This document shows positions 1 to 64,000 of a DNA stretch of 64,000 nt, piece after piece (within the stretch, counting starts at the first letter, position 1; each line of letters opens with the position of its first letter). The notes under the pieces were generated by a model. It was given only the letters and a program-made list of their open reading frames with translations. It did not search any database and was not told the origin of the DNA. A program made the position numbers and the translations under genes. The stretch spans positions 164,300,001 through 164,364,000 of the forward strand of contig NC_086102.1 of NCBI RefSeq assembly GCF_963921235.1. The letters are read 5' to 3'. Origin of the DNA: Mobula hypostoma. Lineage: Eukaryota.

Positions 1-455
1 ATCAATGTACGGAAAATTAAAATCCCCTACCACCACAACTTTATGTTTCCTGCAGTTGCCTGCTATCTCTCTGCAGATTTGCTCTTCCAAGTCTCGTTGA
101 CTATTGGGTGGTCTGTAATACAATCCCACTAATGTGGCCATACCTTTCCTGTTTCTCAGCTCCACCCATAAGGACTCAGTAGACAAGCCCGCTAATCTGT
201 CCTGCCTGAGCACTGCTGTAATATTTTCCCTAACAAGCAATGCTACTCCCCCACCTTTCATTCCTCTGCCTCGATCACATCTGAAACATCGGAACCCTGG
301 AATATTAAGCTGCCAGTCCTGCCCCCCTTGTAGCCAAGTTTCACTAATTGCTACAACATCATAATTCCACGTGTCAATCCATGCCCTCAACTCATCCGCC
401 TTCCCCGCAATACTCCTAGCATTGAAATATATACACCTCAGAAGATTTCTACCAC
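1..455 (-). mobile_element. CR1 LINE ORF2 endonuclease fragment
   Basis: Reverse translation gives VVAISETWL, GGGVALLV, YYRPPN and VVVGDFNFP (APE endonuclease motifs). Confidence 0.85.
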
Positions 456-465
456 CACTCACTTT

Positions 466-1430
466 GTAGCCAGGGCATCAAAGATTATGGTGAGAAGGCG
501 GGGGAGTGGGACTAAATGGGAGAGTGGATCAGCTCATGATAAAATGGCGGAGCAGACTTGATGGGCCGAATGGCGGGCTTCTGCTCCTTTGTCTTATGGT
601 CTTATAATGATAGAGATCTAGAAAATTATAAGGCTAGCAGGAAGGAGCTTAAGAATGAAATTAGGAGAGACAGAAGGGGCCATGAGAAGCCCTTGGAGTT
701 TTCCTTAATCCTACTGGCCAAGTCATTCTTCAAGTATGTGAACAGCAAGAGGATAAGACATGACAGAATAGGACCAATCAAGTGTGACAGTGGGAAAGTG
801 TGTTTGGAACCGGAGGAGATAATAGAGGTACTTAATGAATACTTTGATTCAGTATTCATTACGGAAAAGGACCTTGGTCAATGTAGGGCTGACATACGGT
901 GGACTGAAAAGCTTGAGCATGTTTGTATATCCATGCACTCTTAATACTACTGTGACACTGTAATTTCCTTTGGAATCAATAAAGTATCTATCTATCCTGT
1001 CCCTCATAATTCTCTCCAGTAAGTCCCCAACTACTAATCTCAAGCTAAACTGTCCATAGTTCCCTAGCTTGTTCTTGCTACTCTTTTTAAACAGCAGATT
1101 GACATTAGCTACCTTCCAGTCTTCAGGAACTTCACCAGTGGCTACCAATAAAGCACATCTCTTTGCTAGGACAATTTTTGAACAAACCTCCCATGAAGTC
1201 CAAGGATGAAGTTAGTTAGGCAATGATGATTTATCCACCTTAATACACTGTATGGCTTCTCCACTTGTTCCCCTTATCTCTTGACATACTATTATTTTCC
1301 ATTTAAACCGCTGATTATTAAGGGAACCTACCGTAGTCATCCTTGTGTTCTTAATTTTGCATATAGAGCCCCTTAGGATTTTCCTTAACCTTACCTACGA
1401 GATCAATCTCATATACTCTTTTTGCTAGCC
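466..1430. mobile_element. Mosaic of CR1 fragments (3' tail, ORF2 pieces on both strands) and a (tatc)n-tailed LINE end
   Basis: CR1 3'UTR gggccgaatggc...cttatggtcttat; EVLNEYFDSVF (plus); GEVPEDWKVANV (minus); aataaagtatctatctatc at ~979-996. Confidence 0.8.
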
Positions 1431-1516
1431 TAGATGAGAAGGTCACTATAATCATGGACTTTGTCTGTAAGTATGTTGAGGACTGTGCATCAAATAGCAC
1501 AATCTGAATAGCACAA

Positions 1517-1656
1517 AAACAAGAAAATCTGCAGCTGCTGGAAGTCCAAGCAACACACACAAGATGCCGGAGGAACTCAGTAGGTCAGGCAGCATCTATG
1601 GGAAGAGAGTAAACCATCAACTATTCAGACCAAGACCCTTCATCAGGAAAACTGGA
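1517..1656 (-). mobile_element. Short Penelope terminal derivative (degenerate hammerhead)
   Basis: aagaaaatctgcag.tgctgg...gcagcatct...gacccttcatcagg family sequence. Confidence 0.75.
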
Positions 1657-1989
1657 AACCACAGGTGAACCCAGAAATCCACTCTTTTCTGAAGTCTAGG
1701 TCTGCAGCATTAAGGGAACCTACCATAGTTATTCTTTTATTCCTAACATAGCACATAGAGCCTCTTAGCAAGTAACCCCTACCTTTACAAGAAATCAAGG
1801 TATGATCCCTAATGCTATCAGATAGGCTGAGAGAGTACCAGTACAAACTTGGGTCCCAGACAATTGTGGCAGGGTTGCATGCTATACACAGGCTACAAAA
1901 CAAAGTCAGACAGCATCATCGACAACAGCAAACCCCGATAAGCTTTACACATAATATGCACATTCTGAACAGAAGGGAATGGGTATGTC

Positions 1990-4970
1990 ACCACCCTCCC
2001 CACCAGGCTCCAGTGCAACTAAACCCACAGTCACTGTTGCAGAGGTAAGATCAGCCTTCTGGAGAGTGATTCCCACAGAAAGCATCAGGTTTGAATGGTA
2101 TGTTTGATTGTGTACTTAGATCCTGTGGAGATCAGCAGGCAGGAATATTTGCAGACATTTTTAACCTCCTCCTGCTTCAGCCTAATGCTTCGCTCTTGCT
2201 TTAAGGCTTCTATCACGCTGCCTTAACGACTACCACCCAATGGCTCCGACATCTACCATCATGAAGAGCTTTGAGAGGCTGATCATGGCAAGCATCAACT
2301 CTACCCTTTCAGATAACCTCAGCCCACTATCAAGTTACCTACTCCCAAAACACATCTGTGGCAGACACCATCTCCTTGGCCTTATACCCATTTCTGGAAC
2401 ATCTGTACAGTAAAAATACCTACAGATATTGTTTATTGACTACAGCACTATATTCAATAGTATAATTCCAAGCAAATTCATCACCAAACTCCAGAGCCTG
2501 GGAGTCAACATCTCCCTCTGCAACTCAATTGTAGACTTACTGACCAACTGACTGCAATCAGTATGGAAAGGCAGCATCATCTCCACCACAATTACTCTAA
2601 ACACTATGCTCCACGAGGCTGTGTGCTCAGCCCACTGTTGAACTACCAGTAGACTATGACTGCTTGGGCAGATTCTGCTCTAAGTTTGCAGATAACACTA
2701 CTGTAGTGGGCTACATCTCAAATAACAATGATCTTTCTCTTAATCTCAGCAAAGTAAAAGACCTGGTTATTAATGTTAGGAAGGGGAGTGGTGTACATTC
2801 TCCTGTCTGTATCAACAGTGTTGAATTCAAGAGGGTTGAGAGCTTCAAGGTTATGACTGAATATTACCAATAGTTTGTCCTGGTTCAACCACGTTGACAC
2901 TAATACTTCCTCAGGAGGCCAAAGAAATTTGGCATGTCCCCATTAATGTTTTTCAAAACTCGTTAGATTCTGGACTAGTTCCTGAGGATTGGAGGGTGGC
3001 TAATGTAACCCCACTTTTTAAAAAAGGAGGGAGAGAGAAACCGGGGAATTATAGGCCGGTTAGCCTAACGTCGGTGGTGGGGAAACTGCTGGAGTCAGTT
3101 ATCAAGGATGTGATAACAGCACATTTGGAAAGCGGTGAAATGATCGGACAAAGTCAGCATGGATTTGTGAAAGGAAAATCATGTCTGACGAATCTCATAG
3201 AATTTTTTGAGGATGTAACTAGTAGAGTGGATAGGGGAGAACCAGTGGATGTGGTATATTTGGATTTTCAAAAGGCTTTTGACAAGGTCCCACACAGGAG
3301 ATTAGTGTGCAAACTTAAAGCACACGGTATTGGGGGTAAGGTATTGGTGTGGGTGGAGAATTGGTTAGCAGACAGGAAGCAAAGAGTGGGAATAAACGGG
3401 ACCTTTTCAGAATGGCAGGCGGTGACTAGTGGGGTACCACAAGGCTCAGTGCTGGGACCCCAGTTGTTTACAATATATATTAATGACTTGGATGAGGGAA
3501 TTAAATGCAGCATCTCCAAGTTTGCGGATGACACGAAGCTGGGTGGCAGTGTTAGCAGTGAGCAGGATGCTAAGAGGATGCAGGGTGACTTGGATAGGTT
3601 GGGTGAGTGGGCAAACTCATGGCAGATGCAATTTAATGTGGATAAATGTGAAGTTATCCACTTTGGTGGCAAAAATAGGAAAACAGATTATTATCTGAAT
3701 GGTGGCCGATTAGGAAAAGGGGAGGTGCAACGAGACCTGGGTGTCATTATACACCAGTCATTGAAAGTGGGCATGCAGGTACAGCAGGCGGTGAAAAAGG
3801 CGAACGGTATGCTGGCATTTATAGCGAGAGGATTCGAGTACAGGAGCAGGGAGGTACTACTGCAGTTGTACAAGGCCTTGGTGAGACCACACCTGGAGTA
3901 TTGTGTGCAGTTTTGGTCCCCTAATCTGAGGAAAGACATCTTTGCCATAGAGGGAGTACAAAGAAGGTTCACCAGATTGATTCCTGGGATGGCAGGTCTT
4001 TCATATGAAGAAAGACTGGATGAACTGGGCTTGTACTCGTTGGAATTTAGAAGATTGAGGGGGGATCTGATTGAAACGTATAAGATCCTAAAGGGATTGG
4101 ACAGGCTAGATGCGGGAAGATTGTTCCCGATGTTGGGGAGGTCTAGAACGAGGGGTCACAGTTTGAGGATAGAGGGGAAGCCTTTTAGGACCGAGGTTAG
4201 GAAAAACTTCTTCACACAGAGAGTGGTGAATCTGTGGAATTCTCTGCCACAGCAAACTGTTGAGGCCAGTTCATTAGCTATGTTTAAAAGGAAGTTAGAT
4301 ATGGCCCTTGTGGCTACAGGGGTCAGGGGGTATGGAGGGAAGGCTGGGTTCTGAGTTGGATGATCAGCCATGATCATAATAAATGGCGGTGCAGGCTCGA
4401 AGGGCCGAATGGCCTACTCCTGCACCTATTTTCTATGTTTCTATGTTTCTAAATCTTAATCGATGTTATAGATCCTATCTGGAAGCATAAATGCTTGGTA
4501 TAGCAACTGCTCTGCATGTAACTGCAAGAAACTACAGAGATTGTGGATAGTTCAGCACATCACATTCTGCGGGCTCTATCTCTACTTGTCGATGCCTCAG
4601 TAAACAGCGGCATAATCAAAGGCCCCCATCTACCCCAGACATTCTCTCTTCTACCCCCTTTCACTGGGCAGAAGATGCAAAAGCCTGAAAGCATGTACCA
4701 CCAGGCTCAAGGACGGCTTTTACCCCAGTCTTGTAAGACCACTGAATGGCTCTTCGTACAATAAACTGGACTCTTCACCTCAATCTACGTGGTTATGATC
4801 TTGTACCTTGGTTACTTGTAACAGCTACAGAGAAAGGGCAGTGCATGTTATTCGGCTTTGTTTATTTTCCCACTTTGTTCAACCTCAGTGCACTGTGTAA
4901 TGATTTCATCTGTATGAATAGTATGCAAGACAAGCTTTTCACTGTATCTCAGCATGTTACAAGATAAACC
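1990..4970 (+). mobile_element. Degraded Rex1/Babar-type LINE (1990-2940 and 4452-4970) split by a young CR1
   Basis: FIDYS..FN.IIP, GCVLSPLL and KFADNTTVVG relics; sequence resumes after the CR1 tail. Confidence 0.75.
2941..4451 (+). mobile_element. Young 5'-truncated CR1 LINE with uninterrupted RT ORF
   Basis: Open ~470 codons with NYRPVSLTS, YLDFQKAFDKV, GVPQGSVLGP and KFADDTKL; 3'UTR ending in ttctatgt repeats. Confidence 0.96.
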
Positions 4971-7900
4971 AATAATCTTTTCACAGTATAGATATCAAGA
5001 GATTCACTGTTCTTGGTCTCCTAAACCCTCCTCATTTTTTCTTAACCAGAGCTTCAATATTTCACTTTAGCCAAGGCCCCCTGAACTTGCCAGGTTTACC
5101 CTGCACCTTAAAAATAATATGCTGTTCCTGGACTTTCCAGACTGCAGAAAATTTATTATGCAGAGGTCATTTATTCTTTTTTTTAAAAAGAAGGAAGTAA
5201 TCTGATTGAGTTCCTCTATGCAAGCAGCAGCTTTGAAGCCAAAAATGTCTCAGACTTTATAGCAGATCTGACTGGGCTCCACCATTAAACTTCAGGAACA
5301 ATCCAGTGATCAAGCAGAACTATAAATGAGACAACAAATCCTGAACTTCTCCATTGCTAGGAACCATCAACTTCCACCAGTTAGATGCGGCCCTTAAGTT
5401 TTAATTGTACTGCTGTGTCTATCCAAAAGCTAGACTTTAGGGAAAAGTCATAGGAAAACAAATTGACTTTTGAAATATGATGCTAAAAAAAGATCAATTT
5501 TTTGGAAGTGTATAAAAAGGACCAAATGACCTACATTATTGCTTTTATTTTCTGTATTAACTTCACAAAACCAAACGAAAGAAGGGAGTGCAAGCTAAAA
5601 CAACTTAGACACAGATATCCAAGAGCTGCCTTTCAAAACAAGTTAAGTTTTGAATAGTATTAAGAACAACAGGACCCGAGCAGCTGAGACATCACAAGAA
5701 GAGCAAGATAGAAAGACCAATCAATGGCAAACCAGAGACCAAGTAGATGAACGACAATGAACAAACTAATTAAGGAAATGGAGGCAATAGAGGGTACGGA
5801 ATATTTTTTGAAAGAAAATTGATTCTGAAACAATTAACCAGGATTAAAGCTGGACAAACTATTTAAACACAATGGCATGCAATTTTGGAATTAAGAAAAG
5901 GTGGTATGAATCTGATGATAAATTATCAACATTCATTAAGATAGGCCAATCATGTCAAGGAAACAAAAAAAACATCCTACAGAATATCACTGCTCAAGAA
6001 AAAAAACTTAAGGTTAAATGAGTTATTTACAATTGTACAAACGTACACTGTATAAAATTTCTTATCCCATAAAGGTTGGACATTACATTAGAAACCTTAT
6101 GAAATGTTTTGAATAGAGACAGTATAGGTTCAAGATAGATACAATTTATAACTTCAAAAATTTTATCAAAATGTTACTTCAATACATTGAATTTTCATAA
6201 AATATTGATAACATCAGAAAATTCAGTTTTATAGTACCAGAAAATGTAGTAGTATGTTCATCATATCTCAGGATAAATAAAACTCTGACGATGCAGTATC
6301 TGGTGCAAACACAAATCCAGTTCAGCAACCGACCCAATCGTTATTCAAAAATGCAAGCTGAGGATCCAGATTGCAAACCAAGTGTGCAGCCAACGATGGA
6401 GTCCCGAGTACGAACTGGGTTTTTATATTGATTAAGACAGATCTAACTGATGAAAACTGCAGGTCATGAGGTACTGTGGGCCATTAGCAACAGCAGCAAA
6501 AATACAATCCACCATAATTCAATGAATGGATAAATGCCTACTAGGAGCAGTAAAGGTACACAAAGTGCAAAATGCTGAAACTTCAACAGGATTTGAGACA
6601 CACAGAAGAAGAAAGTACATCATGCAATAGACAATGACTATACAACCAATAAATCAGATCAAAGTTCTATAGTCCAGTCACATTCAATCATGAATGGTGA
6701 CAAATGGATAATGAAATGAGGAGGCTTTCAGTTTATACTCATCTTTAATGATTGGGCCCATTATGCAAGTACTAACACAAGGTTGAAGAACTTATAATTA
6801 TGTTTAGTCAAAACTGCCCAGAGAATGAGCCATTTCAGTATTGAGATCCCAGTCATCAGCCAGATTGACTCATTTCATGTGATATCAAGAAATCATTACA
6901 ATATTGAAATATTGCAAGAATTCTCATCTGTGTTATTTAAAGATGCGCGCTCCAGAAATAATATCTCAAAACAAATGACCCAGTACAGTATCAAAATGGC
7001 ATCCACCAACAATATGGAAACAATTATGGTTATAATTGGGTATATCATGTTCCTGAAAGCAAAACAATCCAAATGATCAGTGTAAAAAAAAAAGTGCTCA
7101 TGTTTATAATACCACTGGAGAGCAGGGGTGGGTTGTAATTGTGGTCAGGATTGAATATCTCTGCAGATCTGTAGTCTCCCATCGTCCTCTCCAAAATACT
7201 GGCCAATTCTGATGCAACTTAGTTTTTTTTCCTCCACATACTTGGCTGTGCTTACCCAGTGTTCTCCGTCATGTTCAAATTTCTAGTGACAGAATTTTTC
7301 CCCCTTTTTTTTTTATATATACCCAGTAGCACACCTACTCCAGCCAAATTAGTTACCATCTGCAAGCTTTCATCATGTTTCAGTCAACACGTTGTCATAG
7401 ACATTGTCTTTGTTGTCTCCAACTCACTTTTCTACATGTTTCACAATTTTTTCTCCAGTTCTTGAGGAAACTTATCAACTCAAGATACTTACGTAATGCC
7501 CTGGTAAAGATTTGACTGCTAATGTTATAGGGTATTTTATGTAATAGTTTTTGGTCGAAGCAGTATGTTCTGCTGGTAGTGTATGGTTTACCATTAAATA
7601 TGAGTGATGCTTAGAAATGTGTCATCCATTCAGCAAGGTGGAACTAGGAGAAGCTTCTAGAGAATATTAGGGGAGAGGTTTTGTGATGGACACTGAGGTG
7701 GGTTGAGGTCTTTTTCAGCGGGAGTTGAAGAGAGAAGAAGCTTGAGAGAACAGGTCGTAGGATTCTATGGATGGAGTCCAAGAGGGGGAATTCTACTGGG
7801 GATCGGTGAATATGAATTGGTGCTGTGAGTAAATCAGACACATTGGATTGTGGAAGATCTGAGCTCCAGCCTGTGCACATTTGACTGTCTAATTAGAATG

Positions 7901-9845
7901 TGCCCTTTTTGTTTTTTCTCCCCTTCCTTCAATAACTCTGGTTAAGTTTACATTCATAGATATACTTTCTTTATAATTGTATGCAGTGTACGATTGGTTA
8001 TTTCTTGCTGACAGGTGATTGCATGGGGCAGTAAATCACACAGTATTCACACAAACCTTGGTTGGGTGGGCAAGACATCCCAACCTCACAGGTTTGGTGG
8101 GACCCAAGTCATATCTACCCTCGACGTATGGAGTCTAAGTTTTCTCAATGCCGAGTCCAGTGGCTGTTTGCGAGGGGCTAACAAGCCGCATTGCTAGAGA
8201 TGCCCAGTATAAAGGAGTTTCACTTATTATTACTTTCTCCATATTTGCTCCCCATCTGCTAACTATTTTTATTTCAAGTTTCTAGAATCTGCATTTTTGT
8301 TGCTTTTCAACTGTAACAAGATCGATAGTGCTAATGGTTACCAGTCTAGATAAGAATAAAATTAGAATGCCAGTACATATTTCTATCAGAATCATGATGG
8401 CAGAATTCTTGAAAATGTTCAAAACGCTTTGCTGCTGAATGTATTGGATAAATATTGCTACATGAGTAGGTATGCTAGAAGAACTTCAATCTAATAATTC
8501 TCAATGCATCTTGGGCTCCAGTTGCAACCAAATTTCCCTGAAATTCATCATAAATTTAAGCATCTTTAAACTAAATTTGATAGTAAACAAAACTGCAAGA
8601 TTTTTAATTCTGAAGATTTTATCTATTTTCTAGGATCTGCATTATGAAAGTTACCACGGGATTTCTAATCCTGCTTTCAACAAATCCAAGAAACATTCTT
8701 AATTTCTTATGGATCTATTAGCAGCCAAGCGCAAGTAGACCAATAAATTGATATTTATAGACTGTTGTTTTGACTTATTAGATCACACTAAGTGGTATCA
8801 TTACATGCCACTTTCAATTAACCACATTACGAGCAAGCAACATTAAATATAGAAAGTGCATTTCCAGTCCAATATTATGAGCTAACTAAATGCCAATGAT
8901 ATTTTATAACAATTAATTTACTTATCTTTCAATAATTGTATTTATATATAAATTGTCTCTATTTTCACTCTGATCAAACACAAAGCAAAAATAAACAGCC
9001 TCAAACTACAAATTGGATTAACAGCAATGCACTGGCACCCAGTTTAGTGATACTCCTTAATGGGGTGATTACTGTTGTACTTGATCTTTCAGTCCATTAC
9101 TCACAATTGCACATTGCAATAATGCCATCTACTCAATCAGTGCACTGTGATGTTGTGAACCCAGCACAAGCCACTGTCTTCCTTGCTGCTGCTTTGTCCT
9201 ACATTTAGTGGTTTTCAACCAAACACAGCAACTTTGAACAGGAGAGAATGCAGGAAGCATTCATTCAGTCAGTCCACAAAGGCACCAGCCACTGGTAACC
9301 CCAGCACTGCAGCAAGCACTCATCATGCCAGCCGTGGCACAGTCCCTGAGCCATGCATCGCAGGAGTGAGTACAGTAGTTGCACAACTCTGCAAACTAGC
9401 CTAACATAAGCCCTCAGCCCCTGTACATTGCCATAGTGCAAGTTATCGTTCTTAATGGCTCCCTTCAACTGAACAGAGTAATGTGTCATTGCACACATAT
9501 CTAAGGCCAGCACAAGGATATTCTGTAGCTGATAATAATCACTAGAGAATTCCAGACCTGGTGGATAATGCATTTTCCTCAGAATGATGGAAGAGATTTG
9601 TTTAAAAAAAATGTATTGTGTTTTTCTCAGGATCTTTTCTATAGTTTTCTAAAATTAATGCACGTGACAAAAAAAATGGCAGATCTCAGTTGCAACTTGC
9701 ATAATTAACCAGTGCGTGTGCAAACTGTAAATAGAAACACTCACTGAGAGGTCCTTGATTATTTTGTCCATATTATTTTCTAATTCCAATGCTATTAGCT
9801 TAAAATTCCAGAGTTTACCTTGGTAGACAAAGTCCCACTATTACA

Positions 9846-10034
9846 CACACAAAAAAAAACGCTGAAGGAACTCAGTAGGTCAGGCAGCATCTAGGACTGG
9901 AGTCCTAATGAGGGGTCTTAGCCCAAAATGGCAACTCTTTATTCCACTCCATAGATGCTGCCTGACCTGCTAAATTCCACCAGCAGTTTGTGTGAGAGAC
10001 TCTGGATTTCCAGCATCTGCAGAATCTCTTGTGG
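9846..10034. mobile_element. Fold-back Penelope terminal derivative with 12-bp TSD
   Basis: Inverted arms (aggtcaggcagcatcta / tagatgctgcctgacct); flanks cccactattaca (9834-9845) and cccattattaca (10035-10046). Confidence 0.8.
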
Positions 10035-13000
10035 CCCATTATTACAAAGATTTTCCCCTGCAATAAGTGCATCTACATTGCCAAAATCACTTGTTTCTCC
10101 ATTGTTTGATTCTCTTCACTCCACTTCAAGCAATAACAGATCCTGCACAAAACGAATTTTTATTTACATAATTAGGCTCTCGATATATTAAGCTACATTA
10201 GGGTTCGGAAGATTTATAGCCAATATTTAGTTTGCAGTTCATTCCACAAGCCACATTTTATGAATGAACCATCATGCTTTTTCATTATTATTAGTGCCTC
10301 TTGATTATTGATTTAATTATATTTTGCATTAACAGCACTTTAATGCGTTTCTCTGTACTCTCTTTCTCTTCACCCCGTCATTCGACCCTTCAATATCCTT
10401 TGCTTTAATCGTAAATTTACTGGTCTCAGGGCAAGACTTGCCAAGCTACCTTGTATTTTAGACAGTTTTTTTTCCCTTTTGAAATCTTAAACTGGATTGC
10501 AAAAGAACTTTTTAAACATAAGCACACTTTTTTTAAAAATAGATAAAACAGCAACATAAATACGTAATCAATTCATTCCTATAATTGACAAAAAATGCCA
10601 ATTAATGTCTAGGGCAGCTTGTCAGACTCTCTTATTGGGGATGGTCCTTTACCCAGTACTCCTGCAGCAATGTTCTGGGACTTACATAATTGATCTTTAA
10701 CAACTAAAACATGTTTTCTTTAGTTCATGGTAGGATCCAAATATTGCGATCATTGCCCCTTGGTGCCTATTGACATCCAGGGCTCTTGACAATTCGCTGA
10801 TGTCATGTAGAGTGAAATGAAATTTCAGAAGACTGGCATCTGATGCTGGAGATCTCAGGGAGAAGCCAAGATGGATTATACCACTTGGCATGCGACTTCG
10901 CATCTATCTGTATTGAAATTAATATAGCAATTACATTAACATTTTACAAATTCATATGACCCTACACTTACAATTTTACCTATTCCAACCCAAGTCGAGT
11001 GATCACTAGTTCTAAAGTTGAATTTCTCATTCTGGAGCCCAAAAATTGAATCAAATTATAACTAGATGGTCTCAGCATTGACCAACCATTTTAGATTATC
11101 CATCTGTTCAAAAACTTGACTTTGAACTTACAAAACGATACACAACACAGCACCAATATTTCCCAATCTAACTGCAGGGCTAGCCAAGACTTTGAAGGTG
11201 CTGCAGTTAGAAAGATGAAACAGTGTAATACAGTATGAAAGGCATTTAGAAACTAGAATTGTATTGTGAATGAACAATTCAAAGTCTGAACCAAAAACAA
11301 TAATTAGAAACTTGAGAAAGACTACTTATAGCAATTTTTTTCACTTTATAAAAAAAAGTGTCCTTTATAGAAATTTAGCACTTGTCAATTAATATCTACT
11401 GTGCACATTTGTGATCTTCATAACATTCAAAGCTTTCGACTAGCAAGTTAGACAACAAAATGCCACTTTCACAAAGTAGTTAGCAATTACTGTCTGAGAC
11501 AACAACTTCCAGATTTTAGCGTTTAATTACACAACTTCTCTCATGAACTGGCTGTACAAGTTGTGCATAAATAAAAGTGAGCACCATACACCTCAACATT
11601 ATTCCGAAAGTAAATTCTTGTTCAAAACTACATACTAAAAAATAAAAATAGTCAAATTTTTTTGGATAGAACTGACCCACCAACAAAATCCACCAATATT
11701 TACACATTGTTTATCACAAAGTACAGTTTCCATGCAATTACCCCAATTTCAATCAGAAAAATGATGATCCACAATGACATCAAGTAGCACTTACTCTTCC
11801 ATAACTTACTCACTGATGTTCAGTTTAGTTTTTGCCAGTGCTACTTGGTTCCAGACATCATCACAACCTTAGTCCAAACACAGACCAAAGAGCTGAACTC
11901 CCAAGAGTGAGAACGACTGCATTTACCAATTAAGGTAGAGACAGTAATTGAACACTACATGATGAGCACTTAAGATAAAATACTCCAATGGATGGCATCG
12001 TACTTCATGCAAAGGAAGAATGTTGCTAAAAGGTGAGTCACCAGCCCTAGGACAACACCGCACGAGGAACTCACAAAGTGCTGCAGGAACTCAAGGTCAG
12101 GCAGCATTTGGCAACACTGCACAAATTGCTCAGCACTTATCTTTATCCTTAGCTGCCTCAATGGCCTTCTATCAGAGGGTTAAAGCTGTAAATATTCACT
12201 GGTGATTGAACAGTTCCATTTATACCACTAAATGTCAGGTATATTCAACAAGAGAATTATCCACCTGCACTTGACATTCAGTGTATTACCTTCACAGTCC
12301 CTCACCATGAACATTCTGGTGCTCATCACACAAATGAAACAAATAAATCACTTGCCTCCTAACACTCCAAACCCTTTCCACCATCTACAAGATACAAACT
12401 ATGAAAGTGATTGCATACTCTGCACATGCCTCCAACAATTCTCAAGAAACTCAGTTCTATCCAGGCCAAAGCCACCTATTCAATCCATACACCACACACC
12501 ACCTTAAATATTCATTCCTTCCACCAGCACACACAGGGACTATAATACATACTGACAGTTACAAATGGAAGAATATTCAGCTGTAAGGGGAAAGCACAGC
12601 ATTTCTGAAGACACAAATGTGACTCCAGCACGGTATACAAGAAAGGACAGGCAAAAAGGAAGAAGTAGATTGGTGATGCTAACTTGAAGAGATATTTGAA
12701 AAATTGAGGAAGGTTATCAGCCTGAAAAAGTGGAATTTGTTGGGGTATAGTAAACAAATACCAAAAGAAATATTTGTGGCATTTGTCCACAAACTCCCAA
12801 CAGTAGCAGTGAGGTTGACACTGTGGAAAGTTAGAGTGTTGAAGAAGTATACAACTGCAAATATGGGCAACTTTAATTTACATATAGAATAGGCTAACCA
12901 AATTATGAGCACTACTACATATTGGAATTCTACCCTACAAAACGGAAGATGTGCAGAGTAAATCAGATGCTTTTCAGGACCAGTACCCTGAAGAACCAAT

Positions 13001-14087
13001 TCAAGTGCAAGCCAGCCTTGATTGGTATTATGTATTGTAAAAGGATTGACAGGTAAAGACAACAAAAAAATTGAGCATAAAAGTAATAACAGTCACGAGA
13101 AAGAATTTATAATAGGGAACAAAGCTTTCTCTACTTGAGGTATTGATTACAAGAGTAGACAGTTTGGTCAGACTTCAGTTGGGATATTGCTTGAAGTTCT
13201 GGCCACCAGTTTAAGGAGAATATTAAAACTGATAGAGAGGGCATAGAGAGCTTGCACAAGGATGTTGCCTGAGATGGACTGTTTCAGTTATGAGGACAGA
13301 CTAGGTCTGTATTTCATGGAGCAGAGGGGATTAAGAAGGAACAAGATGAGGATTATAGACAAGATAAACTACAGAAAACTTCCCAAGAGGAAGAAAACGT
13401 AAATTTTAAGTAAAGGGCATGAAATTTGGAGGGGATCTGAGGGGTCTTGGAATTTACCGCCCAAGAGAGTGATAGAAACAAGAGTTGCTGGCATCACTGA
13501 AAAATCCAAACAAGTATTTGAATTACCTAGACATTGAAGGCTATGCTCCAAGTACTAGAAGATGGGGTTAATACAGATAGGTGTCCACTGGTTAGCATGG
13601 ATGTTTCAGGTCAAGCAGCCGGTTTCCATACTAGATGACTATAAAAGAAATAGCATCCCAATTAACAAATACTGTGGGTCAACTGTATCTTCACAAAGAA
13701 GGGCACAAATAAAGTTCCAGAAATGCTGGGAACCCAGAATCTGTTTAAAAGAAAAAGAAAGTAGGGAAAAAGCATTAGGAAAATTAATAGGATTGTATGC
13801 TGATAAATCCACAAGGCCCATAGTATGTACCTGTTAGTGAATAAAATGCTGGCGTCCATTATTAAAGACAATAATGGAATAGAGAAAGAATAGGGAAATC
13901 ATGCTTGACAACTTTACTGAATTGTTTTGAAGATGGATTGGAGAGATTTGATGGATATGATGTTTTTGAACTTCTTTTTAAAACAAGAGCCCAGAAAGAG
14001 CCAAGTTGTTTAAAAATAAAGCACATGAATCTGGGCCAGTGTGCTGTTGTGGGTCATGCCTCGTTACAGTCTGGAAGCAGAAGAAAT

Positions 14088-15594
14088 GTTGGCTTTGTGG
14101 AACAATCCATGTTCCAAACCTATTCTGGTATCTGTCCCCCACTTTTCCTTTGCTACATCGACGACTGCATTGGCGCTGCTTCCTGCACCCATGCTGAGCT
14201 CGTTGACTTCATTAACTTTGCCTCCAACTTTCACCCTGCCCTCAAGTTTACCTGGTCCATTTCCGACACCTCCCTCCCCTTTCTAGATCTTTCTGTCTCT
14301 TTCTCTGGCGACAGCTTATCTACTGATGTCTACTATAAGCCTACTGACTCTCACAGCTATCTGGACTATTCCTCTTCTCACCCTGTCTCTTGCAAAAATG
14401 CTATCCCCTTCTCGCAATTCCTCCGTCTCCGCCGCATCTGCTCTCAGGATGAGGCTTTTCATTCCAGGACGAAGGAGATGTCTTCCTTTTTTAAAGAAAG
14501 GGGCTTCCCTTCCTCCACCATCAACTCTGCTCTCAAATGCATCTCCCCCATTTCAAGCACATCTGCTCTCACTCCATCCTCCCACCACCCCACTAGGAAT
14601 AGAGTTCCCCTCATCCTCACCTACCACCCCACCAGCCTCCGGGTCCAACATATAATTCTCCGTCACTTCCGCCACCTCCAATGGGATCCCACCACTAAGC
14701 ACATCTTTCCCTCCCCCCCCGCTTTCCGCAGGGATCGCTCCCTACGCAACTCCCTTGTTCATTCGTTTCCCCGCCCCCCCATCCCTCCCCACCAATCTCC
14801 CTCCTGGCACTTATCCTTGCAAGTGGAACAAGTGCTACACATGCCCTTACACATCCTCCCTCACTAGCATTCAGGGCCCCAGAGAGTCCTTCCACATGAG
14901 GCGACACTTCACCTGTGAGTCAGCTGGGGGTGATATACTGCATCCGGTGATCCCGATGCAGCCTTCCATATATTGGCAGACTGGGAGATCATTTCGCTGA
15001 ACTGCCAGAGAAAGCAGGATCTCCCAGTGGCCACACATTTTAATTCCACGTCCCATTCCCATTCTGATATGTCTATTCACAGCCTCCTCTACTGTAAAGA
15101 TGAAGCCACACTCAGGTTGGAGGAACAACACCTTATATTCCGTCTGGGTAGCCTCCAACCTGATGGCGTGAACATTGACTTCTCAAACTTCCACTAATGC
15201 CCCGCCTCCCCCTTGTACCCCATCCGTTATTTATTTATATACACAAATTCTTTCTCTCTCTCTCTCCTTTTTCTCCCTCTGTCCTTCTCACTATACCCCT
15301 TGCCCATCCTCTAGGTTCCCCCCTCCTCCTTTCTTTCTCCCTAGGCCTCCCGTCCCATGATCCTCTCATATCCCTTTTGCCAATCAACTGTCCAGCTCTT
15401 GGCTCCATCCCTCCCCCTCCCGTCTTCTCCTATCATTTCGGATCTCCCCCTCCCCCTCCCACTTTCAAATCTCTTCCCAGCTCTTCTCTCAGTTAGTCCT
15501 GACGAAGGATCTTGGCCCGAAACGTCGACTGTACCTCTTCCTAGAGATGCTGCCTGGCCTGCTGTGTTCACCAGCAACTTTTATGTGTGTTGTT
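14088..15594 (+). mobile_element. Penelope-like retroelement, 5'-truncated (RT, GIY-YIG endonuclease, terminal repeat)
   Basis: ORF with CYIDDCIG, LPFLDL and VYYKPTDSHSYLDYSSSHP; frameshifted GIY-YIG region (VIYCIR..C..YIG); pyrimidine-rich 3' region with hammerhead; agaagaaat repeated at 14079-14087 and 15595-15603 (possible TSD). Inserted in a CR1 relic. Confidence 0.92.
15495..15530 (+). ncRNA. Minimal type I hammerhead ribozyme motif in the Penelope 3' terminal repeat (best-preserved copy)
   Basis: agtc CTGACGA a ggat-cttg-gccc GAAA cg TC gact: full catalytic core, stem I agtc/gact, stem II with one mismatch, palindromic ACGT stem III. Confidence 0.75.
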
Positions 15595-16629
15595 AGAAGA
15601 AATAAATAGGTCCTTTATCTTAATAGTAAACAATGACTAGTGCTTTTTGCAGGATTTAGTTGGACCCCAGCTGTTTCAGTTGAGAAAAGTAAATGTAACA
15701 TCTTAAGCTTTACAGACAACACAATATGTGAGTGGGAATTTATCTGTGAGGAAACTGCAGGTTTTCAGAGTCATTTGGATGGATTGAGAGAGTGGCTAAG
15801 TGCATGGCAGATAAAGTACAGTACAATGATGATAATTGTGGGATTATCTACTCCAGGTGGCAAAATTTTGAGGCAGATTATTATTCAAATTGTAATAGAT
15901 TCGGAGAAAGTAGAGTAGGAGATCCTGGACATACTCATACACCAGTTAACAAGAGCAAACATGATGTGCAGCAGGTGCTTAAAAAGGTAGTAAAATATTG
16001 ACCTTTATAGTGAGAGAGGCTGAACAAGGATGTCTTGGTGAGAATATTGTGTGCTTCTTTGATCTCCTTGTCTGAGGAAAAATGTTTTGGCAGTAGGGAA
16101 GTGCAACAAAGTATCATCAGATTCATTACTGGATTAACAGCGTTAACAGAAGAAATTTTGAAACAACTTGACTCTTGGATACTGGAATTCAGAAAAGCAG
16201 GAGGGGTTTCATTGAAGCTTATAATACCCTGCCAGGACAAAATAGAACTAGATATAAAGTGCCTTGAAAAAGTATTTAGCCTCCACAACTATTTTTTCTC
16301 ATTTTACTTTTTTTTAAAAATGTAAAATATATTGAAGTAGGATTCTTGAGCTAACCTACAAAACATGGTGCATCATGTCAAATCAAAAGAAAAAAAACTA
16401 AAACCTGTCAATAAGTTACTAAAATTAAGAAAACAAAATTGTGAGGCAGATAATGTATTCTTCCCTTTTGTAATTACTATACCAACTTTCCTCAGGTGCA
16501 ATATACTAACTCGCCCAATTTATTGATGTAGAAAATTGGAGGATCGCCCGTTTTCAATGAAATCATAAAAATAAATATTCCCTTTCTCTGTAAGGTCCAA
16601 CAGTATGGCAGATTTTCACAAACCAAACC

Positions 16630-16790
16630 AATAGGAAGACAAGAGAGCATTCAAGATAAGTCAAGGAAAAGACACTGAACATACTGTACCTCCAAGCACA
16701 GTGCAATTCATAGTGAAAAAGTGGAAAAATATGAAACCACAGCCACATTGCCTAGATCAGGATTCCTCTCTAAACTGAGTCACTAGAGAA
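16630..16790 (+). mobile_element. Tc1 transposase N-terminal relic
   Basis: ..TVQFIVKKWK.YETTATLPRSG-like HTH relic. Confidence 0.45.
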
Positions 16791-17130
16791 TGTCTCTTTC
16801 AAGATAGTGAATGTTCTGGCTATCTCCAAGGTTCTGTAGTTTCTGGAACTATTTCTGGGGATTGGAGGATAAACCCTATTTAAGAGAGTTTGTGGTAGGA
16901 AAATGCTGCAATCTATAACAAATGAAAGTATGGGCAGGATTCAATATCGCAGATCAGGATTTAGGAAAAGAATATCACATTTAACTAATCTGCTGGTGCT
17001 CAGTGAAGGCATGACTAGCAGAATAAATAAGGGGAACCAGTAAGTATGGTGCTTTTGGATTTACAGTAGACTTTAATCAACCTCAATGTTAGAGCACATG
17101 AAATTGGGGTAACATACTGAAATAGAATGA

Positions 17131-17557
17131 GCAACACACATCAAAGTTGCTGGTGAACGCAGCAGGCCAAGCAGCATCTATAGGAAGAGGCGCAGTCGAT
17201 GTTTCAGGCCGAGACCCTTCGTCAGGACTAACTGAAGGAAGAGTGAGTAAGGGATTTGAAAGCTGGAGGGGGAGGGGGAGGGGGAAATGCAAAATGATAG
17301 GAGAAGACAGGAGGGGGAGGGATGGAGCCGAGAGCTGGACAGGTGATAGGCAAAAGGGGATACGAGAGGATCATGGGACAGGAGGTCCGGGAAGAAAGAC
17401 GGGGGGGGGTGACCCAGAGGATGGGCAAGAGGTATATTCAGAGGGACAGAGGGAGAAAAAGGAGAGTGAGAGAAAGAATGTGTGCATAAAAATGAGTAAC
17501 AGATGGGGTACGAGGGGGAGGTGGGGCCTAGCGGAAGTTAGAGAAGTCAATGTTCAT
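17131..17557 (-). mobile_element. Penelope-like element 3' fragment, same family as 14088-15594
   Basis: Close reverse complement of ~15170-15592, including the hammerhead. Confidence 0.9.
17194..17229 (-). ncRNA. Hammerhead ribozyme motif (Penelope copy)
   Basis: Reverse complement agtc CTGACGA a gggt-ctcg-gcct GAAA ca TC gact; core intact, stem III palindrome mutated. Confidence 0.65.
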
Positions 17558-18103
17558 GAGGAAGGGTTTTGAATAGAAAGCAAGAAGTGAGAAAAATTTA
17601 AACGCAAACAACAGGAATTCTGCAGATGCTGGAAATTCAAGCAACACATATTGTTCTCAGCTTAACAGAATGTGATTGATGGGTACAGCAAGGGCTAATG
17701 CTGACACCTCACCTTTGAATTGCTGAAGGTCAACATGGAGGTGAAGAAAGCAATTTAACAGGGAAACAGTATGATAACCATTACTATGAGACTATTTAAA
17801 TACAGGAGTAAGAAAGTCTTATTGAAATTGTATAGCGCTTTGGCGAGAACACACCTGGAGTACTGTGTACAATTTTGATCTCCTTACCTGAAAAGAGGAT
17901 ATAGCTGCCACAGAGTGCAGCAAATATTAACTAGACTGCCTCCTGGGATGGAGGATTTGCTGTAAAAGGATAAATTGAACGGACTGACCTGCCTGTGAGA
18001 GGAGACCTTATCAAAACTTACAAAATTCTTAAAGGTCTTTACAGATAAGAAGAACGATCTTTCCCCGATTGCGGATTCTACAATCAGGAAGCACCATTTA
18101 GGG

Positions 18104-18183
18104 CAGGAGTTCCCGAACTTTTTTATGCCATAGACCAATACCATTGAGCAAAGGGTCTGTGGATCCCAGGTTGGGAACTCCTG
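18104..18183. mobile_element. 80-bp hAT (Charlie-like) MITE
   Basis: TIRs caggagttccc / gggaactcctg; 8-bp TSD atttaggg/atttagga. Confidence 0.85.
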
Positions 18184-19850
18184 ATTTAGGATACAGAACA
18201 GACCATTTAAAACAGAGGTAGTCTCTCAGAAACATTTGAAATTCTCTAACCACAAGTCTTTGTAGGCTTAATCATCATGTTCACTTAAAACATGGATTGA
18301 TAAACTTCTGGACATGAAGGAAATCAAAGGATATGGGAATAACATTGGAAAATGGCAGTGTAGATGATCAGCCATCTTAAGACTCAAAACTCCGGTAATT
18401 TGATAAATTGGTTTATTATTGTCATATGTTTGAGGGACAGAGAAAAACTTGGTTTTGCATGCCAACCATAGAGATCATTTTATCACTTCGAGCTGCCAGC
18501 ACAAGTGGCAGATGCCATTTTGATTTCAATGCTTAAGAGCAGTTTAGACTGGTACATGGATGGGAGAGATGGACAGCTATGGTCCAGGTGCAGGTTGATG
18601 GGACAAGGCAGTTTAAATAGTTCGGTATGAACTGGATGGGCCGAAAGGCCTGTTTCTGTGCTGTAGATTTCTATAACATCGGTGCATCAAGGCAGTAACA
18701 GAATGCAGAATGGTGTTACAGTTACTGTTGGGATTCTCAAGGAGGCGCTCATGGAGTGAGGTTGTTTTTGGCTTCGTTCCATTACCGTTACTTTTTTTTA
18801 AACTTATGATCTCCCTTACTTAATTTATTTTTACCTACACTAGAAGATTTATTCTATACTACTGATTTTTCCTTGAAATGTAACTGAGAAATCTGAAGAA
18901 GTGAGCAAAGAAATAGGTACAAGATCTAGAGGGCGTGAACCTATCAGGAAATATCACAATAGTTCATCACAATATAACTGGTCAAGGGCAATTTACCCAG
19001 ATATTTACAATTCATCATCATTATGTGCCACGTCATATGACATAGGTGACCATAGTGACCATGAATATTCTTGGCAATTTTTTTTCCATAGAAGTGATTT
19101 ACAATTGTTTTCTTCTGGGCAGTGTCATTACAAGACACTTGACCCCAGCCATTATCAATACTCTTCAGATTGTCTGTCTGGCATCAGTGGTCACATAACC
19201 AGGACTTATGAGCAGTCAGTGCATATCACATGACCATGCACCACCTGAAGATCTTTAAGCTTGTTCCAGCAATGAGGTATTCTGCCAAGCAACTTGACAG
19301 TCTGCTCAGGGAGTTGCTGAACAGAATTCATCACATTTGTCCCGAACATCCGGCAACTTGACCATTTTTTCTGAAAAGACCATCCCATCCCACAGCATGA
19401 ACATAACTCTTAATTTTGAGAGTAGCTCAATAGTGCCACAACAGTGTTCCACACACCAGGGACCTGGATTCAATTCTGTGTCTGGATCTGCGTGCTTTAG
19501 TTTCCATGCAGGTCAGTTGGCTAAATGGCCATCCTATATGGTCTTGTGCACAGAATCTGGAAGGAATTGACAAGGATGTGAGGAGTATAAAAATGCGATT
19601 AATTTGGATTACTGTGAATAGATAATTGATGGTCAGTGCTGACTTAGTGGGGTGCATGAATCTAATTTGTTCTCAATTACACCGAAAACTCTGCTCTGGG
19701 GCCAAAAGTGTAGAAAGTAACTAAACATCTCACTATACACAGCAGTTTAACCACCAAGGATATCTGCCCAATGTACCACAGTCACATTCCTTCCCACCTT
19801 TAGTATTATCTACTGGAGGCATTGCTTCATGAAGGCAACATCTATCAAAG

Positions 19851-20032
19851 CAACACATACAAAATGCTGGAGGATCTCAGCAGGCCAGGCAGCATCTACG
19901 GAAAAAGTACAGTCGACGTTTGGCCCAAAACATCAACTGTACTTTTTCCATAGATGCTGCCTGGCCTGCTGAGTTCCTCCAACATTTTGTGTGTTGCTCG
20001 GATTTCCAACATCTGCAAATTTTCTCGTTTGT
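19851..20032. mobile_element. Fold-back Penelope terminal derivative with 15-bp TSD
   Basis: ~70-bp inverted arms; caacatctatcaaag at 19836-19850 and 20033-20047; interrupts a Rex1-type 3' relic. Confidence 0.88.
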
Positions 20033-20279
20033 CAACATCTATCAAAGATTCCCACCATTGAAGCCATGCCTTCTTTTCACAACTGTCAGAGAGGCAGAGG
20101 TACAGAATCCTGAAGTCCCATACTCTCAGCTTCAAGAACAGCTACATCCCTTCAACTATTTGGTCTTGAACCATCCAGCGCAACCTTAATTGCTATTGTT
20201 TAGCAACACTATGAGCATTTTGCACTAAAATAGACCCAGTTTTTCTTTTGTTCTAATTGTGGTCTTTTTTTGCCCCCAG

Positions 20280-21022
20280 AAGAGAAGATGACGACGCAAC
20301 GCAGCGCGCAGCGGCCACTCCAGAATGAATATCTCTTATTTGTTAAGTAGGATGCCATGCACAATCCTGATTTAATGGAGACGGAAGTGAGAAGCACGGA
20401 GGAACACCTGGTGAAACTTCTGAAATGCCTGTTTCGCTGCCGCTGATACTGTGCGATCCAGAATCTCCGGAGGGGAAGGCCCCGAATCCTCAGCTTTTCC
20501 TGTTGTTTGGCGGCCGGGGTCGAAGCGCTCGGCAGAGATGGTGCTCGGTGTCGGAGGCTCAAAGTTTTCGGATGGACTCAGAGTTGACTGTGGTCGGGTG
20601 CTTCCAGGGTGCTGCATCGGCAAGTTTGCAGCGCTGGAGGTTCATGGCAGGGAGAGTTTTTCTTCCTTCTATCGTCTGCGTGAGATGATGGGGCTATCAG
20701 GACTTTGAGACTTTTTTTTACCGTGCCCATGGTCTGTTCTTTATCAAATTACGGTATTGCTTTGCACTGTTGTAACTATATGTTATAATTACGTGGTTTT
20801 TGTCAGCTTTAGCCTTGGTCTGTCTTGCGTTTCATAACATAGAATAGTACAGCACAGTACAGGTCCTTCGGCCCACAATGTTGTGCCGACCCTCAAACCC
20901 TGCCTCCCATATAAGCCCCCACCTTCTGTGATATCATACTGGAGGAACATTGTATCATTTCTTAATGTATGCATTACTAAATGACAATAAACGAGGACTG
21001 AGTGTCCTCATAATCTAATCTA
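20280..21022 (+). mobile_element. Non-autonomous LINE-dependent retroelement with (taatc)n tail, interrupted by a CR1 3' end (~20836-20925, minus)
   Basis: CpG-rich 5' gaagatg.cg start, no long ORF, gacaataaa...cataatctaatctaa tail; the inner insert is nearly identical to 56384-56475. Confidence 0.6.
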
Positions 21023-21216
21023 AGCTTTATATCTGATTTATGTTGTTCTTGTGAATGCTGCTTATCTGATGCTATGTACCTGTGACACTGTTGCAAACAG
21101 GCTTTGCATTGGATTTGTCAAAACATGTACTTGTGTATATGACAATGACATCTTTGCTTCATCCTGATAAATGCAGGGGATTGTAGGCGATTCTATATCC
21201 ATATAACTGAAGTACT

Positions 21217-21357
21217 CACGAGGAAATCTGCAGATGCTGGAAAATCAAGCAACATGCACAAAATGCTGGTGGAACACAGCAGGCCAGACAGCATCCATAG
21301 GAAGAAGCATGGTCGACATTTCGGGCTGAGACCCTTCATCAGGACTCAGGGTATGTG
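21217..21357 (-). mobile_element. Short Penelope terminal derivative with 13-bp TSD
   Basis: taactgaagtact at 21204-21216 and 21358-21370; truncated just past the hammerhead. Confidence 0.85.
21311..21346 (-). ncRNA. Hammerhead ribozyme motif (short Penelope derivative)
   Basis: Reverse complement agtc CTGATGA a gggt-ctca-gccc GAAA tg TC gacc. Confidence 0.6.
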
Positions 21358-22329
21358 TAACTGAAGTACTTTCTGGTTTGCATAATAAATACAATGCTAT
21401 TGTTTATATAAAATAATCACATTTTCTGGCAAATTAACAAATATCAATTTTGAAAAAAAGATTGTGAAAAATTTTATCCACAAGTAATTGCACCTTCACA
21501 AATACAATTGTTCAGAAATGTAAGAACTTTTGAGGCTCTGAAATAAACACTGCAAAAAAAATTATAAAAGGTCACTACAGACTATCAACTCATTGATGAG
21601 TTTTTTTTCCTATTTCAAACTTCATTATAAACATCAAGTTCATCATTTGAAATACGACCAAGGTAAGGATGTCTAAGTATAGAATGTTTAAATAACATTC
21701 AACAAGGTGGTCTGCAAGCTCTCAACACATTAAAAACAAGAAGCCTTCTCAAAACAGATTAAAGATTGGTTTGCACCATAACAATCAAACAAAACTTTAG
21801 TTGGGATGAAAACAGATTAGGGTCGAACTCAATATAAGTGATTGTGGTGTATTAAGCAAAATGCGTTTCTGTAGTATGAAGATACTTTTATACCATCTTC
21901 AAAAAGGACGAGAATCACAATTAACAAAGCAATCACTGCTCGAGTACAACTACATATAAAACATAGAAAAAGGCCAATCACGTGTCAATGTAATACAGAT
22001 GTACAATGAGCACACTAGCACTTTAAATTAAAGGAAAATTACAACAAATTGGTCTAAACAATTCTCTACGCCCACACCCTCGCTTTTTAAAGCACCGCAT
22101 CACCTCCTGTTACTACCCTGCATCAGGTGATACGCTATCATGCTTCAAGATACAGAAAATAAGCAGTTCCCCCCTCTGCAGTTTACTCTCACTTCCCAGC
22201 CCTGAGGCCACCCTCAATACTCCCTCCCGATGCAAGCGCACGTTCACAGCTGCGGCTCTTGTCGATGCATTTAAACAGGCAAGAGGTGTCGCCAATAACT
22301 GGAGTGTGGAGACCCATAACAGCTTCCCG

Positions 22330-22850
22330 CGAACAGGCCAGGCCTCGGCAGCTCGGATCTGACAGCTCAAGTACTGGCTAGGAGTGTCAATCAGCACCGC
22401 TGCCACCTACCTATGTGGATGTCTTCAATGTGCTCGATAAGTTCTGCCAGGGTGTTAAAGGTGAGGCCGCATCCACCGAAATTACAAGTGTTGGAGAAAA
22501 AGGAGGCGGCGGCTAACGCTGTCATGATATCCCGCCCCTGGGCGCTCCGCCCTGCCCACGCCTACCGCCGCTCGGCTCCGCGGCTGCCAGGCCGACGACC
22601 CGGGCGGGCGCGCATACACACACGCCCTTTCCCCGACACCCTCTCACTCCCGCACCTGCATGCTTACAAACACACCGTCCGACCGGTGCGACGCGGCGCC
22701 GGCGTCAGGCACTGCCCACAGCCGCCTCCAGTTAACGGAGACGGAGGCGCCGGGCGCCGGTCACGTGACCCGCACAAACTCGTGGCTCCGAACTGCCGAG
22801 CGGGAGTACTGGGCGTTGAGGTGCAGCGCTGAGCAACTCGCAGCTGGAGA
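22330..22850 (-). promoter_or_regulatory. CpG-island promoter/5'UTR of the JAZF1-like gene
   Basis: Sharp rise in GC and CpG in AT-rich background; GC boxes (cccgcccc, ccgccc); perfect palindrome GGTCACGTGACC at 22759-22770. Confidence 0.85.
22411..22525 (-). CDS. JAZF1: JAZF1-family C2H2 zinc-finger gene, coding exon 1 (JAZF1 or a divergent paralog); remaining exons not found in window
   Basis: Reverse strand reads ATG...MTALAAASFFSNTCNFGGCGLTFNTLAELIEHIEDIHI+G then a gtaggt donor (115 nt, phase 1). About 31/38 identical to the human JAZF1 N-terminus as recalled (MTGIAAASFFSNTCRFGGCGLHFPTLADLIEHIEDNHI), with C-x4-C...H-x4-H finger. Lies in a CpG island. Family certain, orthology uncertain. 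Confidence 0.9.
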
Positions 22851-23364
22851 GTGAGCAAAAGGGGAGAAGACTATTGTGTATATCATCTGGACAACAATAA
22901 TAAACTCATTCTTTTCCGTTGCATTTTAATGTGATTTTGAAATACAGAAGTGAAACACTCTCTCCTATGTTTCTTTAAATCTCATTTATAGCTGGGCAGA
23001 TGAGTGTCCAACCAGCTGAGAACTGAGAATGGTCCCATCCAGTTGGATTTTGGAGGAGAAGTGTTGAAAGAGGGCATTTAAATGCCGTTAAATTACGGCA
23101 TTCTAAACCACTCAGAACGGAATAAACATAGTTTGCACGGAATTTGTTGGAGTACATCTTTTTGTATAGCTTCTTCCACTTACCTCGAGCTCAAAACGTT
23201 TGTATTGGGGGTAACAATGATACAGCACCACAAGGTGAATGGAACAGCTGAAACCCATGTATAATAAACTTGATGATTTCATTCAGTTTCATTTCTCGAG
23301 GTAAGGTCGAGTACTGCCCCATCACTGCCACAAACTGATTACAATAAACCTTAAGAAAATACCA

Positions 23365-23500
23365 CGAATGCTAGAGATCCTGGAAATGCTCAGCAAATCA
23401 GACAACTATGATGAAAGATCACTGAACTAAAATGTTAACTCCCTTGAGAGATGCTTTCTGACCTGCTGAGTATTTCCAGCATTTTATGTTCTTATTTTAT
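23365..23500. mobile_element. Older-family Penelope terminal derivative (related copies ~46770-46910, ~51080-51200, ~60610-60720, ~62100-62180)
   Basis: tgatgaaag.tcactga.ct.aaa.gttaact...gatgct...tgacctgctgagtatttccagcatttt motif. Confidence 0.6.
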
Positions 23501-24014
23501 ACAATGGAATACAGATATCCAGATACTCTGAATGCTTTTCACAGGTGTAACACAACTTACTCAAAAATGTGGAAGTTTGTAATTAACTTTTGGTTTCTGT
23601 ACTTTAACTGCTGTTTTTTTCAGAATTCATGGTTTCACTTAAATTAGAAAATGCTCAGATCTACCTTTCTTACGTCAAAAGTGCATGACCTCAAGAATTT
23701 CCTGCAGTAAACTCAATCAAATATATTCTTGACCACCCATTAATCCATCAGCATCTCTTTGCAAATTTCATTGCTTCATAGCTTATCACTGGTAACAGTT
23801 TAAGATACATGACTCTACCCTTTCCTCCAAGTTTTTCATAAATCTGGTATTATTATCAGCATTTAGTACAGAAATCCTCATAATAACAACATACCTCCTG
23901 CTAGTTTCTGTATATAGCCAAAATTATTTTATGGCATTTCACAGATAACTAAGTTCCTAATCAAGTTAATTGGTGGTTTCTGATTCCATACATTCAGAAG
24001 TTGATAATACATGA

Positions 24015-24565
24015 GACCACACTTAAAAGTATTGTGTGTGGTTTTGGGCTCCTTATTTTAGAAAGGATATACTGACATTGGAGAGGGTTCAGAGAAGATT
24101 CATGAGAATTATTCCAAGAATGAAAGGGTTAACGTCTGCCAGCTCTTGAGTTGTATTCCCTGGTTCAGAAGAATGAGGGGGGATCTTACCGAAACATTCT
24201 GAATGTTAAGAGGCCTGAACAGATTAGATATGGCAAAGTTATTTCCCATGGTAGGGGGAGTCCAGGACAAGAAGGCATGACTTCAGGATTGAAGGGCGTC
24301 CATTTAGAACTGAGATGCAGAGAAATTACTCTAGTCAGAGGGTGGTAAATCATTGGAATTTGTTGCCACAAGTGGCAGTGGAGGCCAGGTCATTGGGTGT
24401 ATTTAAGGCAGAGATAGATAGGTTCTTGATTAGCCAGGGCATCAAAGGGTACGGGGAGAAGGCAGGGGAGTGGAGATGACTGGAAGAATTGGATCAGCCA
24501 ATGATTGAATGGCGGAGCAAACTTTATGGGCCAAATGGCCTATTTCTTATATCTTATGGTCTTAT
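24015..24565 (+). mobile_element. CR1 3' end
   Basis: RT C-terminal relic and cttatggtcttat tail. Confidence 0.85.
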
Positions 24566-24782
24566 AAATATAAATTGTTGAATGTCATGAGAGTCCATGT
24601 AAAATAACATAATAATATTTATCTATCACATTAGATTCAAAAAATTGAACTCAGATTTGGACACAAAATTTATCTTTAAAATCTATGAAAAAATATCATC
24701 CTACTACTACTTACTCCTTCCTTCAGAAGACATATATATCCATGCTGTAAAGTACTTGGAAGCAGCAGTACAAAGGCATATA

Positions 24783-25332
24783 CTCAGTGGCCACTTTATT
24801 AGGTACACCTGTACATCTGCTCACTAATGCAAATAGCTAATTAACCAATCAAGTGGCAGAATCACAATACATAAAAGCTTGCTGACATGGTCAAGAGGTT
24901 CAGTTGTTTATCAGAGCAAATATTAGAATGGAGAAGAAATATGATCTAAGTGGCTTTGTGGAATGACGTAGTGATTTGAGTATCGCAGAAACTGATGGAT
25001 CTTCTGGAATTGCCATGCACACCATTTTACAGAGTTTACGGAGAATGGTGCGGAAAACAAAAATAAAATCCAGTAAGTGGCAGTTCTGTGGACAAAAATG
25101 CCTTTTTAATGAGAGAGGTCAAAGTTGACTGGTCATCCTGGTTCAAGCTGACAGAAAGGTGACAATAACTCAAATAACCATGTGTCACAACAGTGGTGTG
25201 CAGAAGGGAATCTCTCAACACTGAACATGTTGAATCTTGAAGTGGATGGGCTACAGCAGCAGAAGACTAGGAACATACACTCAGTGGCCACTTTATCTGC
25301 TATAGAAGGCACCCAATAAAGTGGACACTGAG
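24783..25332 (+). mobile_element. Non-autonomous Tc1-like DNA transposon
   Basis: TA then TIR ctcagtggccactttatt ... aataaagtggacactgag; an internal third TIR copy at ~25280. Confidence 0.8.
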
Positions 25333-25845
25333 GGTATAATGCATTATAGGTGGGTCTGCTTTGGATCATCAGTGCCCAAGCTGGCTGTACTCTCATGTAG
25401 TTATGAGACCTGGTCTGTGACAGATAGTAAGAGAATCAGGACAAGTAATAAACATACTGTATTGATCTCAATCCAGGGACTGAGGCTTGCTTGTGATTTC
25501 TTATGGGGAAGTCTGTTTGCTCCCACATCACAAGAATATGCCTGTATATTAATTGGTTACTGTAGATTCCCCAATTGTTAAAAAAAATGTTGATGGGCAA
25601 GTAAGAGAGATTAGGTTCAGGGCAGTAAGACATGGGAGAATGAGACTGATGGGATTTGCTCTGCTGGGACTTAGCATCAACTATATGGACAATTAGCCTA
25701 CTTCTGTGTTGCAATAAGCTAGTAAGTATTGTGTTGTTATGCAGTACCAATATGTCAAATGGAAAAAGATTGAAAATGAATCTAGCAACTATAATCTGGG
25801 CATCTCAGCAAGAAAAACATAGGAAATTTAATTAATTTATTATTG

Positions 25846-26950
25846 TCACATGTATCTATATACACCTACATCAGGATGCTGTTCATCATTTAATACCATC
25901 ATTCCCACAATCCTGATTGAGAAGTTGCAGAACCTGCTGCTCTGTACCTCCCTCTGCAATTGGATCCTCGACTTCCTAACTGGAAGACCACAATCTGTGC
26001 AGATTGGTGATAACATATCATCCTCGCTGATGATCAACACTGACGCACCTGAGGGGTGAGTGCTTAGCCCATTGCTCTACTTTCTATATACACATGACTG
26101 TGTGGCTAGGCATAGCTCAAATAACATCTATAAATTTGCTGATGATACAACCATTGTTGGTAGAATCTCAGGTGGTGGTGAGAGGGCGTACAGGAGTGAG
26201 ATATGCCAACTAGGGAAATGGTGCTACAGCAACAACCTGGCACTCAATGGCAGTAAAACAAAAGAGCTAATTTTGGACTTCCAGAAGGGTAAGACGAAGG
26301 AACACATAACCAATCCTCATAGAGGGATCGGAAGCGGAGAGAGTGAGCAGCTTCAAGTTTATGGGTGTCAAGATCTCTGAGGATCTAACCTGGTCTCAAT
26401 GTAGTTATAAAGAAGGCTAAACGGTGGTTATACTTTATTAGGAGTTTGAAGAAATTTGGCAAGTTAACAAGTACACTCAAAAACTTCTCTAGTTGTACCA
26501 TGGAGAGCATTCTGACAGGCTGCATCACTGTCTGGTATGGGGGTGGGGGTTCCTACTGCACAGGACTGAAATAAACCACAGAAGGTTGTAAATCTAGTCA
26601 GCTCCATCTTGGGCACTAGCCTACAAAGTACTCAGGACATCTTTAGGGAGCAGTGTCTCAGAAAGGCAGCGTCCATTATTAAGTGGTTGGGCCCGGCAGG
26701 CTGATAGTAATGTACACTCTTATGAACTTAAAAAACTTAACCATCTCAACCTCATTACCATTGATACAGACTGGATAATGTGCACTACCCACCTTCCTGA
26801 AGTCAATGACCTTTGTTTTGCTGGCATTGAAGGAAAGATTATTATCACCATGTTACAAAGTTCTCTATCTTCTATCTTGTTCCCGTACTCTGACTCGCCA
26901 TTATTTGATAAGGTGTCATCTGCAAACTTGTAAATGGAGTCAGAGTTATC
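25846..26950. mobile_element. Rex1/Babar LINE RT fragments (plus 25846-26680; minus ~26690-26950)
   Basis: [20 protein letters not shown] and YKFADDTTIVG motifs. Confidence 0.85.
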
Positions 26951-28477
26951 TATCATTATAACTTGGGCAGTAATTCAACCTTAATTCATTGAGGAGTACA
27001 TATACCAGGAGCTGCAATAGGAATATCTAAAAATGGTTTGTCAATCTGGAACTATCTTCAGTAGAGAACTGTATGCATGATAAATAGTGAAAGCAATGTA
27101 CATTGGACAGCACTACGTAATCCCCCAATCAATGAAACTGACCACAGTCCTACCATACGGTCATGAATGGTCTAATGGGTCAGTTGAATGAGGCAGCTTT
27201 AAAACCTACAAATACCAAGTGATCCATTGTGACTTCTTCCTGGGGACTCTACTCTCAAAAATATCAATTTCCCAGGAATATATTTCATCCATGTGGTTTC
27301 AAGGAATGGCTAAGATAATTGGTTATAAAGCAAAAGCTAAGCTTCTGATAATATTTGTTTGCAATGTGAAGATGTGTTCCAGTTAAAAGACGGAATTCTA
27401 GTTAAGCTGCTGAGTACAACTTAATACTGGCATCTAACCAACAATATCTAAAATTACCCAGGTACGACTGGTCATAAAAAGCGGAACCAATTCCATCGGT
27501 TGAATGAGAGACCATTGATGTATTCTTCAGCACTTTCCAACATTTTCTGTTCACACGATATATGGTAAGTAACCTTTGTGACATTCAATAACAATGGCCA
27601 TCCCAAATAAGAAAACATCTAATTATCAATCCTTCATATTCAGTGATATTACTATCATGAACTTCAATGTCATCCACCTCATGAGAGTCACAAATGGTCA
27701 GAAACCTAATCTGACCAGTCAGATAAATTCAGGGACTCCAAGAGTAAGTCAGAGACTGGTGGCTCACCTCTGATTCATCAAGCTTTTCCATATCTATAAA
27801 AATACTTGATGTATGTTTTGGAAATCTCCTCTTGCCTGGTTAAGTGTGGAAATAATATTACACCAAATAAAAAGGCACCAGTCTTCCATCCTTAATGTTC
27901 ACACCCTTCAGTACTATTGCACTTCTACTAAGGCCTCTTCAACTGCATCTCCCAAACCTGAAGGCATCACCCTAACCTGAACTGCAAGGATATAAAAATA
28001 CTCATTACATGGAAGGGATGAGGGACTGCTCTACTGGTAGCCATCTTGGATTTGATGAGGTGAATGGCCTCCTACTATGTTTCCATTGTTATTGCATGAG
28101 TGAAGTCACCAGAGAAAGTTCCTGGTAGATACAAAGCAGCTTCTTTATTAGACAAAACATGATACAGCAGGCATCGTATGGAGACGCTTTCAATGGAAAG
28201 GTCTCACTGGCCCAACGTAGGGCTCGATATTATATGTGCCGAACGTCAAAGGACAACCCCATATTTACAATTTATGGAAAGTGCTTTCTTTGACCTTCAC
28301 ACCCCCTGATTCACACCCACACCACAGACATCCAAATGAATTTCTATCAGCATTGTTTGAACTGGGATTCACAGCTTTTAGGAACCCAGTGTTAAGAGCT
28401 GCACTCCAAATTAAATGCACAATACATTTTCAGATGTGAAGACTGAAAGTCAACTGCTAAATGTATATGCCCTAAAC

Positions 28478-29232
28478 CAGGGGTCCCCAACCTTTTTTGC
28501 ACCGCGGACCGGTTTAATATTGACAATATTCTTGCGGACTGGCCGACAGAGGGTGGGGCGGTGTTCAAGTAGGGTTAAACTCATCTCAAAATGTCTTTTA
28601 CAGTCAGGGTTGCCAACTTTCTCACTCCCAAATAAGGCACGAAAGTAGCAGTCAGATATGGGACTCTTGTGTTTACCCCGAGAAAGACTACCATGACCAT
28701 GAAGCCTTGCACGGGCACCTGTGTGTGCATGCGTGTACATGCCGATTTTTTTTCTACAAATTGGTTTGGTTTAATCTTCTCAACTCTGTTAAGTGAAACT
28801 ACACTGTACATACATTATTTCTACTTTATATAGGCTGTGTATTTATCATATCATTCCTGCTTTACTATATGTTAGTGTTATTTTAGGTTTTATGTGTTAT
28901 TTGGTATGATTTGGTAGGTTATTTTTTGGGTCTGGGAACGCTGAAAAATTTTTCCCATATAAATTAATGGTAATTGCTTCTTCGCTTTACACAATTTCCG
29001 CTTACAAACGGTTTCATAGGGATGCTCTACCTTAGCTGGGGAAATACGGGACAAGGGCAGTCCCATATGGGACAACCCAATTTAGCCCAATATACGGGAA
29101 CGGGACAGTTGGCAACCCTATGTTCAAATTCAACAGTACGTGACAGGGAATAAGGAAAGGTGCAGCTGACTGATATATTTTCCTCGCGGCCTGGTAGCAC
29201 ATGCTTTGCAGCCCGGTGGTTGGGGACCACTA
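28478..29232. mobile_element. Composite hAT MITE with nested inner elements
   Basis: TIR caggggtccccaacc / ggttggggaccacta; perfect 8-bp TSD ccctaaac (28470-28477, 29233-29240); inner agggttgccaact / agttggcaacccta pair. Confidence 0.85.
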
Positions 29233-30079
29233 CCCTAAACCCAAAAATCACTCTAACACCATAATAATCTTCTTCAAAGGCTTTCATATCACAAAGACAG
29301 GTAAATTTAGAGCTTAAAATTCCACTGGCAGACAAGCCACTAAGTTGCCAGGACTTGCCTCCAGAGCCTGTCAGTGCTCTGAGGCCTTATTCAATACTTA
29401 TTTGTATTGGCGATGCAAAGTGTAAAGAATGATAACTAAAATCAGATACAAACTGTGATTTTTTTTGACTCACACTAACTCGTTCCTTCAATAAAATAGT
29501 TTTGTTTTGTTTAGTTTCTACAAATTAAGTAAAGTCAGCCCACTGTGCTAGACAAGTCCTCTCAATTTGTTGACAGTTGCAGATGGAAGGAGCTTCACCA
29601 TATCAGCTCCAGTGGAGAATTGAATACGTTCCTTCCGACTTTTAAAAACCTTTCTTAGACCTTTAAGCCTGCTCAATCCTTCCTGCTGCCTGCATTGTCC
29701 TTCTAATTCTTTTGGGGTTTTTTGTGCAATCTTTTCCAGTATTTAAACAATAATTGACCTTGTTCCCAACAAAGACTTCCAAAAACGTTTCAGTGAATTT
29801 TACAGACTATAACCACTTTGGGAAATTTAACCAGATGTGATAAATCAAAAATATTTATTCACGTTTTTACAAAACGTTTTGAAACCACTTACCCATAATT
29901 TTTGATAAATAATATGAAATTCTTTCATATTTAATCTGCAAAAACATATTTTGAAGATTTTTTCCACAAAACTACCCACATAGCACAGATTGAACTGAGG
30001 AAAACCTTTACATATTTTTTCAATTCAAACAATTTCAGAATACTGAGTATTTTTTAATATTATTAAAACTTTAGCATTT

Positions 30080-30700
30080 GGCCTCCGAATACCGTAGAAC
30101 CAAGATATGGGGACATTACGTCCCGAAGTTGACCTTCGATGGTCTTTGTCCTATCCGGGTGATCGCCGGAGTACATTAACACGCCTGCGCCGCCGTAACA
30201 GGAGGCGCACCAAGTAATAACGAGACTGACTGCCATTTGTGCTGCTAACTTTTGAAAGAAAAACGTAACGTCGAGCGTTATCTACATATCTCGGCTAGTG
30301 ATCGTCTATCTATTCGGATTCCGCCATTATCATGTTTGCCTGCTCAAAAGTGTCGTGGTTGGCCGCGGCAGCGGTAAGTGATGATCGAATCGTTGCCCTA
30401 TCCTTGACCGACTGTCAGTGCCCGTTCCGTCGGCCTTGTACAATACAGTATTTCGATTCGGGAACTCTGCCCCTCGCTTCACCTCTTCGCTCTGAATGAA
30501 CAATGTACTCGGGCCTGGGATTTGAATTAGACCTCGATTAGGATTTTGAAACACGTTATTCAGTCAATATTGATTAATATTAATTAGTAAGAGAGGTTTC
30601 CGCATGACCGGGCGTTTGGGGAGGTTAACCATCTTGGCATTAACGAAGTGCCGCGGTAGCTGTAGGTCATTCGGCCTGGGTTTAGTACATTTAACTGGGA
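30080..30700 (+). promoter_or_regulatory. CpG-island promoter of the ATP5MC gene
   Basis: CpG-rich. Contains TGACCTTCG (ERR-like half site, ~30130), ACGCCTGCGC (NRF1-like, 30181) and GCCATTT/CCGCCATT (YY1-like, ~30232 and 30321), typical of OXPHOS promoters. Confidence 0.75.
30332..30373 (+). CDS. ATP5MC3: ATP synthase Fo subunit c (ATP5MC family), coding exon 1: MFACSKVSWLAAAA
   Basis: ATG at 30332, 14 codons, gtaagt donor at 30374 (phase 0); resembles MFACAKL... of ATP5MC3. Paralog number tentative. Confidence 0.85.
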
Positions 30701-30997
30701 CTCAACATTTGTCTGTCCTTGTAAGTAATTCGAAAAGTCATGCGAATTTTGTGTGTTTTGCGGTGTATTAGTGGCTGTCCAACATATACTAGAACGCAAA
30801 CATTTTACTTTTAATCATAATGAACTGATCGGATCTGCACCTATAAACTTGCAACACCGCCTCATGTTTAGTTCCAACACTTAATTTAACAATACATGCA
30901 GGAGTAGGCCATCTAGCTTCTTTTCAGCTCTGTCATTCAGTTTGGCACCATTAGCTCGACAAAATGAGCATTTGTTGAATAAAATTTTTTGAAAATA

Positions 30998-32072
30998 TAG
31001 AAAACCTACAGCACAATACAGGCCCTTTGGCCCACAAAATTGTGCCGAACATGTCCCTACCTTAGAAATTTCCAGGGTTACCCATAGCCTTCTATTTTTC
31101 TAAGCTCCATGTGCCTATCCAAAAGTCTCTTAAAAGACCGTACGTATCCGTCTCCACCACCGTTACCGGCAGCCCATTCCACGCACTCACCACTCTTTGC
31201 GTTTTAAAAAAAACTTACCCCTGATATCTCCTCTGTACCTACTCCCCAGCACATTAAACCTGTGCCCTCTTGTGGCAGCCATTTCAGCCCTGGGAAAAAG
31301 CCTTTGACTATCCACATGATCAATGCCTGTCATAATTTTATACGCCTTTATCAGGTCACCCCTCCAAGGAGAAAAGGCCGAGTTCACTCACATAAGGCAT
31401 GCTCCCCAATCCAGGCAACATCCTTGTAAATCTCTGCACCCTTTCTATGGTTTCCACTTCCTTCCTGTAGTGAGGCAACCAGAACTGAGCACAGTACTCC
31501 AAGTGGGGTCCTATATAGCTGCAACATTACCTCTCTGCTCCTAAATTCAATTCCACGATTGATGAAGGCCAATACACCGTATGCCTTAACCACAGAGTCA
31601 ACCTGCACAGCTGCTTTGAGCATCCTATGGACTTGGACCCCAAGAGCCCTCTGATCCTACACACTGCCAAGAGTCTTACCATTAATACGATATTCTGCCA
31701 TCATATTTGACCTACCAAAATGAACTGCTTCACACTTATCTGGGTTGAACTCCATCTGCCACTTCTCAGCCCAGTTTTGCATCCTATCAATGTCCCGCTG
31801 TAACCTCCGACAGCCCTCCACACTATCCACAACACCCCCAACCTTTGTGTCATCCGCAAACTTACTAACCCAGCCCTCCACTTTCTCATCCAGGTCATCT
31901 ATGAAAATCACGAAGAGTAAGGGTCCCAGAACATACCCCTGAGGCACACCACCGGTCACCGGCCTCCATGCAGAATATGACCTGTCTACAACCACTCTTT
32001 GCCTTCTGTGTGCAAGCCAGTTCTAGATCCACAAAGCAATGTCCCCTTGGATCCCATGCCTCCTTACTTTCT
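30998..32072 (-). mobile_element. CR1 3' part in ATP5MC intron 1
   Basis: GVPQGYVLGPLLF and KFADDTKVGG motifs; 3' tail at left end. Confidence 0.92.
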
Positions 32073-32183
32073 CAAGTAATCTGCATATTAGTTCCAAGAA
32101 ATGAATACATCGTCTTGCTGAGTCATTTAAAAAATGTTGACAAAGTCATTCAGAGTTTTTTTTGTCTTTTTTTTTCTAACTAG

Positions 32184-32261
32184 GTTCGCAATGGAGCCGC
32201 ACCTCTTTCTAGACCACTTTCTGTGTCATTGATGTACAAACCAGAGGGTCAGTCTGGAAAA
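32184..32261 (+). CDS. ATP5MC3: ATP5MC coding exon 2: VRNGAAPLSRPLSVSLMYKPEGQSGK (mitochondrial presequence)
   Basis: Polypyrimidine tract and ctaactag acceptor, 78 nt open frame, gtaggt donor; aligns with the IR.GS...RP.S.S.L.RPE presequence exon of ATP5MC genes. Confidence 0.88.
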
Positions 32262-32599
32262 GTAGGTTTACAAGCTTTATTATTCGTATGATGTTTAGAC
32301 CTGAATGGTCATGACCTATACTATATTTTTAAAACATCATATACAAAATCATGAACCTCACTTTTAACCCGCTACTCCCACCCAACTTTCTAGTTTCTCA
32401 TATCTCAACTAACTGTATCCATTGGTTGCATTATCTGATACTTTATTTATGTGACATCTAACCCCTGCAAAATGGTTTGAAACTCAAAAGTGCCTTAGTT
32501 CTAAGCTGCAGCTCTGAGGCTAAAGCAGACCATAAACAAAGTTGGCCCAAAACTAAGCTATTCATCTCATATTTTTTTTCTCTATTCCTGAGCCCATTG

Positions 32600-32905
32600 C
32601 TTCCAATAATGATGCAATCAATGCTATCACACACTCCTTTCCTATCAGATTCCAGCAACATCAGCTCTCTGCATCCTCCATCTCTGACTTCCCAGCCTCT
32701 CAATTTCCACTCTTCCCTTCTCAGTCTGTCTATCATTCTTCCTCACCTGAGTCTACCTACTGCTTGCCATTTCTTGCTCCACTCCACTTTATACTGGCCA
32801 ACTCTGCTCTACTCTCAGTCCAGGTGAACAGCCTTGAACCAGAATATCAACTCATCTATTTCCCTCTACAATGCTGCCTGACCCAATGAGTTCCTCCAGC
32901 ACTTG
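32600..32905 (+). mobile_element. Degraded Penelope terminal region in ATP5MC intron
   Basis: Pyrimidine-rich tract ending atgctgcctgaccc..tgagttcctccagca. Confidence 0.6.
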
Positions 32906-34368
32906 CCTGTTATTTGAACCCTCAAACACAACTTTGTTTTCTTTAGATAAAGATTTCTTTAGATTAAATTATTCCAGTGCTTTCCTGACTTTTCACTTTT
33001 ATAAATGAGCTGCTCCAACATTCAATTATCTGCGTCCTAACTCACATGAAGTTTCATTCACCCTTCATCCCTTGTGTTTAGCAATAAATGTGAGTTCCTT
33101 GTGTGGCAGCATTGTGATTATTAAAATTTGCAGCTTGGCTTTGCTCCTCTCTATCTCCATAATTTGATTTAGTCCGTAACATTTTTGTGGGCCTCCATTT
33201 CAGGTAGATTACCTATCCCAGGGTTTGTTTGCTCTATCATTGGCCACAAACTGTGTTGCTTGGGTCCTAAACCCCTTTGCTTTTTCACAACAATTCTTAA
33301 AACCTACCTCTCATGACCAAGGTTTTGTTCATCTGTCAACGATTATTTCATGTAATTGCAGGTAATTCGGTGATGTCCCTTGAAGAGTTTAATATCATTC
33401 TGTTTGTATTTGAACAATATCCAGGATTTGATGTGGGTAAATTTGACAGTAGAACTGACATAGTTGAAAATTTCTACCTGGGCACAGGATTTGGGGATGG
33501 CAAAGTCAGTTGAACCTGCCAAATCCTACTGAAAAGTCTTATGATTTTTGTCTAAACATCCTGTCCCACTCACAAGATATATCAGAGGTAAAGACACATG
33601 TCACAGTTGCATGCCTTTGGGTGTACTCAGCTCTGTTTTCAGACCTGATGAAGTCTCAAGGTTCTGTGTAGAACAAAGACAACAAAATCTGATTATTACG
33701 ATTTTGTGTAATAAATCAGGAGTTTTCCATGATTAGTAACACATAGAACAAGATATGAGATTAGCAACTGCATAAAGTATACTATGGATAGAAGAGTTTA
33801 ATACCCATTGTCAAGAGTAGCCAGATAGAAACTCTACTAAGTAAGCTGGCTGACTCTGAACTGACGCAGGATAAACCTACCAGTTGCAGATTAATCTGTC
33901 CATGACAAATTTGATAGTGATTTTTGTCCTTGTAGAGACAAAGTCACATTCATACCAAGAACATATTACTTTGCGGAAAACTAAATGCGATGAATTCGGA
34001 ATGGGTGTCATTTCAATACTGTTCTGATTGGATGCTTAATCTCGGTTTCTTCCTGTGGTCTCCATTACTAGAGAAGACAGTCATTAGCCAAATTTGTGCT
34101 AGTCAAGGTAGAATTAGGCAGATTACAATATCAACGAACCTTGGTAAACTTGAAATCAATTAAGTTTGGGGGCATGTACTTTTCTTTAAGCTAGGTAGGT
34201 GTAATTCCTCTGAATAATCTCTGAGGTTCAAATGTCCTTTGTGGATGTTTCAATATCAATTCATGTATTAAAAGTACAGAAATGGTCAGTCATAAATGTG
34301 GATATGGATGTGTTACTCCCAACAATACTCAAATAATGTTTTATAACTCAAAAGAAACAATAAACTAA

Positions 34369-34605
<237 letters not shown>

Positions 34606-34759
34606 TAATATTAATCAACAAAATGCTCAGGTTCCAGATTATTGTGAAGAAAAATTGCATTATAATATAAACTATAAGGGTACTATCAACATGCTTTTTT
34701 AAACTGATCCTTATGTGTATAACATTAAAATAATGTTACAAAGCAGACCACCAAAAATA

Positions 34760-35272
34760 CGAGATGTGATTGATAAGTTCGTGGCCTAAGGTAGGAGGAG
34801 TCAAATTTAGAAAACCTAGCACATTTATTTTTCAACATAGTCCCCTCCTTCATTTACACACTTAGTCCAGCAGCCGTGGAGCATACGGATCCCTTCTTTG
34901 TAGAAGTCAGCGTCTTGGACCTCCAGAAAGTGGTCCACAGCAGGGATGATCGATAAGCTCGTGGCCTAAGGTAGAAGGAGATGAGTTATACAGCTCTCGT
35001 TGCATGCACATGCAGTTCAACTATTTGAGTGATTATGCAGAAAGTTTGAAGTTAGTAACTCATCTCCTTCTACCTTAGGCCACGAATTTATCAATCACCC
35101 CTGCTGTGGACCACTTTCTGGAGGTCCAAGATGCCGACTTCTACAAAGAAGGGATCTGTATGCTCCACGAGTGTGTAAATGTAGGAGGGGACTATGTTGA
35201 AAAATAAATGTGCTAGGTTTTCTAAAATTGACTCCTCCTACCTTAGGCCACGAACTTATCAATCACTCCTCG
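34760..35272. mobile_element. Palindromic mariner-derived MITE
   Basis: TA TSDs (34758-59, 35273-74); nearly the whole element is an inverted repeat; mariner C-terminus DFYKEGI..L...CVNVGGDYVEK* at ~35136-35208. Confidence 0.9.
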
Positions 35273-35339
35273 TACTGTCAATTATATATTCTGAGCTCCA
35301 AAATGTTGTTGAAGCTTGGTGCCCACAGGTCGTGGTATA

Positions 35340-38300
35340 TTGCTGGTTCAGAATCAAGTTCAATATTACTGGCATATGTCTTTTGTTTTACAGCAGTGGT
35401 ACATTGCGATACATAACTATAAATTACAGGAAGTACTGTATATAGGAAGAGAGTAAAAAATAGGAAATTCATAAGTCTGATGGCCAAGCGAAGCTGTTCC
35501 TGAATCATGGTTCTAATGGCTCCTATGCCGCCTCCGTGATAGCAATGAGAAGAGGGCACATCCTGAGTAATGAGGTCATTAATGATGGATGCCACCTTCT
35601 TGAGGCATTGCCTTTCGAAGGTGTCCTCGATGCTGGGGAGGCTAGTGCCCATGATGGAGTTGGCTGAGTTTACAACTTTCTGCAGCTTTTTCCAATCCTG
35701 CGCAGTGGTTTCTGCACACCTGATGGTGATGTAACTAGTTTGAACGTTCTCCATAGCGCATCTGTAGAAATTTGCAAGTATCTTTGGTGACATATCAATT
35801 CTCCTCAAACTCAAAATGAAATATAGCAGCTGTCATGACTTCTTTGTAATTGTATCAATATATTGGGCCCAGTATAGATCTTCAGAGATGTTGAGACCCA
35901 GTATCTTGAAATTGCTCACCCTTTCCACTTCTGACCCCTCGATGAGGACTGGTTTGTTTCCCTCAACCTCCCCTTCCTGAATCAATTCGCGGCAGTGGTG
36001 TTTTGAGAAGCAGCCAATCAGTGATCGGAATTGACTGGCACGAACAAATTAAAATAAGGCAGGGGCAAGCGGAGTGGCCATTGTTGGAGTGGACAGTGTT
36101 AAAGAGTGGGGATTTTGAGGCTTCAATGAGGAGAGGCTTGAGTGAAAAAAGGCAAAAAAGCTGTAGGTAGATTTTTTTTCTCCCCATTTACTAGTTAGTT
36201 TTCCTTCTTTATATTTGTACAGTTAGAACTGTAAGGGTCCCGGGAAGATAGTTCAATGCTTCTCTTGCGGGATGTGAGAAGGCAGAGAGACCTCCAGTGT
36301 CCCTGATGACTTAACCTGAAAGAAGTGCATCCACCAACAGCTTCTCACACTATACGTTAAGCAGTTGGAGCTGGAAATGGATGAATTCCAGATCGTTTGG
36401 GAGGCTGAGGGGGTAATAGATATATGACATATAGAGTGGTACTTACACCCAAGGTGCAGGATACTGGAGACTGGGTAACAAAAAGGGGAAAGAAGTTAAA
36501 CAACCAGTGCAGAGTACCCCTGTGGCCATCCTCCTCGACAATAGGTTGGATACTGTTGGGGGTTGACCTAGCGAAGGGGAGAGAAGAGGCAAGTGTGGTG
36601 ATAGGGGACTCGTTAAGGGAACAGAAAGGAGGTTCTGTGGACGAAAATGAGATTCCCACATGGTATATTGCCTCCAGGGTGCCAGGGTCTGGAATATCTC
36701 TGATCAAGTCCTCCGCATTTTTAAGTGGCAGGATGAGCAGCCAGAGGTCATAGTCCATGTAGGTACTGATGACATGGGTTGGAAGATTGACGAGGTTCTG
36801 CAAACTGAGTTCAGGGAGTTGAGTGCTAAGTTAAAAGGCTGGACTTCCAGGGTTGTGATCTCAGGGTTGCTACTGATGCCATGTGCTACTGAGGTTAGAA
36901 ATAGGAAGAGTGGCCATTGTTGGAGTGGACAGTTGACAAGGCCCTGCATGGGAGGTTGGTCAAAATGGTTCAGTTGCTCAGCATTCAAGATGAGGTTGGG
37001 TGGGACTACAACTAGAGATCACGGGTTAAGGGTGAAAAGTTTAAGGGGAACATGAGGGGAACTTCTTCACTCAGGATCGCGAAAGTGTGGAATGAGCTGC
37101 CAGTGAGGTGGTGCATGCAAGCTCAATTTCAAGATTTAAGTTAAGTTTGGATAGGTATATGGATGGTAGGGGTATGGAGGGTTACGGTTCGTGTGCAGGT
37201 CAATTGGATTAGGCAGTTTAAGTGGTTTGGCATGGACAAGATGGGCCAAAGGGGTTGATTCTGTGCTGCACTTTTTATGGCTCTATGACTCTTCACATTT
37301 AATTCCTTGATCTTACTGACATTGAGTGGAAAGTTGTTGCTGCAACACCACTCAAGCAGCTGATCTGTTCTACTTCCTTGTCACCATTTGAGCTTTGCCT
37401 AGCCACACAATTGTGGGTGTAGAGAGGGTAGAGCATTGGGCTGGGCATGCATTCTTGAGGAACGCCAGTGTTGACTGTCAGCGAGGAAGAGATGTTATTT
37501 CCAATCTGTACAGGCTATGGTTGCCCATTATGTCAGTCAAGGATCCATTTGCAGAGGGAGGTACAGATGGCCAATTTTAGAGCTTGTTGATTAGAACTGG
37601 GTGTGTGATTGTGTTTTAGTCATAGTCATACTTTATTGATCCTGGGGGAAATTGGTTTTTGTTACAGTTGCACATAAATAATTAAATAGTAATATGTAAA
37701 TGTTGAGCAGTAGTCAATAATCAGCAGCCTAACATGGGTATTACAATTGTCCAGGTGATGCAAGGCCAAGTGGAGAGCATGTGAGATCCCATGCACTGAG
37801 ACCTATTGTGGCAATAGGAAAATTGCAGCGGGTCCAGGATTCTGCTTCAGCAGTTGATTCTGGCCATGACCAACTCTCAAAACACTTCATCACAGTAGAA
37901 GCGAGTGCACTGGGTGATGGTCATTGAGGCAGCTCACCCTGCTCTTCTTGGGTGCTGGTATGATTGTCACCCTTTTGAAGTAGGTGGGAACCTACGACTG
38001 CAGCAGTGAGAGATTGAAAATGTCCTTGAACACTCTCAACAGTTGGTTGGCATGGGTTTTCAGAGCCCTACCAGGTACACCATCAGGGCCTGACACCTTG
38101 TGAGGGTTTATCCTCTTGAAAGCTGTTCTGACATTGGCTTCTGGGACCGATATCACCAGATGCTGCAGGGACTTGCGCAGGTGTGGTTTTATTCTCCCTT
38201 TCAAAGCATGCATAAAATGCATTGAGCTCATCTGGGAGTGAAGCATCATGGCCATTCATGGTTAGGTTTTGCTTTGCAGGAAGTAATGACCTACAAACCC

Positions 38301-39470
38301 TGCCAGAGTTGACATGCATCCGATTCTGTCTGTAAACTCAATCAGAATTGTTTATTCACCCTTAAAATAACCTTCCGTAGGTCGTACCTGGACCTCGTAA
38401 AGTTCTAGATCACTGGTCTTGAATGCCATAGACCAGGAATCTCCTGGTTGATCCACAGCTTTTGGTTTGGGTATATCTAGTGTGTTCTTGAAGACACAGA
38501 CTCATCTACATAGATTTTGATGAAGTCAGTGATAACTGTGGCATATTCTTTCAGATTCCAGTGAATCCCTGAATATCATCCAGACCACTGACTCAAGCAG
38601 TCTTGTAAGTGCTTCTCTGTCTCCCTTGAATGTACCTTCTTGGTCCTCACCACTGGTGCTGCCATCTTTAGTCTCTCTCTATACACTGGGAATAGAAGTA
38701 CAACCAGATGATTGGACTTGCCAAAACATGGGCATGGGATGGCACAGTAAGCATTCTTGTTGGTAGTACAACAATGGTCAGGTGTTATCTCTTCTGGTTC
38801 CACAGGTGAGATGTTGGTTGTTGTTGTTGTTCAGAGACTTTTTCAAGCTGGCCTGGTTGAAGGCATCAGAGTGCACAGTTTCGTGCCTCCTGATTACATT
38901 CTCAGCTCCTTCAGTGCCTGCTTGATGTTGGCCTGAGGTGGAATGTACATCGCTTCCAGGATGACGGCAGAAAACATCCTCAGCAGATAAAACGGATGAC
39001 ATTTGACCTCTGATGTCAGGTCACATGAGCAGAACCAAGACAGATTTATGCACCATGATGAGTTAATCATAAAAAATACTCTTCCTCCTCTGCCTTTTAA
39101 AAGACTGAGCTGTCCTGTCTTTACAGAGAATGATGAAACCATCAGGCTGCAGCACTGTGCCCAATATGGCGTGGGTAGCCATGTTTCTGTGAAGCAAAGT
39201 ACACAGCAATCCCTGAAGTCTGGTGCAGCAATCTTGCTCTGAGGTCTTCAATTTTATTTTCCAGAGACTGTATATTCACCAGCAAGATAGTTGGGAGTGG
39301 AAGTCTAAAGCTTCTGCATTTCAATTGTACTTGTAGGCTGGCAGGGCATCCCCACTTCCATTTTCTTAAAGGAGAAGTACATTCGCAACCTATGTCTGCC
39401 ATCTGAGGTATCGTTTTTTGAGTATCATTGGATGTTTTAAACACCTTAAAGCGATGCTGCTTACTGAAGT
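35340..39470 (-). mobile_element. Near full-length degraded Rex1/Babar LINE (EN and RT), interrupted
   Basis: LPTILLVNIQSLENK, YIPPQAN, FGKSNH, GPDGVPGRALK and C-terminal LRR....PKILANFYRC motifs in order. Confidence 0.85.
35985..37292 (+). mobile_element. Internally deleted CR1 (5'UTR, ORF1 esterase relic, 3' end) inserted in Rex1
   Basis: CLQGARV...PEVIVHVGTDD (SGNH-type ORF1); ctctatgactct tail. Confidence 0.8.
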
Positions 39471-40016
39471 ATCCGTGACTGTGACTGGATTTCAGCTGTA
39501 GAGGTTCTAAATGGGAATATTTGATGATTCTCATCAAAGCTGCACACAAGTCTCCACTTAATGACACCATTCTACTGGAAATATTTATTTGAACCACTAT
39601 TTGAATACAGGAGATTGTAACAAATTGCAGTGTTTTTCTTGATGACATAGGATTTGTTTTGGTGCTATATGTGAATGTAACTTTATAACTGACCCACTTA
39701 AAGTAATTTAATATTGAAGTAATGAGAACTAGTATAGTTATGAGCTGGATGTTACCAAGGCATTGTAACTCCTACTAAGATGGTTCAAGTTTATGATTAC
39801 AAACTTTTTAAAATATAACTAACTAGTATGTCTAGCAGTGAAACGTAATTACATTACTATTGGGATATTTGCTTTGATTACGGGCCCAAACAATTGGTAA
39901 AACATTGAAATTTTAATCATTAAATTTAAATTTAAATGTGTATGTGTTACCAGTAATGTAAAGCTGATAGTAGTTGTGTAGGTAAAAAGTGTAAGGTAAA
40001 ATTAATAAAAATATAT

Positions 40017-40470
40017 ACTGCCTTGCAAAAGTAGTCAACCTTTTGTTCACACAAGAGTATTTTAACCAGGGATTTTGATCAATTTAACTGGGAAAATTTT
40101 TTATTTGTGAATCACATACTCCTTTTTTCACAGTCAAGCCCAAAAAAAAACACAGGGAAAGTTATAAAGCATGAAAGACTAAAAATTTAAAAACTGAATT
40201 GTCAGCACTTCGAAAGTATTCATCCCCTTTGCTTGGTACTTAGTTGAACCACCTCTCGAAGCTATTACAACCATTAGCTTTGCACCATGTGATGGAACAA
40301 GATTTACCCATTTCTCTTTGCAAAATTGTTCAAGCTTTGCCAGGTTAGTTTGGGAGTGGCAGTGAACAGCAATCTTGAGGTCTTGACAGAGACGTTCGAT
40401 CAGGTTAAGGTCAGGACTCTGAACTGGGCCACTCAAGGACATCAATTTTCTTCATTTGAAGCAACTCCAT
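40017..40470 (-). mobile_element. Tc1 transposase C-terminal relic
   Basis: QSPDLNLIERL..DLK...ASRGGSTKY; terminal tgccttgcaaaagta. Confidence 0.8.
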
Positions 40471-42369
40471 GGATAATAGTACCCTTATTCATTTTGTGGT
40501 CTTGTGATAATTTTGTTTTTCAGAGCAGTGCCTCAAAACATTTTTTTTAAATCAAGTTTTAAGTTCTAGAATTTGCATTGTCAACATAATTTCACTTTGC
40601 TAATAACACTTCAATGTTTAGGTTGGGAAGCTGTGCTTCAAATATTTGACATTGAATTTTATCCTATAAACTAAACATACACTCGACTGCAATATTAGTT
40701 TTATTCAATGTGAAAAATGCAAATCTTGCATCAAGCTGTTAAATCAAGGACCGAGTCATCTATCCTTTGGTCCAATTAGGCTGTCACTGCTTGAGGAGCA
40801 GAACGTTCTTTTTAGAAACTTAAATGTCTTCCTAAGCAAGCATCACTGAAAACTGGCAAATCAGTGAACACCTTATGGAATTTTGTGTGAGAAATAACTA
40901 TTGCAATTGACCATTTAACACTTGCTGCATTATGTTACAAGTATAATACTTTTTAAGAGCACATTTTTTTTTATTTTGTAAGTTTTTTCTTCACTCCTGA
41001 TGGTGCTGAAACCTTATTTGGCGATATTTGATTCACTGGCACACTGCAACAAATACTTCATCAACTTCTACACAAGGATATTTGGGTTATGAATCATGAC
41101 TGACTGCCTTTTTTTCTCCTTTCCCTAATACAAATGCCATTTATAGTACTTTTGTATCCCTCCAGCTTAAATGACTTGTGTAGGGCAGAGTGGGAGAAAT
41201 GGGAATGCTCTAAGTTCTGGCATAGATTTGATTGGTTGGTTGAATGGTCACTTTTGTTGTCACAAGGAAAATTATGAAAAATATCAAATCCATCATTTCT
41301 CTTATTGGTCAATTCATTCTTCATGCATTCTCTCAAAGCATCAACATACAATGGAGCTTACATTCCTTCCACTTTCACAATCTGTCGACTTTTTAAAATT
41401 TCAAGTAGGCATCATATAATCTTTATTAGTCTTAGTGATCTTGGATTGTGAAGATAATCACCAAATCCAAGATACAGCAGTAATTTGTCAGAACAAGAAA
41501 AAAAGGTAAAATATGTAGAAATTAAAGATATGAAAATGATTTGCATATAACTGAAGACCAATAACATGAAAATAAGGTGATCATTTTCACAGGTTGATTT
41601 TACATTTATTCATCTGATGATCTTCTGCCACAGTGACCTCAAAATTCCATCTGACATGTTATATTAATCAATATAAATGTTATTTTAAGAATGCAAAAGC
41701 ATAATAAATATTTGTAGCATAATTTATTGACCATTAATGGAAAATGTATCTCACTCCTTTAATAAATCAGCTGGCGAATGGCAAACACTTTTTTATTAAA
41801 GTTTTTTTTTTAAAAAGGCTTTATATTATAGGAAGGATGAAGTATTTGAAGGGCAATTGGAGACAACGAGCTGAGAAAGCTATCCTCATTCATCCAAATA
41901 TATACGTTTGTACTATAAAAGAAGTTGAAATTATTGAGAATACTTTATTCCAATTAACTTGGAAGAAAACTGAATGGAGCTGAATGAAGCCAAATAGTTG
42001 CCACCTCCTGATTAACTGCATTGGCATCTTCTGCTGGCATATTAAAAGATTAATGAACTAAAAGTGAAAATCTGAACACCTTTCATCATCTCATCTTTCA
42101 CACAGATGTACATTTTTCACTTTTCATTCTCTTACTCTCATTCTGACATTAATAGCCACTTTTTCAATCACTTTAAATCCAGTCCTACAGGCCTCCATTC
42201 TTGCAAAACCAGTTTCATTTCCAAAATCATTTCCCATTGTTCATGTGCTCCACTCCTCTCCATTTTTTCAGCCTTTATATTCAAATGTCAACCCGTTTTC
42301 TTCACAGCCCCAAGCAAATTGTTAATTTAGAGGAAAAGTCATAGTGTAACTGGGAAAATAATATGATTT

Positions 42370-43000
42370 GAGATTTGGAATCATGGTATAACAACAGCCT
42401 TCAACCCAGCTCATCCATGGTGTCCATCAAGCTAGTCTCATTTGCCTACATTTGGCCTATAGCCCTATATATGCTATCCATGTACTTAAATAAATGACTT
42501 TCAAATATTACTGTTTCTGCCTCAACCACTTTCTCTGGCAAATCATTCCACACATGCACTGCCGTGGTCCCTTCTAAATCTTTCACCTCCAACCTTAAAC
42601 CCATGCCTTCTATTTTTAGTTCCACTTCCCTGGGAAAAAGACAATATGCCATTACCTGTTATAAGCCCTTAGTTATTTTATTTTATAAGGTCACTTTTCA
42701 ATCTCCTATGTACCAAGGAATGAAGTCTGAACCTGCCCAATCTCTCCCTATAACTCAGTGCCTCAAGTCCTGGCAGCATCTTCCTTAATCTTCTCTGCAT
42801 TCTTTCCAATTTAATAATGTCTTTCGTATAATAGGGTAACCAAAACTGTACACAATATTCTAAGCACCAACATTCTGTACACTGCAACATAACATCCAAT
42901 CCCTGAATGCCATGATTATCAGTGAGCTAAATGTCTTCTTCATAGCCCCGTCTACCTGTAATGTCATGCTAGCAAACCATGAACGTGTATTTCATGAAGT
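42370..43000 (-). mobile_element. CR1 3' relic
   Basis: LEYCVQFWLPYY..DIIKLER motif. Confidence 0.8.
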
Positions 43001-43537
43001 CTCTTCTGAAATACTTTTGTAGCGTTACATTTAACTTCCCTTAAGGAAAATCTAGACATTTTATCTCAAGGTATTTTACACAAATGCAGTTTATTCATGG
43101 GAATTTCAAGGTATGCACTCTTTCGATCACTCCCATTATTGAAATAGCAGCACAGGTAAAACCATCATCTTTTTTAATGCAGACACAAGTGAGATAGTCT
43201 TGTTTTTTGGGGACTGTTTACTGGGAAAAAAAAAGTTATTAAGGCTTTGATTCTCAAGCTTTTCCATATCATTTCTTGGTTCTTGGGGCTACATATTTTG
43301 TTAATATCATGGTTTTGTACAATTAAATGAATGAAAACAGGCTAAGGTCATAATAGGATACCTGAATTTGAGAGACTCTACTTTTGTCCAACTTTCTGAA
43401 ATAATATCCTGCCATCTTTTTTATATGATCATTGGCAGCCCAAAATAAATAAACTGTAACTTTGCTATTTTCAATTAGTGTTAAATTGAGATTATTAGAT
43501 ATTAGAATGTTAATTTATTTTTTATTTTTTTCTCTAG

Positions 43538-43652
43538 AAATCCTTCTCTGAAACAGCAGTTGTTCTCGTATGCTATCCTTGGATTTGCCCTATCTGAAGC
43601 TATGGGACTCTTCTGTTTAATGGTCGCTTTTCTCATTTTATTTGCTATGTAA
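43538..43652 (+). CDS. ATP5MC3: ATP5MC last coding exon: (R)[37 protein letters not shown]
   Basis: T-rich tract and ctag acceptor; phase matches exon 3; includes the proton-carrying Glu; TAA at 43650-43652. Spliced CDS 42+78+200+115=435 nt (144 aa). Confidence 0.97.
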
Positions 43653-43765
43653 AATTATATTGAATGGGAAGAATGGTCTAAATATGTGCAAATGTAATTA
43701 TTTCATTGGCTGTCATTGATGTTGGAGTTCATAAAGCATATGCTTCACATCTTTTATCATGTTTC

Positions 43766-43854
43766 AATAAATCCATATACTAGTAAAACTTTTTTTTGCT
43801 TGAGAGTGCAAGTGCATAACATATTAGATGATTACTATGGATATGTAAAATAAA
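43766..43854 (+). terminator. ATP5MC polyadenylation signals (AATAAA at 43766-43771 and 43849-43854)
   Basis: Two canonical hexamers ~115 and ~200 nt after the stop; T-rich stretch follows the first. Confidence 0.65.
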
Positions 43855-43871
43855 TTTATTTAATGAAGCAA

Positions 43872-44098
43872 CAAACAAGAGGAAATCAGCAGATGCTGGA
43901 AATCCAAGAAACACACACAAAATGCTGGAGGAACTCAGCAGGCCAAGCAGCATCTATTGAAAAAAGTACAGTCAATGTTTCAGGCCGAGACCCTTCCTGC
44001 AGTCCTGCCGAAGGCTTTCGGCCCAAAATGTCGATTTTACTTTTTTTTTCCCATAGATGCTGCTTGGCCTGCTGAGTTCCTCCAGCATTCTGTGTGCG
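43872..44098. mobile_element. Fold-back Penelope terminal derivative with 16-bp TSD
   Basis: ttatttaatgaagcaa at 43856-43871 and 44099-44114; inverted arms meet at hammerhead relics. Confidence 0.88.
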
Positions 44099-44639
44099 TT
44101 ATTTAATGAAGCAATTTGAAGTACAATATTGTTAGTATAGATTTAAAATGAGACTCTGAATTTCTTTGTTTTGAAGAAGTGAGATGCCAGGTGGACTCTA
44201 GTGAACTAAGGTGTTAAAACATTTGGAAGGTGAGGCACTTACAAAAGCTCACTGCATGAATGAAGATTGTTAGATCTTAGAGTATAGTATTAGGACCACC
44301 ATTCTTAAATTTCCACAGTTTTGCATTTAAAAGCACAGTGCAAATTATTAATCAGCTTTCAACTTCCTCCATTGTTTTATCCATAGAGATTGTTATTTTA
44401 AGATCTTATGCAAGGGTGGGGGGAGGTAAGGTTTCAACCATCAGAAACTAAATTTAATGCAAAAATCAAGAAGATGTATTTTCCATAAAGATGTTCAAAA
44501 ATAGCTGTGAGAAAGGAGGAGTATCTTAATAGGGTCTGTGCTCAAGTACCCAAATGTATTGCAAAAGCATTAAGAAGAATTAAAAACTAAATCAAAAAGA
44601 TGAAGTAATCAGAAGTCACCGGAAATCGATAACATGTCA

Positions 44640-45150
44640 GATAGATAGAACAAGAGAGCACAGGAACAAACCCTTCAGCTCACAATGCCAATCTAAACTC
44701 ACTCTATATCCCTCTATTCCTTGCCTGTTCACATATTTGTCTAAATGCTGCTTAAACAATGCTATCATATCTGTTTCTACCACATATCCTGGTAGTGTGT
44801 TCTGGACACCTACAATCCTGTTTTGTTTTTAGAAAAAAGCATCATGTCTTCATCACAATTTGCTCTTTTCATCTTAAACCTATGGCTTCTTGTATTTTAC
44901 ATTTTCGTCCTGTTAAAAAGACTCACCATCCATCCTACCCCAATTTTACATACTGTAGTTCTATCAGTTTGCCCCTCAGCCTACCTCCAAAGAAAACAAT
45001 TCAAGTATGTCCATTTTATATCTAATACCTTCTAATCTAAGCAACATCCTAGTGACCCTCTTCTCCCTCTGAAGTAGCTACATCTTTCCTGCAATGTAGC
45101 AGCCAGAATTGAACACTGTATTCCAAACAGGTTAGATAGAACTGCAAAGG
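44640..45150 (-). mobile_element. CR1 3' relic
   Basis: Decayed CR1 tail and RT C-terminal sequence. Confidence 0.6.
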
Positions 45151-46249
45151 AAAGCAAGTTGATATCACTTCAAACATGGAGCTGAGTTATAAGGAAAAAA
45201 GTTCAGGAAAGTTCCTTTGGCCAAGGGTCAAATTACATTTTGGCTGTCAAAACATAACAAATTTCGGCAGAGTAATGCCTACTCCAACAAATCAATCAGA
45301 ACAGAGTATAGGAAAATATCTAATTGATTTTAAAAGGTTTCTTTTGGTTTAATGTAACTGGACTAAACCAGTAAACTGAAGTGTGACCGCAAAATTCAGT
45401 CTCACGAGAGTGAATATCAAGGGCATGAAGATGTCGTTTAACTTGGCAGAGGAAGCGAAAGAAGCTCTGAAATCATCGGTGCTGGGAGATATGGAAGAAG
45501 GCCCTGGGCAAAGTCCACACGCCCCTCGGGAGGAGATAGAACTGCATTAAGAGCTCGGACCAGCCTGTATGCGCAACCTAACAGGCACGGGCAGTTAACG
45601 TCCTAGGTGTGAAGCTTTCTGGTTATTCTTTTATCGGAAAGTCATTCGTTGCACTTTTGTATTTAGTCAATTAAGGGGCCAATTTGTTTCCGACTATTAC
45701 AGGTCAGAGTTTTAAGGTAATGGCTCAGTTAACTTGTTAGTACAAGGATAACATGGTAAGGTGATAAAAGTCCACCTAGATTTACTTTTTATCTTTTGCT
45801 TTCTAAGGTGATACTCAATATACCCAAATGTCATACTTCATAAAGAATGACACTGAAAAACAGCAGTTTGTTCTGAATAACTTTAGAACGTTATGTCTCC
45901 AGTAGACTTGATTATGTTCCTGGGCACCAGATAAGATGTCACTGGCACCATCACTACGCGACGGTCTATTAAAGCAACAGTTTTTCGCAAGAGTGCTGTT
46001 GGGGTCTTGATTGTAATATACTATATTTGTGACGGAAATGGTTTTAATTATATAGGTTAATGGGTTTGTCCAGGTTTTTTTTTCTTGCCCCTTTGATATG
46101 ATTGTCTATGAGAACTGCTTTGCCTTTCTAATTTGTTGGTGCTAGAGGGGGGCGGTTAATGTTAATGTTCAGTGTCTGACATTGCTAAGTGACACTCACA
46201 GATGTTAAAGTAAAGGGTTGAATGGGGGGGGTGGGAAGGGGGTAACTCA

Positions 46250-46740
46250 GGGCTCCTCCAGCAACTTACAACAACAGATCCAGGGGAAGATGAGCATCAC
46301 AGATAAATTAGAAACATCTTCTAAATGATGACTCCCACCTTTCCCTTACGGGAAAAAAACACGCAAAGTCTGGCTGGCAGACCTGACTGCAGCTAAGAAG
46401 ATTGTAGTCCAGCATTGGAAACCTCCCCATGATATTTCAAATACTCACTGACTTCGGAGCTTTTGGACATTTCTTACCTGGAACTTACATCAACTTACAA
46501 ACACAATCTTAATGTGGACAAATTTGATAATCTAACTTAAAAGATCTTTTGTTAAAATAGGAATGCTGTGTCTGTGTATGCACTACTATTCAGTTGGTTG
46601 GTGGGGGGGGAGAGGGGTGGAGGGGGGATGGTGATGAAGGTTGGGGGGTGGCTGGGTTAAACAGTCAAAATATAATTGGCAATTGGTTGTATTGAATGTA
46701 ATTTGTTGGTGTTGCAATAAAAAATTAATAATTTAAAAAA
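46250..46740 (+). mobile_element. L1-like LINE 3' end
   Basis: LTAAKKIVVQHWK relic, G-rich 3'UTR, AATAAA and A-rich tail. Confidence 0.65.
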
Positions 46741-47229
46741 ATTCACTCTCACCTATCAGATAAAGCCAAGAGATTGCAGGTGCGTGAATACCGAGTGGGG
46801 GAAAACACACTTGTGGAACTCAGTATATCAAGCACCTGGACCGTGTTGCAGGGTCTCGAATCGAAACCCTTGATAGACGCTGCTTGACCAGTTGAGTTCT
46901 TCCAAGGAAGAATGTCTTTTGAAATCAGAACTCTCCAAAATTCACAACTGCCATCATTTTAAACGCACCTTTCATTTCACTTTTCCCACTGAACTGACCC
47001 TGCAGACCACTCAACTTCCTGACCCATATGCAAGTTGATCTAAAATTTTATCCCCGTGAGTGCCGATCTCAACTTCCTCTCGTGTGTTACTACTTTTCCC
47101 GCATCACACGCACAAAAAAAACAAATTTTAACCCTATTAACCTATCCCTCAGCAAGCTGCCTACTCCTGACTTTTGTATCCTCTCCGCCGATGCACTTTC
47201 TTGCCAGGTTTCCCACTGAAAATAAGGAG

Positions 47230-47830
47230 AGAGGCATGTAACGCCGGCACGAAGTAGTTTCCCATCACCTTCCTGTTGAATTTCCGTCTCCACCTTTGCT
47301 TGCCTTAGTTTGATATAATGGGACGGTGTGGGAGCGATACTTGAAGAACTGCAGGAGTGGAGTCTGCGCAGAGACCTCTCCGGCGGCCGCCGCCGTCACG
47401 TGATTTTCGTGACGCACGGCGCCGAGCCTCGCGATTTCTGGCCCGATCTCGCACGATTGGTAGTGAGTAGGAATTAGCCCCTGTGGTAAGTTTGTAAACA
47501 ACGTTAAACGGAGATTGTGATGGCTCGTTCAGCTGTCAGAAATGATCGGAGTGCCGTTTATTTTGGGAATTAATTCAGGTGGCGGTCGTGTCGGTAGTGC
47601 TCGGGTGTTTTGCGGGTGGGTGTGTTCGCAGACCTTATTCGTTAATATGGCGACGCTCCCCGGCCGTCGTGTCCTGGGGTGGGATCGAGATGCTCTCAAC
47701 TGCATCGGGTTCGTGATCGAGCTCATTCCATTCCGAGAATCAAGTGTTGCACACAATTTCGAAGTACCCAGCTTTGATCAGCAGGGAGTGACCTTGGTCT
47801 GATTTTTGATCGTGGTGGACACGTTTGTAT
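47230..47830 (+). promoter_or_regulatory. CpG-island promoter and probable non-coding exon 1 of a third gene (candidate ATF2/ATF7/CREB5 family by synteny only)
   Basis: CpG-rich; GTCACGTGA E-box (47395-47403), TGACGCA CRE-like site (~47410), CTCGCGA/TCTCGC motifs, candidate donor TG|GTAAGT at 47486. No coding exon identified downstream in the window. Confidence 0.7.
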
Positions 47831-49724
47831 GAGTTGAATGGTCTACGATATTGACAGTCTGGCCTATACCCCATTTCACAACAGGCAGCTAGTACCCCTC
47901 TTCAGTATCACTTTACAGCAGCTTGCCCAGTGATGTTGTAGCCTTTTAGGTTACATCTAAGTTTATTATCGTACTTAACTGCTCCGCTCAAAACAAAATG
48001 ATTGCTGGTAACGATATAGCTAGATTGGGTACATGAGGAGAACATAAGTAGGGCCAGTGGTATGTATTTCTTGCTTCATGAAGTGTATTTTTAACGTGGA
48101 GGTATTTCATTCTGTAAACTAAATGTTTTATTGCTGGGATTTTTTATAGGCTAGATTTAAAGAAGACTAGGGAAAAGGTACATTGTAATGCCTAGTGTAG
48201 TATCTAAAATTATGTAAATAATAGAAGGAAGCAAATGCAGAGGATTTCGTTTTTTAAAAAACCCTTGGATAAACTGCAGACGAATGGTTATGAAGTGGAA
48301 GCAGTGAAATAGAAGAGAAGTAAGGAGCATATGTGAAACTAAGATTAAGCAAGGAAAAGCACTTTGGCACAACAATGAGCAGGTAACATAATACAAAGTA
48401 AAGAGTACGTAGGAGAGGTCATAAAAATTCTCTGAACGTTGGAACAATATTGGAGTCTGATATATATGTATATACATGAACTTGGTTTTTGCTTTGAAGA
48501 GAAAAGCATGTATGAAAAGAAGTAAATTTGTTGGTGCAACAGTATAGAAACTGCAGTTTAAGTTCTAAGTAGGTAGTGGAATTTAATATTTATGAAAAGA
48601 CAAGGATAATAGCTTAAGACATAAGGTGCAACAATCCTTTAACTCTAAATTTTAATTACTGGAGATCATGAGGGTTTTGAAGAATTAAAAATATTTTTGC
48701 TGCCTTTGAGGAAATCATAATATAACAAAGAGGACTGGTTGCAAGTACTAAATTCTAAAGGAAAATATAACGTGTATTTTAAAATCCAACTATTGGGTTG
48801 GAATAATGAATGGAAGTTTTGCAGGTTTGAAATGGGAGAAAGAACAGCCCAGGAAATCTCTTGCTTTAAAGGATAGGTTAAAGGAGAATTACTTTTTTTT
48901 AAATCACAAATGGTGATGGAAAGGAAACAGAGGGAGACTTAAAATATATTTAGAAAAGAGACCATATAGTGTGGTACATTTTGAATAGCAAAATGTTAAA
49001 TTTTGTTAAAAACTCATAGTGATTTACTGATGGATAATTAACCAGAATGCTTGCTTTCATATGACTTTACAGGAGTATACGATAGAGCATGTTCTTTGAG
49101 ATCATTGCTGACATGTAACCCAATTCCATTGGCCTGCATTGAACCTATAACCTTTCCTACTTTTCATTAGCAAACATGAAATAGACTTAGATTTTAAATT
49201 AACAATTGACTCAAGTAACATTTGTAGAAGGAAGTTTAAACATTTGTATCACATTTAATATTTTGAAATATTTCCTAATTTCAGTTCTGAAAGGCTTGAA
49301 TATTTAGATTATGTTCACTGATCCAACAAAAATTGTTCCTCAATACTCTATCAGTTCCAAGGAATAACCTGAAAACACAAAGTGCTATTTAACCTTCTAC
49401 GTTCTTCCAAATTCTAATTGTGCTTTAAATTACTGTTTCTTAAATTATTTCAAGCTATAAGCTTAAGAGCTGGCAAAAAGTATATTAAATACAGGATGTG
49501 TGTTTACTGCTGCTATTGAAATCGATATGCTGATTGTTTTGTGCAGCTAAGTGCAGTTAAAATAACCAATTAAATGCATTTGTTGTGCCAACGATTTTTG
49601 ACACTTTTGGTATTTGCAACAGTTTGCATCACGTTACTATATTGAATTAAGAATAATCCGAAATAGGAAAAATTCTTAAATTGGGAACGGGATAGGTTAA
49701 AGAGAAGGTTGTGTATATCAGGAG

Positions 49725-50750
49725 ACCAGAAACACTGCAGATGCTGGAAATCTGTAGTGACACACAAAATGCTAGAGGAACTCAGTGCCTCAGACTGCAC
49801 CTATGGAGGGAAATGGAGTTGATGTTTTGGGTTGAGGACTCTTCTTTGAACTGGAAAGAAAGTGGAGCCAGTATAAGTGGTTTGGGGGAGAAGATGGGCC
49901 AAGTGCTGGTGGTAATAGGTGAATCCAGACAGGAAGGGGAAGATAAGCAGCTGTGGGATGTAGGAATGAGGTAAGAAGCTTGGAAATGATATGTGGAAGT
50001 GACAGAGGGCTGAAGAAGATGAAATCCCACAGAAGAGGACAGTGGATCATCAAATAAAGGGAAGAAGGTGAGGAGAGGAGCTGGCTGGAGTAATGTGTGA
50101 GTGATGAGCAGATTGAGAGGGCAGGGAAGGAGAAAGAGAAGGGGTATAAGGGCCTCATTGGAATCACTTTCCATTTCACACCATCTTCAGTGTCCTTTGT
50201 ATCCAGGCATAACAGGGATAGAGTTCCCCTTGTCCTCACCTACTGTTTCTCGGGCCTCTGTATCTACATATTATTCTTCACAACTTCTGTTATTTCAAAC
50301 TTGATCCCATCACCAAGCATATCTTCCTCTTCCTTATCTCCACTTTCTGCAGGGGTACACTCTCTGTGACTCATTTGTCTGCTCATCCCTTCCACTGATT
50401 TCTCCCTCCAGGCACATAGCCCTGCAACTGTGTTAAGTGTTACTCCTGCCCCAATCAGTCCCCTAAATGGTCTTTCCACATTAGACAGTTCTTCACTTGT
50501 GAATCCATCAGTAACATTTATTGCATCTGATGCTCCAGTGCAGCCTCCTCTATATCAGTGAGACCGAGCACAGATTGAGGGATGACTTCATCAAGCGTCT
50601 TTGCCCTGTTTCCACTTCCCATTCCCATACTAATATGACTGATGCAATTTCCTCTACTGCCAAGTTGAGGCCAGATGCAGATTAAGGGAATATCACCTTG
50701 TACTCTACCCTGGTAGTCTTCAACCTGGTGGCATAGACATCAATTTCTAC
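49725..50750. mobile_element. Older Penelope-like element, inverted arrangement (terminal part on minus, RT C-terminus/GIY-YIG relic on plus)
   Basis: RHNRDRVPLVLTY and atttattgcatc...ctcctctatatcagtgagacc match the 14-15 kb copy; 49725-50160 is the reversed terminal region. Confidence 0.8.
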
Positions 50751-51359
50751 CCCCCCCCCAACCTGTCCCTTCTGTTCCTCCCCCCACCCCAATGTTCCAT
50801 TGTTTTCCCTTACACCTGCCATATTTACCCAATTTCCCCTAGGGATCAATAAAGTATGTCTATCTATCTATCGATCTATCTATCTATTTTTAATGTGTTT
50901 TTTGCATGTATAAAACTTGTTTCTGTTTTGAGGTGGTACTTTTGAAATTTTGTGACTTTGAGTTCTGTATAGTCCACGTTTAATGGATCCTGCTGGGATT
51001 CTTAAATGCAGAAGGTAGTAGTAGATCTGGGATATTTTTCAGATATTTAACTCTTAATGAAAATGAACTTTTTTCATATGTGGTGATAAGGTCAGTGACC
51101 TGAATTGTTAACCGTTTCATTCTTCAATGCTGCCTGACTTCTTGAATATTTCCATTATTTTCTGTTTCTATTTCAGAATTCAGCATCTGTTACTTTTGCT
51201 TTTTGATTGATTGGTCTGGGCAACAGGAATGCTAGAAAATGTATCTTTTGCTAAAAAATATATGCTTCGTTCTTCTACGTACAGTTGGTGACATTGTTGA
51301 CCATTGTTTTACCAGCTCCCAAAATTCCTAGTATATAAAGGCCTCGTATATGCAGATCT

Positions 51360-52190
51360 TGAACAAGCAAGTTTGTAGGAAAGCAAGTTCAGAATAGCCT
51401 GAATTCTTTGTGGCAGTGGATTCAACAAGGTGCTGGAAGCATTTCTTGGAGATTCTAAGGGATCTAATGTGTGCTGAAAAATATTCCCCACACCATTACA
51501 CCACCAGCAGTTTGGACATTGACACAAGGAAGGATTAATCCATGAATTCATGTTGTTTATGCCAGATTCTGACCCAACTATCTGCATGTTGCAGCAGAAA
51601 TCAAGTTTCTTCAGACCAGATGATGTTTTTCCAATCTTAATCTATCCGGTTTTGGTGAACCTGTGCCCACTGTGTAGCCTCAGTTTCTTGTTCTTAGCTG
51701 ACAGGAGTGGAACCTGTTATGTCTTCTGCTGCTGTAGTCCATCCACTTCAGAGTTTGATGTGTTGTGTGTTCGGAAAAGCTCTTCTGCACACCACCATTG
51801 TAATGCATGGTTATTTGGGTTACTGTCACCTTGTCAGCTCAAACTAGTCTTGCCATTCTCCTCTGTCATTTCTTATTAACAAGGTATTTTCTCCCATAGA
51901 ACTGCTGCTCACTGGATGTTTAAACTTTAGAGACTGTATAAAAATTCTCTGAAGATTGGTAGTTTCTGAGATGCTCAAACTGCCCTGTCTGTCACCAACA
52001 ACCATTCTGCAGTCAGTCACTTAGTTCATATTTCTTCCTCAATCTGATGTTTGGACTGAACAACAACTGAACCTCTTGACCATGTCTGCATGTTTTTATG
52101 CATTGAATTAGCACATGATTGGCTGATTAGATATTTACATTAACAAGCAGGTATACAAGTGTGCTTAATAAAGTGGTCATTGAATATATA
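51360..52190 (-). mobile_element. Tc1-like transposon relic, same family as 24783-25332
   Basis: Reverse-complement similarity, TIR aataaagtggtcattga at right end, transposase remnants. Confidence 0.75.
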
Positions 52191-52224
52191 TTAATGTCTT
52201 GTTGATAGTGAAATTACAGTGAAT

Positions 52225-54520
52225 TGCAAAGAAACCTTGATCAGTTAGGGAGATAGGCTGAGAAATGGCAAATGCATTGTAGCTGTGTGTGAGGTGATGC
52301 ACTTAGGATAGTCAAACTAGGAAAGGAATTGTACAGTGAATTGCAGGATACTGTCAAGTATTGTGGAACCAATGGATCAGGGAGTACAGGTGCAGTCTGC
52401 TGAAAGTTGACTGTACAAGTAAGATGGACAGTCAGAGATTCTATTCCCAGGGTTTGGAGGGGGTAGGGCAAAGTTAAGGCTCATATACAAGATAAAAGGG
52501 GAGAGGTTTAGAAGAGACTCAAGAGGCAACTTTACACAGAGGGCAGTGAGTACCTGGAATGGGTTGCCAGAGGAAGTGATCAGAGCGGGTACCATTGTAA
52601 CATTTAAGAGGCATTTGGATAGGTATATGGAGGGGAAGAGGTTAGAGGGCTATGGGCTGAACATTATTTGCATAAGTTTGTGAATGCACAGGTGTAATTA
52701 AAAGCTTACTTACAGCAGCATCATAGGCACATAGCATCATTAAAGCAACATTCACAAGCAAAAACAGAATTAAACATACAGGATGCATATTTTTTTCAAG
52801 AAAGAACATAATTACAACAAAAAAAGTCAATTTTAGTACAATATGATCAAAGTGGTCATAGTATTGCTAAGCTGTAATGGTTTAGGGTTTTGCCAGTTGG
52901 CTTAAGAACCAAATTGTTGAAGGGATGTAGCTGTTCTTGAACCTGGAGGTGTGGGACTTCAGGGTTCTGTACCTCTTGTTTGATGATAGTTGTGAGAAAA
53001 TAGCATGGCCCAAATGGTGGGGATCTTTAGTGATGGATGTTGCCTTCTTGAGGCAGCACCTTCTGTGGATACTAACCGTTGGTGGGGAAGGATGTTCCTG
53101 TAATATATTGGGCAAGGTTCACTACTCTCTGCAGCTGCTTGTGTTCTGAGCATTTGTATTGCTGTAACACACCATGATGAAACCTGTCAGAATACTCTCA
53201 ACTGGGTATTTTGTGACAAGTTTAACCTCTGAATAAAGTAAAGATATTGCTGTGCTTTCCTTACAATTGCATCTATGTGCTGAGTCCAGGACAGGTTATT
53301 CAGTATGCTATTACTCAGGAATTTAAAGTTGTTGACTATTTCCAAAACAGACTTCCCCCAATGTAACATGTAAAGGATGACCTGTCATTCAATTTTACTC
53401 CAATAAAGAATATTTCCAATGAGGAATGGAGGATGGGGATTGGTGAGATCAGATACCTGAATGGAACATCCTATTGAAATAGGACTTTGAGAAGATGTTA
53501 GTAACCTTAGTGGATGGATTGGACTCTACCATGTGGTTATCTAAAAGATAATAAAGCTGTGCAAATTAAGGATGTTTCAAATCTACATCTTAAATCTTAT
53601 TGTTATTTGGTATAATTTATGATAAAAAGGAGAATACAATTGGTCTCCATGAGTGTTGATATTCACACCTGAATAACAGCTGGAATGAACGAACAGCGTA
53701 CTGGAGCTGTGAATCTCAAAGAACCAGTGCTTTGAGAGAAATTGGAAAAGGTTAATTATGTTGTCCACTTAATAGCTGGGTCTTGTACTTTTAACATTCT
53801 TGAAATCTGCATAATATCCAGTGAGTACAAGAGAATTACAGTTAAGTATATAATTTAGTGTGCGTAAGAAGGTACATACTTTTATAAAATTGTGTACCAA
53901 AACATTTATGCATTTCTCTTTTACTCTGTAGGGGTTTTGGAGATGAGTCAAACATGTCACAAATGTTGTTTGATTCTTGGGGAAATTACCTTCCTTGAAT
54001 AAAGGAATAACCTACAAACAAAACTGTGGTAAAACAATTTAAAGGACAATCCTGGGAACTATAGACAAGTGAGTCTTACATCAGTGGTGGGCTAAGTATT
54101 GGAGAGGGTTCTTAGAGATAGGATTTATGAGTATTTGGAATAGCATAGACCAGTTAGGGATAGTCAGTGGAGTTTTCTGAGGGGTAGTACACGCCTCACA
54201 AATCTTGACTGACTTCAAGGAAGTGACAAAACAAATTAAAGGTAGAGTGATGGATATCATGTGTCTAGATTTTAGTCATGTGATTGACAAGGTTCCCTAG
54301 GTAGACTCATTCAAAAAGGCAAGAGGCATCGGATCCTCAGAAGTATGGTGGCTTGCCCACAGAATGCAGAGGGTGGTAGTAGATGAAGCATATTGTACAA
54401 TGGCTAATATGTGAGGGCATAATTTTAAGATGATTGGGTGATTGAAGGAAACCATAAGGGCGATGTCAGACATAGGTATTTTACACTGAGAATGGTGGGT
54501 ACGTGGAACATACTGCGAAG
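52225..54520. mobile_element. CR1 relics (plus) interleaved with a Rex1 3' fragment (minus, ~52700-53370)
   Basis: CR1 RT and 3' motifs; CLKKATSITKDPHH...HTSRFKNSYIP Rex1 C-terminus. Confidence 0.7.
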
Positions 54521-55039
54521 GTCTGGTAATGGAAAAGAACTGATATACTTAAATTCATAGAATCTTTTCATTATACACCAATAGCAAATACTCAATATTG
54601 AGTAGAACAAAAAAGAAGTTACAATTTAAGTAATCCTTGGCTCAGGTTGGAAAATGCTTTTGCTAATGATTCTTGCATCAGGATATACCTCCACCGAAGT
54701 CCGAATTCTTAGAACATCCAATGTAAAATGAGACAATACTGCCTGTTTTGACTTGCATCATGTATCTCATTTTATATCCATTCTAGCTCTAATTTGGAAA
54801 ACTACTGTGTTAAAATTTAGTTCTTGTGTTGCATTTCTTGGCTTGACTGTTCAAGTTGTTGATCTGTGTCCAGCACAATCCATGCAGATGCCATTTGCTG
54901 TATACAGATAATATGATAGCAGTATATGCTCAGTGATACCCTGTAACAAACGAATCTCACACCAAAGATCTGTTAGATGATGATATATACAGATTTGTAA
55001 ATGTGGTGGAAAAGAGGTTTAAATTACTGGACAAGAAGT

Positions 55040-55345
55040 CTCAGTTCTGAACCATAGATCGGAATCCCACTATACCAGCTGGAGAATTTGAATTTGAATG
55101 GTTAAGTAAGTCCTGAAGTTTGGCTGGGGGGAGGCATAAAAACTGTCAACAACAACAGAAAACTACTGATGGTTGTTAAGAGCTGCCTGGTTCACTGGAA
55201 AAGAAATTTGTTATCCTTGCCTGTTCTGGTATATTTGTGATCCTAGGCCCACCATTGTGGTTGACTCTTAGTGTCTCTTCATTTCAGAGTAATTAGGGGT
55301 GGATAATAAGAACTAGCGATGACTGTATCCCATAAATAAATAAAT
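55040..55345 (+). mobile_element. Ancient Deu-domain-type SINE
   Basis: aatcccac...ctggttcact...gaaat.tg...tccttgcc...ctgg...tgtggttgactctta...aattaggg.tgg..aataa...atcccat.aat.aataaa pattern. Confidence 0.55.
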
Positions 55346-56383
55346 TAAACAAATACTTAAAGTTCCACAAGTGCATAAAGTTGACTCTTAAGAGTTACGC
55401 TTTGTTAAGTTAGCCTTGGTGAATTGCTGAATAACATCAAGACAAACAAATTACTTCAATGTTTTCAAAACCAGTTTGGAATTGACAGATGCAGCAAAGC
55501 ATGTCAGTCAAATCACTGAAATATTTCCCATTTTCTTTCAGCTATCATGTTGATTCTTCAACCATCTGGTACTCTATAAAGGTAAAAATATAATATCTAG
55601 TATTCACTTAAAAAGACGGGAAATACTCAGTGAAATCGTACAAATCTGTGAAAGTGTGCAGAACTCCTTTGAAATGTGATGTTTGTCCTGAGAGGGCCAT
55701 CTTCTTACAGAATTCTAGCCTTAAGCTTTTCTCCAAACTGGAGTGATATTGTTCACCTGGGCCATTATTGTAAATTCTTGCCATTGATTTGTATGTTGCT
55801 TGTCTCATCTGGGTATTGAATTTGTGAACTAAATGTGAAATTGTCGGATCTAGAATGAAGAGAAAAAAATAGAAATGTTTCTATTTGAAATACTATCATG
55901 GAGTGTTCTACGAGTGGTAATTGGATTGAATTTTGAAAATAAAGAATATGGTATGACACTAATTGGGAAATAACATCATGCACACAAAACTTTTAGTAGT
56001 AGTGTTTTCTTTTATTCTGCAGGGAAGTACTCACTCCCAACCGCACCCAACTCCTACCCTTAGTGGTTAATATTTGTACTATTGCTCCTTTGAAGCCAGG
56101 ACTGGGTAGAATTTTAAAATTTGTAGAAAGCACTTAATTTTTTTTCAATAAAGGTGTTAGACTGTTTAGACAGCAGACATAAGCTGTTGGTTCTTAATAC
56201 ACAAAAATATGAAATGATAAATTTTGATAAGAATAACAGTCAACATAATGATCACTTTCAAAATGTTGGAGCACAAGAATTGCGGGAGTTGGGCAGTTGT
56301 GCATGGCCTAAGTAATTAATGATTGCATTTCATTGAAAAGGCTTTTTGCCCAAAAAAAGACATGGAATCTTGGACTTTAACAT

Positions 56384-56637
56384 GGAACATAGAATAGTAC
56401 AGCACAGTACAGGCCCTTCGGCCCACAATGTTGTGCCGACCCTCAAACCCTGCCTCCCATATAAGCCCCCACCTTAAATTCCTCCATATACCTGTCTAGT
56501 AGACTCTTAAACTTCACTAGTGTATCTGCCTCCACCACTGACTCAGGCAGTGCATTCCACGCACCAACCACTCTCTGAGTAAAAACCTTCCTCTGATATC
56601 CCCCTTGAACTTCCCAGCCCTTACCTTAAAGCCATGT
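56384..56637 (-). mobile_element. Young CR1 3' end
   Basis: gaacatagaatagtacagcacagtacaggcccttcggcccaca... reversed CR1 tail. Confidence 0.88.
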
Positions 56638-57849
56638 CATTAGGGAATGGCAAGGAAAGAAGCAAGGAAAATAAAAATAATCATTAATAAATTATTGATT
56701 GTGAGTTTTTAATTTTATATCATTCCTTTCCTGTCTCTCATAGTTTTTAATTTCAGGTTACTCCTTGGCCTCTTGCTGCAGGAGAAAAACTCAGCCCCTC
56801 CAATCACTGCCCATGTCATGTATATCGTTGGGAAATTTGCCATAAAAGGGAGTGGATTAGGTCTTTATTATTTAAGTTGGCGATTTATATTGTAGGGTGG
56901 TTTATAATGATATAAATGCTGAGGCCTCTTTGATAACAACCTGGGTATTTCTGCTTTCCAAGATTATGTTTACTTCTTTTGCCATATTTTGTGAGAAACA
57001 TTAAATATAGCCAAAACTTGAGCCTCTCATCTACGTGTGCTTAATATCCAATTCCTTTATTCACTTTGGTAAATCTAATTTAATATTTTGTTGCACACTC
57101 TAGGTTTTTATAAAAGATGAATGAAATAAATTGGAACCAAAATACATTTGCAAGTGGGATGGGTGAACAGAAAGAACTGATGGTTTTTTAGAAGTATGTA
57201 AGGATTTTCACTTTCTCAAAGTGCTACAAGTCATTAAAATGGACTCATTATTATAAAAAAAAGTCAACTAATTTGGGTAAACTAAATTTCCACAAACAAA
57301 AGCTAAATGAATGATAAACAGAGTGAACTGAGACTGATAGCAAATCAAATCATGGCCAGAGAGTGACTCAAGAGGAAAAATGTCAGTGATTTGTGGCTTT
57401 TTTTGCAGTGGCATTTACCATAACATACTTCACTGGCTGCATATTTGGATGTAAAAGTTCTTTTTCTGTAGTATCTTCATTTCTTTCGGAAATTCCCTAC
57501 ATTTAGCCCAAGGGAAACAGCAGAGTATGTAGCGCTGTGTCAGGACTTAAATGCATGTGGTACTTATTTTCTAAATTGTTAATATTCTTCCATTATCCCT
57601 ATGTTTTTGATGCCACTGTATCTGGATTCCTAACCAATCTGAAAGTATATATTTCCATATTAAATGTATGGAAAGATATTGCAATTTAGTATCCCTGGTC
57701 TACAAAGTGCATGATAACACTGTCCCCTATCACTGTCCATACCTTGTATATCAGCAAGGAAACTACCTTCTTTAATTCTGCCGCAAAAAAATTGGTTTGC
57801 CTATACCACTGGAATTTTAGATTGTCTCTGATGTGTTTTGTGTTCTGAG

Positions 57850-58072
57850 CGCAAACAAGAGAAAATCTGTAGATGCTGGAAATCCAAGTAGTGCACACAA
57901 TGTTGGATGAACTCAGCAGGCTGGGCAGCATCTATGGAAAAGAGTATAGACGACGTTTTGGGCCGAGACCCTTCAAGTCCTGATGAAAGGTCTTGGCCCA
58001 AAATGTCGTCTTTACTCTTTTCCATAGATGTTGCCCAGCCTGCTGAGTTCCTCCAGCATTTTGTCTGTGTTG
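57850..58072. mobile_element. Fold-back Penelope terminal derivative with 13-bp TSD
   Basis: tttgtgttctgag at 57837-57849 and 58073-58085; inverted arms; agtcCTGATGA...ccAAAAtgTC relic at 57976-58010. Confidence 0.88.
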
Positions 58073-58659
58073 TTTGTGTTCTGAGATCAAGGTTGAGTAA
58101 TTTCAGAAAGTTCCCAAAGATGCTCCAATCCATTGAAATGTGCTGCTAATTCCTATATCCTGAAAATTTAAAAAAACACTCATTGCTGCCCAATGGTGTG
58201 CTTTTATTCTTTATATAATTTTTGTCATACCTGGATTCTGAAGTTATTTTCTTTAAACTTCTTTGGTCTTCCTTTATTCCTATTGTCTGCTGAAAAAATT
58301 TCCAATTTTAGAAGTGCAGCTCCCTTTTTTAAAAAAAGTAGAGTCAGCAATTGAATGGGTAACCAGGAAACATTGCTTTACGTAAGACTTATTTGAACCT
58401 GTAATTTTTTTTATTGGAAGTGGTTAACAGACTATTATGTTCCTAAAAAGTAATTGTAGGTGAAGAAAGAAGGCAGTTAAGAGAGAACTATGTGTGCTAA
58501 TGGTAGGGTGCCAATCAGAATCCAAAACTAATACCTAGTTTTCTCATAAGAAATAGGAATCTATTGATCCTTGTTTCTTTACCTATTTACTGGTTATATT
58601 TTCAGAGTCTGCTTGTCAGAGGTTTCTGAAGATTCAAATTTTTTTTTAATTCTAAAAAA

Positions 58660-59442
58660 TGGAAGATGGCACGAGCTGTAGTCTCCATTGAGGTTGCAGC
58701 TCAGACTGTTTTTTAGAAATTATTTAGGCTCATGGGTTTGGTTTGGGGAACGCGGGAGTTAGGGATCAAGTTAGGGTTTCTGGATATGGGGGAATTAAAT
58801 GACAGGTTTCAAGGTCAATGACATGGATGTGGTCGGATATCAGTCCCACAGACCAGTGAGCACAATGGCTGGAATTGCGATGAACTCCAGGATTGGAGTT
58901 TCATGTGGCAGGAAGTATGAGGGCTGGTGATCTCCCAGGTATGTGAATCTCAAGTCCGAGGTTCAAGACCTAGTATTTGTGTCCTATGATCGGCAAGACC
59001 GAGCTTGAGACCTAGATTTCGGGTATTCATCTAGGGTCTTCATTCGTCATCATCAGAAAGTCCTGGGTCGGACTGAAAGTAGAAGCCTGAAGGTTGATCA
59101 AAGGTCCAGTCATCAAGGTCTGATGGCTAGAGTTCTGAGTCTGTGAATCTCTGCAAGTTCACTGGGGAAGTCGAAGGCTCAATATCTGCAATCTACCAGT
59201 TCGCTGAAGGCTGAAGAAGGTGGCCTGTCCTGGGGTTAAAGGACTCTGTGTGTGCATGGGTTGGTGGGAGGGAGGAAGGGAACTGGTTTTGCTGTTGCTT
59301 TGTCGCTTGGTATGTTCTGTTTAGTTGTGTTCTATGCTGTTCTGCCGAACATTATGAGCATGCTCTGCTGGCGTCGGAATGTGTAGGGACACTTGGTGAC
59401 TGCACCAGAACATCGTCTATTTCAATGTACATGTGATAAATC
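58660..59442 (+). mobile_element. Non-autonomous retroelement with LINE-type 3' end
   Basis: gaagatggc start; tatttcaatgtacatgtga.aaa 3' end; no coding capacity. Confidence 0.45.
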
Positions 59443-59967
59443 AGAATATGAAATGGAGTTAGTTTCCTTAACCTGTCTGTACAGTATAGTCACCTCACCC
59501 CAGAAAACAGTCTTGCAAATCCTTATTGCACTCCCTTTAAGGCAAATGCCTCTTTCCCTTTAAGGCAAATGCCTCTTTTATGGCAAAAATTGTAAAAATG
59601 TACATGGTGCTCCAGATGTAGTGTCACCAAGATACTTTGTGATTGCAGAATAATGACTTTATTCTAAGTTTGAGATAAAGTCAAAACATTTTTGATTTAA
59701 TAATTACAGTTTATTTTGTAATTTATGTACAATGAATCTATTAGATTAGATAAACATTAGAATGTGTATGTTTTTCATCTGATTTTTAAAAAAAATTTAA
59801 TAAGTCGGGTAACTTTGGATTCATTTGCATTATGTTCCATTTACCACGTTTATATTCCGTGTCAATCTTTTTGTATCTTCCTCATTGCCTAAGTGAGATT
59901 GTTGTAGTGAAGAGCTAGAATGAGAGTGATGGCCTCGAATGTTTAAAATGAAACAGAGATTCTAGAT

Positions 59968-60047
59968 CAGGGGTTCCCAACCTGGGGTCCAGGGACCCCT
60001 TGCTTAATGGTGTTGATCCATGGCATAAAAAAGGTTGGGAATCCCTG
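59968..60047. mobile_element. 80-bp hAT MITE, same family as 18104-18183, opposite orientation
   Basis: caggggttcccaacc...ggttgggaatccctg; TSD ttctagat/ttctagag. Confidence 0.88.
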
Positions 60048-60994
60048 TTCTAGAGTAAGTTTAAAAATGACAAACAAATAATTGAAACAAAGAAAATGCA
60101 TAATTGATAATTATATTCATATTATTGCATAATTTCTTTGACAATGTTGTAAAGAATTTTTAAATTTTAAATTTTTATCTTAATGTAGATTTTCAAAGTT
60201 GATGATGTTGATGTCCAAATCATAACGTCTACTGCATGTCTTTGGGGAAAGGGGTTGGCAGTTTTCTGTTGATAAGTGGTATCTGATTTAAGCAGCTTGC
60301 CAGCTTGTGAAGGAGGGAGGAAAATTATTGTCTCAGTTAATTCAAGGGATGAATAATTCTAATGATAATTTCTTATTTATTCTTGGAACATGTTCATTGG
60401 CAAGGCAAGCTAGTAAAGAGTATTCGTAAAAGCAGCATGGCTGTCAAAGCTCATCATACCTTCTTACTCCTGAAATTCTGCAAACCATTGTTTAGCCATG
60501 GTTGAAATTAAGTCTTGAATCAAATATTACTGGCAAAGCCCAAATTGAGCTTGACTGTCATGTTATTTTCCAGTACTTTGAAAGTAGAGTGGTAATTCTA
60601 ATACCAACTAGAACACTGTAGATGCTGAAAATCTAAAATAAGAAGAGCAAATACTGAAAATATTAAGCAGGTAATCCAGATGAATGGCTGGGCAAGTAGT
60701 GTTAACATTTCACATTACTGATGTTTGATTCTGATTGCAGCAGCAAAATTGATCCAAAATTGTTATACTTGCGTGACTTGCCCAGAGCTCCAATGATTGC
60801 TCTAAAGAGTCAAATTCTCTAATCCGATCCTTTATTAACAATTAGCAAACATACAACTAAGCATTGTTAAGCATTATCTCAGCAGTCATCAAAGATATAG
60901 TCTCTGTGGTCCCAAGCTACAAACTGCCACGAAATAAGCAGGAATATGTAATTTATTCTCTTCACTTTTACCACACTCTTACTAATGTGACGAC

Positions 60995-62045
60995 TTCTTC
61001 ATGTGCCTTGCGTGTTACAGACTTGGGCAATCATGGCTTCCCACATCGAACGATCCCACACAGCGTCAATGATATCTCGCACACTTAGATCTGTTAGTTC
61101 TTCCACAGTGTCCATACATTTTCTTCTTTGCCTTCCTCTTCTGTGTTTCCCAGGCAGATGGCCTTGTAATGTAAGGCATTCTCTTTCTCCCTTTCTGATG
61201 ACATGGCCCAGGAATTTAAGTTTCCTCTCATTTAATGTTCTCATTAAAGATCTTTTTGTATGGGCACGTTGATGTACTGTCTCATTAGTTACCCATCTCT
61301 ATATGATATTTTCAGCATTCTTCTAAGAAACCTCTTTTCTGTTGCTTCTAAGTTTCTTTGAAGTTCTGGTATTATAGTCCATGTTTCGGAAGCATACAGC
61401 AAGATTGACCAGATGTAACATTTTTGTAGCCTAAGCCTTGTTGTCATAGAAACGTGTCTGTTGGTAAAAATGGGTTTCATTTTTTGGAAGTTGGTTTTGG
61501 CAATGGCAGTTCCTCTTTTTATTTCTACTTCTAGCATCTTGAGATATAAAGCTACGAAGGTAATTAAAGCTGGTCTTTTGTTCAATCACTTGGTTACTGA
61601 TGTACAGTTGGCAGTTGTGAGTATCCTGTTGTTTTGATATCACCATACAATTGGTTTTTTTACAGTTGATGGTTAGACCAAAATCTGCACTTGTTTGTAC
61701 TACCTTGTCTAGGAGGATTTGTAGATCTTCTGTACCACTTGCTATTAGGGTGGTATCGTCTGCATATCTTATTGTTGATGTTAACACCTCCAATTTTTAT
61801 CCCACCTAGGTCTTCTATTTCTCTGAGAATCATTTCACTATAGATATTAAATAATTCCGGTGAGGCATTGCATCCCTGTCTAACTCCTCTTTGAATTTTA
61901 GTCCAACTGCTTATATTATCATCAATTTTTACCGCCACCGTTTGATTCCAATATAAATTTTGAAGCAGTTTTAGTCCCTTCTGTCAATGTTTAGTTTAGC
62001 GAGAATTTGAAGTAATTTTTCATGTTGCACTTTGTCGAATATGAC
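60995..62045 (-). mobile_element. RTE-clade LINE 3' half
   Basis: IQRGVRQGC..SPELFNIYSE, RYADDTTLIA, ILLYASETW and LKFLGHVIRK motifs with frameshifts. Confidence 0.9.
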
Positions 62046-62849
62046 TCATTGCCATAATAAACCCACAGCACATAATACATGGCTCGTAGTACACTGGTTG
62101 AAGCCATCAACCTGAAGTGCTAATTCTGTTTCTCTGCATAGATGCTGCCTAATCCACAAAATGCATAGTACATCTTTCAGATATTTGGGGAATTGATTAG
62201 GTTGTGTTTATTATTTTCTTTTAAGAACAGAATATTCTATGGTTTCTCATAATGGCATACATATGCTACTTGCAGATTTTGCATATTGGATCTCCAGTAT
62301 TAAACCCATGATTTTACTGGGGCCCTCTTTTAATTTCACTTGTAATGAATTGAATTGGCTGAAGCTTGGCAGCTTTGGGAATTTCAGGAAGAGGCTGAGA
62401 AGGAGTCCTGCATGGAAATCACTAAGTACTTCTGCTTTTGTAAATTGTTAGTTGACAGGATGGGAGTTGGCAAGCTACAGAAAGCTTCCTCGGCCTTGTT
62501 TCAACTTGAAGCTATGAAACCTCATATTGAGAATCTTCAGGGTCATTTTGCCTGACTTTAGACCACTATAAGCTCCCTCGCCTCTACCCTGGTGTTAGAT
62601 TAAAATATACCCAGGGCCTGTCATTGAGTATCTGGGACACATCATTGGTTGAATTGTAAACGTAACTTTGCTGGATCAAATAACGACAGCGCAAAAAGAT
62701 CGTTACTTATCTTTTCACCTGTTTATTTCTTCGAGCTCAGCCGGCGAGTGAACTTGGACCCGACATCAGGGAGAGACCCTTTCTCATCTCCCTGGCAGTT
62801 CTGCAAGTTCACTGCCTGATGTCAGAATTGTCAGAAGTTATAAGGCCAC

Positions 62850-62995
62850 CAATACAAAAGAACAATCAGTTTGATAACCATTCCGGTTAAGTCAATGGAT
62901 TATTGATACAGAGAACAAATCAGTTTGATAACTAGTTCGGCCAAGTCAATGGACTATTGATACAAAAGTACAATCAATTTGTTAGACACTCCAGC
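62850..62995. repeat. ~56-bp tandem repeat (~2.5 copies), possibly within a solo LTR (~62550-63250, minus)
   Basis: atacaaaagaacaatcagtttgataac...aagtcaatgga.tattg repeated; adjacent TTATAA and minus-strand AATAAA. No TSD found. Confidence 0.55.
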
Positions 62996-63682
62996 CACCT
63001 TAATTAAGGAAAAGAATGTCCTACCTGGTTTGCTGGAGCCACAACTTAATTACAAAGATAAGAACATCTGTCAAATTTGTGCTTTAATTAAGAAAGGAAT
63101 GTTCTGTCTAATTTCTATCAGGTACTGCTTTCTGTCAAAATCAAAAGGTGTGAAAAGCCCAGAGACATCTATGTGGATCTGGGCAAACTTTAATCATCTT
63201 GCTCCAAAGAAGGCAGCTGTGAGACATTATTCAAACACACTGTAGTCACAGACACAGTCAGTACTTAATTCATTGTTTACAGAGATCTGAGAATCCCCCA
63301 TTCCCTTAAACTTTATCAGAATCAAATTCTGGGAGATCATTGTGTTATATCATTAGTAGTTGAGATAGCCGTCCATGGATATCAGAAATGTGAACTTTGA
63401 GCTGCTTTTTGTATTTAAATTTGTCTGGAATACTAAGTTCTTAAGTTAACTGTTTTGCATATTTAACATGGAAGATTTTATTCTTAAAAGCAATGAGGAG
63501 AGCGCAGGCTGTAGAATGATTATGTTTTAATGTGTTCAATAATGTTATATACTTATCCAAAATGATTGTCAAAGAGACCAGGAGAATACCCTTTAAGTTG
63601 ATGTGAATCTTAGGTGCTTGGGTTTGTAACTGTAGTGTAGCTCTGACAGGGGCATCAAAGTTGCTGCACAACTGTTCACTTA

Positions 63683-64000
63683 TCTATATACTAGTAAAAC
63701 TCTCATGCTCTGTTTGTCTGTTTGTGACCTCCAATTAGCACAAACAGTGCATTACAGCGGCACTTTTTTTGGCTAAATCGAATTAAAATGCGCTAACTTA
63801 CAGAATGCAGGCGAAGTTCAGGGTTATATATTCATATAAAATTGCTTATTTGCTAAAAATCAACAGACTGGCTTTCACTCGAGACCCAATCGGCCATCAT
63901 GGAAATCGGGACGCAACAGCCTGATGCATGTGCACGGCCAGCCTCAGCAGCAACACCTACCGGACCAAAGGAGCAGGGCAGCTCTATTTCAAGGGGTCAC
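63683..64000 (+). mobile_element. Possible Helitron 5' end
   Basis: A|TCTATATAC...AAAA followed by tgtttgtctgtttg microsatellite-like tract; runs off the window. Confidence 0.4.

What the first reader, a model, noticed from the sequence alone, without database searches (positions are those of the whole stretch)
15495..15530. Very minimal hammerhead ribozyme at the 3' end of a Penelope retroelement
Seen: AGUC-CUGACGA-A-GGAU(CUUG)GCCC-GAAA-CG-UC^GACU, i.e. all conserved hammerhead core bases (CUGANGA, GAAA, UH) with stem I (agtc/gact) and stem II. Family consensus from the 17.2 and 21.3 kb copies gives stem II as GGGU-CUCG-GCCC. Only 2 nt separate A15.1 and U16.1, so stem III cannot close in a monomer, but ACGU is self-complementary. 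Established: Penelope-like elements carry minimal type I hammerheads, some acting as dimers, and an extra A after A9 is tolerated in natural hammerheads. Inference: an obligately dimeric ribozyme that would process tandem or read-through element transcripts.
Basis: partly seen in the sequence, partly recalled or inferred. Interest (0 to 1): 0.85.

Follow-up and report, generated by a model that had tools for sequence, protein, structure and literature searches.

The report
Known Penelope-element minimal hammerhead, decayed copy
This 36-base stretch is a real but ordinary copy of the minimal hammerhead ribozyme motif that Penelope-like retrotransposons carry near their 3' end, here inside a truncated, frameshifted element of what is probably a ray genome. 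The motif class and its dimer model were published in 2014.

Summary
Window 15495-15530 (+) holds every conserved hammerhead core base, a 4-5 bp helix I, a helix II, an extra A after A9, and only CG between A15.1 and U16.1.

It lies 297 nt after the stop of a broken RT/GIY-YIG ORF and 66 nt before the 3' end of a 1.5-kb, 5'-truncated Penelope-like element (14088-15594). A 9-bp target duplication flanks that element.

The same architecture sits downstream of distantly related PLE ORFs in 8 of 9 loci fetched from other assemblies. The core and the CG are retained there, while helices I and II differ and covary.

This is the "min-HHR" of metazoan PLEs described by Cervera and de la Pena in 2014 (PMC4209133): no helix III, an unpaired base between 9 and 10.1, G10.1-C11.1, palindromic 15.2-16.2 and a dimer model.

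This copy is probably inert. A G-to-A change breaks helix II, no intact same-strand partner is nearby, and the host element is dead. Cleavage could not be tested, because only assembled contigs were available.

The scan holds about 310 notes on the same family elsewhere in this genome. Verdict: real, correctly read, already known, low interest.

The parts
14079..14087 (+). 5' copy of the 9-bp target-site duplication AGAAGAAAT
   Evidence: It is the longest shared word between the two flanks. It abuts the first residue of real protein homology at 14088.
14088..15197 (+). 5'-truncated, frameshifted PLE ORF remnant: RT from just before YIDD, linker, CCHH and GIY-YIG nuclease; stop codon at 15195-15197
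   Evidence: ORF pieces are listed. tblastn with batoid and other PLE fragments shows one long match with the GIY..YIG block out of frame between about 14800 and 14980. Homologues carry RVT_1, HTH_animal and GIY-YIG.
15198..15494 (+). CT-rich 3' untranslated region (pseudo-LTR equivalent)
   Evidence: Read directly. Many contigs of other subfamilies stop matching just upstream of 15495 (loose ends).
15495..15498 (+). helix I, 5' strand (positions 2.4-2.1)
   Evidence: It covaries with 15527-15530 across PLE families.
15499..15505 (+). core box C3 U4 G5 A6 C7 G8 A9
   Evidence: All positions except N7 are invariant in alignment A1.
15506..15506 (+). unpaired A between A9 and G10.1
   Evidence: A one-base bulge (A, or U in one case) is present in every family found. 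It is a published hallmark of the class (PMC4209133).
15507..15518 (+). helix II and loop 2; this copy has A at 15509 (A.C mismatch) and T at 15513
   Evidence: The family majority is G at 15509 and C at 15513.
15519..15522 (+). core box G12 A13 A14 A15.1
   Evidence: Invariant in alignment A1.
15523..15524 (+). C15.2 and G16.2, the only bases between A15.1 and U16.1, making ACGU self-complementary
   Evidence: CG is found at this place in all eight motifs downstream of a PLE ORF in L002-L009.
15525..15526 (+). U16.1 and C17; the predicted cut is after 15526
   Evidence: by homology to the hammerhead consensus. Cleavage was not tested.
15527..15530 (+). helix I, 3' strand (positions 1.1-1.4)
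15531..15594 (+). 3' terminal segment of the element, short form without the optional ~30-nt tail extension
   Evidence: Hundreds of contigs diverge after 15592. The 3' copy of the target duplication starts at 15595.
15595..15603 (+). 3' copy of the 9-bp target-site duplication
17194..17229 (-). sister copy of the motif in a shorter 5'-truncated PLE; core intact, C11.1 changed to U, ACGU changed to ACAU
   Evidence: 50 bits. A PLE C-terminal match lies at 17525-17388.
21311..21346 (-). copy of the motif with intact core, AUGU in place of ACGU and a 3-bp helix I, inside a 141-bp insertion (21217-21357) with a perfect 13-bp target duplication
57976..58011 (+). decayed copy (G12 changed to A) forming the long arm of a fold-back insertion
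   Evidence: 25 bits.
44001..44036 (+). decayed copy (core CTGCCGA, G12 changed to A) forming the long arm of a fold-back insertion
9901..9936 (+). decayed copy (G5 changed to A, G12 changed to A) next to an inverted arm
1614..1649 (-). decayed copy

Best explanation
The stretch is one decayed copy of the minimal type I hammerhead motif (min-HHR), a standard part of the 3' region (pseudo-LTR) of endonuclease-encoding Penelope-like elements (PLEs).

Shown here:
- All catalytic-core bases are present, with helices I and II and one unpaired base after A9.
- There is no helix III; only a self-complementary ACGU stands in its place.
- The motif lies 297 nt after the RT/GIY-YIG ORF stop and 66 nt before the element's 3' end.
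- The same plan, with covarying helices, follows other PLE ORFs.

Taken from the literature, for active master copies: two motifs, on a tandem or read-through transcript or on two transcripts, pair through ACGU and swap helix I strands. This builds a double hammerhead that cuts after GUC. The reaction is weak on its own and is probably helped by the element's own protein. The proposed role is processing of multimeric element RNA.

Inferred for this copy: it is inert.
- G10.3 changed to A leaves helix II with two G-C pairs before an A.C mismatch.
- No intact same-strand partner lies nearby. The nearest plus-strand copies, at 9.9 and 19.9 kb, are a mutated core and a fragment.
- The host element is 5'-truncated and frameshifted.
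For: Motif and statistics:
- The sequence is as described.
- The gapped pattern matches once, against 0 of 100 shuffles.
- About 13 family copies lie in the window.

The host element is a PLE:
- ORF pieces carry YIDD, CCHH and a GIY-YIG remnant.
- 787 homologues were found. The best are Mobula hypostoma at 88% and Hypanus sabinus at 83-87% identity, with RVT_1, HTH_animal and GIY-YIG domains.
- tblastn mapping shows frameshifts.
- A 9-bp target duplication abuts both ends.

Family letters and ends:
- Majority G at 15509 and C at 15513.
- Apart from the loop-2 positions 15511-15513 and a minor C>T at 15529, the listed variable sites inside the motif are CpG transitions.
- The element ends at about 15592.

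Cross-family test:
- A covariance model built from 8 sequences finds the motif 26-254 nt after the ORF stop in 8 of 9 loci whose PLE proteins are about 45-55% identical to the window's.
- The core columns are invariant.
- 83% of cells are paired, against 20-42% when the 3' partner is slid.
- 8 of 12 pairs change on both sides in A1, and 9 of 10 in A2.

Literature:
- PMC4209133 defines this class and the dimer model.
- PMC6765202 summarises the dimer cleavage work.
- PMC11167929 shows protein-assisted cleavage with C3G/G8C rescue, and an internal RT start downstream of the motif.
Against: - No Rfam hammerhead model matches, either at gathering score on the whole window or at E up to 10 on 15400-15650. 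This is expected for a motif without helix III.
- No cleavage evidence exists for this family. All sequencing runs found were served as contigs, which cannot show RNA ends.
- Nearest-neighbour folding does not favour the double hammerhead: -9.1 kcal/mol against a dimer minimum of -24.3 for this copy. In 5 of the 7 natural sequences folded it predicts a monomer hairpin that pairs G5-G8 with C15.2-C17.
- In Anolis the motif was not needed for insertion in vitro and no RNA-seq read ends were seen at the cut site.
Confidence: 0.9

Rival explanations
1. The conserved module is kept mainly as a structured RNA handle for the element's RT/EN protein, or as a regulatory hairpin. Self-cleavage would be marginal or irrelevant to transposition.
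For: - Dimeric min-HHRs have low in vitro activity (PMC4209133).
- In PAc the catalytic mutants do not change insertion in vitro, cleavage needs the protein, and no RNA-seq ends sit at the cut site.
- The predicted monomer minimum is an extended hairpin that buries the core and the cut site.
- Copies with U4 changed to C occur in two different families, L006 and both arms of L009.
Against: - The invariant positions across families are exactly the catalytic bases of the hammerhead, while the helices are free to change in pairs. A mere protein handle would not need that pattern.
- The C3G/G8C rescue in PAc shows true ribozyme chemistry.
- PLEs of fungi and plants carry fully canonical, active hammerheads.
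Confidence: 0.2
2. This particular copy is itself an active or exapted ribozyme acting on a host transcript.
For: It is the only copy in the window with every core base and ACGU intact.
Against: - The A.C mismatch in helix II is private to this copy (94-98% of family depth has G).
- No intact partner lies on the same strand within the window.
- It is flanked by a dead ORF.
- It differs from the family majority at many neutral-looking sites.
Confidence: 0.03
3. Chance resemblance to a hammerhead in repeat DNA.
For: The motif is short, and Rfam models do not score it.
Against: - 0 of 100 shuffles give a match.
- The descriptor scan gave no hit outside the family's copies in the window and the motifs beside PLE ORF fragments in the loci.
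- Helices covary across families.
Confidence: 0.01

Closest known systems
min-HHR of metazoan Penelope-like elements (Cervera and de la Pena 2014, PMC4209133)
   Same: Type I topology; no helix III or loop 3; palindromic 15.2-16.2; one unpaired base between A9 and G10.1; G10.1-C11.1; helix I of 4-5 bp with no defined loop 1; location in the PLE terminal repeat region; many dispersed truncated copies; pairs of motifs on opposite strands; dimer model.
   Different: Nothing structural. Helix II is 4 bp here against the 7-8 bp of the Schistosoma families. The host appears to be a batoid fish, a group not named in the parts of that paper read here.
Hammerhead of the Anolis Poseidon element PAc (Frangieh et al. 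2024, PMC11167929)
   Same: A PLE hammerhead with helices I and II only. It lies a short way upstream of the internal reverse-transcription start that defines the element's 3' end: about 85-92 nt there, 66 nt here. An optional 30-40 nt tail follows.
   Different: In PAc the ORF start codon lies inside the motif, and activity was measured (protein-assisted, C3G/G8C rescue). Here nothing was measured and the position of the ORF start is unknown.
Canonical type I hammerheads of newt satellite 2, Schistosoma Sm-alpha and animal non-LTR retrozymes
   Same: Same core, with a weak helix III that forces double-hammerhead (dimer) cleavage of tandem transcripts (Forster 1988 as cited; PMC7229834).
   Different: Those keep a 1-2 bp helix III with a 2-4 nt loop and loop-loop tertiary contacts between helices I and II. 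Here helix III is reduced to A15.1/U16.1 with two bases between them, and loop 1 is undefined.
HDV-like ribozymes of R2 and L1Tc retrotransposons
   Same: A small self-cleaving RNA built into a retrotransposon and proposed to free element RNA from co-transcripts.
   Different: An unrelated fold, located at the element's 5' end, and active as a monomer.

Membership tests
Hammerhead ribozyme, type I | Core boxes C3-U4-G5-A6-N7-G8-A9 and G12-A13-A14 | tested here: met
   Positions 15499-15505 and 15519-15521. Invariant across families.
Hammerhead ribozyme, type I | A15.1/U16.1 followed by H17 at the cut site | tested here: met
   A at 15522, U at 15525, C at 15526.
Hammerhead ribozyme, type I | Helix I formed by the sequences flanking the motif | tested here: met
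   AGUC/GACU plus one U.G. Five of six helix I pairs change on both sides across families.
Hammerhead ribozyme, type I | Helix II closed by G10.1-C11.1 | tested here: met
   G15507-C15518 is present. The third pair is an A.C mismatch in this copy only; the family majority restores G-C.
Hammerhead ribozyme, type I | A closed helix III | tested here: not met
   Only two bases lie between A15.1 and U16.1. No Rfam hammerhead model scores the stretch.
Hammerhead ribozyme, type I | Site-specific self-cleavage | not testable with these tools
   Only contigs were available, so no read ends can be seen.
PLE min-HHR (Cervera and de la Pena 2014) | No helix III or loop 3; 15.2-16.2 palindromic | tested here: met
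   CG at 15523-24. CG also stands there in all eight motifs downstream of a PLE ORF in L002-L009.
PLE min-HHR (Cervera and de la Pena 2014) | One unpaired base between positions 9 and 10.1 | tested here: met
   A at 15506. A one-base bulge is present in all families found.
PLE min-HHR (Cervera and de la Pena 2014) | Lies in the terminal repeat or 3' region of a PLE | tested here: met
   It lies 297 nt after the RT/GIY-YIG stop and 66 nt before the element's end. In 8 of 9 other loci the motif lies 26-254 nt after the ORF stop.
PLE min-HHR (Cervera and de la Pena 2014) | Consensus families with compensatory changes in the helices | tested here: met
   Helix I solutions include AGUC/GACU, AUACCA/UGGUAU, UACUA/UAGUA, GCU/AGC and CUUC/GAAG.
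PLE min-HHR (Cervera and de la Pena 2014) | Cleavage only as a dimer | not testable with these tools
   Secondary-structure energies neither support nor exclude it.
Endonuclease-encoding Penelope-like element | Single ORF with an RT followed by a C-terminal GIY-YIG nuclease | tested here: met
   The window ORF remnant aligns to P0081 (GIY-YIG 27.7 bits, plus a weak RVT_1 match), P0052 (RVT_1 30.8 bits) and P0001. The copy is truncated at 14088 and frameshifted.
Endonuclease-encoding Penelope-like element | 5' truncation, optional 30-40 nt tail at one end, adjacent inverted 5'-truncated copies | tested here: met
   Truncation and target duplication. Tail extension on exactly one arm of four fold-backs, and at the 5' side of the 17.2-kb copy. 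Inverted copies in L002 and L008. Description of these features: PMC8557442.
Endonuclease-encoding Penelope-like element | Tandem arrangement giving a pseudo-LTR upstream of the ORF | tested here: not met
   The 15.5-kb copy is a solitary 5'-truncated insertion, and no tandem PLE lies in the window.

The most novel reading that the evidence does not exclude
In these rays the roughly 100-140 nt block made of the minimal hammerhead plus the 3' terminal segment may be a mobile unit in its own right. It would be a ribozyme-bearing, SINE-like parasite of the PLE machinery, with the hammerhead hairpin marking the 5' limit of the copied RNA. It would not be just the residue of random 5' truncation.

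Hints:
- A 141-bp insertion with a perfect 13-bp target duplication begins 11 nt before the motif.
- Three fold-back insertions have a long arm that starts at or within a few bases of helix I.
- Hundreds of contigs in four organisms stop matching at 15495-15497.

The plain alternative fits the same data: other PLE subfamilies share only this module, and some copies are extreme truncations.
Probability: 0.25. Interest if true: 0.35.

Novelty: already known. Interest (0 to 1): 0.12.

Why it matters
It matters little beyond annotation. It confirms that the huge Penelope-derived repeat family of this probable ray genome carries the standard minimal hammerhead. It also gives a small covariance model that finds such motifs where the Rfam hammerhead models do not.

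The open question in the field is whether these minimal hammerheads cleave in vivo and what that does for transposition. This copy does not bring that question closer to an answer, because it is a mutated relic and no raw RNA reads were available.

Tried and rejected
- Rfam gave no hit, either at gathering score on the whole window or at E up to 10 on 15400-15650. The only outputs were chance matches in the CT-rich UTR: mir-483 (E 0.17), SMAD5-AS1 and HOTTIP.
- My first fixed-spacing pattern was one base too long and found nothing. It was corrected.
- Pfam run directly on the window's ORF pieces found nothing useful. Domain identity had to come from homologues.
- One look-up in an NCBI shark genome returned no DNA.
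- Both sequencing-run searches returned only Logan contigs, with no holder on record as RNA apart from three metagenome/metatranscriptome runs holding about 5% of the sampled words. Read ends at the cut site could therefore not be examined.
- Within-family conservation is not informative about selection. Listed variable sites in the tail are about as sparse as in the motif, and the variant table was cut at 40 rows.
- RNAcofold does not recover the double hammerhead as the minimum. Nearest-neighbour energies ignore core tertiary contacts, so this was not used against the model.
- Lunse et al. 2017 (PMC5785218) is not held and is cited only through the review PMC6765202.
- A 5' limit of the element at about 14010, suggested by two tblastn hits, was rejected. 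The alignment upstream of 14088 has almost no identities.
- L001 showed no motif by pattern or by model.

Full report
**The observation**

- AGTC at 15495-98.
- CTGACGA at 15499-505.
- A single A at 15506.
- GGAT / CTTG / GCCC at 15507-18.
- GAAA at 15519-22.
- CG at 15523-24.
- TC at 15525-26.
- GACT at 15527-30 (positions confirmed by script).

Every conserved hammerhead core base is present. Helix I has four Watson-Crick pairs plus a possible U.G. Helix II is G-C, G-C, A.C, U.G. Only two bases separate A15.1 from U16.1, so no intramolecular helix III can close, and ACGU is self-complementary.

A gapped pattern (CTGANGA, 8-30 bases, GAAACGTC) matches once in the window and never in 100 dinucleotide-preserving shuffles. 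My first fixed-spacing pattern was mis-counted and found nothing.

No Rfam family reaches its gathering score anywhere in the window. No hammerhead model appears even at E up to 10 on 15400-15650. That is expected for a motif lacking helix III.

**The host element**

ORF pieces on the plus strand upstream carry a YIDD reverse-transcriptase motif, a cysteine/histidine cluster, and the C-terminal part of a GIY-YIG nuclease ending at a stop at 15195-97.

Pfam on these pieces found nothing directly. A protein search with 14100-14867 returned 787 relatives.
- The best are uncharacterised proteins of the rays Mobula hypostoma (88% identity) and Hypanus sabinus (83-87%).
- Precomputed domains are RVT_1, HTH_animal and GIY-YIG.
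- Re-scanning confirmed GIY-YIG in P0081 (27.7 bits, above the cut-off) and RVT_1 in P0052 (30.8 bits).

tblastn of these proteins onto the window gives one long match from 14088 to about 15197. The GIY..YIG block is out of frame between about 14800 and 14980. Upstream of 14088 the alignment has almost no identities.

A 9-bp word, AGAAGAAAT, occurs at 14079-87 and again at 15595-603. It abuts both the start of homology and the element's end, so I read it as the target-site duplication.

The host is therefore a 1.5-kb, 5'-truncated, frameshifted Penelope-like element (PLE). The motif starts 297 nt after its stop codon, and the predicted cut lies 66 nt before its 3' end. The genome is probably that of a myliobatiform ray. 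This is an inference from similarity of a transposon protein only.

**The family**

The 3' half of the motif recurs eight times in the window within three mismatches, against 0.04 expected. A sensitive blastn finds about 13 units.

Most copies are ruined by CpG decay (G12 to A, C15.2 to U, G16.2 to A).
- The minus-strand copy starting at 17229 has an intact core, but C11.1 is U and ACGU has become ACAU.
- The minus-strand copy starting at 21346 has an intact core, with AUGU and a 3-bp helix I.
- Only the 15.5-kb copy keeps every core base and ACGU. It alone has A at 15509.

Contigs were laid from four runs of uncertain type (guessed RNA, possibly DNA) and from four genomic runs of four coded organisms (two on record as probable DNA, two of unrecorded type). 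The family is enormous and shared between species.
- G at 15509 holds 94-98% of depth, and C at 15513 holds 72-83%.
- Apart from the loop-2 positions 15511-15513 and a minor C>T at 15529, the other listed variable sites inside the motif are CpG transitions of roughly 6-14% each. C15518 to T reaches 39%.
- Hundreds of contigs diverge after 15592, which marks the 3' end.
- Hundreds also diverge just before 15495-15497.

The variant table was cut at 40 rows, and listed variable sites in the tail are about as sparse as in the motif. Within-family conservation therefore says nothing about selection.

I fetched nine loci from other assemblies that encode PLE fragments about 45-55% identical to the window's protein.

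A pattern scan and then a covariance model built from eight sequences find the same motif 26-254 nt after the ORF stop in eight of the nine loci.
- All eight keep the one unpaired base, G10.1-C11.1, and GAAA-CG-U followed by C or U.
- Six read CUGAYGA. L006 and L009 read CCGACGA (U4 to C).
- Helices I and II differ. Helix I is AGUC/GACU here, AUACCA/UGGUAU in L002, UACUA/UAGUA in L003, GCU/AGC in L004, L005, L006 and L008, and CUUC/GAAG in L009.

Pair counting on the MAFFT alignment gives:
- 83% of cells paired, against 20-42% when the 3' partners are slid;
- 8 of 12 pairs with changes on both sides;
- no shuffle out of 500 reaching the observed covariation score.

The 24-sequence model-fitted alignment gives 80% paired and 9 of 10 pairs changed on both sides. 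That alignment leans towards the model. The core columns are invariant.

**Comparison with what is known**

Cervera and de la Pena (2014, PMC4209133) defined a "min-HHR" with no helix III or loop 3 and searched for it on the reasoning that two copies could build helix III between them. They found it in the terminal repeats of all PLEs examined, including fish, coelacanth, frog and reptile elements. They list as emergent hallmarks:
- families full of compensatory changes;
- the G10.1-C11.1 pair;
- the palindromic nature of 15.2-16.2.

They also report a short helix I of 4-5 bp, mostly solitary truncated copies, pairs of motifs on opposite strands, no cleavage by single motifs, and weak cleavage by dimers or trimers.

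A review (PMC6765202) summarises the dimer work, including Lunse et al. 2017, which I could not read.

Frangieh et al. (2024, PMC11167929) showed for an Anolis PLE that:
- the motif cleaves only in the presence of the element's protein;
- C3G and G8C abolish cleavage and the double mutant partly restores it;
- cleavage is not needed for insertion in vitro;
- no RNA-seq reads end at the cut site;
- reverse transcription starts internally at two adjacent sites some 85-92 nt downstream of the cut, which explains the optional 30-40 nt tail.

The window's anatomy fits. The short-form end lies 66 nt after the cut, and a roughly 30-nt extension (containing TTCCAGCATCTGCAG) is present in some copies.

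**Mechanism**

- Shown: the anatomy, the association with PLEs, and the covariation.
- From the literature: double-hammerhead formation through ACGU and swapped helix I strands, weak intrinsic activity, and help from the protein.
- Inferred for this copy: no activity. Helix II has a private A.C mismatch. The nearest plus-strand copies, at 9.9 and 19.9 kb, are a mutated core and a fragment. The element is dead.

ViennaRNA does not favour the double hammerhead: -9.1 kcal/mol against a dimer minimum of -24.3 for this copy, and -27.5 against -39.5 for the intact L002 motif. In five of the seven natural sequences folded it predicts a monomer hairpin in which G5-A6-Y7-G8 pair with C15.2-G16.2-U16.1-C17. 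That could be an off state. It may equally be an artefact of energy rules that ignore the tertiary structure of the core. I report it only as a lead.

**What else is there**

- The 21.3-kb copy is a 141-bp insertion (21217-21357, minus strand) bounded by a perfect 13-bp duplication. It consists of 11 nt, the motif, the 3' segment and the tail.
- Four fold-back insertions (9.9, 19.9, 44.0 and 58.0 kb) each carry the tail extension on exactly one arm. The 17.2-kb copy has a tail-like 33-mer at its 5' side.
- L008 and L002 show inverted 5'-truncated copies of 155 bp (100% identical) and 862 bp.
- These are the inverted-repeat and one-sided-tail signatures described for PLEs (PMC8557442). They agree with priming on both DNA strands.

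**Verdict**

The interpretation agrees with the published model but was not tested, and this copy is probably inert. The kind is already known, and the scan holds about 310 notes with the same words in this genome. Interest is low.

Noticed in passing
window 21204-21370 (minus strand): A 141-bp insertion (21217-21357) consists of 11 nt, the minimal hammerhead, the PLE 3' segment and the tail. It is flanked by a perfect 13-bp direct repeat, AGTACTTCAGTTA. It is either an extreme 5' truncation or a tiny non-autonomous unit.
   Followed up: partly
window 9845-10023, 19848-20022, 43881-44107, 57863-58076: Four fold-back (head-to-head) insertions of the motif plus 3' segment. In each, only one arm carries the ~30-nt tail extension. 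The inner junction lies inside or at the 5' edge of the hammerhead: at GGCC in helix II at 19.9 kb, and between G8 of the short arm and the start of helix I of the long arm at 44.0 and 58.0 kb. The two arms of the 58-kb insertion share private variants, for example GTCGTC.
   Followed up: partly
window 17614-17646 (minus strand): A 33-nt copy of the tail extension sits at the 5' side of the 17.2-kb truncated PLE, whose own 3' end lacks it. [quoted passage not shown]
   Followed up: no
window 15495-15497: In contigs of four organisms, hundreds of records stop matching exactly at the first bases of helix I. Those ending at 15495 have a CT-rich upstream consensus, like the copy starting at 49852 and so another subfamily's UTR. 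Those ending at 15496-97 have AT-rich, random-looking flanks.
   Followed up: partly
window 50094-50789 (plus strand): Another, older PLE ORF remnant (35-56% identity to ray PLE fragments, several frames). A decayed motif copy lies on the opposite strand at about 49735-49856.
   Followed up: no
L006:3759-3806 and L009:3993-4040 / 1805-1852: Motifs of two different helix I families both read CCGACGA (U4 changed to C). In L009 this holds on both arms of one insertion. They may be dead copies or a tolerated core variant.
   Followed up: no
window 15489-15536 and L002-L004 motifs: In five of seven natural sequences the predicted monomer minimum-energy fold extends helix I by pairing G5-G8 with C15.2-C17, burying the cut site. 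N7 is a pyrimidine in all families seen, which permits this pairing. It is a possible off state.
   Followed up: partly
window 15547 onward and the 21.3-kb copy: An ATG 20 nt after the predicted cut opens a frame that stays open through the 3' segment and tail in the copies read by eye. In Anolis PAc the ORF start lies inside the motif. Whether this ATG is the family's ORF start was not checked.
   Followed up: no

Follow-up and report, generated by a model that had tools for sequence, protein, structure and literature searches.

An intact second JAZF gene of cartilaginous fishes, divergent from an ATP5MC gene in what is probably the HoxD neighbourhood of a ray

Each human Hox flank retains only two of the genes CALCOCO, JAZF, ATP5MC and ATF. 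The HOXA flank has the order TAX1BP1 - JAZF1 - CREB5, while the HOXD side follows the order ATF2-ATP5MC3-HOXD-TTN-CREB1: human 2q31 contains ATF2, ATP5MC3, a gene desert, LNPK, EVX2 and HOXD, with TTN about 2.5 Mb beyond; titin is a marker of the 2q31/HoxD side. A study treating jazf1/2, atp5g1/2/3 and atf2/7 as families reports a 'jazf2 pseudogene' of the mouse next to Atp5g3 and Atf2, near Hoxd (PMC9976460). The JAZF position of the mammalian HOXD flank is taken by the gene desert and, according to that study, by this pseudogene. The first-pass annotation of the locus described here had stated that JAZF and ATP5MC are adjacent nowhere in human; this is correct for intact genes, but has to be qualified by that pseudogene of the mouse Atp5g3-Atf2 region. 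Teleosts have two JAZF genes per genome, as do the cartilaginous fishes discussed below, but their jazf1a and jazf1b are both JAZF1 genes, which arose by duplication of the HoxAa/HoxAb flank and lie inside the JAZF1 clade; one such flank has the order creb5b-jazf1b-tax1bp1b-hibadhb (PMC2080641).

The window (the whole 64-kb stretch of Mobula hypostoma DNA that was analysed, in which there are no N runs) contains JAZF exon 1 on the minus strand and an ATP5MC gene on the plus strand, placed head-to-head and divergently, with 7,807 bp from ATG to ATG; the exon structures bear out the arrangement and the 7.8-kb distance initially proposed. The coding part of exon 1 of the JAZF1-like gene ('JAZF2') occupies 22411-22525 on the minus strand, running from the ATG at 22525-22523 through 38 codons plus 1 nt to a donor GT at 22410-22409, also on the minus strand. 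It encodes the N-terminal C2H2 finger, which has its zinc ligands C14/C19/H32/H37 intact and matches the Pfam family zf-C2H2 weakly; the C-x4-C-x12-H-x4-H finger, the first coding exon of 38 codons and its phase 1 end place it in the JAZF family. Position by position the exon lines up with JAZF1 N-termini, and it differs from those of tetrapods (P0018, P0023 and others) at 7 of 38 positions, the very count given in the first-pass annotation. It is identical to residues 1-38 of P0265, the RefSeq JAZF1-like protein of Mobula hypostoma and Hypanus sabinus, and by this identity the exon belongs to the chondrichthyan gene already annotated in databases as 'JAZF1-like' (RefSeq accessions XP_059822690.1, XP_062908201.1 and XP_007888225.1). 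A CpG island at 22001-23000 (GC 0.55, 65 CpG, o/e 0.89) covers the promoter and exon 1.

From exon 1 the gene runs off the left end of the window, which holds the first 22.4 kb of intron 1 (1-22410, minus strand), mostly repeats, and exon 1 is the only JAZF exon found in the 64 kb. The whole coding range extends over about 173 kb (10001-183266 in locus coordinates), the exons for the C-terminal fingers falling outside the window; the full product, P0265, has two such fingers and matches PF17017 in the zf-C2H2_aberr region with 33.1 bits, for a cut-off of 27 bits. The three zinc fingers of the family are thus all preserved, and a role as nuclear cofactor, similar to that of JAZF1, is most likely. 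An uninterrupted JAZF1-like CDS of 243 aa lies on a 1.9-kb Logan contig of a skate, and this indicates a spliced transcript in that animal.

The ATP5MC gene is complete, with four CDS exons bordered by AG/GT throughout and totalling 432 nt, or 144 aa. Its CpG-island promoter, 5'UTR and coding exon 1 lie at 30001-30373 on the plus strand (53 CpG, o/e 1.18), with the CDS at 30332-30373 encoding 14 aa before a GTAAGT donor. Exon 2 (32184-32261, plus) encodes 26 aa of the presequence; it is the best-scoring AG..GT candidate and is required to reach the annotated 144 aa, and whale shark locus L004 has a homologous segment at 9927-10047. The last 29 residues of the presequence and the first 37.7 of the mature c subunit come from exon 3 (34405-34604, plus), which is 82% identical to L004 26567-26824 and whose PDB matches are c-subunit precursors. 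The rest of the mature subunit is encoded by exon 4 (43538-43652 including the stop, plus), with 31.4 bits against Pfam ATP-synt_C, 87% identity to L004 33287-33443 and AATAAA signals following at 43766 and 43849. In assembly GCA_963921235.1, a 144-aa ATP-synt_C gene is called 7,807 bp upstream of JAZF1-like, matching the difference between 30332 and 22525. Its spliced structure, with a presequence preceding a mature proteolipid of 75 residues, is that of an ATP synthase subunit c precursor: the mature part from exon 3 is identical to solved mammalian chains and that from exon 4 is identical in all the vertebrate ATP5MC retrieved. The gene encodes a c-subunit precursor in which the 75 residues of the mature protein agree with those of mammals, while the presequence is lineage-specific.

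Downstream of ATP5MC, a promoter-like CpG island with a putative non-coding first exon lies at 47280-47700, predicted on the plus strand, with a possible donor at 47488; the island counts 58 CpG with o/e 0.97 over 47001-48000. Blastn aligns this block with Callorhinchus locus L002 (4154-4418) and whale shark L004 (43104-43320), and the alignments with these two species (A1, A2) show conserved CCAAT, forkhead-like and YY1-like blocks. The third gene that had been proposed on this strand stands as a conserved promoter-like block at about 47.3-47.7 kb, but a coding exon for it, sought up to the window end at 64000, was not found. We predict that the promoter belongs to ATF2.

How widely is this arrangement shared? 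The JAZF-like/ATP5MC pair is present in two Mobula-type assemblies, 7.8-7.9 kb apart, and in Pristis, 8.5 kb apart. In the whale shark, exons 2-4 of ATP5MC are followed 9.7 kb downstream by the same third promoter block, both on the 99.3-Mb chromosome that also carries JAZF1-like. In orectolobiform sharks no ATP-synt_C CDS was found within 10 kb of JAZF1-like. Callorhinchus has no ATP5MC at the locus, the JAZF-like gene and the third promoter block lying 5.6 kb apart; hence the triple order is not universal among chondrichthyans, and an insertion of ATP5MC in elasmobranchs is conceivable in principle.

The JAZF1-like gene is kept across the cartilaginous fishes. A cluster at 90% identity (P0261) is composed of 29 sequences, all chondrichthyan, from orectolobiform, lamniform and carcharhiniform sharks, skates, rays, sawfish, electric ray and Callorhinchus, and the Mobula and Pristis proteins are 98% identical. 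Besides it, true JAZF1, with more than 90% identity to its tetrapod counterpart, is found in Callorhinchus (P0243), Narcine (P0244) and several sharks (P0312/P0316), while JAZF1-like shares about 76% identity overall with JAZF1. The two genes lie on different chromosomes, of 172.4 Mb (JAZF1) and 101.2 Mb (JAZF1-like) in Heptranchias and of 163.1 and 108.4 Mb, respectively, in Stegostoma. Among the annotated proteins listed, in lists of the best 120 matches each, we found no intact counterpart in mammals or other bony vertebrates, in agreement with the earlier suggestion of a paralogue absent in mammals. The sequences indicate that the JAZF1-like clade is a constrained, intact second JAZF gene which cartilaginous fishes have retained and bony vertebrates have apparently lost. 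The databases name it by similarity, with no stated paralogy or neighbours; as it is already annotated there, the finding concerns the history of a gene family rather than a novel type of gene.

Could the juxtaposition have another origin? That it is an assembly artefact is hardly credible: the window is gap-free, two Mobula-type assemblies and Pristis have the same arrangement and spacing, and the succession of ATP5MC and the third promoter recurs in the whale shark. The recurrence of the pair in three independent assemblies, with no N runs, led us to reject misassembly. Very improbable, too, is the view that the window shows the true JAZF1 of the HoxA flank together with a retained fourth ATP5MC ohnologue. 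The order JAZF(-)/x/ATF-family(+) would also fit TAX1BP1-JAZF1-CREB5, but the exon in the window is an exact match to the JAZF1-like clade and true JAZF1 is separate, on other chromosomes, in sharks, Narcine and Callorhinchus. Of the two alternatives originally offered, an extra ATP5MC beside true JAZF1 was consequently discarded and a second JAZF gene upheld. The locus might instead belong to the HoxC or HoxB paralogon, its ATP5MC being ATP5MC2 or ATP5MC1 and its third gene something other than ATF2, which we regard as improbable. The opening residues MFACSK and the exon-2 motif LSRPLS may point to human ATP5MC2, and the ATP5MC tree is poorly resolved and contains no full C2 sequence. However, rays carry a separate ATP5MC type on a chromosome of 70-85 Mb (Hemitrygon, Hypanus, Mobula birostris), and there is also a C1-like type, found in Narcine and Pristiophorus; the window gene, moreover, scores best with C3-type sequences: its top database match is a whale shark 'C3, mitochondrial-like' protein (103 bits, vs. 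at most 91 for other full matches), a 141-aa precursor ranks above the named C1 and C2 among its PDB matches, and in the tree it falls with sauropsid C3 at 85/83. By these weak similarities it is probably the orthologue of ATP5MC3.

A more serious contender, if still an unlikely one, is a duplication of JAZF1 in the chondrichthyan stem, the copy having moved to another chromosome, evolved fast at first and landed beside ATP5MC3 by chance; JAZF1-like would then not stem from a whole-genome duplication, nor would the order of the genes be ancestral. A FastTree analysis of 155 JAZF proteins recovers a JAZF1-like clade (support 100) of 16 sequences, exclusively chondrichthyan, and no orthologue outside this group is present among the proteins listed, as the duplication would predict. 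The clade also has a long stem branch (0.36-0.37) vs. a very short crown, the AU test retains trees uniting all chondrichthyan JAZF in one clade (p 0.079 and 0.090 in two samplings), and the ML tree to which full-length shark JAZF1 was added fails to place the clade. In the best tree of the first ML analysis, the outgroup of which was a divergent second JAZF gene of hagfish rather than an invertebrate sequence, JAZF1-like forms a separate clade (100/100) outside gnathostome JAZF1 (82/85), and the latter includes chondrichthyan JAZF1 (96/98); as both genes coexist in chondrichthyans, JAZF1-like is not the orthologue of JAZF1. Further against a late duplication, JAZF1-like shares the multi-exon structure of JAZF1 and the phase-1 end of its exon 1, and therefore is no retrocopy; it occupies exactly the slot where a JAZF gene is expected if the four Hox flanks are paralogous, beside ATP5MC and facing away from the ATF-position promoter; and the mouse jazf2 pseudogene has been reported in the same flank (PMC9976460).

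We consider it fairly probable, then, that the window is the HoxD centromeric flank of a ray, with an intact second JAZF gene diverging from ATP5MC 7.8 kb away, the locus as such lying probably in the HoxD neighbourhood. JAZF1-like would be the whole-genome-duplication paralogue of the JAZF1 of the HoxA flank, and bony vertebrates would have lost it or turned it into a pseudogene. Like the HOXD centromeric flank of human and mouse, the ray locus has a CpG-island promoter a few kb downstream of ATP5MC on the same strand, as well as an ATP5MC presequence that is C3-type by weak tests; unlike it, an intact JAZF gene of 173 kb lies directly upstream of ATP5MC. With the human HOXA flank it shares an exon 1 of the same structure (38 codons plus 1 nt) and a JAZF gene whose transcription heads for the presumed Hox side and away from the promoter in the ATF/CREB5 position, but the ray has the other JAZF gene, on another chromosome, and ATP5MC between the two promoters. 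The order before the duplications may have been JAZF toward Hox, with ATP5MC and ATF away from it, each human flank retaining a part. The retention of an ancestral Hox-flank order, as suggested at the outset, is plausible on indirect evidence, but the AU test, which keeps the chondrichthyan duplication, and the lack of ATP5MC in Callorhinchus weigh on the other side, and none of Hox, EVX2, LNPK and ATF2 was observed directly.

A single locus with JAZF, ATP5MC and an ATF-position promoter helps in reconstructing the order of the Hox flanks before duplication, and it adds one more well-supported ancient vertebrate paralogue kept in cartilaginous fishes and apparently lost in bony vertebrates, while revealing no new mechanism. 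Should the HoxD assignment be right, the former occupant of the present HoxD regulatory desert is revealed as well. Taken to its full extent, the idea becomes tentative and rather doubtful: JAZF1-like would be the ohnologue of the fourth paralogon, intact only in cartilaginous fishes, its 173-kb body would fill the interval between ATP5MC3 and the HoxD side, and the centromeric desert of tetrapod HoxD would be its remains. Were this true, the desert, with its digit and genital enhancers, would have its paralogous counterpart in the JAZF1/TAX1BP1 territory with the distal enhancers of HoxA, and sharks and rays would show a HoxD landscape still containing a working gene. As to nomenclature, the name 'jazf1b' given by NCBI to shark JAZF1 stands for no more than similarity, and together with 'JAZF1-like' it masks the true paralogue pair in the annotation of sharks and rays.

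The minus-strand coding exon that runs from its ATG at 22525 to 22411, comprising 38 codons plus one base before a GT donor, encodes residues 1-38 of P0265, which the annotations of both Mobula hypostoma and Hypanus sabinus list as JAZF1-like. Its peptide retains all four C2H2 ligands (C14, C19, H32 and H37), gives a weak match to zf-C2H2 in Pfam and differs from the N-terminus of tetrapod JAZF1 at seven of 38 positions, exactly as the first-pass annotation had counted. When this 38-aa exon was used as HMMER query against the full library, most matches were N-termini of canonical JAZF1, and one was a near-identical fragment; a full-length JAZF1 query retrieved the JAZF1-like protein of Chiloscyllium (P0261), the 90% cluster of which (n = 29) is chondrichthyan throughout, spanning sharks of several orders, skates, stingrays, sawfish, electric ray and Callorhinchus. 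When P0265 itself was the query, ordinary JAZF1 came next after the chondrichthyan clade, at 76% identity. Canonical JAZF1 is also present in the same lineages, namely Callorhinchus (P0243), Narcine (P0244) and sharks (P0312 and P0316), and is so strongly conserved that the full-length shark proteins fall in one 90% cluster with those of frog and mammals. Its gene lies on a chromosome separate from that of JAZF1-like in both Heptranchias (172.4 and 101.2 Mb, respectively) and Stegostoma (163.1 and 108.4 Mb).

In a FastTree analysis of the 155 JAZF proteins retrieved, the JAZF1-like clade consists of 16 sequences, all chondrichthyan. The proteins of Mobula and Pristis are 98% identical, all members of the clade, with Callorhinchus among them, form a single cluster at 90% identity, and all three fingers of JAZF1 are kept. 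The whole 243-aa CDS of the skate gene is found uninterrupted on a 1.9-kb Logan contig, which must derive from a spliced transcript, given that the gene is spread over more than 100 kb. The exclusively chondrichthyan clade, the separate JAZF1 on another chromosome, the high identity and the uninterrupted CDS together establish JAZF1-like as a real and constrained second JAZF gene, the function of which would be that of its family. Hence, of the two alternatives originally envisaged for the locus, a second JAZF gene is upheld, while true JAZF1 next to a fourth ATP5MC gene is effectively excluded, the exon belonging to JAZF1-like and true JAZF1 residing on other chromosomes.

The neighbor of this exon on the plus strand is a complete ATP5MC gene of 144 codons, with coding exons at 30332-30373, 32184-32261, 34405-34604 and 43538-43652, AG/GT borders throughout and AATAAA signals at 43766 and 43849 after the last exon, which matches ATP-synt_C in Pfam. 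Its mature part shows no difference from the mammalian c subunits of solved structure or from any vertebrate ATP5MC protein retrieved, so that, judged by family membership, it would encode a standard c-subunit precursor. JAZF1-like and ATP5MC have one CpG island each, with 7,807 bp between their start codons, which agrees with the head-to-head arrangement at 7.8 kb first read from the sequence. The same pair recurs in two Mobula-type assemblies, with a spacing of 7,807 bp (as in the window) and 7,864 bp, and also in Pristis, a sawfish, where the spacing is 8.5 kb; therefore it is at least of batoid age and misassembly of the junction is effectively excluded. Among database candidates of about 139 aa or less retrieved with a 79-aa stop-free stretch around ATP5MC exon 3, the whale-shark orthologue P0322/P0441, named 'C3, mitochondrial-like' by NCBI and sharing an unusual Q in place of R before DIDTAAKF, matches best by a wide margin. 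Its gene and JAZF1-like share a 99.3-Mb chromosome in the whale shark, and the ATP5MC locus there (L004) aligns with exons 2, 3 and 4 of the window gene. Orectolobiform sharks have over 10 kb between JAZF1-like and the ATP5MC CDS, and the 10-kb flanks of shark JAZF1-like and true JAZF1 yielded no neighbor gene.

The third element of the locus is a CpG island at 47-48 kb, with a possible GT donor at 47488. The block is conserved in the window (47428-47666), in the whale shark (L004 43104-43320, aligned with window 47454-47666 and lying about 9.7 kb beyond the ATP5MC stop codon) and in Callorhinchus (L002 4154-4418), where it has the same side and orientation as in the window. The alignment of ray, shark and chimaera leaves invariant the CCAAT-type, forkhead-type and YY1-type motifs of this promoter-like block: CGATTGG, GTGGTAA.TTTGTAAACAACG with a forkhead-like core, and GTTAA.ATGGCGAC, which is YY1-like. 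No coding exon was found between the island and the window end, and motif scans for first coding exons of ATF2, ATF7 or CREB5 type returned nothing relevant across the whole window. Conservation just past the putative splice donor equals that of the putative exon.

In Callorhinchus milii (MU249837.1, L002 4154-10123) JAZF1-like exon 1 and the third block are only 5.6 kb apart, with ATP5MC absent between them. Neither motif scans nor relaxed tblastn detected an ATP5MC, LNPK, CALCOCO or bZIP exon in the 51 kb of this locus, from which it follows that ATP5MC was either lost or moved there, or inserted in elasmobranchs. The sole tblastx match, in intron 1, was rejected as a repeat.

To which Hox paralogon does this locus belong? 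Human 2q31-q33 has the order ATF2, ATP5MC3, desert, LNPK, EVX2, HOXD, TTN and then CREB1, and transcription of both ATP5MC3 and ATF2 points away from HOXD; the order and orientations of the ray genes agree with this if the third promoter is that of ATF2. Weak indications that the window gene may be ATP5MC3 come from the NCBI name of its shark orthologue, from its best PDB match, a 141-aa precursor that outscores those named C1 and C2 and aligns furthest into the presequence, and from its grouping with sauropsid C3 (85/83) in a poorly resolved tree without C2. Rays have two other ATP5MC types, one C1-like (Narcine; also in Pristiophorus) and a divergent one located on a 70-85 Mb chromosome (P0432, P0442 and P0438, from Hemitrygon, Hypanus and Mobula birostris). 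The three types seen fit the usual C1/C2/C3 set, with no sign of a fourth gene among proteins up to about 139 aa, a limit that left out full-length C2 and most C3 proteins. In Hypanus the divergent gene, the presequence of which ends in ..LRPFQTSALTC or ..SSLTS in this ray type, is followed by a gene for a 395-aa 7TM receptor that may be GPR84-like, hence of a HoxC neighborhood. A position of the window in a paralogon other than that of HoxD is a rather improbable reading, less likely than a duplication in the chondrichthyan stem.

The latter scenario, in which JAZF1 duplicated in the stem of chondrichthyans and the copy landed beside ATP5MC by chance, is the main rival, and we consider it unlikely. 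Against it, the first ML tree placed the JAZF1-like clade (100/100) outside the gnathostome JAZF1 clade (82/85), which includes chondrichthyan JAZF1 (96/98). However, this placement is not robust and depends on sampling: Once full-length shark JAZF1 is added, the position of JAZF1-like falls to a polytomy, and the AU test does not reject a single clade of all chondrichthyan JAZF (p = 0.079 and 0.090). The gene trees recover a separate chondrichthyan JAZF1-like clade but do not date it. They are not truly rooted either, because the intended outgroup, P0128, proved to be one of two JAZF genes of the hagfish Myxine glutinosa and was dropped as root; of these, P0245 is near JAZF1, and P0128, named 'JAZF1-like', is very divergent, with an end branch of about five changes per site. 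The strong conservation of JAZF1 leaves it little phylogenetic signal, so that dating the duplication has to rely on position. The explanation that we favor as probable is that the window represents the HoxD-side flank and JAZF1-like its JAZF ohnologue, which would have been kept by cartilaginous fishes and lost from bony vertebrates. JAZF1-like would lie head-to-head with ATP5MC3, followed by ATF2, in what would be the ancestral order JAZF, ATP5MC, ATF, with ATP5MC3 secondarily lost or moved in Callorhinchus.

More than 15 chondrichthyan genomes already carry a similarity-based annotation of JAZF1-like, and a JAZF2 located in the Atp5g3-Atf2 region has been suggested in print, in passing. Our literature search found 'jazf2' in the paralogue sense in a single paper (PMC9976460), which lists jazf1/2, atp5g1/2/3 and atf2/7 as families and mentions that mouse has a 'jazf2 pseudogene' within the Atp5g3-Atf2 region, a region contacting Hoxd promoters. 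The teleost jazf1a/b pair differs in that both are JAZF1 copies of the HoxA flank (PMC2080641). The same search found no description of a chondrichthyan JAZF paralogue, of the intact gene as JAZF2 or of its adjacency to ATP5MC. The result is useful, if ordinary, comparative genomics; the HoxD regulatory desert of tetrapods may be the shell of the JAZF1-like gene and, if so, is what remains of it.

Some minor features of the locus complete the picture. The ATP5MC presequence, with its end at 34489-34491, closes in ..TTQ immediately before DIDTAAKF, and in ..ARQ in the whale-shark orthologue; R, mostly as SR or TR, is found there in almost every other vertebrate ATP5MC retrieved, a guinea-pig C1-like protein likewise ending in Q. 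Positions -10 (R), -8 (F) and -5 (S/T) are retained. Reverse-transcriptase-like ORF fragments of LINE-type repeats (26060-26380, plus strand; 31657-31995, 35278-35814 and 38-39.6 kb, minus strand) fill the space between the genes as well as introns 1 and 3 of ATP5MC; intron 3, 9 kb long, consists mostly of such repeats. No Rfam family reaches its gathering score anywhere in the window. Isoforms X1 of JAZF1-like (P0267 from Amblyraja/Leucoraja and P0281 from Heptranchias) contain 18 additional residues between those of exons 1 and 2; motif and tblastn scans found neither an exon for them nor exon 2 in the window, which includes 22 kb of intron 1. A second, weaker CpG-rich kilobase (20001-21000; 35 CpG, o/e 0.66) is located in this intron, some 1.5-2.5 kb past exon 1; it may represent either an alternative start or a portion of the promoter island.
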